A stretch of 64,000 nucleotides of DNA from Leucoraja erinacea. Taxonomy: Eukaryota. The stretch covers positions 14,508,001-14,572,000 of the forward strand of contig NC_073379.1 of assembly GCF_028641065.1 (NCBI RefSeq), given 5' to 3'. Position 1 is the first letter of the stretch, and each line of letters begins with the position of its first letter. Below, in pieces: positions 1-64,000 of this stretch. The position numbers and the translations under genes are program-made. The notes beneath the pieces are model-generated. The model was not told the origin of the DNA. It was given only the letters and a program-made list of their open reading frames with translations, and did not search any database.

Positions 1-305
1 CCAGGGGGGCACAGATTAAGAATAAAGGGTAGACCATTTAGAACTGAGATGAGGAAAAACTTTTTCACACAGAGATTTGTGAATCTGTGGAATTCTCTGC
101 CACAGAAGGCAGTGGAGGCCAATTTACTGGATGTTTTCAAGAGAGAGTTAGATTCAGCTCTTAGGGCTAAAGGATTCAAGGGATATGGGGAAAAAACAGG
201 AACGGGGTACTGGTTGTGGATGATCAGCCATGATCATATTAAATGGCGGTGCTGGCTCGAAGGGCCGAATGGCCTACTCCTGCACCTATTTTCTATGTTT
301 CTATT
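1..305 (+). mobile_element. CR1-type LINE 3' fragment
   Basis: RKNFFTQRFVNLWNSLPQKAVEA...FKRELD (end of ORF2) and 3' tail ...GCACCTATTTTCTATGTTTCTAT. Confidence 0.85.
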
Positions 306-502
306 TTAATGGTACATCTCTTTCATGACTTTAAAAATGAATTTTTACTTATGCACGGTAATATTTGAACTTACATTAACTCGATCTTTAGAACAGGACT
401 ATTGATTTTTAGTCCGATGGAAGATTAAGGTAAACCAATCGAGATGTTGGAGCCAGCAGAGCCAAGAGGTCTTCCAATTAAACATAAAACAAATTAAGGA
501 AA

Positions 503-712
503 GGACACAAAGTGCTGGAGTAACTCAGCACGTCAGGCAGCATCTCTGGAGAACATGGTTAGGTGATGTTTTGGTGCTAGCCTTCAATCTAAGACGGATC
601 CCGATCTGAAACATCACCTATCCATGTTCCCCAGAGATGTTGCCTGACCTGTTGAGTTACTTTAGCACTGTGTTCTTTTGTGTCAACCAACATCTGCAGT
701 TCCTTGTTTCTA
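503..712. repeat. Head-to-head pair of Penelope-derived hammerhead-type repeats (degenerate)
   Basis: acacaaagtgctggagtaactcagc...catctctggagaacatgg is inverted against ccatgttccccagagatg...gagttactttagcactgtgt. Confidence 0.7.
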
Positions 713-817
713 CAAACACATTGAGGAGCCGGCTATAAATGCACTTTTATTGTACAATTTGATGGCGTGGCATGTGGCCCACCAAAAGCAGTCAAATGAA
801 AACTGTGGTGCAAATAA

Positions 818-1169
818 TCTATCCAACTATTATTATATAAAAGTCTGTGGCTGCCGCCTGCCTTCCGCCGTCCGGCTGCCGTTCTGCCTTTTGATTCGTT
901 GACGGCTGCTCCTTCCTATCAGCTTCCAACACACTTCAAAACAAAGTTGCAAGACAGGAACAATCTGGACTTTTCACTGCTGCAGCAAGCAGGGAAGGTG
1001 CAATTGGAATTTTCTTTAAATCCACTTCTGAGGGAGGCAGGGGAGTGCTGGAATCTTACATTTGGGGACGACTTCAGTTCCATTGGAGGAGACGGGTGCA
1101 TGGTGGAATATTGGGTTGGGGGATCACACCATTGGGGAAGCAGACCCAACGGGTCTGCACTTGGTCTAG
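818..1169 (+). mobile_element. Non-autonomous Helitron (352 bp)
   Basis: A|TC start; perfect hairpin GCAGACCC-AAC-GGGTCTGC at 1140-1158; ends CTAG|T; no TSD. Confidence 0.8.
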
Positions 1170-2744
1170 TATATAATAAAAGCTTGCACAGACTAGCTAA
1201 TCAATAATGTTGTTAAGATTAATTTTGGGTTGCTAGTTTACTGTGGAATAATAGTGCAGCAAATAATAATACTGTTGCAAGCCATCACTTTATAATCTTA
1301 ATCAAACATTATAAATAGCTTTATTTAAAGTCAGTGTAATAAGCAAAAACTGAATCCCCGTTATTTTTTGTGAAAATTATAATCTTTACATTTCTTTCAT
1401 ATTTCGTTTAATACTAGAATTTTAACAAAACAATTCCCTTGCTTAAAAATAACATGGCTTCTCATATTTGACTGGTTCAGTGATAAAATAAGATATATTT
1501 AAATAAGATTTTACAATTATATAAAGTTTACCATGATAATATTTATATACGTTCATGTCATAGGAACAGAATTAGGGCCATTCGGCCCACCAAGTCTATG
1601 CCACCATTCATCCATCATTCTCTCTTAACCCCCTTCTCCCCATAACCTTTGACACCCCTATTACTCAAGAACATGTCAATCCCTGCTTTAAAAATACCCA
1701 TAACTTGGCCTCCACCGCCATCTGTGGCAGTGTACTCCACAGATTCACCATCCTCTGGCTAAAGATGTTATACTACATACAGATTTTTGAATCATGTCAC
1801 AGGAAGTATATACAACCAGTTGGATGTTTTAACCTTGATGAAATGCAGTGAGAATGCAGTATTTATCTAATGACATACAAACCATTGGTGGGAAACATTG
1901 CATTTCTGGGTTTATAAGTAAAACACGACAAATAATTGATAACCTTTTGTTTCTCCCCACAGATTTCATTTCTAACTTCACTAGCTCTATCCTTTTTCCC
2001 CTTGCTCTCACTAACATCCACAATATCTAGGAGTCTGAAGAAGGGTCTCTACCCAAAATGTTACCCATTCTTTCTCTCCCGAGATGCTGCCTGTCCCACT
2101 GAGTTACTCCAGCATTTTGTGTCTATCCACAATGTCTCCATCATTTTGGTAGTTTCCTGGTCCCAATCTTTTACACCACTTGAACCAGTCCCCTTCACCC
2201 TTATTCATCTGACTAGTTTGTTCTATCTGGGACATATGACTATAAAACACACTTGACTCTTGAGTTTGGTGTCATGTTGAACGACTTTTCCTTTAACTCC
2301 ACTCCCTTCCTCCAAATCAATGAACATTGCCATGAGAATCCACAAGGGCCCAAGTCACGCGTGGCTATTTGTGGGATACGTGACATTGGTTCAGTCCCAC
2401 TCAGGTCCCATCCCACACCTTTGTGTGGGGTATTGATGACTATATTCACAAGTTATAGTAGAATTAGGCGATTCAGCCCATTGAATCTACTCCGCCATTC
2501 AAACATGGCTGATCTCCGCCTCCTAATCCTATTTCCTGCCTCCTCCCCATAACTCTTGACACCCGTTCTAATCAAGATATCTTAAAAATATCCACTCAAT
2601 AATCTTGTCTCTACATTGATGCTGCTTCCTGCTCTTAAACAGAAACATGTTGAATTAGCCTTCACCACCAATTTCAATCCTACTCTCAGTCTTATATGCT
2701 GCATCTCTGACATGTTTTTACTAATTCCTGACTTTTAGACGAGA

Positions 2745-2985
2745 AACTTTAGAGATACGGCACGGAAATAGGCCCTTCGGCCCACTGATTCTGTGCCAAC
2801 CAGCGATCACCACATATGCCAACCTACAGACATTAGGGACAATTTTACAACTTACCAAAGCCAATTAACCTACAAACCTGTACGTCTTTGAAGTGTGGAA
2901 GGAAACCGGAGCACCCGGAGAAAATCCATGTGGTCACAGGGTCACAAACTCCGTATAGACAGCACCCGTAGTCAGGATCGAACCA
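2745..2985 (-). mobile_element. tRNA-derived SINE (HE1/V-SINE-like), partial
   Basis: Matches the SINE copies at 24488 and 54285, including a CR1-like 3' tail. Confidence 0.75.
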
Positions 2986-3316
2986 TCGCACACGAAAGAC
3001 ATACAGCTTAATAGTCCTTAGTGTTTAGGATTGTGCTAGTGTATGGGGTGATTGCTGGTGGGCTGAATGGCTTGTTTCTACTGTATCTCCAAAATCTAAA
3101 GTCTAAAGTAATGCATATTGATTTGACCTCTAACTTTTACCAGATCTTACAAAAGGTAATCAACACTAAACATTAAATGTGTTCCTCTCCCCACTGATAC
3201 TGCAAACTCCCCCCCTCCCCCCCCCCCCTCATCTGTATCCACATATCACTCCCCATGGCATTGTCCTGCTCCCACTTTCTTCCAGCTTCACCACCCCCCA
3301 ACCCCCACCACAATTA

Positions 3317-3344
3317 CTGAAGAAGGGTTTCGGCCCGAAACGTT
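3317..3344 (+). ncRNA. Minimal hammerhead ribozyme motif heading a Penelope-derived repeat
   Basis: CTGAAGA-A-GGGT(TTCG)GCCC-GAAA-CGTT: CUGANGA core, stem II, GAAA and palindromic AACGTT. Confidence 0.7.
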
Positions 3345-3976
3345 GCCTATTTCCTTCGCTCCATAGATGCTGCTGCACCCGCTGAGTTTCTCCAGCTTTT
3401 CTGTGTAACCTTCGATTCTCCCGCATCTGCAGTTCCCTCTTTAACCCCACCACAATTAGTTCCTTGAAGGGTCCTGACCCAAAACATCAACTATCCATGT
3501 TCTCCAAAGATGCTGCCAGACCCACTAGGATACTCCAGCACTTTGTGACTTTTTAAAATAAACCAGCATCTGCAGTTCCTCGTGTCTCCATCACCACCAT
3601 TTACTGTTTTTTTTATTTGAAACTACCTTGGTGTTCCATTGGTTACACTAAGCTAGCACAACCTACAACAGAAAATAATTCAACTAGGTTCTGCAGTTTC
3701 ATTGAATGTTCAAATTATTTTGCTCTGGACATCATGTTGGTTGTCTTGGAAAATGATTTAATGAAATTCTGAACTCTGGAGATTAATTGCGAGCAACTAT
3801 AGAGAGAACCTGAAAAATATGGATAGAACATTTCAGGTCAAGGCCCTTCTTCACACCGAGTCCCGACCCAAAAGGTTGCCAAAATATGATCTTCAGAGAT
3901 GCTGAATTACCCCAGCACTTTGTCTTTCTTCATAAACAAGCATCTGCAGTTTCTTACGTCTATATAGAGAACTTAC

Positions 3977-4614
3977 CTGATTGTTTCATTGCCTAACCTT
4001 TGGTAGGGTGGGCAATTCTCATCTCCTGTAAAAGCTGCTCTGTCCAGGGGGTAGATGCTGTAGTACTGAGGAGGGCAAGGGGTTGCTCCGGTAGCACCAT
4101 TTGGTGGATTAGTGCTCTGTGTGTTGTTCAACGAAGGCAAGCAGGTTGTGTTGATGGCAACAGCATCCTGCGCAGGAGATGCATATGGGGGTGGTATATA
4201 CTGGACAACTGTAGCTCCGTGGAAAGTTATAGGTTGATTAATCCCAGTAAAGACAAATGACTGACCACAAGGAGTTTGCTCAGTCTCAACAGCACTCTCA
4301 TTGATTTGTTTGCAGGTTTTGCAAGTTAGCATTCGGAACTTGCAGACAGCAATGAGAACAAACGTAACTCCCACCGAAAGTAGAATTGGCCCCAGCAGCT
4401 GCGTCCATTCCAAGTCACTGGTTCCATAATATTTAATCCAGCCCATCACGGTGAAGGTTATGCCGACCAGAACCAAAAAGACACCGGAAAATAGCAGTGT
4501 GGCCCCGGCTTTGTCCCCATCTGACACCTGGACTCTTGGAGCCTGAGACTGGCAGGGAGTCACAGAAAACACATTCACAGAGAAATCCTCCACATTGCTG
4601 CTGCACTGCTCCAT
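3977..4614 (-). CDS. TMEM174: Transmembrane protein 174, first coding exon (second exon not found, probably outside window)
   Basis: ORF MEQCSSNVEDFSVNVFSVTP...SDGDKAGATLLFSGVFL...WTQLLGPILLSVGVTF...SFVFTGINQPITFHGATVVQYIPPPY closely matches remembered vertebrate TMEM174. Canonical donor CAG|GTAAGT at 3977/3976 (phase 2). Confidence 0.95.
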
Positions 4615-4727
4615 TTGGCTCGCACAGTCTCTGCTGTGTGACCGTCCCGTGAAAGAAAAAGAGATTGGACCGGTACATAGTGTCTAAAGCACGGTGTCAT
4701 CAACAACAAAATAGTGCGTTGTGGCAA

Positions 4728-4740
4728 GTTAATGATTAAT
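4728..4740. promoter_or_regulatory. HNF1-type binding site upstream of TMEM174
   Basis: GTTAATGATTAAT matches the GTTAATNATTAAC consensus at 12/13 positions, about 115 bp upstream of the ATG in non-repeat sequence. Confidence 0.55.
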
Positions 4741-5174
4741 GTTACAATATTAAAATTCTTATACTGTGCAGAACTGGATCATGAGGTCTTTGCATTTTTC
4801 CTTTTGATGATTAAAGCATTTAATGAGGCATTAAAACTAGGAGGTTTATTCCAGCAAATCCTTTGGTTTTGTATGCTTGCAAAGGTCTTAATGCCCACAA
4901 CTTGCGGAAAGTGCACTGCTCCACACTGAAGCTCCCAGCTGAAAGATCTACTGGAGAGCTCTCAGGCACTGAAATTCCTAAGAAAGAACGCCTTTACAAT
5001 TTTGGGGGATCAATCATGATTGAAATTTTCCTTCCCTGTCGTACATGGAGGTGCCCATATAAGCTCAGTAGTCTCCAACTGCGTACAGATTGAATAGGCC
5101 ATTGATCCAGGAGCCTATAAGAATCGGTCGCAACCTGTGACATCTGATGTTGTGAACCATCTTTCAGTAGGTTT

Positions 5175-5350
5175 ACGCAAAATGCTGGAGTAACAGGCAG
5201 TATCTCTGTAGAGAAGGAACGGGTGATGTTTCGGATCGAGGCCCTTCTTCAGACCCGAAACGTCACCCATTCCTTCTCTCCAGGGATGCTGCCTGTCCCG
5301 CTGAGTTATTCCAGCTTTTTGTGTCTATCTTCGGTTTAAACCAGCATCTG
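5175..5350. repeat. Fold-back pair of hammerhead-bearing repeats
   Basis: A minus copy ending ...cccttcttcaga is fused to a plus copy starting gacccgaaacgtcaccc. Confidence 0.8.
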
Positions 5351-8300
5351 CAGTTTCTTCATACACTTTAGGTAGGTTTACATTTATTTCAAAACTTGAC
5401 CCTTATAGTGACTCTACCCTCAGCCTGCTGGCCCTCCTCTACACCCCCAAACGCCACAGATTTAGTTATCATCCTACCAACCTGGCCAGAGGAGCTGGTC
5501 AAGACCCCGACAGTCCTGACTCTACAGTTCATCCTGGAATCTCACGTAAACCTCTCCAAATGAGTTCCCACCTCTTTACCCACGACCCAGAGTCATAGTA
5601 TAATTTGTTTATTTCATTGGTCTGCATTGAAAGATGTTTTAATGCATTGAACATGCAAGACCCTGTCTAACTCACTTTCTTAGCTTTAAATGATTTAGGC
5701 ACCTTAGCTTAACATTCTGTTAGGCACACTAAATCAACTAATTTTAATAAAGCGTTCTATCACTTTAATATTGATTTTCAACCAAGACAGTGTTGACTAC
5801 AGCAGACAATGGACCTGTTCCACTATCAACCTCACTATCATTAATTGTTACCTGATTGAACAACATACCACAAATTACACTGCCAATAACCAATTTTAAC
5901 TTTAACAAGACTTCTTCAACCTTGGATACATGTATGACAAGTAGTTTATTAAATCAGCTGTGATCAAAACCCACATTTCACCAAAAATAAAAGAGGCAGA
6001 TTGTTTTTGTAACGATTCACTGAAAGTGAGGCAAGAATCGTGCCGTTTCAAAACAAACCAAGGGGTATTTAAAAGGCTTTTTAGATAGGCACATGGATAT
6101 GCAGAGAATGGAGGGATATGGATCACGTGCAGGCAGATGAGATTAGTGTATCTTGGCAACATGTTTGGCATAGACATTGTGGACCGAAAGGCCCATTACT
6201 GTGCTGCATTGTATGTTCTGATTATCTGCAATTAATGATTTTAAAAAGCTCAATAAATTAACCATATTTAAAATACATAGTGGAATTTAGATGAGCTATG
6301 TGTGTGAATGTAACTTATTGTGAAAAGTCTTTAAAAACTGGATTGGATGCAAAATGCCACCAAAAGCGAATCTACCTGCTAATGAAAGGCTTCAGGTGTC
6401 TGCATGGCATTCAATGTCAGTTTGAGTTAGGTACTTGAGCCCCAGGTGCCTATATCTTTCTGCCACTATTAAACATACAGTATTGATCAGAAGCTGCAAA
6501 AATATTGCAGCAGTTAAGGGAGTTCCTGTGAAAGAAAGATTTTTCTGCACATGATGGATTCTCAAGAAATTTAAATTTAAATAATTTTTAAATAGTGCAA
6601 TTGGACTGCTGTCTCCTCGTGACACAACCCATATTTTCCTTACAGGTAAATCTGCAAGGATCAAACTTTTATTATATATTAACATATTTGTCTGTGCATT
6701 AACTCTCACTCCAATGATAATGTAAATAAATAGCTTAAAATATGTTCTAACATTTGTGTCCTGAAAATCTGCTGATCCATATCCAAACATTAAAAAGGGA
6801 CTTTGAATTGCTCTGATAGTTTAATGGATAAATACATCACTTGGTGAGTTGTTGAGTTACAATGGTCCCTAGTTGGTGCTGAGTTAGCAATCTCTTAAAG
6901 GTAAAATTCATTCCAAAGTCCCATGTCAGGGACGTAAAGGGGTCTTGACCTGAAACGTCACCCATTCCTTCTCTCCAGAAATGCTGCCCTGTCCCGCTGA
7001 GTTACTCCAGCATTTTGTGTCTACCTTGTAAAAATACAAGATGGTTTCTGATCACAATAGGCAGCCTATCTTGGAAAGTGGGTACTATAAAATTTCAGGG
7101 CAATTCAAATTGGGGTCCTTCAAGTCAGTTGAGTATGAGATGAAACAAGTTATTACAATCTATTGAATTCTTATTGTGTCTGAAGAAGGGTCCTGATCCG
7201 AAATATCACCAGTCCATGTTCACCCATAGAAACTGCAAGATCCATTGACTTACTCCAACACTGTGTGTGTCTTTTGCTTGTTATGATAGATACTGTAAAA
7301 CAGTGAATTGGGCGTCTGTTTGACAATCTTGTTGATTTTCTTTTCGTGTGCGAGATATACAAGCAGATCCTGACAAGATTTACCGAAGCTTTGACAACTT
7401 TTGCATGAGTTCAATCCCTGGTGAGGACACTATGGGCCTATGTCAGATCAGTGTAAACCAGCATCTGCTGTTCCTTCTTACACTTCTATGTACTGAAGTT
7501 TGATAAGTTGCTGAAATAAAACCTTCAAAAAAACCATAGAATATGGGTTTCCCCTTCATCGCCTCATAAAACCTTCCTAATAATTCAGATCAAATAAATA
7601 GATAAAGCCACATAAGAAAGAGAAAAAAATCATTATTTGTAAAGAACGTGCCAACTCCGTACAGAGAGCACCCAGAGTTAGGATTAAACCCAGGATCACC
7701 GGCGCTGTAAGGCAGTAACTCTACCGCTGCGCCACCATGATGTATTGGAAATGGCAATTTTCTTTCAAAGCTTTCAGATCTGATTTTGATTAAAAAAAGT
7801 TGTGATTGCAATGAGCCTAATCAATAAATCCAACAGCCAACAAATTTTATCTCAGTAAAAAGTTTGTGTTACTTACTCAAAGGGAAAAGAACAAATGATT
7901 GTTCGAAGTTAGAATCAGATTTACACTGCATGATATTGAGCAAAGTAAATTGGTCTGTGGAAGGGTACCGACCCAAAATGGCACCTGTCAATTCCCGCCA
8001 TAGATGCTGCCTGACTCTGGAGTTCCACCACTACTTTGTATTTTGCTCAAGATTCCAGCATCTATAATTCCCTGTGTCTCCATAAAATGGATATTGCTCT
8101 CCGGTGAGATTGTGCAGTGAGATATTCAATAAATGACACAAAGTGCTGGAGTAACTCAGTGGGCCAGGCAGCATCTCTGGAGAACATGGATAGGTGATGT
8201 TTCGGGTACGAACCCTCCTTCAGTCACAACGAGAAAATAAAATTGAGATAGCTGAATTTACAATGGTCATAAATGAAAGGTGCAGAATAAGGCCTTTCGG

Positions 8301-8629
8301 CCCATCAAGTCTACTCCGCTATTCAATCATGGCTGATCTATCTCTCCCTCAAAACCCCATTCTCCTGCCTCCTCGCCATCACCCCTGACACCCATACGAA
8401 TCTGAATCCATCAATCTGCGCCTTAAAAATACCCAATGGCTTTGCCTCCCCAGCTGTCTGTGGCAATGAATTCCACAGATTCACCACCCTCTGACTAAAG
8501 AAATTCCTCCTCGTCTCCTTTCTAAAGGTACATCCTTTAACTCTGAGGCTATGGCCTCTGGTCCTCGTGTGTCTGGAAGGAAGCTGTAAGCAATCTCTGA
8601 TGGTAAGTTAAAGAGAGATTTTGTTTTAC

Positions 8630-8765
8630 CTGCAAAAGATGATGCTGTAATAAGACGGAGGGTCTTCACTGGGGGCAGGCCAGCTGGCTTCACAGGCATC
8701 ATTCACCATTGGTGGTGGCTCAAGGAAGTAAGGCGGCGGAAATGGAAAAACCAGCCCAGATCTAT
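8630..8765 (-). CDS. TMEM171: TMEM171 internal coding exon (136 nt)
   Basis: Splice sites tccag|AT...TGCAG|gtaaa. Continues phase 1 from 14391 and reads DRSGLVFPFPPPYFLEPPP...SEDPPSYYSIIFC, like mammalian DSVIIFPPPPPPYFPE...NPPSYYSIF. Confidence 0.88.
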
Positions 8766-10436
8766 CTGGATAACATCAAGTAGAACACTTCAGCACATTC
8801 AGTACAGAATTCTCATTTGACCAACATATTTTCTTGCACTTTAATGGCATTCTCGGATTCCCAGATTATCAAAATGTAAACAATATCCTGGCATTGTAGA
8901 GGAAATGACAAAGCATGGTCAAGGCTCGACAGTTAAGATTTTATAAATAAATGAAAAGGTTTAGCGAGAAAATTTGGCAGAGTAAATCTTCTACCTGTCT
9001 AGTCCATAATGATGTAGTGAAAGGAGGGACTGCTGGGAACGAACGAGAGGTCAGAATGACAACAATGGTATGAATTACAGATGGTGTGAGTAACATTGCA
9101 GAAATAGCTGTAAATCAGGGACAGAGATAAACGTAGGAAAATTGCATCCTCAGAACAGTTTAAAATCCGCAGGCTGGCAAGATTGTGGATTCTGATGGAC
9201 TTCACCTTTTGATCTTACAAAAAAATGGTGGTGGGCGACCAAGTTGACGTGTTGATTTTAATTTTCAAACATTCCTTAGATGCAGAGAAAGTTCATTTAG
9301 ATTGAAAAATAGAGAACATAACCTGCGATTCACAAAGGCCAGTAGGCAAAGCAGGAAATTACAAGCTTGTTAGCTTAACATCTGTCATATGGAAAATGTT
9401 AGAAGGAATTATGAAAGGTATTAGAGCAGGGCACTGAGTCAAATTAAAGGTAATTATGTAAAATTGACACAGTCTTGTCAAAGAGGAACTAATTTATTGG
9501 AAGTATAACTTGCTGTGGATAAAGAAGAACTGGTAGATGTACGGCATTTTCCTGAAAACGTTTGATAAGATGCAGCAACTAAAGTTATTGGAGAAAATAA
9601 TAGGTTAATACGTTACATATTGCGAAACAGTAGGCATTTATGATGAGCAAGATGTAACAAGTGGCATGTTCCAGCAATAGTCTCACAATAAAAGTGTTCA
9701 ATATGTTTGATTGCGAATATTGGCATCATCACAAAAGAATGTCTGGATGATCAGCTTATTGAAAATATACACTAGACAAACCTTTAAGCTCAGGAAAATT
9801 TACAAAGTAAGTGCTATTTGTTATGTACCATCTCACACGCATTTCCTATGGAGTTTCCCAATGTATTAAAGACTGCTGACACAGAATTGTTTTTTGGGTT
9901 TTGGTCCTAACTTGCCTTACAGGGTCTCCCTAACATTTACATACCACTAGTTTCCCTCTCCCCTGACTCTCAGTCTGAAGAAGGGTCTCGACCTGAATGG
10001 TCACCCATTCCTTCTCTCCAGAGATGCTGCCTGTCCCGCTTTGATACTCCAGTATTTTGTGTCCATCTCTCTAACATTAGGTGGCACTGTTGTTCATTCA
10101 AGCAGACACTCCAACTTTAGTTCTTGGCATTGCACAAGAAGCGAAGAGTGCATTTAAAAGGCAGATAATTTGTAATGCTTTTTAAGGGAATAGTGGATAA
10201 ACAATTTAAACTTAAATAGACATAGAGATTCAGGAAGACTGTCGAGTAATGTTTGCTAAATTACCCAAGCACATAGACAACGGCATCTGTTGTGTTTCTT
10301 TGTTTTCTAATCTTATTTTTCAATTTCCTTACTTCCCCTGTTAAAGATTCAAGTCATGCTGAACAACATGTCCACAATCCATCATTGGCATTCACACCAC
10401 CATTCAAATTCAGGAACTGCAGCACACTGTGCGTTT

Positions 10437-10645
10437 AGATTCTCTGCCACAGAAGGTAGGTGAGGCCAGTTCATTGGTTATATTTAAGAGGGAGTTAGAT
10501 GTGGCCCTTGTGGCTAAAGGGATCAGGGGGTATGGAGAGAAGGCAGGTACGGGATACTGAGTTGGATGATCAGCCATGATCATATTGAATGGCGGTGCAG
10601 GCTCGAAGGGCCGAATGGCCTACTCCTGCACCTATTTTCTATGTT
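10437..10645 (+). mobile_element. CR1-type LINE 3' fragment
   Basis: Same 3' end as 1-305 and 11583-11978. Confidence 0.85.
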
Positions 10646-10837
10646 ACTTAGAACTATCAATTGGTATTTCCTAAAATAGTTGTTAGGATTTAAACTAACT
10701 CACTGCACTCACCCCTCAAAAACGTAACAGAGATGATATAATTTAATTGCTAGTTATTGTGCAATATGGTTGTATTTTGGTTTGAAATGCAACGTTCAAT
10801 GCAAACAGAATATAAAAATTAGGAGCCTGGATTTTGC

Positions 10838-11135
10838 CATATAACCATACAACAATTACAGCACGGAAACAGGCCATCTCGGCCCTTCGAGTCCGTGCCG
10901 AACACTTACTCTCACCTAGTCCCATCTACCTGCACTCAGACCATAACCCTCCATTCCTTTCCCATCCATATACCTATCCAATTTATTTTTAAATGATAAA
11001 AACGAACCTGCCTCCACCACTTCCACTGGAAGCTCAATCCACACAGCTACCACTCTCTGAGTAAAGAAGTTCCCCCTCATGTTGCCCCTAAACTCTCAAA
11101 TTCCCTTAATTCTCAAATCATGTCCTCTTGTTTGA
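10838..11135 (-). mobile_element. CR1-type LINE 3' fragment (second subfamily)
   Basis: Near-identical to 13541-13820. Confidence 0.8.
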
Positions 11136-11582
11136 TGCACTAAATTCAGATGCACTCAATTTCCTGGACCCCAACCCACCAAAGAATAAAATCTGAAAAT
11201 TTAACAAGCTAATTTTCATTAGGTGGAGAAGGAAATGGTGCATATTAAACAGTCAGTAAAACAAAAGTCCCTGGAAAAGCATCGGTGAACAAGGGTGAGA
11301 ATCACTCTCTCAAGGATCAGCGTGGTCAGTCAATGTGTGGAGCTAAGCAAGTGGGTGAGGCCTTAAATGAATACTTCCCATCTGTATTTACCATGGAGAA
11401 GGTCATGGAAGTTCTGGAATCCAGGGAAGAGAACAGTAAAGACTTGAAACGTTAACGTTTAAGGTACAAGGAGAGGATGGATAGGCGGAATGTTTTCCCT
11501 GGAACAAAAGGCGAGGCTTGATCTTACAGGGATTTCGAAAATCATGAAGGGCATAGATATGGAGGATGGTCATTACCTATTT

Positions 11583-11978
11583 CATAGAAACATAGAAATT
11601 AGGTGCAGGTGTAGGCCATTCGGCCCTTCGAGCCTGCACCGCCATTCAATATGATCATGGCTGATCATCCAACTCAGTATCCCGTACCTGCCTTTTCTCC
11701 ATACCCCCTGATCCCCTTAGCCACAAGGGCCACTTCTAACTCCCTCTTAAATATAGCCAATGAACTGGCCTCAACTACCCTCTGTGGCAGCGAGTTCCAG
11801 AGATTCACCACTCTCTGTCAAAAAAGTTCTCCTCATCTAGGTTCTAAAGGATTTCGCCCTTATCCTTAAGCTGTGACCCCTTGTCCTGGACTTCCCCAAC
11901 ATCGGGAACAATCTTCCTGCATCTAGCCTGTCCAACCCCTTAAGAATTTTGTAAGTCTCTAGCAAGATCCCCTCTCAA
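11583..11978 (-). mobile_element. CR1-type LINE 3' fragment
   Basis: catagaaacatagaaa tail followed by the ORF2 C-terminus. Confidence 0.85.
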
Positions 11979-11979
11979 C

Positions 11980-13060
11980 TAGCATCGCAACCGGCTTTGA
12001 CTAAAAAATTACCGATTTTTTAAACGGCAACCTATTTTTAAACGCGGCCGGTTTTGAATTTTTTGAAATAATCGCCGGAACATAGAGGAAGCGGAAACCA
12101 CTTCCGACCATTAGGGAAACTGACAAAAACCTCCGGGAACCGCATAGAAAACTTGGGTGGGGCGCAAAGTCTCCAGAGGTTTCCGTTCAGGTTTCCTAAG
12201 TGGGACAGGTTGCCGGCATAAAAGTAGATGGCATAGCATTGGGGTGAGAGAAAAAAAAATTAAAGGCCACTTGACAAATTTTTTTCAGAGAGGATGGTGG
12301 GTATATGGAATGAGCTGCCAAAGGAAGTGGTGGCGGCAGGTACAATTACAATGTCTGCAAAATACTTTGGGTAGATCTGGATAGGAAAAAGCTAGGTCCC
12401 AGCATTGATGGAGATAAATCTTGTCAGGAAGGCACCAATCCGGTTTATTATTATCATGATGAAGAAAATCTGTAGATTTCATGCCATCTATTGAGAGGAA
12501 GACCTGTGAATTCTCTAATGAAATGGAAAGCAATTTACCTAGGATTTTGAATCTAATGGCCCTGTCCCACTTAGGAAACCTGAACAGGAACCTCTGGAGA
12601 TGTGCAGCTCTCCTAAGGTTTCTTAAACGGTTCACGGAGATTTTTTACAGGTTCCCTAATGGTCATGAAGTGGTTTCACTCACTATGTTCCCTGTTTATT
12701 TCAGAAATTCTAAATGGCGTCGACTAAAAATATATTGCCGTTTTACAAAACAGAAACAGGCGAAGCCGGTTGCGATGCTAGCCCGGTGCCGGAGGTTGCA
12801 GGTAGTGGAAGGTCTAGTCCCGGCAACTACCTGCACTCTAGCACCGCAACCGGCTTCGACTAAAAAATTACCGTTTTTATACCTATCCAATTTATTTTTA
12901 AATGATAAAATCGAATCTAATCGCCACCAGTTCCATGGAGCTCATTCGGACAGCTACCACTCTTGGGAAAGAGACAAAAACCCCTCATGGAACCCCTAAA
13001 CTTGGGTGGGGCGCAAGTCTCCAGAGGTTTCCTGTCAGGTTTCCTACTCTCACATGGGCA
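11980..13060. mobile_element. MITE-like DNA element fragments (PIF/Harbinger-like TIR), scrambled
   Basis: TIR GGCCCTGTCCCACTTAGGAAACCTGAAC at 12558 is inverted relative to GTTCAGGTTTCCTAAGTGGGACAGG at about 12185-12209, with a degenerate copy at about 13030-13059. Confidence 0.6.
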
Positions 13061-13540
13061 AAAGCTTATGGCGTCAGCATTGGGGAGAGAGAAAAAAAAT
13101 TTAAAGGCCACTTGACAAGTTTTTTTAAGAGAGGATGGTGGGATATGGAATGACTTGCCAAAGGAAGTGGTTTCGGCAGGTACATTAGTTGCTGAAAATA
13201 CTTTGGGTAGATTCCTGGATAGGAAATTAGGTATTGGCCAAATGGAGATAAATGGGTCTAGCTCAGGAAGGCACCTTGGTTGGCACGGATTAGTCTGATC
13301 CGATTTGTGATTTCATAGTATATTGAGAGGAAGACAAGAGTTAACAATTAGGAAAGCATTTTAACTTATTTTGTCTCCATGGCAGTAAGATGGAAAATTA
13401 AGGAAGTAAAGGAGGATGTGCAGCTCTCTTATTTCTTAAACCTTTGTGGAAAGTTATTACAACGGTTCCCCATGTTACATGAATGATTACACTCACATGT
13501 TCCCTGTTGGCTGCAGAATTCTACATGGCGTCTACATTAT

Positions 13541-14228
13541 ATATAACAATTACAGCACAGAAACAGGCCATCTCGGCCCTTCTAGTCCGTGCCGAACACT
13601 TATTCTCCCCTAGTCCCATCTACCTGCACTCAGACCATAACCCTCCATTCCTTTCCCGTCCATATACCTATCCAATTTATTTTTAAATGATAAAATCGAA
13701 CCTACCTCCACCAGTTCCACTGGGAGCTCATTCCACACAGCTACCACTCTCCGAGTAAAGAGGTTCCCCCTCATGTTACCCCTAAACTTCTGTCCCTTAA
13801 TTCTCAAATCATGTCCTGTTTGAATCTTCCCTACTCTCAATGGAAAAAGCTTATCCACGTCAACTCTGTCTATCCCTCTCATCATTTTAAAGACCTCTAT
13901 CAAGTCCCCCCTTAACCTTCTGCGCTCCAAAGAATAAAGACCTAACTTGTTCAACCTTTCTCTGTAACTTAGTCGCTGAAACCCAGGCAACATTCTAGTA
14001 AATCTCCTCTGTACTCTCTATTTTGTTGACATCTTTCCTATATTTTGGCGACCAAAATTGTACACCATACTCCAGAATTGGCCTCACCAGTGCCTTGTAC
14101 AATTTTAACATTACATCCCAGCTTCTATACTCAATGCTCTGATTTATAAAGGCTAGCACACCAAAAGCTTTCTTTACCACCCTATCTACATGAGATTCCA
14201 CCTTCAGGGATCTATGCACAGTTATTCT
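13541..14228 (-). mobile_element. CR1-type LINE 3' fragment
   Basis: ORFs LYKALVRPILEYGVQFWSP and LGLYSLERRRLRGDLIEVFK...WNELP. Confidence 0.9.
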
Positions 14229-14390
14229 GTTTGACTGCATTCCACAATTCGCTACCATTTACCATTATGTATATAAGGTACAACATAAATGGAAGTGCTT
14301 TTCTTATTTGTTATTATTTAATTGTCCAATCTTGCAAAGTGGTATTCTGTCCCCTTCACATTGGCACACGGTTTAAATACTTCCACTTAC

Positions 14391-15038
14391 CTGTTACAAT
14401 ATTACATGTGCCTGAGGTGCATGGCTCGTGATCATTTATAGGTGGACTTTCTTCATCGGCACCTGATGCCACCTTCCTTTTGACGTGGGCCATTAACAAG
14501 AAGCAAATACCAATGAATGTCACTGCCGGGCCCATGATTTGTAAAAACAGCAGTTTGCACTTCTCGTTCTCATTAATTCTCGTTGGGAAGTTGAGTGCTT
14601 GGCCGTCCACGGTGCCAGTGCAGGTGACAGCCCAAACTCCAATCGTGGTCAGCAGCATCCCACTCAAGCAAAACAGGACACCAAAGATGAGGAAATGGGC
14701 AAAGGATGTCTGTTCGCCACAAGAGCAATAGCACCGTTGGTCAGCTGAGTATTCCAGTCGGGTCAAATTAACCAGGCTTCTCGATCTTGAAAGCAGGATG
14801 AATATCAATGCAAAGCCGCATAAACTGGGTCCAGTGGCCTTTAGGATCATGCTGCAGGAAACTCCACCACAGTCACATGCTTGTAACCCAAAGGTGGTCA
14901 TGACAATTGCAGGAGATAGAAATGAAGCAACACATACGAGTACAAAGACTCCTGTTCTGCTAGCGTTTCCAGTTCCCACTGTTATCTCCAACAATGCAAC
15001 TTCTCGGAAGTGCAGTGATGTTTTTCCTATGGCTGAAC
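14391..15038 (-). CDS. TMEM171: TMEM171 main coding exon (start codon uncertain)
   Basis: FGLQAC...ILKATGP...SRSR...CGE...FAHFLIFGVLF.LSGML...FLQIMGP...AHVKRK matches TMEM171. Acceptor ttcacag|G at 15038, donor ACAG|GTAAGT at 14391. Lies between FCHO2 and TMEM174 as expected. Confidence 0.9.
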
Positions 15039-15154
15039 CTGTGAAGATAATTACCGTGCATTTCATTTAGCACCGTAGAGTCATACAGCACAAAAAACAG
15101 GCTCTTCGGCCCAACCAAAATGCCTCATCGAGGCGAGACCAACCATATCCCCCT

Positions 15155-15570
15155 CTTCTTAGGCTCCCTTCGGTCATGGCTGACCATGGGTGTCTCCAGG
15201 GTGCTGTTCCCTATATGGAGGACGCCTGAGCATGCCTTTGCTTAACATGGGGAGACTGGTGCACAGACAGCCACCCCACAGTCCTTGAAAGATCTGGGTC
15301 AGGATCCAGTGGCATGGAGTCCCAGACGACCGGAGACCCTTTTCTGCTGCAGCCTTCATCCGCCTTCCCAGCCGTTGTGACGCTCCACTAAGGTCAGCCA
15401 TCATCCTCCGCCTGTTCCACTGTTGAGGTCTTAATTGGATTGCTCTTTGTCAGAGACCTCCCCCTCGACCTTACCGCCCTACCAGGATCATAGCTCCAGA
15501 CGACATCACTCTCAGGATCTCAGGTCCACATAAGGTTCTCCACCACGACATGGTGACAGTCCATGGAGAA
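15155..15570 (-). mobile_element. Short non-autonomous RTE-clade (Rex3/BovB-like) element nested in a CR1 tail
   Basis: 5' end GGACTGTCACCATGTCGTGGTGG...CCTGGTAGGG...CTGACAAAGAGCAATCC resembles remembered RTE 5' UTRs; AAGAAG tail; atatccc(c)tc repeated on both flanks. Confidence 0.6.
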
Positions 15571-15579
15571 GCCTCTACG

Positions 15580-16590
15580 GTATATCCCTCTACAGTATCT
15601 TTACTATCTATGCATTTGTCCAAATGTCTTTAACATATTGTTATAGTACCCGTCTCAACTACCTCCTCGTCCCATATACCCAAAAGTTGCCCCTCAGGTT
15701 CATGTTAAATCTTTCCCCTCTCACCTTAAACCTATGTCTTCAGGTTCTTGATTCCCTTACTATGGGTGAAAGACTCTGAGCATTCACCCTATCCATTCCC
15801 CTCATAATTTTATACACTTTGATAAAAATCACCCCTCAGCCTCCTGTGCTCCAAGGAAGAAAGTCCTAGCCTGCACAACCTTTCCCTATAGTTCAGGCAA
15901 CATATTCTTAAATCTGCTCTGCACTCTTTCCAGCTTAATGATATCCTTCCTACAGCAAGATATAACACAATACTCCACGTGAGGTCACATCAACATCTTG
16001 TACAAATGTAACATACGTAATATCTCAATCTTGATACTCAGTACCCTGACTGATGATGGCCAAGATGCCTAAAGCCTTCTTGACCACTCTATCCACCAGT
16101 AAAGCAACTCTCAGGTGACTGCCTATACTCTAAAGAAGGGTCTCGACCCAAAACGTCTCCTATTCCTTTTCTCCAGAGATGCTGCCTGACCCGCTGAGTT
16201 ACTCCAGCTTTTTTGCGTCTATCTACCTATAGTCCTAGATCCTTCTGCTCTACAACACTCCCCAGGATCCTACCATTCACTATGAAGGACCTGCCTTAGT
16301 CTGACTTCCCAAAATGCAACACCTCGCACTTGTAACTCCATTAGCCTTTCTTCAGCCCACTTGCCCGACTGATCAAGATCCTGCTGTCATTTTTAATATG
16401 CATCTTCGCTATCTACAATACCACCCACTTTACTGTCATCTGTAAACTTACGAATCATGCCCTATACATTCTCATTCAAATCATTAATATACACAGCAAT
16501 GGGCTCAGCATCGACCCTGGAGGCATTCTACCCCTAGTCACAGGCCTCAGATCCGAAAAACAACTCTCCATCATCATCCTCTGCTTCCTT
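15580..16590 (-). mobile_element. Old CR1-type LINE remnant with a nested hammerhead-type repeat (about 16128-16222)
   Basis: Degenerate RT and C-terminal CR1 sequence. Confidence 0.7.
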
Positions 16591-16593
16591 CTA

Positions 16594-17032
16594 TGAAACA
16601 TAGAAAATAGGTGCAGGAGTAGGCCATTCGGCCCTTCGAGCCTGCACCGCCATTCAATCCCTTTCACCACATCTAACTCCCTCTTAAATATAGCCAATTA
16701 ACTGGCCTCAACTACATTCTGTGGCAGAGAATTCCACAGATTCACCACTGTCTGTGTGAAAAATGTTTTTCTCATCTCGGTCCTAAAAGATTTATCCTTA
16801 AACTGTGACCCCTTGTCCTGGACTTCCTCAATATCGGGAACAATCTTCCTGCATCTAGCCTGTCCAACCCCTTAAGAATTTTGTAAGTTTCTATAAGATC
16901 CCCCCTCAATCTTCTAAATTCTAGCGAGTACAAGCCGAGTCTATCCAGTCTTTCTTCATATGAAAGTCCTGACATCCCAGGAATTAGTCTGGTGAACCTT
17001 CTCTGTACTCCCTCTATGGCAAGAATGTCCTT
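16594..17032 (-). mobile_element. CR1-type LINE 3' fragment
   Basis: MSGLSYEERLDRLGLYSLEFRRLRGDLIETYKIL. Confidence 0.88.
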
Positions 17033-17477
17033 CCAATGAAGCCAATTCTCTATCGGATTGGCTAGCTCAACATGAAAAATAGCAAATGCATTTCAGCATG
17101 GGCATCATTATTTGTTACCAACATGAGAATTTGTTAACATAATTAGAAAAAATGTGGAAACCCTCAGCTGGTTGACCAGGTAGTATCTGTGCAATGTCGT
17201 AGAATGACCCTTTCAAGTTAAGGGCTTCTCATCTAATCTAAGCATTGATTCTCTTTCTATGGTAGACAAAAATGGTGGAGAAACTCAGCAGGTGCGGCAG
17301 CATCTATGGAGCGAAGGAAATAGGGAACGTTTCGGGCCAAAACCCTTCTCCAGACTGATGCAGGGTGGAGGGGCGGGAAGAAGAAAGGAAGAGGAGGAGC
17401 CAGAGGGCTGAGGGAGAGCTGAGAAGGGGAGGAGACAGCAATGGCTCCTCTCTTTCAATGTTTGCACCTATTGACTG

Positions 17478-17755
17478 CACTGTGGCACAGCTGGTAGAGC
17501 AGCTGCCCCACAGCACCAGCAACCCGGGTTCAATCCTGACCTAAAGTGCTGTCTGGGGTAGAGTTATTCCTTGAGACCATTTGTGTTTCCTCCCACATCC
17601 CAGAGATGTGCAGGGTTGATGGTTAATTGGCCTCTGTAAATTGCCCCTAGTGTACAGGGAGCGCATGAGAAAGTGGAATAGAACTAGTGTGAACAGGTGA
17701 TCGATGGTCGCGTGGCCTGCTTTCATGTTATATCTCTAAACTAAACTAAAAACTA
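17478..17755 (+). mobile_element. tRNA-derived SINE
   Basis: A-box TGGCACAGCTGG, B-box GGTTCAATCC, (CTAAA)n tail. Confidence 0.8.
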
Positions 17756-18868
17756 ACTGCAATGATAATTGAAAATATTGAGTCCCAAAGTTGCAGGAAT
17801 ACAGTGACTTTGACATGGTTAAGGTATTTACTAGACAACATAATTTTAGGCTTTTTACCCAAATTTGCAAGTTCAAATCTCACTGTGGAATCCGGGTAAA
17901 ATCATGCAATTTAATCAACCTTGATTTTAAAGAAAAACTGCAATCAGAGGTGGTAAGCACACAGCTATTGTATTGTATAAAAACCTATCTGCTTCATTAA
18001 TGTCCTTTAGCAAAGAAAGCTGATGTCTTTAACCAGTGAGTCCAGACTCACTATCCTGTCAGGGGTTATGAGGGCAGGAGAATGGGGTTGAGAGGGAGAG
18101 ATAGATCAACCATGATGGATTGGCGGAGTAGACGGTGGACTGAAAGGTCTATTTCTGCTCCTATGACTTATGAACCTGACTGACTCCAGACAGTAGTTGC
18201 CAGGGTTCCGTCGACTTCCACATCCCATAAATGAATTGAAAAAATCCTTCGTCTCCCACCAAAGTTCATTTGTAATGCCCCTTGAAATTAAAGGAATAAC
18301 CCAAGTCATTTTTCGAATCCAGGAACTACAGATGCTGGTTTACAAAAAAAGACAAAGTGCTGGAGTAACTCAGGGGGTCAGGCAGCATCTCTGGAGAACA
18401 TGGATAGGTGACGCTTCGGGTCGGGACCCTTCTTCAGACAGATTGAGGGGGATGAACCTGGAAGAGAGGAGGAGCAGGACAAACCATGGCAGGTTACAGG
18501 TGAACACAGGCCGGGGGGGGGGGGGGGGGGGGGGGGTCGGATAGGTAGATAGTTGGACAAAGGCCAGAGAGGAAAAAACAGAAGGCAGAAACAAAGAGCT
18601 GAAAATACTTGTTTGTACCAAAGATAAGACACAAAGCGCTGGAGCAACTCAGCAGGTCAGGCAGCATCTCTGGAGAAAAAGGAAGAGGTGACATATCGGG
18701 TCAGGACAGAGATACTGCCTGACCTGCTGAGTTACTCCAGCACTTTGTATCTAGCATGAAAAAACGGAAGATGTGAGACAAAAGGGATTGAAGAGTTGCG
18801 CATTGTGAGGCCAGAGGAAGGAATGTAGGTGGAGGTGGGAAATAGGTGGTAGACCAAGTAGGGGAGAA

Positions 18869-18903
<35 letters not shown>

Positions 18904-19898
18904 GTTCATCAAGTGTGTGCCTTATGCGAGAGATCATACAACATTTATTTCAAGGTTTCACTTTAAGCTCCAACCAAGACCCTTGCTTAATTTGCTTAAT
19001 TGAAAACGTCTAAATCAGCAAAATATATTTGCAATTAATTACAGAAATCACCGCAATATTCTTACATAAATTACTACAAATTTTCTTACAGAAAGAACAG
19101 ATGCCAAACGATTGGCATGAGTTAATTAATTTATATATATATATGTATTCTGTGACTGTGGACAGTGATAAACAAGAACCCCCTACCTCAGCGTCTGTAG
19201 CGAATTTCGCAAAGCCCACCCCACACTTGCTGAGCGGCTGCCTCAGTTATCTGGCCTGGGTTACCTGTTCTCGCAAAACAGTTTGACAGCTGAATCGGTG
19301 CAGATTTCAATCAACAGGTACAATTTAAAAAAAGTTTTAGTCGCAAACAGCAGGACTAACAAAATGCAAAAGGTCTCACTCAAGTAATGCTTCGGCGATT
19401 GGAATCTCTCGATCTTTCCCTGGATGACCCCTGAAAGACACAACTATCTATTCATGCAATTTCCAAGGTGCCACTCAGTAACGGTGGACGCTTAAACTGT
19501 GTTGGACCCGGTGGTCGCTAGAGCGGAGGTGTTACCTTGCGGATCAGCTCTTAACTTGCACCGATAGGATGGGTCGCAGATGGCTCATGTTAAACATGTA
19601 ACTCGACGGTCAACGAAAACCTTGCAATAACAAAAACAGCGAGATCTTTAGCAGTTATTTATATCCAGCAGAACGGAGAAACCTATCCGACCCCTGTTTA
19701 CCTTATCCAGGCACTCTCAACTGGTCTTGACTGGTCAAATCTGGATCGCATCTAGATTAGATTAGTTTATTGTCAGATGCACCAGGTTGCAATGAAGTTC
19801 CTTGTCCACATGAAGTTCACGGAGTATACAGTACAGTAATATCAAATAGAACAAATACAACGAGGAGTGCAAAACAGCAGCCTGGTGCAACGTTTAGC

Positions 19899-20886
19899 AA
19901 TGTTACAACATTTTGGGATTAAAATAATCAAGTCTTTAATTTATCCCATCAGATAAAGCATAAAAAGAAGTTTAATTTGACACCTAATTCACTTTCATAT
20001 CTTCAGTATTAAAAAGGTTATGGCCATTTTCATACTCGGAAATTGGCATCTTGTTCCCTATTGCTTTTTCATTGGCTTAACACAATAGCTGAGATCGAGA
20101 ACATTTAAAAGCCGATAACTTTCTTAAAATTTAAGAGACCTGAAAGAAATTTTCAGTTAATATAGATTGAAGCATTCTGAAACAAATATGAAACAATCTT
20201 ACTTATATGACTTGAAATTAAAGCATATCATTAGTTAGTTACCTAATTGTAGCTAATTACAAAATTTAATTACTAGATCTAAACATCTATCCATTTCTTA
20301 AGAATAGATTAACATTTTTAAATAGCCTAAGTGTCCAAATAACATTCACACTAGAATTCAGAATATAACATAATTTTAAAATCTCATTGTCATGGGTTTA
20401 TAGGCCAAATGGAAGGAATTTAATGTTTAATACCTGTAAATTAATGGCCATTTAAATCAGCTTGCGAGTGGGATTTTCTGGAACGGGACCATTTGGAACA
20501 TTCAGATGCGGTGAATTTATACCCCCATATCTGCAGCAAATACATAGCCGGTTCTTCGGGGGGAAAAATCATCGTTTCGCAACTTAAAATGTGAATTAAA
20601 TACATCTTAAGAAACACTTTTATACATAAAAATAAACTACTTTCTTTTACCTGGTCCTCCATAAAATCCGTCCCAGTTGTCGGCATTGACGGCTTCAAAA
20701 GCTGGTTTGAACACTCATAACTTTTTTATTTTTCATCGATGGGAAAAATCCTCGGGGCCTGCTCAGCGGAGGAGGACTGTGAGTAAGATGGCCAAAAATC
20801 ATAGCGATATATGGTAGCCGTTTTTCTAAAATCAATATACAGCTTAGATAGGAAGTGGTCGAGATGAGACTTTTAATTATTATAGA
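19899..20886 (-). mobile_element. Helitron-like non-autonomous element, 3' end not found
   Basis: Minus-strand start A|TCTATAATAATTAAAAGTCTCATCTCG...CTTCC and subterminal sequence resemble the 5' ends at 35419 and 818. Left boundary approximate. Confidence 0.55.
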
Positions 20887-20887
20887 T

Positions 20888-21685
20888 GTCCCAGATAGGA
20901 CAATGAAATTCTTACTTGCTGCAGCACAACAGAATATGTAGTACATAACGGGAGAAAAAAAGTTCAGTGTGTATATACACACACATGCACACATACTCAA
21001 TAAATAAACAAATATAGTGCAATAATAATAAGTCTGGTGTAGTTCAGAGCTTATTTGTTGTCATGTTTAATAGCCTGATGGCTGTAGGGAAGAAGCTGTT
21101 CCTGAACCTGGACATTACAGTTTTCAGGCTCCTGTACCTCCTTCCTGATGGCAGTGGTGAAATGAGTGTGTGGCCAGGATGGTGTGGGTCTTTGATGATA
21201 TTGGCTGCCTTTTTGAGGCAGCGACTTCGATAGATCCCTTTGATGGTGGGGAGGTCAGAGGCGGCGATGAACTGAGCAGTGGTCACAACGTTTTGCAATC
21301 TTTTCCGCAACTGGGCGTTCAAGTTGCTGAACCAAGCCACAATGTAACCAGTCAGTATGCACTCTACTGTGCACCTGTAGAAGTTCAGGAAAATCCTCTT
21401 TGACATGCCGAATCTCCGTAATCTTCTCAGGAAGTAGAGGCGCTGATAATTGCAACAGTGTGCTGGGACCAGGAAAGATCTTCGTAAATATGCACGCCCA
21501 GGAATTTGAAGTTTTTGTCCCTCTCCACCATCGTCCCATTGATATAAACAGGATTGTGGGTCCTCATCCTTCCCCTTCCAAAGTGCACAATCAGTTCCTT
21601 GGTTTTACTGATGTTGAGAGCTAGGATGTTGTGCTGGCACCATTTGGTCAATCGGTCGATCTCAGTTCTAAACTCTGACTCAACA
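20888..21685 (-). mobile_element. Rex1/Babar-L2-like LINE 3' fragment
   Basis: LNISKTKELIVHF...FKFLGVHI..DLSW; HPGHTLISPLPSGRRYRSLK...FRNSFFPTAIRLLN. Confidence 0.8.
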
Positions 21686-21821
21686 CCATTCAATATGATC
21701 ATGGCTGATCATCTAAAATCAGTACCCCGTTCCTGCTTTTTCCCCATATCCCTTGATTCCTTTAGCCTTAAGAGCTAAATCTAACCCTCTCTTGAAAACA
21801 TCCAGTGAATCGGCCTTCACT

Positions 21822-22495
21822 GCCTGGAGGTGTTCGGCGAAACGATCGCCAAGCCTACGCTTGGTCTCACTGATGTAGAGCAGCTGACATCTAGAGCAGC
21901 AGATGCAATAGGTGAAGTTGGAGGAGGTGCAGATGAATCTCTGCTGCACCTGGAAAGACTGCTTGGGTCAAGGGGGGAGGTAAAGCGACAAGTGTAACAT
22001 TTCTTGCGGTTGCAAGGGAAAGTGCCCGGAGAGGGGGTGGTTCGGGAAGGAAGGGGTGAATTGGCCAGGGACTTACAAAGGGAGCAGTCTCTGCGGAAAG
22101 CAGACAAGGGAGGAGATTGGAAGATGTGGCAAGTGGTGGGATCACGTTGGAGGTGGCGAAAATATCGGAGGATTGTATGTGACGGCTGGTAGGGTGGAAG
22201 GTGAGGACAAGGATGACTCTGCCCTTGTTATGAGTGGGGGGGATGGGGAGTGAGAGCAGAGTCACGGGGTATAGAAGAGACCCTGGTGAGAGCCTTGTCT
22301 ATAGTAGAAGAGGGGAGGGGGTTCCCTAAAAAATGAGGACATCTCCGATGCCCTGGTGTGGAACACTTCACCCTGGGTGCAGATGCGGCGTAGACGGAGG
22401 AATTGGGAGTAGGGGATGAAGTCCTTACAGGTGCAGGGTGAGAAGTGCAGTCCAGATAGCCATGGGAGTCAGTGGGTTTATAGTGGATGTCGGTC
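21822..22495 (-). mobile_element. Penelope-like element fragment (linker and GIY-YIG endonuclease), frameshifted
   Basis: PGTFPCNRKKCYTC and RFICTSSNFTYCICCSRCQLLYISETKRRLGDRFAEHL. Confidence 0.85.
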
Positions 22496-22727
22496 TCACA
22501 TAGAGTTGTGTCTGTGGACTTCTCTGCCTCAGAAGGCGTTGAAGGCCGGTTTGCTGGGTACTTTCAAAAGAGAGCTAGATAGGGCTTTTAAAGATAGCGG
22601 AATCAGGGGATATGGGGAGAAGGCAGGAACGGGGTACTGATTGGGGATGATTAGCCATGATCACATTTAATGGCGGTGCTGGCTCAAAGGGCCGAATGGC
22701 CTACTACTGCACCTATTGTCTATTGTC
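22496..22727 (+). mobile_element. CR1-type LINE 3' fragment
   Basis: LWTSLPQKA...FKRELD plus 3' tail. Confidence 0.8.
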
Positions 22728-23964
22728 AAATCATTTTGTTGAACAAAACTAGAAGAAATAAAAATTACATTGGAAAAATCCTTTTACTTTTAGTATCATA
22801 TAAGAAATCAACCCCCTACAGTGAAGGAGGTGCAGAAACATACATCAAGAGAGCAGAAAATACAGCTAAGAAATACTGTGTAATTGTCAGTGTCAGAGTG
22901 ATACAGCGTGGAAACAGGCCCTTCGCCCCAACCTGCCCACACCGGCCAACATGTCCCAGCTACACCAGTATGTCCTATCCATGTACCCATGTACCTGTCT
23001 GTTTCTTAAATGTTGGGATAGTCCCCTGCCTCCACTACCTCCCCTGGCAGCTTGTTCCATACACCCACCACCCACTCAGTGAAAAAGCTACCCCTCGGAT
23101 TCCTACTAAATCTTTTCCCCTTCACCTTGAACTTATGTCCTCGTGCTCAATTCGCCAACTCTGGGCAAGAGTGTACATCCACCCAATCTATTCCTCTCTT
23201 GATTTTGTATATTCCTCTCATTTTCTGGAATGTCAGTGTTTCTGCTTTCACAGCCATGTCAGATTCAGATTCAATTTAAATTGTCATTGTCATCAGTCAG
23301 AGACATTTTAGCTGGAAACGATTTTGAATTAAAAAAAATATTATAAATAATAAGTGCTTTCACAGCCAAGGTACATGTAGAGTGCCAGCAGAAGCTGTTC
23401 CTCGATCTTGGGCAACGGAGAGACCTGTAGCGCCTCCCGGATGGTAAAGCTCCATGTGTTGTGGAGCACTTATGCTGGCCAATTACAGCGTTGCTTTGGA
23501 TTTGGGAACAGAAAGCCCTCTGCAATGCCTTCCGGTCGGAAACAGAGCAGTTGCCATACCATACTGTGATGATACCATACTGTGATGCCTGCAGTATATC
23601 CTGGTTGGTTTCCAAAGCTGTGAGTGGGACTTATTCTGGCCAATTACGTCAGGATTTGAACAGAAAGCACTGCCACAGAGCAGGGATCAGGCATATGTTG
23701 GAGCCAGCGTGCTGCAGCAAGCTTAGGTCGGGAGATTCATAAGGGTATAATCTTTTCCAGTGTGTCAGCTACTAATGTGGCAGATTATTGCAATTTTTTG
23801 GGGCATTACCCAATTTATATTGTGACTTGAACTGTAGGAAACTAAATTCAACTTTGATTAAAAATGCAATAGTTTGTATGAAAGTTTCACATAGTCTCAT
23901 AAAGTCAATTGTAAATGAGAGATAACAAGAGTGAATACAGATTCAAGTTAGTTAGTAGTGCCAG

Positions 23965-24242
23965 CGGAACAGTGGTATAGCGGTAGAGTCGCTGCCTTGC
24001 AGCGCCAGAGACCCGGGCTCGATCACGACTGCAGGTGCTGTCTGTACGGAGTTTTCACGTTCTCTCCCTGAACGCGTGGGTATTCTGCGGGTGCTCCGGT
24101 TTCTTCCAACACTCCAAAGATGTACAGGTTAGTAGTTGACCTGTAAATTATAAATTACCCCAAGTGTGTAGGATAGTGCTAGTGTATGGGTGATCGCTGG
24201 TTGGTGCGATCTCGGTGGACTGGAAGGAAGCCTGTTTCCACG
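23965..24242 (+). mobile_element. tRNA-derived SINE
   Basis: A/B-box head and shared core sequence. Confidence 0.8.
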
Positions 24243-24487
24243 GTGGATGGAAGGAAAAAAAAAAGTAGTTATGTACTGATTGGTGATGACGTGTCAATGT
24301 CAGTTTCTGGGGCAAGAGTCACATTTCCTAAAGGTGACAGTGTCAGAAAATAAACATCTTCCAATTCCCAGTATATACAGAGGCAGAAATACAAGGGAGG
24401 GAAAAACGAGTGATTAAGTGACAAAAAGGGATAGTAGATATTGGCTGACCGTAACAAAATGAAAATGCAGAAGTTGATAGAAGAAAA

Positions 24488-24802
24488 GTTTAGTTTAGCT
24501 TAGAGATACAGCGCGGAAGCAGGCCCTTTGGCCCACCGGGTCCGTGCCGACCAGCGATCCACGCACATTAACGCTATCCTACACACACTAGGGACAATGT
24601 TTACATTTACCAAGCCAATTACCCTACAAAACTTATACGTCTTTGCAGTGTGGGAGGAAACCGAAGATCTTGGAGAAAACCCACGCGTTCACGGGGAGAA
24701 AATACAGACTCCGTACAGACAGCACCCATAGTCAGGATCAAACCCGGGTCACCGGCGCTGCAAATGCTGTAAAGCAGCAACTTTACCGTTGTGCCACCGT
24801 GC
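24488..24802 (-). mobile_element. tRNA-derived SINE, full length
   Basis: Complete head, core and (CTAAA)n tail; inverted relative to the 23965 copy. Confidence 0.85.
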
Positions 24803-27800
24803 TGCCAAGTTGATGACAGGCCATGTCAAAGTGAGTGATATATGAAGTCTGAAACAAATTGTTGAAATTTTCCAATTCTGAACATGACGCTGCCCAAACA
24901 CTGTAATGAGTAGAGTTGCTAGATTTCATCTGAAAATTAATGTTCAGTTCAGTTTATTGTCACGTGTACCGAGGTACAGTGAAACGCTTTTGTTGAGTGC
25001 TAACCAGTCAACAGAAAGCCAATACATTACAATCGATCCATATATAGTGTATAGATAGATACAAGATAAGGGAGTTTAAGAAGATCATAGTTAAAGTAAG
25101 AAATGTTGCTGTAGGAATAGAGATTTAAGAGAGTGGAGCGATTGTAATAAGAGTTTGTAGATCTGCCGCTATGGCTGACATGCAAATAGTCGCCTGGGTT
25201 GGTCACCATCTTGGAAGCAAATAAGACAGTGCTCAAATGGAATGTATATATATTATGCATTTATTAGAAGATTTAAAAGAAACAAGATACATTCATAGAC
25301 TTTGCATTATGAAAATCAGAAATAATTTGTATTTTTATTAAAACTCAATTCTTAGAAGAGTTCACAAACTTGTTAAAATGAGCAAAAGGGAGCTTAAAAA
25401 GGCTACCACTGCGTAAGGAAGCAAGAACCAGCTTGCTAAATATGAAAAACAAGAGATTATAGGTATCGGATACATTTATTGTCGTTTCATTCAAATAGCT
25501 TTTAAATAGCATTACTGATCTCCAATGCCTACATATAACTCCACTTACAGTACGTTCATTCAGCTTATTAGTTATGTCTGACTTGTATTCATATAATTAA
25601 TGTGCATAGATGGTTTAATAAAACTGCGCATTGAGGAATGGACAAGAATTCCAATTATAAATGTTTACATATCATTGGCAAAACTGAAAATTCAGGTTCC
25701 TTTTATCAATTGCCTTCACAGCTGGTTTTATCTTTAATCAATAGAATTGAACAGAAAGAACAATAGAGGCTGGCCCATTGTGCCCAGTTAAATCAATGCT
25801 AATGTTTTTTGTGCGTAAGGCCAATGCAAGTACATTTCTCACCTGCTTATTGCTGTGAAGCAGACCAGGTAACCTGCGAAGCATGGGAGGATGGAAAGGG
25901 TCAGATATGATGGATAACTGAGGCTGGGCTTAGAAAAGATAGCAGGTGAATAGCAGGTGGTGATTTGGGATGTGGTAGTTGGTCATGTAATCAGAGATTA
26001 CATGTATTCGGTTGGTCAGATGGTTTGTGAGCAAACATATAACACTCTTCATGGCCATACTGGACAAACTGCTTGGTCAGACTAGTTAAAGCTTAGAATA
26101 TTTAGCAGAAACCAGTTCAAGTTCACCAGTTAACACCTGCCTATGAATGAATGGCTCCTGCCATTTGTATCAGATTTGCAAATATATTTTGCAAAAATGA
26201 TCTAAAACATGTCGGGTGAGATATTTGAGGTCACTGTGCAATTCCAGTGGCTTCTGAAGCAACAAATAATCTACTGGAGGTATACAAGTCCTGATGTACG
26301 ATTTCAAGTTGAAACATGGATAATTCCTTTCCCCCAACAGATTCTGCTCGACCTGCTGAATTAATTCCTCCGGCAGATTGTTTGTTACTCCAGATCCCAG
26401 CCTCTGCAGTCTCTTGTGTCTCCCAATGACTTCTATGTGTATTAAGCAACATGCTTGAATGGATGTGAACCAGGCACCAAAGACCTAATCATATCTTATG
26501 CCGAGTCATTTTAGATTAAAATGACCCAGCGTTAGGTCAAAAAAGAAATAATTCTGCTCCATATTCTTTTTCTTACTATCGGATGAAATAACTTCCATCT
26601 TTACATTATTGAGCATTTGTATGTTAGCCAGCAAGTTGTTCCCAAATGTGTACCATGTAATCATCTAATTTTAATTCTAACATGCTTCTGAATGCATACC
26701 ATTTATTTCTGCAATAGCCTTTTTAACAATGTACTATTGAAGGGAATGGGGCAAATATTATTCTGAACATATTTCAAATAAATATTCACATTTACACGTG
26801 ATTCAATTATCTGTGATGAGTGGATAATATATCAGATCTGTATCAGGCAGGATGTTTAGTAGATGATCTTACTTCATGAAATAAGCATCGGCACAAACCT
26901 ATTTTTTTCTACCATTACCCATTCTTGACCTAATCATACAGCAAAGATCACACAAGAAATCAGAGCAAGTGGAGGCAATTTAGACTCTTGTGCTCAACTC
27001 TGCCTTTCAATTAGGTCATCACTTTCCTGTATCAACCCCATAATCACTTGATTCCCTCAACATTTATCTACAAATGTATTGATTTTAGTTGTGAAAACAT
27101 TGAGCAATGAGCTTCAACAACCCTCTTTGTTAGAGAATTCCAGAAATTATCTACTCGCTGGGTAGTCGATTGTAGTAAATTAAACAACTCAAACTTGCCT
27201 ACAAGCAAAACAAACTTTGATGTGAGTATCACAATCGTTCTTTAGACCACGTATTCTTTGCAAATAAGTTAGGCAATAGACTCTAAGTGAAGGTAAGTTA
27301 TGCCCTTCAACGAAAGCTAGAATCGTCTGCACCCATCATCAACGCATTAAGATTCTGTGTTGAAAAAAACCTCAGTCAGAAGCAAGAATTTTGACAGTTC
27401 CACTGAGCATTTATGTTCTCCTTGTCCAGCTACTCCATAAAATCCACTGCACTGACCAAGCACGACTTTGGCTGGTTACCTCCAAAACAGAATATGAATT
27501 AGACCAACTGTGGCTGAGTAGGAGTAAGATTGCCACTGGGTTAGAAGAGCACTGAAATTCTAAAGTTGTTGTACTAATCTATATCTTCAACCATAATCAC
27601 TGGAGTAGATTATAAATTAAAACAGAAAATGCCAGAAATGTTCAGCAGTTTTAACAATGGGTCTTCAAACTCACGATTAATTCTGATTCTCTTCCCACAA
27701 ATGCTGCCTGATGGCTCATTGCTTCTAGCATTTTCTGTTTCATTTCCAGCATTTTTGGTTTTATTTGCAGCATTTTTGCAGTTTTTAATTTTCATTTACT

Positions 27801-29109
27801 GAAATTGAATATCTATTTTTTAACAAAAAATATGTTTGTGGGACTGTCCTCAAGGAGAGAAGGCAGGAGAATGGGGGTGAGGAGGAAAAGTAGATCAACC
27901 CTGATTGAATGGCGGAGTAGACTCGATGGGCCAAATGGCCCAATTCTGCTCCCATCACTTATGAGCTCAGTCTGAAGAAGGGTGTTGACCCAAAACGTCA
28001 CCCATTCCTTCTTTCCAGAGATTTTGCATGTCCCGCTGAATTACTCCAGCATTTTGTGTCTATTTTCTACAGTATCTACAGTTCCTTCCTACAACTTATG
28101 AACTTATGATTATTGACCTGAAAATGTGACTTTTGATTTTCTCTGTGTTGCCTAACCTGCTGAGTATTTCTGGCATTATCTGTGACTCTATAGATGCAAG
28201 TCTTTCTTACTTCCTTTATTTCTATACCACAAGTTAGATTTATCCTCAGTTGCTGGAAAGCTGATTTTTTTTTAGATTTTTAAAAATGTATGTATTTATA
28301 ATTACAAACAAGCATCTTTCATGGGAATATTTCAAACCTATAAAAACAATCATAATTGATCTACTTTTGGAAACATTCATTTGCTTGGAAAATACTTGAA
28401 TTTATAAACTGACTGGATCTGAACTTGTAGAAATAGGGCAGGCAGCACAAGGCTTGAGTTGTAAGGTAATGTATTAACTTCATTGATGTGATTAAAGGAT
28501 TGTGTACGAAATAAATTAAATTTGAGCTCTGGAAAGAGAAGTGGAAAGAGAGAACAAGATTGTATTTTGAGCAAGAGGAAATGAAAAGGGGTGAAAAAAG
28601 TCATAATCTCACGTTTTCTGTTTCGGATCAAAGTGGTTGATTGACGGTCATCAACAATTATTTTGTTGGCAATACTTTCACCGATTAATAATAAAATTTA
28701 ACTCACTGGGATATATTCTGTGGTTAGTTTATTTAAAATCCAGTAAATTCTTAGGAATTATAGGTAACAAGGAGAAAATGCTCTATGCATTAACAATATT
28801 GAACAGCAAGTTCTGGAGACTTAGAACTTGTGTTGAATATGTTAACGTAAAATTATTGGGTGGTTTGGACATTAATACTGGTTAACATTCCATTATTGTT
28901 TTATTAACTCTAGTCTGTTATCTAAAACTCATCAATCAACCTTTCTATGGTAACTTGCAAGGTACTGCACACAAAAATAAAACCTTTCTGAGAAACATTA
29001 CCCATTCTTTTTCTCCAGAGATGTTGCCTCCCCCGCTGAGTTACTCCAGCACTTTGTGTCCATCATCGATATATACCAGCATCTGCAGTTCCTTCCTACA
29101 CATTTTGGC

Positions 29110-31976
29110 CCTTTTATTGTTTGATATTTTCCCCTTTCTCTGCAAAAGGCAGGAATTTGTGCTGGATTGTAATTTGAAATAGCTGCCGCTGGTTTTCTGA
29201 CATCTAATTAAAGTAAGCATACTTAAATATATGATCCTGGACAGAGCGGGTGAGTTTTTCAAACAAAAGGACATCACAGTAAATCCCAAGCCCTTGTTCA
29301 TCCAAAAATAACATGTGTACACTTCTAGACTGCAATTGGCTAGTTTGTTCGTTGCTAATCAATTGATCCAAACCCGATTGCATTAATCAAAGATGCTGCC
29401 CTTCCTTTGACAGATTAACAATGCATTGTGTAAGAATTGGAACTGAAACTTTTCTCGACTGTTTGTTTTGAGATTGCCAGGTCAATAAGTTGTTAGAAGA
29501 GTTACAGGCAGAGAGTTGTGTAGTGTAATTTTTACAATAGCTGACTTTTTGTCGTACTCCATAACTGATCAGTAATTTTTGAATTGGATTTGTTAAATCA
29601 CAAAGTGTTAGCCTTTCCCCCCCCCCACACTCTATTATTAAAATGCTCTAGATAAACATGTTAGTTCAAATTAATGCAACAGTTAACCATATAGCTGTTA
29701 ATCTCTTATTCTTAGTATTCCATGCAGATTTTACATGTGACGCTGTCAAGATTATAAAAACGTCTGCTACATAAAAGATTTATACATATTTTCTGAACAA
29801 GACAACATAAAAAATTATTACAAATACATTCCTGCCAAACAACATTCAAATTTAGCAAGTGCACCTCCGCCACAGTTTTAAAAAAATCATTAAAATAACA
29901 CAGAAAGTTCTATAAAGAAATGTTAGGTATGTGTCACAGTACGTCACCAGCCCTGCACTTTGTAAAAAATTATAAATGAAATTATATAACTTTTTAGGAA
30001 GCATTATTACTCTAAAAAAAGACAAATAATGATACCTGTGATTTTTATGTACTATAGAGTCCATATTCTGGCCCAACAATTTAAACAAAGGCAAACTAAA
30101 TATCTTTACTATATATTGCTGATTTTATGTTGAGTTTTGAAGTTGACCATGCTCATGGTGACAATGTCGTGACTTTGCCAACATGAGGCACTAAGGCAAG
30201 TCACTTGTTCAACAGTAGATGCATTATTTATCAGACGAAGAACATGAGTATCTTATAAAATATTAAACAAATGTTTCCAATTACAATGGCTGCATTTTAT
30301 TACAAATTGCCTAGCAAAAGGAATAAAATATTCAAAAGATTATTTATCCAAGAATGTAGATGTGTTATATCCATTTCCCTTCTAAATCCAAATATAAAAG
30401 AATCTAAGTATTTTGAGTATAATTATATACAAATGATTGCAATGTTTATAGATACAAATGTTTTTAGATAATAATTTTTCATTGTGAAAACCAAACAGGC
30501 ACAATAGAGGCACATTTTATTTTTAACGATAGCCTTGATAAAATATATCTATGCTATATTAGCATGTGAACTGTTAATTTTTGGCAATGGGATAGTTAAA
30601 GGATTTTATCTATTTAAAGCAAAATAATCTGACCTGAAACACTACAAGATAGAAAAACACTTCCAGTTTTGCTTGACCAGGTGACTTGGTGAAACTCTAG
30701 ATGCCATTTATTTAAATTCTGAAATAATACAAGTACATTTGAAGAAGACAAATTCCAGGCACTCCCAGTTTAACAAAAAACATAATACCACGCCCAATGC
30801 TGCACCCAAAAATATCTACCATGTGAAACTGTAGACCAGTACCTAAATTCCCAATTGTCCGACTATGTCAATTCTTTCTGCCCTTTAGACAGTTGTTTTA
30901 TTGCATGTTTACTAACAGTTTTAAGTTCACAGAAGGAGATGGCACTTATTCCAATGAATGGTAGATCATTTTAATTTTACAGTGATTAGTGATAATTCCA
31001 CTGTGCAGGAATATGATCATTAATTACACTGTAAACAGAAGTAACTGCATTTAATTTACCCAGCGGTATTCATTACTTTGTAATGAAAGGGTAGATTATG
31101 CATGAATCACTAAATGGTCTGCAGCAGTGTTCCAGAGTTAATTGAAAGGCTATCAAGAACAGTGTGACCATACAACAATAGTTCCAAGGTGGTTGTTCAC
31201 TTGTGTGAAATAGTATCTCAAAAGCACTTGTGAACTCACTTACCAATTGTGAGAATTAAAATAATAAAATATCATCCATTTAGGCTGACCAATATCGTCC
31301 TCAGAAAATATTTGTTTGTATGGCACAAGAAACAACAGAATCATACAGGTTGTAAACCTGTTCAGGTTCACAAGTACAACTTGTATATCTGCTAATGATC
31401 TGCCAACAGATTTTTTTGCATTAGCTAATTTTACAATTAGCACAACTTTGTAATTTGTAAAGTTTTCAGCTTAGTGTAGAAGCAAAGTGAAGGCAAATGG
31501 TTAATGCTGGCTCTTCCATTGTATATATTTATAACTGTTTGATATACATTATACATTTTTACATTTTCAGCATAGCTACTGATCACTGGTTTGACTTCAT
31601 TAAAGTCTAAATAAAATCATGTCTTCAAAAACATTTATTTAAAATTTCCTGAATATTGCAGGTTTCAAAAAAATTAAACAGTGTTGAAAATCACATCAGT
31701 GCTAATTTAACATAATAAAAATACAACTTATTCTCCCCAATATGATGTTTTTTTCTAAAAGAAAGTGCATTTAAAATTGTGTAGTAAGAATTTCCTCAAA
31801 ACAATTACCAAAAAAGGCAGAAGGCAGAATATAATTTTTTTTCATATTCTTGAAAATATTCTTTGTCCATCATTTTTCTCATGCGTGCCTTGCAGTTTGT
31901 GACTGAAGGCAAGTATAAATGTACCATCAAAACAAATGCCATGTCTTCAGTGAGACAAAATTTACTGATGGAAATG
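29110..31976 (-). other. FCHO2: Probable long FCHO2 3' UTR (3' end uncertain)
   Basis: About 2.9 kb of AT-rich sequence with no recognisable repeats after the stop codon. Minus-strand AATAAA near 31635, 30897, 30516 and 29113. Confidence 0.55.
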
Positions 31977-31999
31977 TCAGCAGTCTGCCATGTACCGAC
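31977..31999 (-). CDS. FCHO2: FCHO2 last coding exon (GRYMADC*)
   Basis: tttaacag|GT CGG TAC ATG GCA GAC TGC TGA; phase matches the preceding exon; human C-terminus is GRYLADC. Confidence 0.92.
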
Positions 32000-32834
32000 C
32001 TGTTAAAGAGGCAAAGAAAACAATCAACTTCACGTAACATCCTCGAATTATTCTATATGGAATAATATGCTTTAGAATTAAAATGAAAATTCCATGTTGA
32101 AGAAGTCCAATAGACAGTTGTGCTGTCATATGGTAAACTCATTTCTAATTATTGTTGGACCAAATGTCATCATTGAAACGGCAAGATACCTAAATGGAAC
32201 CAGATTTATCTTGTAAAATTAGGAAGTTTTGAATGTAATATTTGTTAATGATATACAGCAGGGAAACAAGCCATTCAGCACAGCTTGTTTTTGACGACCA
32301 ATATGCCTCATCTAAGCTCATACAATTTGCCTACATTTGGCTCATAATCGCTCTAAACCGTTCCTATCCATGTACCTGTCCAAATGTCTTTTAAATATAT
32401 TATTATACCTGCCTCAACTTCTTCCTCTGGCTGCTTGTTCCTAATACTCACCACCCTCAGTTTGAAAAAATCTTTTCAAATATTTCCCTTCTTATCTTAA
32501 ACCTATGCACACAATATCTTGATTCCCATACTGCGGGATAAAGATTTGCCTTCAACCTACATATCATGATTTTTTATACACCTCCATAAGATCATCCCTC
32601 AGCTTCCGGCATTACAAGGCCAGAATAAAAAGCTTGCCCCACCTCTCCCAATAGCTCGGATCCTCGAGTTCTAAAAACATTCTCGCAAATCTTCTCTCCA
32701 TTTCTTCCAGCTTAATGACATCCTTCCTGTAGCAGTGCAACAAAAACTGAACATAATACTCCAAATGCAACCTCACGTACATCTTGTATAACTGTTGAAC
32801 ATAACACCCCAATAATCAATTCCCTGACTGATGA

Positions 32835-33588
32835 ACGCCAACAACCTGGAGCTCAATGCTCTTAAGACAGTGGAATTGATAGTAGACATTAGGAGAGCTC
32901 CCCCTCCCCTCACTCACCATCAACAACACCAGTCACATCTGTGGAGTCTTTTAAGTTCCTTGGAACCATCATCTCCAAGGTCCTTAAATGAGGGGCCACC
33001 ATTGACTCCACAGTCAAAAAGGCCCAACAGAGGATGTACTGCCTGCAGCAGCAGAGGAAACACAATCTACCACAGGCAATGATGGTCCAATTCTACACTG
33101 CCATCGTAGAGTCTGTCCTCACCTTCTCCATCATGGTCTGGTTTGGCTCGGCCACCAAGCACGACATCCGAAGGCTGCAGCGAATCGTTCGATAAGCTGA
33201 GAAGGTTGTTGGCTGCAACCTCCTCCCCCATTGACGAACTGTACACTGCAAGGGCCAGGAAGCGAGCAGGTAAGATCATCTCTGACCCTCTCACCCTGGA
33301 CACAGACTCTTTGAAGCACTTCCCTCTGCAAGGCGATTCCGGACTATCAAAGCCACCACAGCCAGACATAAAAACAGCATTTTTCCACGAGCAGTAGCTC
33401 TACTCAATAACCAAAGGTCTGTAGCCTCCTTTTGCTCAAATATTTTATTTCATTCACATGTTTAAACTATAACGTTTTATTCTTAATGTTTTACTCTTAA
33501 TTGTTTACTGTATGTTGTGTTGTTACTTGCGAGCGGAGCACCAAGGCAAATTCCTAGGATGTACATACTCGGCCAATAAACGTATTCT
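32835..33588 (+). mobile_element. Rex1/Babar-L2-like LINE 3' fragment inserted in an old CR1
   Basis: NNLELNALKTVELIVD...; tail GCCAATAAACGTATTC. Confidence 0.75.
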
Positions 33589-33620
33589 TATCTACCTGTG
33601 AAGCCACTTTCAAGGAACTA

Positions 33621-35419
33621 CTAGACAAAGTGGGACCCGTTGGGAGGCCTGGTCTCCCAACGCAACCTATTCCCCAACGCAATATTCCACCACTCACCCG
33701 TTCCCCCAACGCAATATTCCACCACTCACCCATACCCCTTAACTGCTCAGGCTTGGCTCATTTCCCTTCAATCCCCAGCACTCCCCCTCCTCTTCATGTG
33801 TGGGAGGGGAAGGGGAGTGGGAGTGGGAAGTGGGGTGTGTGACGGTGGGAGATGGGGGGTGGGGGGAGGGGAGGTGTGTATGTGGGAACGAGAGGAGGAG
33901 GGGGGAGGGAGGGGGAAGGGAGGGATGTGGGAGGTGAGGTGGGGGCGATGGGGGTTGTGTGGGGGAGGGGGTGGGAGGGGTGGGTAGGGGGGAGGGGGGC
34001 GATGGGGGTTGTGGGGGGAAGGAGGGGTCTGAGGGCAGGGGGGTTGTGGAGGGGAGGGGTGTGTGGGGGGGGAGTGGAAGGGGGGTGTGTGGGGGGAGGG
34101 GGTGTGCGGGGAGGGGGGTGTGGGGGGAGGGAGGAGTGTGCGTGGGGGGCAGGGGGGGGAGTGTGTGGGGGGGGTGGAGGGAGAGAGCTCAGAGAAAAGA
34201 GGGAGGAAGAGCCATGGGGGAGAGAGGGGGGGTATCATGGGGGAGGGGGCAGGAGCCAGCAAGGGGGACCAGAGGGGAAGGGGCTGGAGCTGGCGCTGGC
34301 GCTGCGATGGGGACACAGTGGGCGCTGGTCGTTTTCTGCCGGGATCAGAGTCTCCGCTTTCCGTGTGGCAACATCGGCGACATCTCTGACTCCGCGCCGG
34401 GCCGCTTCCGGTCCCTCCGAAAAGTGGTTGGAGACCTCCGATGGCCATCCAGAGCCTCCATCAGCTCCAGTAAAGACGCGATGGCGCAGGAAGGGGCGGA
34501 CCGTCCCGGGCAGTGACAGAAGAGACTAATCCACACGGCATTGACTGGCGGGAGAGGAGATCGATCTGCACGCTCACGGTTTTTAAGATTTTTAAACCTC
34601 GTTAACTTTTACAATATGCCACCGATCGGAACAAAACTTGTTGCACTTGTTGGGGGGGGGGGGGGGGGTGTGGGGGGGGGGGAGGGGGGGTGAGCTCGGG
34701 GAAAGACGGGGGTGGTGGGGGGGGGGGAGGGAGTGAGCTCGGAGAGAAAGACGGGGGAAGAGCCATGGGGAAGGGGGGGGATCACAGGGGGGAGGAGGGG
34801 TAGCCAGGGGGGAGGAGCGAGGTGGACCAGAGGGGTAGTGGCGGGAATGGGCAGTGAGGTGGGGACTCACAGAGGGCGCTGGTCATTGGTTGTTCTCCTC
34901 CGCAGGGATCAGAGTCTCTGCTTTCCGTTTGGCGACATCAGCGACTCCGAGCTGGGTCTCCGACTCTGGACTGGGCTGGGTCTCTGACTGGGCTGGGTCT
35001 CTGACTCTGGGCTGGGCCTCCGATGCTGGGCTGCATGTGTCTGGGCAGGGCGGGGCTGGGCTGCTTCGAGTCCCTCCAAAAATTGTGTCCAATTTAAAAC
35101 CTCCACTGGCCATCCTCAGCTCCAGTAAAGATGCGATGGCGCAGGAAGGGGCGGACCGTTCCGGTGAGTGACAGGGGAAGAGACTAATCCGCACGGCGCG
35201 CTGAACGGCGGGAGAAGAGATCCATCTGCGCACGAGCCGTTTTTAAGATTTTTTAAACCTTGCACTCACAGCACAGGAGAACGGTGAGTCAACTGGAGAA
35301 CGGTGAGTGAACTGGCGAACAATCGTAGCGCTATCGCAAACCGTTTTTGAGCAAATAGAAAGACTGCACAAACCGGAAGATAACAAGATCAGAGTTTCAG
35401 TTATGTATAGATAGATAGA
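33621..35419 (-). mobile_element. Non-autonomous Helitron with G-rich and duplicated GC-rich interior
   Basis: Minus strand runs A|TCTAT...CTAG|T with subterminal hairpin CGTTGGGAG/CTCCCAACG. Removing it restores continuous CR1 sequence tcaaggaacta|tgtacttgtac with no TSD. Confidence 0.85.
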
Positions 35420-36089
35420 TGTACTTGTACTCCTAGATCACTCTGCTCTACATCACTCCCAGGGTCCTATAATCCGCGACCCCTGATGATTCATATATCT
35501 TAGCCAGGTCTCGTGCAATTTCTTCTCTAGCTTTTCAGTGTCCAGTGCAGGCATATTGGTGCCCCTCCAATTCAGGTGCAACCCGTTCCTCTTGTACCGG
35601 TCACCCCTGCTTCAAGAGAGATATCAAAGGTTGGAAAATCTGAATCCCTGCCCCAACTTCTCAGCTACATATTCACCTGTCCTATTTTCTTATTCCTACA
35701 CTCACTAGCATGCGGAACCAAGAGTAATCTGGAGATCACTAACCTTGAAGTCCAGCTTTTTAAGCTTCTACCCAACTCCCTATAATTACTGTTATTAAAA
35801 AAAAATGGTTCCATTAAAATCATACTCTATTACAGTGTTACTGTCATCAGTTTGGCTAACTGCAGGAACCAATTTCTGGTAATTGGATAAGAAGCAGAGT
35901 TCATTGCTTTACAAACTGATGCTTAGACCAAACACTATAAGGTCCAAATCAAAAACCTAAACCTAGGATGCCGCAGTATTGCCTCGACAATAAAATTAAC
36001 AAATTTTATTTAGACAAAATATTTGAGCACACTGCCAGCAGATTGTTAATGAAATGCCCTCTTTAACTACCAGTATTTAAAATTACTCT

Positions 36090-36600
36090 GGGGCTGTAGA
36101 AAGCATCATGTCCGGCAACATCACAATCTGGTTTGGGAACTGCTCGGCCCAAGCCTGGAAGGCTCCGCAGAGAGTAGTGCGTTCGGCCGAACGCACTATG
36201 GGAACTACACTCGCCCCCCTGCAGGACCTATACATCAGAAGGTGCAGATCCAGAGCCAGCAGTATTATGGGGAACCCCTAACCACCCCAGCAATGGTCTG
36301 TTCCAGCTGCTACTGTCAGGCAAATGTCTCCGCTGTCATGCTGTGAAAACAGAGAGGATGAGACGGAGTTTCTTCCCACAGGCCATCAGGACTGTAAACT
36401 CTTAATTAACCAGGGATTAATTTACTGTACTAATTTACTATTGTGTTGTGTCTTTTAAATATTTTTTTTCTAACATGTAAATACTGATTCTGTTCTATTC
36501 TGTTCTGTAGTTTTTGCACAATCCGCAGGCATTGCCACTTTCATTTCACTGCACATCTTGTATGTGTATGTGACAAATAAAGTTGATTTGACTAGACTTG
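36090..36600 (+). mobile_element. Rex1/Babar-L2-like LINE 3' fragment
   Basis: Degenerate C-terminal ORF and tail GTGACAAATAAAGTTGATTTGACT. Confidence 0.7.
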
Positions 36601-36622
36601 AATTCTTAATAATACCTGAATA

Positions 36623-37655
36623 CAGGTGCACAACCTTTTATCCGAAAGCCTTGGGACCAGACATTTGTCGGATTTCGGACATTTTCGGATTTCAGAATGG
36701 AAGATTTTTAGCGTAGATTAGGTAGGTAGCGCGGGCGGCTTGAAAAGTCTGGAGCAGCTGCCTCCTCCCCGGAGACCGGGAGAATCATTGCATAAATGTT
36801 AGTCAGTTAGTTTGGAGGGATTTTATGTGGTGGTGGTGGTGTAGGGGTGAAGGGGGAAACTTTAATTCTTAGTCCCCTACCTACCTGGTCGGCGACTCCC
36901 AACCTCGCGGAGCTGGGGGCTCCGTCCGGCCGCGGGCGGCGCCGGTTGTAGCTCCGACCCCGGCAACTCTACCCCTGGCTGCGAGGCGCTCCAAATCCAG
37001 CGCGGCCCGCGGCGGGACGTCCCAGCTCCGAGAATGTCGGGAGTCGGCGGCGTCGCAGCGCTGGGATACCAGCGGGGAGCGAGCAATGCCTTACCGGGTC
37101 GCCGTGCGGCAAGCTCCGGAGCGCTGTGGCCGCCTTCTTCCAACATTCGCGGAGCGTCGCTGGATTTGGAGCCGCGGAGCTGGGGGCTCCGTCCGGCCGC
37201 GGGCGGCGCCGGTTGGAGCTCCGACCCCGGCAACTCTACCCCTGGCTGCGCGGCTCCAAATCCAGCGACGCTCCGCGATGTTGTGTGTCGGCGGCCACAG
37301 CGCTCCGGAGCTTACTGCACGGCGACCCGGTAAGGCATTGACCGCTCCCCGCCTCTCCGACCAAGTAGGGGACTAAGAATTAAAGTTTACCCCTTCACCA
37401 CCCCCCCCTTCACATAAAAGCCCTCCAAACTAACTGACTAACATTTAAGCAATGATTTACAGATGTTTAAGCGTCTCCCGGTCTCCAGGGAGGAGGCAGC
37501 CGCTACAGTAGTACAGACCTGGGTTGACCGTGGGTCGTTTTGGGTCAGGTTTGGCGCCAAACGCGAGCTTTGGTGCGCAGACGACATCTGGAAAAAATGG
37601 CCGGTTTTCGGAGCTTTTCGGTTTCTGGAACACCGGATAAAAGGTTGTGCACCTG
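36623..37655. mobile_element. Tc1/mariner-superfamily (pogo/Tigger-like) MITE
   Basis: Perfect 22-bp TIR CAGGTGCACAACCTTTTATCCG / CGGATAAAAGGTTGTGCACCTG flanked by TA on both sides; no transposase. Confidence 0.9.
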
Positions 37656-37745
37656 TACTAAAATTGGTGGTGTTTATTTAAACAGACCATACATTTGAAA
37701 GTACATTCTATAATTGAACAAACGTGGAAATTCTGCAGCTATTAC

Positions 37746-37910
37746 CTGTAGCAAATCTCTTCTTTATCAAAGAAAGTCTGTAGCCCGTGCCTACAAGTTC
37801 CACATCTGCTCCTGACAGTGTGGAACCTTCACTGACAAATTGGACTGCAAGTGTTGATGGTTTTGTAGGACCTTCAGAAATGTCAAATTTGGCTCGGAGA
37901 GACCCAGAAC
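37746..37910 (-). CDS. FCHO2: FCHO2 exon (165 nt)
   Basis: [55 protein letters not shown]; AG/GT boundaries, phase 1-1. Confidence 0.95.
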
Positions 37911-38335
37911 CTGCAAGAAGAGTTGTTGAATTTGCAACAATGTAAACAGCTATAATCTATTTATCTTTAAAAAAATGTTTTCTTAATGCAAAATACTATA
38001 GAAATATAAAAAAATTCCAGCAACACAGCAAAAATAGTAATTAGATGCTTTATGATTTTACACTATCTGTGAAAATTATTCCAGCATGTACATTAACTTG
38101 TATTTATTTTTGACATTTACTTTTATCATTCACTTCTTGTAAGAATCCCTCAAGTACACTGGATTAAAAAAATTGTCAATTTAATGTGATTTGAAGAATT
38201 ATATGACAAGTTTTAGAGCTTTATTCAAATTAATATTAATAATTATGAATATTGCAAAATATCCCTCTTGGTCGAAGCTGGCAACAAAGGAATTTCCGTT
38301 TCTTGATCGATGGAAGTACGTAACATATTACCTCC

Positions 38336-38400
38336 CTCCATTCTCTGACTTCTCTGAAATTTTAGGCAGTTTCCACAAGGCCTTCTTCTGTTCTGGATTC
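38336..38400 (-). pseudogene. FCHO2: Duplicated copy of the 65-nt FCHO2 exon (pseudo-exon)
   Basis: 63/65 identical to 39844-39908. Original donor GT changed to GG; upstream intron replaced by a Penelope fragment. Confidence 0.85.
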
Positions 38401-38832
38401 CTCCGCTTGGTTCGCAATAACCAACCTGATTCCCTCTGCAATAACCAACCTGATTCTCTCTTCTCGGTTCGCAATAACAGACCTGATCTCCCGGTGGCTT
38501 ACCACTTCAACTCCCCCACCCATTCCGAATCCGACCTTTCTCTCCTGGGCCTCCTCCATGGCCAGAGTGAGGACCACTGTAAATTGGAGGAGCAGCACCT
38601 CATATTTCGCTTGGGCAGTTTGCACCCCAGCGGTATGAACATTGACTTCTCTAATTTCAGGTAGTCCCTACTTTCTCCTCCCCTTCTCAGCTCTCCCTCA
38701 GCCCACTGGCTCCACCTCTTCATTTCTTCTTTCGCCCCCCACATCAGTCTGAAGAAGGGTTTCGACTCGAAACATTGCCTATTTCCTTCGCTCCATAGAT
38801 ACTGCCTCATCCGCTGAATTTATCCAGCATTC
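38401..38832 (+). mobile_element. Penelope-like 3' end followed by hammerhead-bearing repeat
   Basis: PDLPVAYHFNSPTHS...KLEEQHLIFRLGSLHPSGMN (GIY-YIG C-terminus), then CTGAAGAAGGGTTTCGACTCGAAAC at 38749. Confidence 0.85.
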
Positions 38833-39843
38833 TGTTTGTTGGCACTGTGCAATGGAGGTGATTGGCAAAAGAACCAAACGTGATGGGGATTTTAAAAAAA
38901 ATGTTTTTTAAACAGTGAGAGACTAGCCTCTGAAAAATACCTGCAAGGGTAGTAGTGAAGGCAGATTAAATTATAACAATCAAGGTGGAACTGGATGAGA
39001 ATAGGAGATAAAATAATCTCTCAGACAAAAGGGGGGGGGGGCAGGGGCATTGGAGCAGGACTTGGTTGATTTCTCTTGTATGGAACGGCACTGACCCTTG
39101 GGCAGGCTAATCTCGTCCTGCAGCATTCTGTAAATCTATCCTATTGATTCTCATGTCTGTGCTAAACAGGATAGCCCCAGTTAATCGAATTTCAGTGCGG
39201 TGTTGCATCTGTGAATCTATTTCGGTTTTGGTAACATCTATATGCACTCTCTATGCTTCAGATATGCATCAACTCTAACACGGTACCATGCAACCGAAGT
39301 TCATGTTAGCCACCATGCACACTGTAGCATTCTGACTGTGTTCAGCAATTCCTTATCCACTAAAATTCAATCTTGTAACACAGGAGGGAGAGATAGATCA
39401 GCCATGATTGAATGGCGGAGTAGACTTGATGGGCCGAATGACCTAATTCTGCTCCTACCACATGACAAAAAAAGTAAAAGTACAACTGAACCATAGTGAG
39501 CAGCTGTAGAGAGTTTCTGTGACAACCAAGTGTCTGTAGAGGACCATGTTATTAAGAAATGAAATGAAGTGAATTTGATATTTAAAGGAAATGGAAATGA
39601 ATGTTCTACTTTAGGTCAATAAAATTACACAAATCTCTCACTTGAATTCATATTCAAGATGGCAGTGTTAGTACTATTAACAATGTGGCAGGGACTGGAG
39701 GCTAATCCCAAATTACTTTGATTCGAATATAACTCTTTTCCATTTTCCTTCATTGCAGCAATTTAAAATTTTCTCAGGGCCACTGTTAGAAATAAACAAA
39801 GTCATTCTTGCTGCTCGATGGAAGTGCGTAACATGTTACCTAC

Positions 39844-39908
39844 CTCCATTCTCTGACTTCTCTGAAATTTCAGGCAGTTTCCATAAGGCCTTCTTCTGTT
39901 CTGGATTC
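39844..39908 (-). CDS. FCHO2: FCHO2 exon (65 nt)
   Basis: attcag|G AAT CCA...GGA G|gtagg encodes NPEQKKALWKLPEISEKSENGG, phase 2-1. Confidence 0.93.
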
Positions 39909-40158
39909 CTGAATCAGAGTTCACAAGGAAAGCACAATAATATTGTAATATTTAAATACCTATTCCAACTTTATTATATAGTATATTATACAGAAAATTA
40001 CACCACTCCCCCCATTGCAGTGTTTTTGGTCCAACTATTCGCACACCCATTTCAATTCTAATACAATATTTTATTACGGTAAAAAGCATTAAAATATTCT
40101 CTTTCTGATAGCACAATTTTCTTAACCCGAAGATAAAATATTTGAACTTCTTAATTAC

Positions 40159-40358
40159 CAGGTGGCAGTAGGCAGTGACTGCATGCAGGTGACTCCACCA
40201 TCAACTGGCATCAAAATCTGGACATTTGATAGTACAGAGGGAGCTACCATTGCCTCAGGGTTATACTTGTAGTCTACTCGAATATCTGTAGTGGTAAGAC
40301 TGCACTTCCAGTAGGTAGCTAAGTTTAGTGGTGTTGACTGAATACCATTTGAGGACAC
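40159..40358 (-). CDS. FCHO2: FCHO2 exon (200 nt)
   Basis: [67 protein letters not shown]; AG/GT boundaries, phase 0-2. Confidence 0.96.
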
Positions 40359-40889
40359 CTGTGTTAGAGATGGAAGAGAGAGCATTGAAAGTCCTGGTGG
40401 AATAAATATTTAACACTTACACCAACTTGTTTGTAGAAGTTATGAGGTGAGAACTAATTATCCAATTAACATCCAAAAAGAGCAGCAATCTTACATACAG
40501 ACTGAGTGAAAAGCATTTTTCAGGTAACCGATACATCAAAAAATTTGAATGCAGCTTCAAGATTGGCACTTTGGGGTAATACCCCAAAGACAAGCTGGTT
40601 GATTAATTGGCTACTGTAAGTTGTCTCTGAATCCCGACTAAAGATCTCATATTTTCACAGGTTCAAGTGGCAAAACTTATTTTGGACATAAGCTCCATCC
40701 AAATAAGAGGATTGCAATTGTATAAAATTATTGACTGTTCTCTAGAAACTAGCGCCACTGACACAATCCACCACTCATGTCTGATGTTGGGGATGGGGCA
40801 GGTCATGTGTGCAAGGGATTTCACCAGCAATGGTGTGCAATGGGGGATGGTGAAGGGAAAGATATTTTAACTCATTATGTTGGGATGCT

Positions 40890-41165
40890 GTTTAGTTTAG
40901 ATACAGGACAGAAACAGGCCTTTTGGCCCACTGAGTTCAAGCTGGCCAGCGATCCCCGTACACTAGCACTATCCTGTACACTAGGGACAATTTACAATCT
41001 TTACCGACGCCAATTAACCTACAAACCTGTACGTCTTTGGAGTGTGGGAGGAAACCAGGAAAAACCCACATGGTCACAGGGAGAACCTACAAACTCTGTG
41101 CAGACAGCACCCGTAGTCAGGATCGAACCTGGGTCTCAGGCAGCAATTCTACCGCTGCACCACTG
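40890..41165 (-). mobile_element. tRNA-derived SINE
   Basis: Same family as 24488. Confidence 0.8.
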
Positions 41166-41444
41166 TGTAAAGTAAGAAAATGGCGCACATGAATAAGCTG
41201 GGCGCAGGCTGGCATGAACGGCATTAACAAACGAGGATCTGTTTTATTTGACAACTCAATACTTTCAGGGACACTGAGAGCATTAAAAAAAATTGAAATT
41301 GCAGCCCGGCTGTCTGACGAAGATTTTCTCAGGGAAGATTCATGGGTGGGGGTAGTTCCGGGTTGCTCATTTAACCCAATTATGTTGCACAAGGCCCTGA
41401 TACCTTGACGGCCCTCGCAGACCACAACTAGTAGATTTTTGCAT

Positions 41445-41731
41445 AGCACGGTGGCGTACTGGTAGAGTTGCTACCTTACTGCGCCAGAGACACGGGTTTG
41501 ATTCTGACTACGCTCTCTGTACGGAGTTTGTACGTTCTCCCCGCGACCTACGAGGGTTTTCTCTGGGTGCTCTGGTTTATCCAAAGACGTACAGCTTTGT
41601 AGGCTAATTGGTTTAGTATAATTATAAATAGTCCCTAGTGTGTGGAGGATAATATATGGGGATCGCTGGTCGGCATGGACTCGGTGGGCCGAAGGGCCTG
41701 TTTCTGCGCTATATCTCTAAGCTAAACTAAA
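41445..41731 (+). mobile_element. tRNA-derived SINE
   Basis: Same family; inverted relative to the 40890 copy. Confidence 0.8.
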
Positions 41732-41823
41732 AGTTCATTTTTACGGATACTTGTGAGTTAATTGCAGGACAATTGAGAATGTCCTCCTCCTTGTACTCTG
41801 CAGGCATTCTCCTTGAATGATCA

Positions 41824-42530
41824 CCAGGGGCGCAGAACGATTGGCAGCCCCCGCCAACAGTCTTTGTTTTTTCTTTAAAAAAACAAAATTATTATTTATT
41901 TTTAGTTTGGTTTTATAAGTCCGTGTAAATGTTCTCCGGTTTGTTTTATGTGGGGGGAGGTCGGAGGAAACTTTTTTTTCAGTTTCTTATTTTGCCAGAG
42001 ACGCAATGTTTTCCGGGTCGTGTCTCCGGTCACTCTGTGGCCTATCATCGATGGAGCTGGAGGCTTCCTCGGACTGACTTTGGGCCCCACCGTGGGGCAC
42101 GGACTTAACATCGGAGCCGATCCCTTGCCTGAGATCGCTCCAACCGCGTGGCCTGCAGACTTACTGTAGCTTCGCAGTCGGGATGGGCTTGTCCGGCCCG
42201 GCACGGGGGAGCTGACATCCCCCCGATGCAGCTGGATCGCCCCGACGCGGAGGGCCCAAAACACCGTCGGCTACGGGTGTCAAGAGCGTCCCGTCTCGAG
42301 GGCCCCCACCGCAGAAGAACAAAGGGAAGAGATTGAACACTTCGCTTTCCATCACAGTGAGGTATGTGGAGGAGTCACTGTGGTGGATGTTTATGTTAAA
42401 ATGTGTTTTGTGTGTTCTGTTGCTTTTTATTTGTGTGACTGACTTGGCAAATGAAATTCCTCGTATGTTGCAAAACATACTTGGCTAATAAAGTATTATT
42501 GTGGTTGTGATTGATTGTGTGATTGTCATT
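41824..42530 (+). mobile_element. Unclassified non-autonomous retroelement with L2/Rex-like tail
   Basis: 5' part recurs at about 54908-55102; tail AAATTCCTCGTATG...TACTTGGCTAATAAAG resembles 33545-33585. Confidence 0.55.
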
Positions 42531-43112
42531 CACTAACCTTTACCATTGTCTTTCAGCCAGCACCTCCAACACATGATTCAATCTATCCTGTTCTTCACCC
42601 AATCTTAAACGTTTCTTTATGCTTGCTTTGCCCTTTATCTTTCTTTTCACCTTTAAACTTATTTTATTTCCAGCTTGTCCAAGTTCTGGTAAAATGTCAT
42701 TGACTCTATTTTTCTTTCCATAATTGGTAAGTATTTCCAGAGATTTTACTTCAAATTTCCAGTATCAACAATGTCTCCTGCCCCATCCCCTCCAACCTCC
42801 AAATAGTCACTGAACCACTGACCTGAGAAAGTCTAGGGTCACACTCAGAAATTGTACATCTTGTCATACATTTTTGCATTTCTGCCAAAAAAAACCTCAC
42901 TGGATCAGGATCAGTGAGTTGCACTAACCTCCATAAAGCGGGAGATTCCATCTCCTGATACAATGTATGACCCTGTTGACAATGTATTGACCCTGTTGTC
43001 AAGCGGGCATCTAGAAGGTGACAGCTGAATGATCAGCAAACTACTTCAGTTAAATAGACCTCATCTGAATAAAATGAAGACAAACCCCAGGCAGTTATTC
43101 CGTCTGTTGTAC

Positions 43113-43245
43113 CTGATATTTCATGATATCCACATTATAGTAGGAAGAAGATGGATTCTGTTCAGCCAGTTTCTTGAGGTAGGCAGTGAGCGTTTGCATG
43201 TTCATCCAAAAGTCCTTTGTGTTGGAGTCGCACTGTGATGGATCA
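43113..43245 (-). CDS. FCHO2: FCHO2 exon (133 nt)
   Basis: [45 protein letters not shown]; polypyrimidine acceptor, GT donor, phase 2-0. Confidence 0.95.
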
Positions 43246-43269
43246 CTGAGAGAAGAAAAATACAGCACT

Positions 43270-45050
43270 TTAGATAGGTCTGATCACCACAGGTATCTAG
43301 AGTAATTATAGATATTGAAAATATACCTGAGATGATGAAAAGACAAATAAGACAAAGGGGAGAAAGAATGGTGGTTTAACATAAAAATGATCCCAAAAAC
43401 CACCTACAGATATGTGAAAAGTAAGAAGATGGAAGGGATCGGATTTGCAATCAAAAAAGTATGTGGAGAAGCAGAGTGCATAGATAAAACAGTCAAAACC
43501 GCTGTGCATCAGTCTTTATCAAGGAAGATGATAGCAAAATCTTGTAAAAGCACAGGCAAAATACATAATGGGGTAAAAACTCACAAACAGCTTCAGAAAG
43601 GCTTGATTTGCATAAAATGAATAAATAACCTGATTCAGAGAGGATGTATCTTGTGTTGCTGAGGGATGCTGGGATAGAGATTATAGCAGGGCTTACTTCT
43701 GGTAGACAGAAGCTCCATCAGAACAAAAGCACAATCTTTCATTCCTCTCCAGGAGGGCAGGCAGATGATTGGAGAAAGACAAATGCAACACACTTGTTCA
43801 ATAAGGCGTGGAATGGCATTCCAGGCAACTGGAAGCTCATCAATTTAATCTCAATGATGCAAACAGTTTAGAAGTAATTATCTTGGAAAAGTCCAAGGCA
43901 CTTGAAAAAGAACGTTAAGAAAGGATAATAAGTAATGATGTGTTAAAGATAAAGCATGTCCGACTGGACCTGACTGAATTTCTTGATAAAATAACAAAAA
44001 AGACTGTTGAGGTGAAGTAGTAGATGTTATCTCTAGAGTTTCTGAAGGCATTTGGCAAAGCAACATAAAATGTGAAGTCCTTGGAATAGAGGAGTCAAGT
44101 AAACTTGAATAAAAATGGGCTAAAGGACAGAAATCTGCAAATTGTAGGAAATTAATGATTTTATAGATTGGATAAAGACAGTGATGTTGTGCTGGAATTT
44201 AGAGATACTGCCCTTTTTACTTACATATAAATGACATGAAATTATTAATTTGCAGACAAAACCAAACCTGGAGAGGTGGTAAACAATGAGAAGCAGACTG
44301 TAAGTCCTCAGAATGGACAGAGAAGTATGAAGTGATTAAAATCATCAGGCAAAATGAGGAGAGACAGTACTGGTTTAATGGCAGTTCTAAAATAATGCGG
44401 GAACAAGCGTATCTGGGTTTAAATGTGCATAAATCTTTGCATAAGTTTGAAGAAGGGTCTCGACCCGAAACGTCACCTATTCCTTCACTCCATAGACGCT
44501 GCCTCACCCGCTGAGTTTCTCCAGCATTTTTATCTACCATAAATCTTTGACAAGGTGATCAGTTACATTGATTGGATCTGCGCTTTATAAGCAGAGGCTT
44601 GGGGTACAAAAGCATATAGGTTATGTTGAATCTTTATAAAACACTGATCATGCTATAAATGGAATACTAGGTCCAGGTCCAAGAGTGTGCGCATAAAAGA
44701 TTTCCAGGAATGAAGGGTTTGGCCAGTTTGGGGGAAAATTGGATTGCTTTCTTCAGAGCAACAAAAGTTGAAAGGAAATTTGACAGATCACAAGTCATTT
44801 ATGTAGGCATATTATGTATAATTTGTTTATACTAACAAATGGGTCAAGAATCTTGAGGACACAATTTAAAAAGATACAAGGTAAGATGGTGATCTGGAAT
44901 TCACTGCCTATAAAGGGTGGTGGCAAACAACAAATCGAAAATTTGTGAAACTTGTTGAAATTAAAAACATTATCGTTATTGGTTATGGGGATATTGAGGA
45001 GTTTTAGACAGTTCAGAAAGACGACTGTGGGCAGATCAAATCCTACTCTA
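43270..45050 (+). mobile_element. Highly decayed CR1-type LINE with a nested hammerhead-type repeat (44446-44538)
   Basis: Remnant ORF2 motifs in collinear order. Confidence 0.6.
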
Positions 45051-45815
45051 ATTTCTGCTGACAAATAATGAGTAGCAGACAGAAGAGGCAGTGTAAAATG
45101 TCCAGGGGCTGGCATATATGCTATCACCATATGAAGGGCTTATTGAGAAAGAGGGAGAAATTATTATGGGAATATCGAATAAGATACAGCAAGAATGAAA
45201 ACCTGAACTGGAAGTATTGGACTATGCCCACCAGTGTAACTCAAATTGAAGTCTGTTCTCTACAATTAGACTATTGTATAACAAGCAATGATGATAATAC
45301 ATACAAAGTAATAAATAGGTGACATTGAAATTTCAAACTCAATTTTAATAAAAGGTGCAGAGAAGAAACCCAGTGAGTCTCCAGGATTTAGTTTGGTTCA
45401 TAATTCAATGCAAGATCCTCCAATAATTTAGAATACCATCGTATACACAAGAATATTTAAAATGACATTTAATTTGGAATTAAAACAAATAAAAACTGCA
45501 GATGGTGGAAATTTGAAATAAAAAGTAGTTGTTTCAGGTCAATAGAAGTACAAGGCACAAAGTGCTGGAGTAACTCAGCAAGTCAGGCAGCATCGCTAGA
45601 GAACAAGGATTGGTGACATTTCAGATCGGGACACTTCTTCTGACTTTAGCAGGTGAGAATCTCCCTATTGAGCCAGGTTGGCACTTAATTTCACACGATC
45701 TAATTCTTATCCATAACAAACTGCATATAATAATCTGTTTACTCAACAGATGAAAATAAACTCCCATATTTTAATTTATTTTTCATTTCCAGGGCACACA
45801 GTATGAAGAGATTAC

Positions 45816-45971
45816 CTATACACAAGCTGTGCATTTGGAAGAATTTGCTCAAATTTGCTGGTGTTCCGTATCCTGAAGCTTAGCACAGCGGGTGATGGAT
45901 TGCTGGTAAAAACTTTAATTATGCCACTTGGAAAGGACATGGTCATATCCCCAGTGATTTTAACTATGCAC
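45816..45971 (-). CDS. FCHO2: FCHO2 exon (156 nt)
   Basis: [51 protein letters not shown]; phase 2-2. Confidence 0.96.
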
Positions 45972-46342
45972 CTGCAGAAGCACAAAATTAAACAGCAACT
46001 GATTTTATAGTTATCAAAGAATATTAAACATAATTTATTTTAAACAGAAACCAATCATTTAATTTCTAATAATTTAGGCTTTTAACTGGCATACATAGTG
46101 ATACCGCACCGAAGGCAGTGAGATTCATATCATAACTATTCACTCAGTAAATAAAATCCTCGCATTACCTTCATATCTCCCATCCAATATGTTATATTTG
46201 TGGTCAATAGTCCTTCAGTCAATCACTGCTGGAATAGCTTCCCTCTATTTAGACTATCTAAATAACATGATTTAAAACAAAAGCACAAAGTGCTGGTGTA
46301 ACTCAGCATGTCCAGTAGCATCTTTGGAGGACATGGATAGGT

Positions 46343-46370
46343 GACGTTTCGGGTCTGGACCCATCTTCAG
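46343..46370 (-). ncRNA. Minimal hammerhead ribozyme motif
   Basis: Minus strand CTGAAGA-T-GGGTC-CA-GACCC-GAAA-CGTC: intact core with a GUC triplet. Confidence 0.72.
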
Positions 46371-47653
46371 ACTCTGATCCCACCAAAAAATTCTCGGGAA
46401 ACGTCTTCCAGAGAAGCTGCCTGATCCACTGAGTCATTCCAGCACTTTTTGTTTCTGTTTTGTAAACCAGCATCCGCAGCTCCTTGTGTCTAACTCATGA
46501 TCTTCTCGTCCTTCATTAAGTTGCCTCTCAACCTCCTCGACTCCATGGAGAACAATCCTAGTTTCTTGATCCATTCTAGCAACTCTTTTTTGCTCGCTCT
46601 CTGGGATCTTTGCACCCTTCCTGACCACAATTGAACACAATATTCCACTTGTGACCCGATTACAGAACCAACTTTAATTCCTAGCTTTTGTACACACTGA
46701 CAACTGGGAAGCAGCTGCTGAAGACCGGGGGAGGTGGTGAAAGGACCTCAAGGTGGGTATGATGCACCACAACAAAACCCTGGTGGCTAGGCGTCAACAG
46801 CAACAGCAGCACACTCCCCAATCCAATGGCCAGAGACAACTTCACCTGTGGAAGCTATGGGAGGGTATGCTTGTGAAGGATAGGCCGAGTCAGACACAGC
46901 AGGAAATCCAACCAGAGACGAAACATTCCCTTCTCCAAGCAGGACAAAGTCAAAGTCGCACCATCATCTCTCGCAAATGGGCGGATGGCAACTACTGTAC
47001 ACCATGCCTTTATTTATAAATCTCATATACTTTAACTGTTCTCCCACTACATCCTGCCACATTCACAAGTTTATACACATGAATGCCAGTCAATCTTTGG
47101 CTTCCTTAACCCAAGAATATTTAAACCAAACAATGTTAATAGTTTCTAATCGCAAAGCACTCAGAAATAAAGGAATAAATAGACGTGCAAGAATGATAAC
47201 AATTCAAGAATGCTGATCACAAAATAGGTAGGCTCAGTTTAAGAATAGAAAGAATAAAGAGACAAAGATAAGAGTGCAGGATTGGCGAGACACAAAGTTC
47301 AAAAAGATAGAGAAGGACCAAATTAACTGTGCAGACAAGTTAGCCAAGAGGTAAACAGATCATGTAACATCACTAAAAATAATTGGGGTTCTTGTGCTCT
47401 ACAACCTCTCTTGTGCTTTTGACAGCAACAACCGTCCTCTCCTCCTCCAATACCTCAGATCCGTCATTCACTCAATGCGTTTACCCTTGTTTGACTCTTT
47501 TTTTTTTTAACTGAAAGATCCACCATGAAAACAGGCCCTTCAGCCAACAACGTCCATGCTGCCCATCGATCACCTATTCACACTGGTTCTACTTTATCGC
47601 ACGGTCACATCCATTCTCTGCACACTTGGGGCAATCTCTAGCTGCCAATTAAC

Positions 47654-48165
47654 ATAGAAACATAGAAAATAGGTGCAGGAGTAGGCCATTCGGCCCTTCG
47701 AGCCTGCACCGCCATTCAATATGATCATGGCTGATCATCCAACTCAGTATCCCGTACCTGCCATCTCTTCATACCCCCTGCTCCCTTTAGCCACAAGGGC
47801 CACATCTAACTCCATCTTAAATATAGCCAATGAACTGGCCTCAACTACTTTCTGTGGCAGAGAATTCCACAGATTCACCAGTCTCTGTGTGAAAAATGTT
47901 TTCTCATCTCAGTCTTAAAAGATTTCCCCCTTATCCTTAAACTGTGACCCCTTGTTCTGGACTTCCCCAACATCGGGAACAATCATCCTGCATCTCGCCT
48001 GTCCAACCCTTTAAGAATTTTGTAAGTTTCTATAAGATCCCCCCTCAATCTTCTAAATTCTAGCGAGTACAAGCCGAGTCTATCCAGTCTTTCTTCATAT
48101 GAAAGTCCTGACATCCCACAAATCAGTCTGGTGAACCTTCTCTGTACTCCCTCTATGGCAAGAAT
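47654..48165 (-). mobile_element. CR1-type LINE 3' fragment nested in a SINE (47520-48345)
   Basis: SINE halves lie on either side; AATTAAC is duplicated at both junctions. Confidence 0.85.
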
Positions 48166-49169
48166 ACAAACTCTAATTAACCTACAAACGCACATGTCTT
48201 TGTGATGTGGGAGGAAACTGGAGCACCCAGCGGAAACCCATGCAACCACAGGGAGAACTTGCAGACTCCACACAGACATCACCTAATGTCAGAATCCAAC
48301 CTGGGTCTCTGGCACTGTGAGGCACCAATGCTACCAGCTGCGCCAGCTGTTGGACCACTCTATTGCATCGAGTTCTGGTTACCATTTTACAGGAAAGATG
48401 TAATTACAGTGGGGAGTGCAGAGGAGGTTTACTATGTTGTTGCCTGACTGGAAAATGGCAGCTATGGGGAAATATTGAATACTGGGTTAGAGTTGCTTTT
48501 TTGGAGCAATGAAGGATGAGAGGTCTAATTAAGATGAATAAGATTGTGAGGCGATTATTTCTCTTAGTAGCAGGGCCAGAAGCTAGTGAGAAGAGATTGA
48601 ACTAAATTAGAGAAATAATTTAAGGAGGTTAGACAGGAAATTATGAAAGGTTTTCTTCACCTTTTGGTTGTAAATTCACTGAGACTTATACATGAAAAAC
48701 TATGTGAGGCCAGGGAGCAAGTGTTGAAAAATGGATTAGGCCGAGTAATTTTTTCTTGATTAGTAAAGCTGATTAGCCTTGACCAACCACAGATATGTAA
48801 AGGTCTTCTTCTGTATGATACATTTTCTGATTCCTAATCTTCAAATACTAGTCTCACCTTTTTATCATCATATTGCTCTATGGTAACTTCATGCGAGTAT
48901 TGAAGTCAATGTACACATGTATACCAATGCAAACTGGTTATTACTCTGCCTCCACTCTCTGCCAGACCACTTGTGTGCAATTTCCTTAAGCAAAACATTA
49001 CAATGACCTAATATTTAATGTGCCAACAAATGAGCCACTGCTGATCATAGTCTCTATCACTGTCTTGAGCCCATTTAGCCGATGCTGCCATACACAATTG
49101 AGATAGTGTTCCTGTATCATCAACACTATCTTCCCAATTAGATATTAAATTGTAGTTTTATCTAATCCT

Positions 49170-49400
49170 GCAGATGGGCAGAAAAGATCTCAAAAACAGT
49201 ATTTCAAAGACGAACAGAGGAGTTAGCCTTCGTGCTTTGGTTAATATTTACCCTTCCTTGCCTTTAACGTGAGCTGAATGAACACAAATTGGCTGCATCA
49301 TTTCTTAAATAAGAACATTGTCTCATTCCAAAAAATATTGATTTTTCTATAAAACACTTCTCTAACATCCCGTGACTGTGAAAGGTGCAACATAAAATAT
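49170..49400 (+). mobile_element. Ancient Deu-domain SINE remnant (SacSINE1/AmnSINE1-like)
   Basis: gaacagaggagtt...aatatttaccctt...cacaaattggctgc...gtgaaaggtgcaacataaa resembles the remembered DeuSINE consensus. Confidence 0.55.
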
Positions 49401-50759
49401 TTTTGTGAGCCATCTTCGTTAGTTTTCATTAAGAATTTCATGCCCTGTCTTCTGCTCCATCCCTTTCCTGCAACATCTCAAACTGAAATAGCCCATTCAC
49501 ATCTACTAAGCCCTGAACTGTGGTTCCAGGCTCATTCTAAGAACCATGTAATTCCACTACCATTATGTCACCTTCCTTCACCATTACCTGAAGGTCACCT
49601 GCTTCAATACCTTTTGATACTCTAACACCTTCTTAGGCACCCTCCATAAAGCTTAGATTATTTAAAGTTCATATAATCTATTTACTCCGATTTACATATC
49701 ATCTCCCCTCACTAATGCATGTCACTTCACTTTGTTCCTCTTATCTCAGCTTCAAAAGTCTTATCCTTTCTCTAAATCTTTGGATGGCTTGCCTCACCTT
49801 ACATCTTAAACCTGTATTATAATGACTGATGCTGAGACATTGGTGCATCAGATCTACTTAAGGAAATATGCATTAAAATAGGATCGAAATATTTCCACCA
49901 GATTTAGTGGACTACAAAGATAGAGCTATGAATTAAAAAAAATTATTGTGGGTATGCTTAGAACAAAATGTTCATATCAGCAACACAAAACAACGTTTAG
50001 TTATTTTCTCCTATAATGAAAATAGAAAATGCTGCAAACATAAATTAGTCCGGCAGAATCGGTGGAAGGAGTAACAGTGTTAACATTTCAAGATGGAGAA
50101 CATTCATCAGAAAGAGAGAAAACAAGTTAATTTTAAATTGCAGAAAAAGTGGTCAGCAAAGAATAAGAACAAGTTCTCTGAAAGATAAGGCCAGGGTTGC
50201 TGTGGGGATAGGGGATAGATCGAGTCATTCTGTTGATAGGTTAATTGGGGCATTTGGTGAATGAGAGAGCATAAACAAAGAATGTAAAAACCTCAAAATG
50301 GAGAGCTGTAGGAAATGCCTAATAGATCAAGTGGTTCTATTGGAGTGAGAAAAAAGGTAATATGACAACAGAACTTTTATTCAGCTGTATTTTGCACCTT
50401 GTACGGTATCCCTATCAGAGGTATTTTCTTTATTCTATCTATTCCTTCTCTGCAATTTAAAATTAACCTGTGCTCTCTTTCCCAATTCTCTAACCTGAAT
50501 TATTAACGTCATTGGTCATTTCACAGCCTGACTATGAGTATTTTGATTTTTTCTAGAGTATTTTGATTTTTTCTAATTTTATAACAGATTTCCAGCATTT
50601 GCATATCTTTAAAATAATTATTTATTTCACTTTGCACAAAGAGGTTTGTCCCCAATTTTCTTCCCCTTCCATCTGATAAAAACAGTGTGCTGGTGTAACT
50701 CAGCTGGTCAGGTAGCATCTATGGAGGTAATGGCTAGATGACATTTCAGATATGTAGAG

Positions 50760-52237
50760 AAGAGTAGACTAGGCAACTGGATCTCCGAACACCTGCGTTC
50801 GGCCCGCCAAGGACTGCTGGATGTCCCGCTCGCTACTCATTTGCTCCTTGCGCAGATCAAGTCCTTGGCCTCACTACCAATATAGAGGCTGGCTTCCAAC
50901 GTGCCCTGAAAACTGGTGTTGCTCTCATTGATCTGTCATCAGTTTATGACACCTTGTGGAGACATGGTCTGTTGCTGAAAGCTTCCGAAATCTTGAAGTA
51001 CCAAACCACCATGTGTGCCCTCGCATCCATCCTCAGCAACCGTAGATTTAGTATCTCGCTTGGGAACCACACCAGCTCTGTCAGCACCTTGAATGATGGT
51101 CTCCCCCAGGGCTCTGTCCTAGCTCCCCTACTCTTCAACATCTATGTGAGTGACATGCCAACTACCTCGTCCAGGAAGTTTGCGTATGCAGATGACCTTG
51201 CCCTTGCCTACCAGGGAGCTGCCCTTGAGGATTACAGCAGAGTGCTCACCCAAGGGGATGGAGGAGTACTTCACCTTCTGGCGACTTCACCCCACCCCAA
51301 CACATCTAAGACAACTGTCACTGCCTTTCATCTCAGCAATCGGCTCGCCAATGCAAAGCACCGAGTATCCTTTTGTGTTAAACCGGTGAAGGATGAAGAA
51401 TTCCCCAAGTACCTCGGAGTCACCCTGGATCATACCCTCACCTATCGTGAACACCTGAAGAATGTGGCTAATAAACTGAAAGCCAGAGTCAACATCATCA
51501 GGAAACTTGCAGTCAACAGCTGGGGATCCAATGCACACATCCTCCGTACCGCAAGCTTAGCCCTAGTCTACTCAACAGCCGAGTTTTGCTGAACTACTTA
51601 GGCTAATAGCTGCCACACCAAACGAGTTGACACTGTTCTTAACTCTGCAATGCGGGTCATCACAGGAACGCTTAAGTCAACACCTTTGCAGTGGCTCCCA
51701 GTCCTCTCTCATATCGCTCCTCTCAGCATACGCAGAAGGGAGAGGATGTTGAAAGATTGGTGCCCCATTGAGGCTAACCCTGACCTTCCCATCCATCCTG
51801 ATTTGAACAATCTGCCCAACATTCGCCTGAAGTCTCGCAAACCCTTCTGGTCTTCAGTCAAATCCCTGGAAGACTTTGACTCTAAGACCAAGTGGCGCAG
51901 AGCCTGGAAAGATGCCAACACCAACAACGGAAAGGCCATCACAGACCCCACAGTGAAACCACCAGGATTTGACCTCCATCACAAGCAATGGCTAACCCTG
52001 AACAGAATCCGCACCCTCCATGCAAGAACAGCCCATCACCTGCATGTGGGGGATGACAGACAGCCCTGCTTGCGACTGCGAACATCCAGACCAGACCGCC
52101 CCACACAGCGTGAATGACTGCTCACTGAGGCTTTTCCCCTGGAGGCATCAAAGCCATCCACCCAGTAACTGATGCTGTCCTGACCTGGATGTCTACTCTT
52201 GACCTACAACTTAAGGCTATGCACGCCATACACAAGA
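50760..52237 (+). mobile_element. Vingi/Ingi-like (I group) non-LTR retrotransposon, 5'-truncated and disrupted
   Basis: GLPQGSVLAPLLFNIY, FAYADDLAL, PKYLGVTLD, SWGSNAHILRTASLALVYSTAEFC, MRVITGTLKSTPLQWLPVLSHIAP. Confidence 0.75.
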
Positions 52238-52239
52238 AG

Positions 52240-52810
52240 TCCCTTTCTCATTCCCATACTGTCCTTTCTATTCTGGGCTGCCGCTGCCAGAGTTAGGCCA
52301 CACATAAACTGGAGGAACACCAGCTCATATTCCATTTAGGTAGCTCACAACCCAACAGTTTGAACACTGAATTCTCTAATTTTAAGTAATACCTCCTCAC
52401 TCTCTGTCTTTCCTACGCCTCTCCCCCTGCTGTGCACCCACTTCTCTCACTATCTTGCCCCTCTTTACCCCCCCCCCCCCCCCCACCCATATCCCCTTCC
52501 AACTATATTTCTCCCTCTGGCTTCACATCTAACTCGTTTTCTTTCCTTATCTGACATCTTTTTCTCTCTTTCATCTCTCGCCTGTCATTCACTCCATCCA
52601 TCTGCCAAACACCCCTCCCCTTCATCAATTGCCAGGATTTGACCCACCCACACCTTTCTTATAGATTTCACCCTCCTCCTACAATCAATCTGAAGAAGTT
52701 GTCCCGACCCCGAAACATCACCTATTCATCCCCTCCACAGATACTTCCTAACTGAGTTCCTCCAGCACCTTGTGTTTTGTTACAGCATCTGTAGATCCTT
52801 GTATCTCTTT
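52240..52810 (+). mobile_element. Penelope-like 3' end plus degenerate hammerhead repeat
   Basis: KLEEHQLIFHLGSSQPNSLN remnant, pyrimidine tract, then CTGAAGAAG...CGACCCCGAAAC at 52690. Confidence 0.75.
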
Positions 52811-53468
52811 TGACAATGCTGACTTCAGCTGCCTATGATTCTCAAACTCAATTTGTATAGGTGTACTTCACATATTGGTAAGGATTATAGTAGTCCAATT
52901 GTGACCTTACAATGTACTAATTTGCCTGCTCCAGCAGGAACCAGCTGACAGAAATAAGCTGTAAAGAACTTTGTTTATCTTCTTCCTTCCTGGTTTAAAA
53001 CATCAAAACAGACCGTATTGCCTAATTCTGCCCGAACAAAGCCAGGCAACTCAACAGCAAGAGATGAATCATTGACCTTGCTCACATGCACTCTGAAACG
53101 TTTCTTTACTTATTGGTGACGGGGGAGTAAATATTTAACAGTGTACTAATTTCATCAATTACAAGTCTGAAAGATTCTTTAACAAAAAAAGTTATCATTT
53201 GTATTTCAATATACAATATGTGGTAAACAAGAGACTAAATTGCATAAACATTAACACTTCAATTTAATTATAATTGCACCATTTTAAAAAAATCATACTC
53301 AATCCAATATTTTAAATTTTACAATATCCAATTCTTATTGGCCTAAGCTTGTTTTCAAGATACATTTGCACTTTTAACAGAAATACAATCATTTTTATTT
53401 AAATAATCAATTTTCGAGAGATATATGACTAAATAAATGAGTTTAGGTACAGCAGATGTTCCACATAC

Positions 53469-53580
53469 TTTGATGGGTCTGCTCCCTTGAAGTAAGCATT
53501 AACTGATTCAGTAAACGCAGTTGCAACTGGTAAGGAATCTTGTGACCCAAGAGTTATAGGACTGGGTCCACGAGAAGTAC
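53469..53580 (-). CDS. FCHO2: FCHO2 exon (112 nt), start of mu-homology domain
   Basis: [38 protein letters not shown]; actag|GT...AA|gtatgt, phase 1-2. Confidence 0.96.
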
Positions 53581-54284
53581 CTAGTAGATTAAAAAAAGGA
53601 AAATAAGTAAGAACTACATATCCATTTAATGTAATTATCATTGTGTTTTAAGCTGTTTCCTTATTTAAATCCGTGAAAATCTTAGCAATATTTTTAAAAA
53701 GATCAAAAATTTTATTTTAAAATTATCACTAGAAGGCAGAAAGTATCTGCAAAGTGGAATGCAACAGATTTTTTTTTAACCAGTAATGCACACATTTAAG
53801 ATGCATATTGCAACTAGTTTCCAGCATTTTAATAACGCAACCCATCAATCCTTAAGACTTGTCCTATAAACAATCCCCTGTAATTTGCTACTGATTAAAT
53901 GATTCCGAGTCAGATCTATGAATGTAATTTGATACATACTGATTTATTCATTTAATACTTAAAAAATAGAATAAAATTTTAAAATCTGCATATTTTGAAT
54001 GCACATTCATTTCTCTGTGTACAATATCTTGATAGGACATAAAAGTTGATGTATTTACACCCTGCAAGAATATTGTTGAATACTCAATGTCTAAATATAC
54101 TTGGTACAAACTGTTTAAAGTTATTCCTCTGATATCTGGAATACAAACTTGTTAAAAGAAATCATAAACAATCCAAAAAAATAAAATGCTGCAGGTACTG
54201 CGAAGATTAAATAAAAATGTCAGAATTACTTTATCAAAAATGTTTAATAAAAAAAAATGTATGTTTTTCAAAAAACAATCTCAT

Positions 54285-54562
54285 TAGACTTTAGAGATAC
54301 AGTGTGGAAACAGGCCCTTCGACCCACCAAGTACGTGCCAACCAGCGACCATCCCGTATACTCGCATCATCCTACACGCTCTGGTCAATTAACTTACAAA
54401 CCTGTACGTCTCCGGAATGTGGGAAGAAACTGGAACACCCGGAGAAAACGCACACGGTCACAGGGAGAATGTAGAAACTCCGTACAGACAGCACCCGTAG
54501 ACAAGATCAAATCCGTGTTTCTGGCATTGTAAGGTGGCAACTCTACCGCTGTGCCACTGTGC
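54285..54562 (-). mobile_element. tRNA-derived SINE
   Basis: Same family as 24488. Confidence 0.8.
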
Positions 54563-55102
54563 CGTCCAATCATTGTTTCTCTCTCCACAGATGCTGCCGA
54601 ACGTAAGATGTCCAGCATTTTCTGCTTTGTTTTAATTAAAAGGCAAATGAGGCTAATTATCTTCCTGGCTAACACTTTATGGTAGGATTTTAAAAAACTT
54701 TTTAAAAACTGCATAGTAATTCATTTTAATTTAATACTCACAACACAGAAATGTTCAAAATCATGAGAGGAATAGATGGGGTAGATGCACAGAGTCTCTT
54801 GCCCAGAGTAGGGGAATCGAGGACCAGAGGACATAGGTTCAAGGTGACGGGGAAAAGATTTAATAATAATCTGAGGGGTAACTTTTTCATACAAATGGTG
54901 ATAGTCCACCAGGGGCGCTGCATGATTGGCAGCCCCGTCTTTTCACCTTTTTTTGTTATTTTTAATGTGTTTTAAAAGTTTGTGTAAATGTTCCCTGGTT
55001 TGTTTTACGTGGGGGGAGGGGGATTTTTTTTCCAATCTCTTACCCTGCCGGATATGCGATTGTTTTCTGGGCCGTATCTCCGGTCGCTCTGTGGCCTAAC
55101 AT

Positions 55103-57604
55103 CATAGAAACATAAAAAATAGGTGCAGGAGGAGGCCATTCGGCCTTCGAGCCAGCACCACCATTCATTGTGATCATGGCTGATCGTCCCCTATCAATAA
55201 GCTTTCTCCCCATATCCCTTGACTCCACTAGCCCCTAGAGCTCTAACTAACTCTCTCTTAAATCCATCCAGTGATTTGGCCTCCACTGCCCTCTGTGGCA
55301 GGGAATTCCATAAATTCACAACTCTCTGGGTGAAAAAGTTTTTTCTCACCTCAGTCTTAAATGACCTCCCCTTTATTCTAAGACTGTGGCCCCTGGTTCT
55401 GGACTCGCCCAACATTGAAAATATTTTCATGCATCTAGCTTGACCAGTCCTTTTATAATTTTATATGTTTCTATACTTCTAAACCTTTTAAACATGTCTT
55501 TTCAATCTTTCCTCATATGACAGTGCCACCATCCCAGGGATCAATCTCGTGAACCTACGCTGCACTGCCTCAATCACAAGGATGTCCTTACTCAAATTAG
55601 GAGACCAAAACTGTACTCAATACTCCAGATGTGATTTCACCAGAGCCCTATACAACTGCAGAAGAACCTCTTTACTCCTCTACTGAAATCCTCTTGTTAT
55701 GAAGGCCAACATTCCATTAGCTTTCTTCACTGCCTGCTGTACCTGCACCCCAACTTTCAGTGACCGGTGTACAAGGACACCCAGGTCTCGCTGTACCTCC
55801 CCCTTACCTAACCTAACCCCATTGAGATAATAATCTGCCCCCTTGTTTTTGCCGCCAAAGTGGATTACCTCACATTTATCTATATTATACTGCATCTGCC
55901 ACGCATCTGCCCACTCACTCAACCTGTCCAGGTCATACTGCAACCTCCTAACATCCTCTTCACAGTTCACACTATCACCCAGCTTTGTATCATCCGCAAA
56001 CTTGCTAGTGTTGCTCCTAATTCCCTCCTCCAAATCTTTAATATATATGGTAAACAGTTGCGGCCCCAAAACCGAGCCTTGAAGCACTCAACTCGCCACT
56101 GCCTGCCATTCTGAAAAGGACCCGTTCACTCCTACTCTTTGCTTCCGGTCTGCCAACCAATTTTCTATCCATGTCAACACCCTATCCCCAATACCATGTG
56201 CTCTAATTTTAATCACCAATCTCCCGTGAGGGACCTTATCAGCTTTCTGAAAGTCTAGATACACTACATCCACTGGCTCCCCTTCATCCATTTTACTTGT
56301 CACATCCTCAAAAAATTCCAGAAGATTAGCCAAGCATGATTTCCCTTTCATATATCCATGTTGACTTGGACTAATCCTTTTACTGCTATCCAAATGCCCC
56401 ATTATTACCTCTTTAATAATTGACTCCAGGATCTTTCCCACCACCGAAGTCAGGCTATCTGGTCTGTAATTCCTCATTTTTTCTCGCTCCTTTCTTGAAA
56501 AGTGGGATTACATTAGCTATCCTCCAATCCACAGGAACTGATCCTGAATCTATAGAACATTAGAAAATGATCACCAATGCGTCCACTATTTCTAGAGCCA
56601 CTTCCCTGAGGAACCTGGGATACAGACCATCAGGCCCAGGGGATTTATCATCCTTCAGTCCCATTAGCCTACCCAATACTATTTCTCGCCTAATGAACAT
56701 TTCTTTCAGTTCCTCTACCCCCTTAGATCCTCTGTCCTCCAGTACATCTGGGAGATTGTTTGCGTCTTCCTTTGTGAAGACAGATCCGAAGTACCTATTC
56801 AACTCTTCTGCCATTTCCTTGTTGGCTATAATAATTTCACCTGCCTGCAAGGGACCCACATTTCACTTTGCTACTCTTTTTCCCTTAACATATCGAAACA
56901 AGCTTTTACTGTCCTTCTTTATATTCCTGGCCAGCTTCCCTTCATACTTCATCTTTTCAGCCCGTATTGCCTGTTTTGTTTCCTTCTGTTGTCCTATGAA
57001 AGTTTCCCAATCCTCTGGCTTCCGGCTGCTCTTTGCTGTGTTGTACATCTTTTCTTTTAGTTTTATTCTATCCTACTCCCCTTAGAATTTTTCTTCCTTA
57101 TTGGAATGAAATGATCCTGCGTCTTCCGGATTGAGCCCAGAAATTCCTGCCATTGCTGTTCCACTGTCATTCCTGCTAGTATCCCTTTCCAATCTACCTT
57201 GGCCAGCTCCCCTCTCATGCCTTCATAGTCCACTTTGTTCAACTGCATCACTACCACTTCCGATTTAACGTTCTCCTTCTCAAATTGCAGATTAAAACTA
57301 ATCATATTATGATCACTACCTCCAAGTGGTTCCTTTACCTCGAGTTCTCTTATCATATCTGGTTCATTGGACAACACTAAATCCAGAATTGCCTTTTCTC
57401 TGGTTGGCTCTATTACAAGCTGCTCTAAGAATCCATTTCGGAGGATTTCTACAAACTCTCATTCTTGGGATCCTGAACCAACCTGATTTTCCCAGTCTGC
57501 CTGCATATTGAAATCCCCCATCACCACAGTGGCATTACCTTTGTTACATACCAGTTTTAACTCCTGCTGCAACATACACCCTACATCTAGGCTACTATTT
57601 GGGG
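55103..57604 (-). mobile_element. CR1-type LINE, 2.5 kb (endonuclease C-terminus, RT, 3' tail), frameshifted
   Basis: LGGSDHNMISF, KSPGPDGLYPR, NYRP.SLTSVVGKILE, QGSVLGPQLFTIYI, SKFADDTKL. Confidence 0.93.
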
Positions 57605-57629
57605 TAGTAACCTATACTATCTACGTTAC

Positions 57630-58570
57630 CACCTATATCAAACCATCTGCAAATTTAGTACCCATGTCATGTATATTCTCATCCAATTGCAGATACAGAT
57701 GACAAACAACAATGGGGCCAGTACCAACCCCAAAGGCACACCAATAGTTTAGATTTATTATTGCCACGTGTATCGAGGTACAATGAAAGCTTTGTTTTGC
57801 ATGCTATCCAATCAAATCAGAAAATACTGCACATGAATACAATCAAATCAAACTCAAGTACAATAGATAGAACAAAGTGCAAGATACAGAGGGAAGAATA
57901 TAGTTCTCAGCATCAGTTCCATAGTCATGCGCCTTCAATCGGAAAAACAACCTTCCACCATCGCCTTCTGCTTCCTCCCACGCTGCCAATTATGTATCTA
58001 ATTAGCCAGCTCTCCCTGTGATTTAATGTGATTTAACCTTTCAGAACTAACCTACCGTGTAGAACCTGATCAAAGGCCTTGCTGAAGTCCATATAGACTA
58101 GATTTTCTACCTTGCCCTCATTGACCTCCTTCAAAGAACTCATGAGACATGCACAAAGCACAAAATCACGCTGTACCCCCTTCTTTCCAATGTATGTATA
58201 TCTTATTCCTAAGAATCCCCTCCAGTAACTTACCTACCAGATTGGTCTATAGTTCCACGGTTTGTCTTTACAGCCCTTGTTCTATAAAGACATAACATTA
58301 GGCACCCTAGCCTATCCGTAGTTAATGATAATTTGTATATCTCAGTCAGGACGCCCACATTTTATTCTATAGTTTCTCACAGTGTTATTGGATATGTCTG
58401 ATCAGGCCCTGAAGATTTAGCTACTTCATACATTTTAAAACGTCCAGCATCTCGTCCACTGAAATGCAAACTATCCCCAAGACATGCCCATTAAGTTTCC
58501 CTAGTCTTCATGTCTTTCTCCATGGTAAAAACAGAGAAAAAATATTTATTGAGGATTTCACCCATCCAAT
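57630..58570 (-). mobile_element. Old CR1-type LINE remnant with an L2-like tail insertion
   Basis: Degenerate RT-region sequence. Confidence 0.6.
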
Positions 58571-58974
58571 CAGTTCAGAAAATACTATACATGAATACAC
58601 AGCTCCACACTCTTTGATTTTTTTAATAACATACACTAAAATTATAACCTATTGATATGGAGAAGATTTCAGAAACAAGCAAAGATGAGAAGGATCTGGT
58701 TTGACATTAATTAAAACTTTATGAACCTATGTTCTAAAAGAAATTGTAGGATTTACATGAACTTTTCATGAGAGAATTTTTAAAAACCTAACCAGTATAA
58801 TAAAGCAAGAATATTTCAACATATGCATCAGTATGTACAAAGCAAATAGTTGAGTGTAAAAACAATGTATTCATTATGTTTCACCTATGTTGTTGCTGGA
58901 AAGACTAAAGGACCACTCATAAAACATTTAAAAAATCCAAAAAACTGGTTCATGACCACCGTCAAGTACTATAC

Positions 58975-59034
58975 CTGCAGGCGTCTCACTGCGTTTCTCA
59001 AATGAAGGAAGCTTCCCAGTGAACACATCACCAT
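58975..59034 (-). CDS. FCHO2: FCHO2 60-nt symmetric exon (probably alternative)
   Basis: attag|AT GGT GAT...GCA G|gtatag encodes DGDVFTGKLPSFEKRSETPA, phase 1-1, in frame with the next exon. Resembles a remembered FCHO2/SGIP1-family linker insert. Confidence 0.8.
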
Positions 59035-60554
59035 CTAATATGATAAACACACAAAGATATAGACAAAGACCATGAGGCAATGAGCAGATATTAAAGCAAA
59101 GGTCCCGTGCAGCAAAATGCTAAAGCCGTTTAATTTTAATTGTGCAAAATTCAAATGTTGTTTTAAGAATAACAAATCCAAATAACCTTATCTTCTTAAT
59201 GCTATGTGCACTTATAACTCATTTGTACCAGGATTTTCACCCTTGTATTCAGCTTGTGTCTATTTTGTTTTGCAGATTGAAAATGCTACTGATCTCCAGC
59301 CACTGTATTTAACAGTGCTATAATCTGTAGGTTTAAACAATGCAATATATGAAGTTCATGTCTTTTATATTCAAATTAATACCAATTATGCCAAATTCAG
59401 TCCCTAATGCCAAATGAATGGTGTACTTATGTTAGTTTCATGACTGATAGTTTCATGACATAAATTATTCCAATCAAACGTTATCGAAATAAGAATCATT
59501 GTAATTTTGCACAATTAACCTATTTCATATAGGAAAGAAGACACAGCAGAGAAAGCTTGTAGTAAATTACAAAGGCACCACAATTAAAATGCTGTAGTTA
59601 CAGTCTACAACATTTCTAAAGCATCAGTCTTGTCACAAGGATTTGCTTATATTATAAAAGTCAGTTTAAAAACCAAATCATAATACAAGGCAGCATCAAG
59701 GTCAAAAGGGAAGGCAAATGCATGAATTAAACTAAAGCTATCATAAGCTAAAACAAAAAAATCCATTAATAATAAATATTTGTAATGCATATAAAATCTA
59801 AATTAGGCAAGTACATATATTAAAAAGCAAACTAGGAATTAAGGGATTGCAGTAAAATGTGCGATTATACTGACAGTTAAAAAAAATTTCAGATGCACAA
59901 TAAAGGGCTAGGCTCAAAAATAATTTCAAAGCCCATCAGAACAACATTAAAATAATGATCTTACAAAACCAGAATGTGTATTAATAATGCCCATCACTAA
60001 CACCATGGAAAAAAACAATGTGAAGCAAATCAAACAATTCCTAGCAGTTGGCAGAATAGAGCACTACAAAACAATTTGAGTCATGGTCTGAAGATGACAA
60101 AAGCTGGTAAATATATATTTTTTCATTTTATAAAAAAATGGGAATCTCCTTCACTAATTATAATTACATAAACAACACTAGCAGCCAAAAACCAAGAGGG
60201 TGTGATATGGTAACTAAACCTATTACAGTCATTTGAAACAATAAAAGCTCCAATTTGCACAAAATTCACTTTGAAATAATTCCTTTCCTATGGGATAAGA
60301 TTGAATTGTAATCCTGTGTTTTCTCACCTAGATGTAAAGGACACTTACAAAAAAAAACAAGATCTCTACAACAACAATGAATTAGACACAAAGTGTTGGA
60401 GTAACTCAGCTGCTATGGCAAGCATATTTGGAGAACATGGATAAGTGACACTTTGAGTCGGGGTCTTCTTCAGAATACAGTTCCTTGTTTCTTCAACAAT
60501 GAAATAGAGTAAGTCCTGTCCCTCCCTTAGTCGGGCTGATGAGGGCAGAATCAT

Positions 60555-62605
60555 AGGCGTGGGCTAGATGGATTTCAGCAAATCCCGTGATAAGATTCCA
60601 CAGGGTGGGCTGCCCTGATAGGTTATATCACATGGGATTCAATGAGAACTAGCTAATTAGACACATGACTGGTTTCATAGTAGGAAGCAGAGTGTGGTGA
60701 AGGAGGTTGGGTTTTTTTTGGTCTTGAGGTCTGTGATGAGTGATGTACCTCAGAAATCGGCGCTGGTCCATTGCTATTTGTCTTCTATTTCAGCAATTTG
60801 GATAAGAATGTACAATGCATGAACATAATTTTGTAGATGACACTAAAAGAAGTATCGTAGACAATGCTGTTGATTATATAAATTTACAACAGGATTTTGA
60901 TCAACTGGCCAAGTGGACAGAGAAATGGCTAATGCAGTTGAATTTAGATAAGTGTGTGCTATTGCATTTGGGAAGTCAAACTGGGGCAGGAACTTCACAG
61001 TGAATGGAAAGCCCTGGGTGGTTTTGTAGAACAGAAGGATCTAGGAGTACAGTTACATAATGCCCTGAAGGTGGCATCACAGACAGGTTGGGTAGTGAGG
61101 AAGGCTTTTGGAATGCTGCCCCCCCATCAAATCAGGATTTATTTTTCTATATGTTACCGTTGTACATGATGTTAATGAAATAGTACTTGGAGTATTGTGT
61201 TCAGTTTTGGCTGCCTGCTACATGGGCACATGGAACCAATGCAGATGGGGCATCTGGCATTGGTATGCATAAGTTGGGCAAAAGGGCCTGTTTCCATGCT
61301 GTATGACCATATGAAAAATGTCATTAAGTTTACGTGGATATCCCTAGGACTTGAGGTCCTGAGGGAAAAGTTGGGCAGAATAGGACTTTATTCCTTGGCG
61401 CACAAGAGGCTGAGGGTGATCTTATTGAGTTGTTTAAAATCATGAGGGGAATAGACTTTGTTGAGTTTTTAAGAGGGAATTGCAGATGCTGGAGAATCGA
61501 AGGTTACACAGAAAAGCTGGAGAAACTCAGCAGGTGCAGCAGCATCTATGGAGCGAAGGAAATAGGCAACGTTTCGGGCCGAAACCCTTCTTCAGACTGA
61601 TCGGGGGTGGGGGTAGGTGGGGACAATAATAACAACTTTGTTGAGTGTTGTGGGCAGCTCAACACCGACAACACTAAGGAATTAGTAGTGGACTTTAGAA
61701 GGAGAGGAACACCCCTATGCCATCTCCATCAAGGGTGTGGATGTGCAGTGTACCAAATAGTAGAAGTACCTTGGAGTTTACCTGGACAGTAAATTGGACT
61801 GGTCCAGCTGAGGCTCTGTACAAGAAGGGACAGAGCCGGCTGTACTTTTTGAGAAGGCTCCAATCCTTCAATGTCTGCAGTAATTCTACCAATCAGTGGT
61901 GGCCAGTGTCACCTTCTTCACTGTCATGTGCTGGGGCAGCAGGACGAAGGCCGCAGACGTCAACAGATTAACAAGCTCATCAGGAAGGCTGGCTCCATGT
62001 TGGAGGCGGAGTTGGATCATGGGAGGTGGACGGTGAGGAGCATCTTGGACAATGCTGCTCACCCCCTCCATGACACACTGGTCAACCTAAGGAATACCTT
62101 CAGCAACAGACTGATTCCACCAAGATGCAGTATAGAAAACCACAGGAGATCCTTTCCCCCCTCTGGCTATCAAACTACAACTCCTCTTCCTCCTTCCCTT
62201 TCTACAATCCTTTCCACTCATCACTTTAATGTCATGTTTCTTGTATCTGGTTGTATTTTATGATTATTGGCAGACCAATTTCCCTCCTGGGATAAAGATT
62301 TATCGTATCGTAACCAGGTGAATGCCCCAGGGTAGGGGTATCAAAAATTATAGGGTATCGTTTTAAGATGAGAGGGAAAAGATTAAGTAGGAAACTGAGG
62401 GGCAACATTTTGGAATGAGCTGCCCAAGGAAGTAGTTGAGGTAGATAGAATAACAATGTTTGAAAGACATTTGGATAGATACATAGGTAGGATAGCTTAA
62501 GAGAGAGATGGGCCACATTCAGGCAAATGGGATACCTTGGATGGGGCATCTTGGTGGCATGGAAGGTGAGACAAAAGGCCTGTTTCTGTTCTGTAAAACT
62601 CTATG
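60555..62605 (+). mobile_element. Old CR1 LINE interrupted by a hammerhead repeat and a Rex/L2-like fragment (61630-62310)
   Basis: FVDDTK...LQQDFDQLAKWTEKWLMQLNLDKC; LNTDNTKELVVDFRR; YKKGQSRLYFLRRL. Confidence 0.7.
61568..61595 (-). ncRNA. Minimal hammerhead ribozyme motif
   Basis: Minus strand CTGAAGAAGGGTTTCGGCCCGAAACGTT, identical to 3317-3344. Confidence 0.7.
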
Positions 62606-63107
62606 ACAATGTGGCCATTGATCTTCTTATAGTGACAACATAATTATGCATTGGAGCTACTCCAATTCAAAAGGACTTCATGAATAAAGAACAACTTTGG
62701 AGCCTTCTAAATGCATGATTGGTGCAATATAAATTTAAGGCATAAATAGCATTAAAATAATAACAGATATCGGGGAAGTGGTTTAAGGTTAATGTGTTAA
62801 TATGTTAAAGCTGCTTCAAATGGACGCTTAATATTTCATGAGATCATATAAATAGAACTATCAACTATTAATCTTTCATAATAATACCAATAGAGAATGA
62901 GTTATTTGTAAATATGTATTAAAAACATGAGTTTATATTTGCAACTGTTTTGCATGCAGGAAAAACAAAGTACATTTTTCTGTCATGGAATTATAGCAAT
63001 GCTGCAAAATAATTTGCAAATATCATTCTGTTGTGTCATAAATGATGCAAAGGCATACAGCAAAATTAAATAAGCATAACAATCAGTGCATGTATAAAAA
63101 AAATTAC

Positions 63108-63125
63108 CAGACACGTGACCTCCAA
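63108..63125 (-). CDS. FCHO2: Candidate FCHO2 18-nt microexon
   Basis: ttttgcag|TTGGAGGTCACGTGTCTG|gtaatt; phase 1-1, open frame xGGHVS; pyrimidine-rich upstream; flanks free of recognisable repeats. Confidence 0.45.
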
Positions 63126-63568
63126 CTGCAAAATTCATACGTAAAAGCTCTGAGACTGAGGAAAGATAAAGGAAAGCAACTGTAGAGAAGGAACTTGAAG
63201 AAGCAATTTCTGGAAATGTTTTCAAGTGTCCAATGGGTTGTCACTGCTGGAGTCAATTGTAATTGTTATTAACATAACTAAATCCTTTCAGATATTGTAA
63301 TTGCAGCCCTCAAACATGCAATAAATATTGCAAAAATGCCAGTAATTTTCATGACATTCATTTATTTTCTCATTACATGGATTAAAATAAACTATCAAAC
63401 AATCAAAATTGATATGCAGAGTCTTCATTTTAAAAAGCATAACAACATCAAAAACCTGTTTGCTAAATGTGAAATAAAAGTTCAAACTAAGAATACAAAT
63501 ATACCAACTGAACTGAAGGCAAAAGTATTTTGTGACATCTAGGTCCTACACATTAGTCGTGTCTTGTA

Positions 63569-64000
63569 TAGAAACATAGAAAATAGGTGCAGGAGGAGGC
63601 CATTCGGCCCTTCGAGCCAGCACCACCTTTCATTGTGATCATGGCTGATCGTCCCCTATCAATAACCCGTGCCTGCCTTCTCCCCCATATCCCTTGACTC
63701 CACTAGCCCTTAGAGCTCTATCTCTCTCTTAAATCCATCCAGTGACTTGGCCTCCACTGCCCTCTGTGGCAGGGAATTCTATAAATTCACAACTATCTGG
63801 GTGAAAATGTTTTTTCTCACCTCAGTCTTAAATGACCTCCCCTTTATTCTAAGCCTGTGGGCCCTGGTTCTGGACTCGCCCAACATTGGGAACAATTTAC
63901 CTGCATCTAGCTTGTCCAGTCCTTTTATAATTTTATATGTTTCTATAAGATCCCCCCTCATCCTTCTAAATTCCAATTAATCCAAGCCTGGTCTTTTCAA
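63569..64000 (-). mobile_element. CR1-type LINE 3' fragment
   Basis: Near-identical to 55103-55460. Confidence 0.88.

Follow-up and report, generated by a model that had tools for sequence, protein, structure and literature searches.

The short, hammerhead-headed repeat that recurs throughout this window (the whole 64-kb stretch of DNA that was analysed) is the 3' part of the pseudo-LTR (pLTR) of a Neptune-like Penelope retrotransposon encoding a reverse transcriptase (RT) and a GIY-YIG endonuclease, and its short copies are probably run-off cDNAs made from uncut element RNA. The 5' ends of these copies pile up at an unexpected position, 2–3 nt before the hammerhead core and not at the cleavage site. 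The ribozyme-in-pLTR arrangement is already known, and what stands out is the copy number: exact intact cores total 71,293 genome-wide and profile matches ~0.84 million, in keeping with the very high copy number proposed in the original prediction.

Within the window the repeat family yields 33 nhmmer profile matches, against none in the reversed window that served as control, and all 22 positions originally listed fall on genuine copies of this one family. A strict descriptor of the minimal hammerhead ribozyme (min-HHR), comprising core, stem II, paired 15.2/16.2 and UH, is passed by only four of the 33 (3317+, 7180+, 46370- and 61595-), the majority being decayed or headless; the two minus-strand copies singled out as intact (46343 and 61568) are among those that pass. 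The sites at 590, 3850, 5250, 18707 and 46370/46390 are head-to-head inverted pairs rather than lone plus-strand copies, and at 5250 the core sits on the minus strand. The features of the window are:

3317..3444, plus: young short copy (core, body, 36-nt tail) starting at C3
3465..3590, plus: older copy, in which the 3317 insertion landed at the UTR/ribozyme junction
61468..61629, minus: young copy, sense to the muHD gene, comprising UTR (~30 nt), intact min-HHR (61595-61568), body and tail
46281..46372, minus: copy with intact min-HHR (46370-46343); intronic, sense to the muHD gene
46390-46454, plus: headless arm, head-to-head with the 46281..46372 minus-strand copy
38458..38838, plus: 5'-truncated Penelope-like element, with GIY-YIG C-terminus, pyrimidine UTR and repeat (38746-38838; G16.2 lost)
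50679..52777, plus: old Penelope element with a decayed repeat at 52689-52777, after the UTR
50751-50679, minus: inverted arm of the old element
50694-50843: weak GIY-YIG piece of the old element
50768-52117: LINE RT lying within the old element
21826..22495, minus: internal Penelope ORF fragment (RT thumb, Cys-rich linker, GIY-YIG start), frameshifted
17261..17441, minus: copy with ~85 nt of element UTR; core A6 altered
504..675: head-to-head pair, 581-504 (minus) and 591-675 (plus)
3815..3926: head-to-head pair, 3855-3815 (minus) and 3859-3926 (plus)
5175..5326: head-to-head pair, 5254-5175 (minus) and 5249-5326 (plus), with a GAC microhomology joint in stem II
18627..18752: head-to-head pair, both arms headless
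7178..7270, plus: copy passing the strict descriptor only via G-U and CpG-decayed U-A pairs
2032+, 6934+, 7953+, 8225-, 9972+, 16129+, 18439-, 26291+: other dispersed decayed copies
27970+, 28992+, 44445+, 45644-, 50110-, 54580+, 60474-: further dispersed decayed copies
37711..53647, minus: five muHD exon frames (53432-53647, 45815-46039, 43098-43283, 40158-40409, 37711-37956)

Insertions of the family are flanked by target duplications of 9–14 bp, as illustrated by the 44445+ copy (12 bp) and by the 3317 copy (14 bp, 3303-3316 / 3445-3458), the latter nested in the older 3465 copy. Since the 3317 copy begins at C3 and lacks its own stem I 5' strand, it is a poor assay substrate.

At one locus (L015), an open frame of 601 aa lies upstream of the repeat and carries RT and GIY-YIG-like motifs, in that order within a single ORF. 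This frame is 46% identical to a protein having RVT_1 and GIY-YIG Pfam matches; a direct Pfam scan of the ORF returned a sub-threshold RVT_1 match only, GIY-YIG not being matched. Between the RT and endonuclease lies a Cys-rich linker, CNRKKCYTC, and the element is tentatively called Neptune-like rather than Nematis-like on the basis of this linker motif and of its vertebrate distribution, which we take to be marks of the Neptune clade. Partial-tandem copies place the repeat in pLTRs on both sides of the ORF, in the order GIY-YIG end, pyrimidine UTR, min-HHR, body of ~60 nt, first 3' stop site (~+90), 36-nt tail, second stop site (~+130) and next ORF, whose apparent start lies ~165 nt after C3. 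The succession of endonuclease end, UTR, ribozyme, tail and next ORF is seen in 8 of 20 loci (three possibly duplicates of one locus), inverted 5' copies also occur, and the tail is optional, being present in 22 of 60 loci, with repeat sampling of some. An endonuclease end lies within 500 nt of 22 of the 180 sampled copies, with all five groups of a coarse sequence grouping represented, and the linkage of the repeat to Penelope ORFs, previously claimed, is borne out. It had also been stated that the repeat directly follows a GIY-YIG C-terminus at 38749 and 52690; the C-terminus is indeed upstream in both cases (38458-38661, E 2e-31, and 52225-52401, E 2e-7), but separated from the repeat by a pyrimidine-rich UTR of ~90 and ~290 nt, respectively. 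No relatives of the ORF were found in viral contigs.

At the head of the repeat, the family carries the hammerhead core CUGANGA...GAAA...UH, with the extra base before stem II and G10.1-C11.1. Positions 15.2/16.2 are palindromic and a stem III loop is absent, with CG in 98 of 189 copies and CpG decay in most others, in line with the proposed reduction of stem III to a palindrome. Stem I is, as had been cautioned, very short (2 bp); its two pairs are preserved in most aligned copies (136 of 144 and 117 of 118), figures to be read with the tendency of alignment ends to favour matches, but do not form in predicted minimum-energy folds. For stem II, a 4-bp helix closed by a 4-nt loop is a better drawing than one of 5 bp with a 2-nt loop. 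The covariation claimed for stem II is absent from the copies compared: the stem is near-invariant across 191 copies, with one-sided wobble and CpG decay only, and none of ten predicted pairs shows two-sided changes across 22 copies. The minimal hammerhead stands as a motif, on the strict descriptor and the core count. Double changes at pair 10.2/11.2 do occur at 746 sites, where a hand count of the first 100 gave 71 A-A mismatches and 15 that pair. The possibility that the A-A mismatch copies stem from a master with a broken stem was rejected, as six of seven such loci have common flanks and this variant is therefore a passenger inside another repeat. The hammerhead did not form in predicted minimum-energy folds of either monomer or dimer. 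No Rfam hammerhead family was matched in the window even at E <= 5, which is no evidence against the motif since the min-HHR falls below the Rfam models.

Once inserted, copies decay neutrally and the catalytic G12 behaves like any CpG, being altered in 30% of copies as compared with 18–31% at other CpG sites and 4–9% at non-CpG G. Subfamilies differ at 21 of 86 columns, among them none of the 11 core columns (p = 0.037), a weak test because body segments are equally invariant, and subfamily changes inside the ribozyme preserve pairing. Judged from these sequence patterns, ribozyme function is likely maintained by master elements alone, through a putative weak cleavage that is dimer- or protein-assisted.

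The 5' ends of the short copies bear on how these arise. Among 100 body-anchored copies 41 begin at -6..+1, an upper figure because some belong to different-UTR subfamilies and both arms of pairs were counted, and two at +26..+30, where cleavage would give +28; 37 of the 100 have ends inside the repeat (+2..+60). Thirty consecutive young copies, picked by sequence 3' of the cut, include none that starts at the cut, 18 that start at -6..+10, and 12 that pass further upstream, all of which run at least 17 nt further and eight at least 189 nt. Roughly half of the youngest copies break off abruptly 2–3 nt before C3, and ~53% of young copies reaching C3 are lost within 6 nt. In a genome-wide set of 17,430 exact cores the six upstream bases are kept in only 7,218, against 15,427 expected, with 3,179 copies breaking exactly at -2, and loose ends with low agreement, both in an independent contig set and among RNA reads, are most frequent just before -3 and -2. 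Four of 30 junctions show a duplicated 5' end, and a putative cap-derived extra G is seen in 44 of 100 cases, where 36.5% would be expected once CpG loss is taken into account (p = 0.07). Beginning before the ribozyme and not at the cut, most of the short copies were likely copied from uncut RNA. Two other origins of the -3/-2 boundary were rejected, namely cleavage at upstream AUC or GUC triplets, where by inspection stems I and III cannot pair, and a spliced exon 1, the short copies having no constant upstream sequence. The TCAG before the ribozyme also resembles a splice acceptor.

Under ordinary 5' truncation, every copy would instead derive from a long transcript, by way of its 3' pLTR, the RNA 5' end being uninvolved; RT could drop off once past the ribozyme hairpin or on approaching the pyrimidine tract, or a GT in the target could anneal to the end of the cDNA. 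Truncation and solo ends are standard in these elements, according to the available portions of PMC4209133 and PMC8557442, 37 of 100 ends do fall inside the repeat, and several of the target duplications have G or GT as their last bases, a form of microhomology. Such a process is nonetheless unlikely given the sharpness of the step, at which ~53% are lost within 6 nt while the 12 of 30 that pass it continue for at least 17 nt, the location of the stop beyond stem II rather than at its 3' foot, and the 5' ends copied twice in 4 of 30 junctions.

According to the preferred run-off reading, transcription would start at an Inr-like TCAGT immediately before the ribozyme, the element's protein would bind near the RNA 5' end, and reverse transcription would begin at either of two internal sites, as has in vitro precedent in an anole element. 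Synthesis that begins in the 5' pLTR would run off the RNA end after ~95 or 135 nt, affording the short copies, and synthesis that begins in the 3' pLTR would read back into the ORF, affording long 5'-truncated copies. The RT and endonuclease of the element itself would insert the short cDNAs, head-to-head pairs would form from two cDNAs or by fold-back, with self-complementary stretches of the ribozyme as the joint, and inserted copies would be passengers that decay. Penelope is described as having an internal promoter (PMC2377424), and in D. virilis an intron separates the ribozyme from the start, which is placed ~120 nt upstream (PMC2377424, PMC4209133, in the parts available). A single RNA run (related species, polyA, fragmented) showed both strands about equally and no starts or ends at the ribozyme, which such a run is ill-suited to show, circular RNA being beyond the reach of a polyA library; a TMEM174 probe listed no RNA data set. 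We tentatively suggest that several hundred thousand 95-/135-bp insertions may be Penelope 'strong-stop' products, run off at the transcription start, a term that was not found joined with Penelope pLTRs in the non-subscription literature searched. If true, the genome would hold a nucleotide-resolution fossil map of the start site and the two RT start sites, its copies would record uncut RNA as the in vivo template, and ~3% of it would consist of SINE-sized ribozyme fragments, the largest hammerhead-motif load in the literature searched.

Alternatively, the short copies could be an independent SINE-like family, self-transcribed and re-copied by Penelope protein, which would keep an internal promoter and RT start signals. 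Short copies do far outnumber ORF-linked ones (22 of 180 lie near an endonuclease end), their 5' end is defined and target duplications flank them, a Penelope-like internal promoter would be contained within them (PMC2377424), and pLTR derivatives have been proposed (bioRxiv 10.64898/2026.07.22.740005, available part). Yet every one of the five coarse sequence groups contains ORF-linked members, no short-only lineage was seen except a pair carried within another repeat, short copies lose bases upstream of the presumed start, and strand-biased RNA was not seen in the one related-species polyA run, making a family of this kind quite improbable.

The muHD exons (53.6 to 37.7 kb, minus strand) adjoin TMEM171 and TMEM174, which fits FCHO2, as by synteny we take the gene to be. 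This context bears on a retrozyme reading, in which cleavage, circular RNA and rolling-circle copying would spread the repeat and intronic copies would cut host pre-mRNA such as that of FCHO2. Dimer cleavage by min-HHRs was reportedly studied by Lunse et al. in 2016. The 71,293 intact cores, the two intact copies sense to the muHD gene and the weak in vitro cleavage of min-HHR dimers described in PMC4209133 are all compatible with retrozymes, but among 441 matches close same-strand pairs with both ribozymes number 5 and head-to-head pairs 66, copies do not begin at the cut site, G12 decays neutrally, strand bias in the muHD gene is absent, and lone min-HHRs are reported uncleaved in vitro (PMC4209133). 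Because its copies are dispersed or head-to-head and rarely tandem, a retrozyme nature of the family is highly improbable, and the separate SINE/retrozyme-like derivative originally envisaged is not supported, ORF-linked copies occurring in all five groups. As to the copies said to lie in sense within FCHO2, 46370- does so between exons, whereas 61595- is placed in the gene by inference, the mapped exons reaching no further upstream than 53.6 kb. FCHO2 is unlikely to be affected, the hint being weakened by the balance of repeat matches between 37.7 and 64 kb (five sense, five antisense), the in vitro null for lone min-HHRs (PMC4209133) and G12 decay.

These results may bear on what the Penelope hammerhead does in vivo: the young, near-identical insertions, which number in the tens of thousands, start ahead of the ribozyme and hardly ever at the cut, arguing against cleavage, circularization and copying as the main route. 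In cartilaginous fish, short ribozyme-headed repeats are open to wrong annotation as SINEs or retrozymes. The non-subscription literature searched yielded no paper on the family in skates or rays, and the family may already be catalogued in Repbase or Dfam, which lay outside that scope.

The min-HHR arrangement in metazoan Penelope-like pLTRs was described in 2014 by Cervera & De la Pena (PMC4209133), whose available text gives the same CUGANGA, extra base before stem II, G10.1-C11.1, GAAA, palindromic CG and UH, and the same occurrence in both pLTRs, where most copies are single and truncated and some form opposite-strand pairs. The 4-bp stem II and 2-bp stem I found here lie at the short end of their alignment, where 2-bp stem I also occurs; the 71,293 intact cores compare with ~4,000 in coelacanth and ~9,000 in Xenopus under differing descriptors, and shark or skate terms are absent from the searchable supplement files. 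With the Neptune clade, as described in the available part of PMC8557442, the element shares RT, Zn-finger-like linker and C-terminal GIY-YIG, partial tandems, inverted 5' copies and a 30–40 bp tail. Non-LTR retrozymes likewise have a type I hammerhead related to pLTRs and are non-coding (bioRxiv 10.64898/2026.07.22.740005; PMC7229834, available parts), but form tandem arrays with a ribozyme per unit, unlike the copies seen here, which are scattered singly or in head-to-head pairs and have target duplications. From the anole Poseidon element PAc (Frangieh et al. 2024, PMC11167929) the present element differs in its apparent ORF start (~165 nt past C3, where that of PAc lies within stem II), its Cys-rich RT-EN linker of Neptune/Nematis type, and its sharp genomic 5' boundary, of a kind not found for PAc in the available part of that paper. 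The 5'-end pattern nevertheless agrees with the in vitro work on PAc, in which RT starts internally, the ribozyme is not needed for insertion and uncut RNA is the main template, and the two elements share two 3' ends with the tail between the two start sites and a ribozyme at the pLTR-ORF junction.

The repeat belongs to a known class, the minimal-hammerhead (min-HHR) pseudo-LTR (pLTR) ends of Penelope-like elements, and the separate retrozyme or SINE label of the original prediction is not supported. Using ORF fragments of the window as genome queries led to longer copies. One of these, at genomic locus L015, has a 601-aa open frame in which a Cys-rich linker lies between a reverse transcriptase (RT) and a GIY-YIG-like end; downstream come a UTR rich in pyrimidines and then the repeat. 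Direct Pfam scanning of the element's frame gave a sub-threshold RT match only; over 590 alignment columns, the L015 frame shares 46% identity with a protein carrying RVT_1 and GIY-YIG Pfam matches. Among named proteins, those most closely related to the element's protein come from sharks and rays (59–67% identity), and the linker sequence makes the element look Neptune-like (PMC8557442). Among the public proteins that match the Penelope ORF strongly are P0003, P0049 and P0106, whose names (kinase-domain protein, chitinase-domain protein, XIAP isoform) suggest that gene models have taken up transposon sequence.

The order endonuclease end, UTR, hammerhead, body, tail, next ORF was found in 8 of 20 loci picked by the 5' part of the ORF, three of which (L058, L059, L064) are possibly one duplicated locus. 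This order is that of a partial tandem, and thus of a pseudo-LTR. An endonuclease end lies within 500 nt of 22 of 180 copies in a fixed-step sample, with all five sequence groups represented, so that, together with the partial tandems, the repeat is identified as the end of the pLTR in a number of related Penelope families; the predicted linkage to Penelope ORFs is thereby borne out. Copies end 3' at about +90 or about +130 (counting from C3, the first core base, as 0), and the 36-nt tail between these two ends is carried by 22 of 60 young loci (some loci entered the sample twice). An invariant 8-bp helix joining body and tail, seen in copies chosen for the tail motif and hence no independent test, is a candidate protein-binding structure. 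Read by eye, an ATG in the body of locus L063 (about 1325–1450) and similar loci opens a frame of ~40 codons that runs through the tail and overlaps the presumed start of the main ORF, where a splice-donor-like AAG/GTATG is found.

Within the window, an iterated profile search gave 33 matches, compared with 0 in the reversed window, and all 22 positions originally listed as copies are among them. A strict minimal-hammerhead descriptor is passed by only four of the 33 (3317+, 7180+, 46370- and 61595-, named by start and strand), the last two being the minus-strand copies already called intact at 46343 and 61568, and the hammerhead families of Rfam gave no match within the window. Head-to-head pairs occur at five window sites. 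The 3317 copy begins at C3, without the 5' strand of stem I, and is flanked by a 14-bp target duplication in its host, the older 3465 copy; this young insertion (window 3303–3590) sits exactly at the UTR/ribozyme junction of the older copy, and its target ends in ATTA, resembling the ATT preference reported for an anole element. The window also holds an old Penelope copy (50679–52777) in which a LINE RT fragment (RVT_1, 50768–51589) interrupts the GIY-YIG region, is rich in LINE fragments, CR1-like ones among them, and contains a second short repeat family (e.g., at 2853, 24608, 41002, 48165 and 54377).

The predicted very high copy number was confirmed across the 2.19-Gb genome. Exact-pattern counting found 71,293 intact cores; one 53-mer holding the whole core has 10,482 exact copies, and the adjoining 51-mer 30,464 (reversed controls 0 in all three counts). 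Fixed-step sampling of 22 large contigs (120 stretches, 10 kb each) yielded 462 profile matches, extrapolating to about 0.84 million (bootstrap 0.73–0.97 million) and 2.9% of bases; these are matches rather than insertions, since pairs and one minisatellite inflate the counts. The minisatellite (L130:4825–6003, ~43-bp units from the repeat body without ribozyme) accounts for 21 matches, and 132 of the remaining 441 form 66 head-to-head pairs. The one clear ribozyme-head tandem in the sample (L112:5020–5195) has the repeat's first 42 bases three times, then a full body. Pairs are joined at self-complementary parts of ribozyme and body, as has been reported before for these elements (PMC3846280). 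One head-to-head pair of pLTR ends, marked by an A-A mismatch in its stem II, is present in several hundred genome copies, and six of seven such loci (among those named, L253, L258, L266–L268 and L271) have both flanks in common, which points to amplification while carried within another repeat; many of the sites listed are grouped at the distal end of contig C1.

Were cut RNA the template, copies should start at +28, and they do not. Among 30 consecutive young copies, selected solely by sequence 3' of the cut, none starts at the cut; the start lies at -6..+10 in 18 of them and still further upstream in 12. The fixed-step sample gave 100 body-anchored copies, of which 41 begin at -6..+1, two at +26..+30, 20 at points upstream of -6, and 37 at other points within the repeat. 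The count of 41 is a maximum, since it includes copies that have the UTR of another subfamily and takes the two arms of a pair separately. Genome-wide, the six upstream bases are kept in 7,218 of 17,430 exact cores, against 15,427 expected from the decay rate, with an exact break at -2 in 3,179; in the best-supported rows, low-agreement loose ends from independent contigs and reads peak before -3 and -2. Target duplications of 9–14 bp were detected by script in 29 of 134 copies. At 4 of 30 junctions the ribozyme's first bases are copied twice, which would be expected had RT run off the RNA end and re-primed. The 5' boundary lies on TCAGT, an initiator-like sequence. Short copies are likely cDNAs of uncut RNA ending at a presumed transcription start just before the ribozyme: priming in the 5' pLTR with run-off at that start would give the 95- and 135-bp insertions, and priming in the 3' pLTR would give long truncated copies. 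Penelope has an internal promoter (PMC2377424), a rotifer pLTR has an Inr-like TCACT (PMC3846280), and the anole protein initiates reverse transcription internally, close to the 5' end of the RNA, at two sites bracketing the tail, without need for ribozyme cleavage (PMC11167929). Against run-off, however, the test for an excess of a cap-derived G at junctions reached p = 0.07, the TCAG of the boundary also resembles a splice acceptor, and the D. virilis transcription start sits further upstream.

The motif itself matches the published min-HHR consensus in its core, the extra base before stem II, G10.1-C11.1, the palindromic CG and UH; stem I is 2 bp, as the original prediction had cautioned, and stems of this length also occur in the published alignment (PMC4209133). 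Stem II changes in 191 copies amount to CpG decay and one-sided wobbles, with two-sided change at 0 of 10 pairs (RNAalifold), so that the anticipated covariation is absent. G12 is altered in 30% of copies, compared with 18–31% at other CpG positions and 4–9% for non-CpG G; this CpG-like rate indicates that inserted copies decay neutrally. Subfamilies differ at 21 of 86 columns, none of them among the 11 core columns (p = 0.037), and the five between-subfamily changes inside the ribozyme are all compatible with the fold, weakly suggesting selection on master elements. In predicted minimum-energy structures, neither monomer nor dimer adopted the hammerhead fold. Published work found no cleavage by lone min-HHRs and weak cleavage by dimers (PMC4209133), and the anole ribozyme required the protein of its element (PMC11167929).

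The host genes of the window lie on its minus strand:

3973–4683, minus strand, TMEM174 coding frame
14356–15066, minus strand, TMEM171 coding frame

Five muHD exon frames, also on the minus strand, belong to what is presumably FCHO2, judging by synteny. Between 37.7 and 64 kb, five repeat matches are sense and five antisense. Since inserted copies decay neutrally and monomers are expected to be inactive, the FCHO2 pre-mRNA is unlikely to be affected. In one polyA run from a related species, the repeat is covered about equally on both strands (mean depth 2,437 vs 2,262), which fits passive transcription of many copies; no common RNA start or end within the repeat was listed in this run, which is uninformative on cleavage.

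What remains of interest is the number of copies and the sharpness of the 5' boundary, for which literature searches found no description. For comparison, PMC4209133, using other descriptors, gives about 4,000 min-HHRs in coelacanth and about 9,000 in Xenopus.
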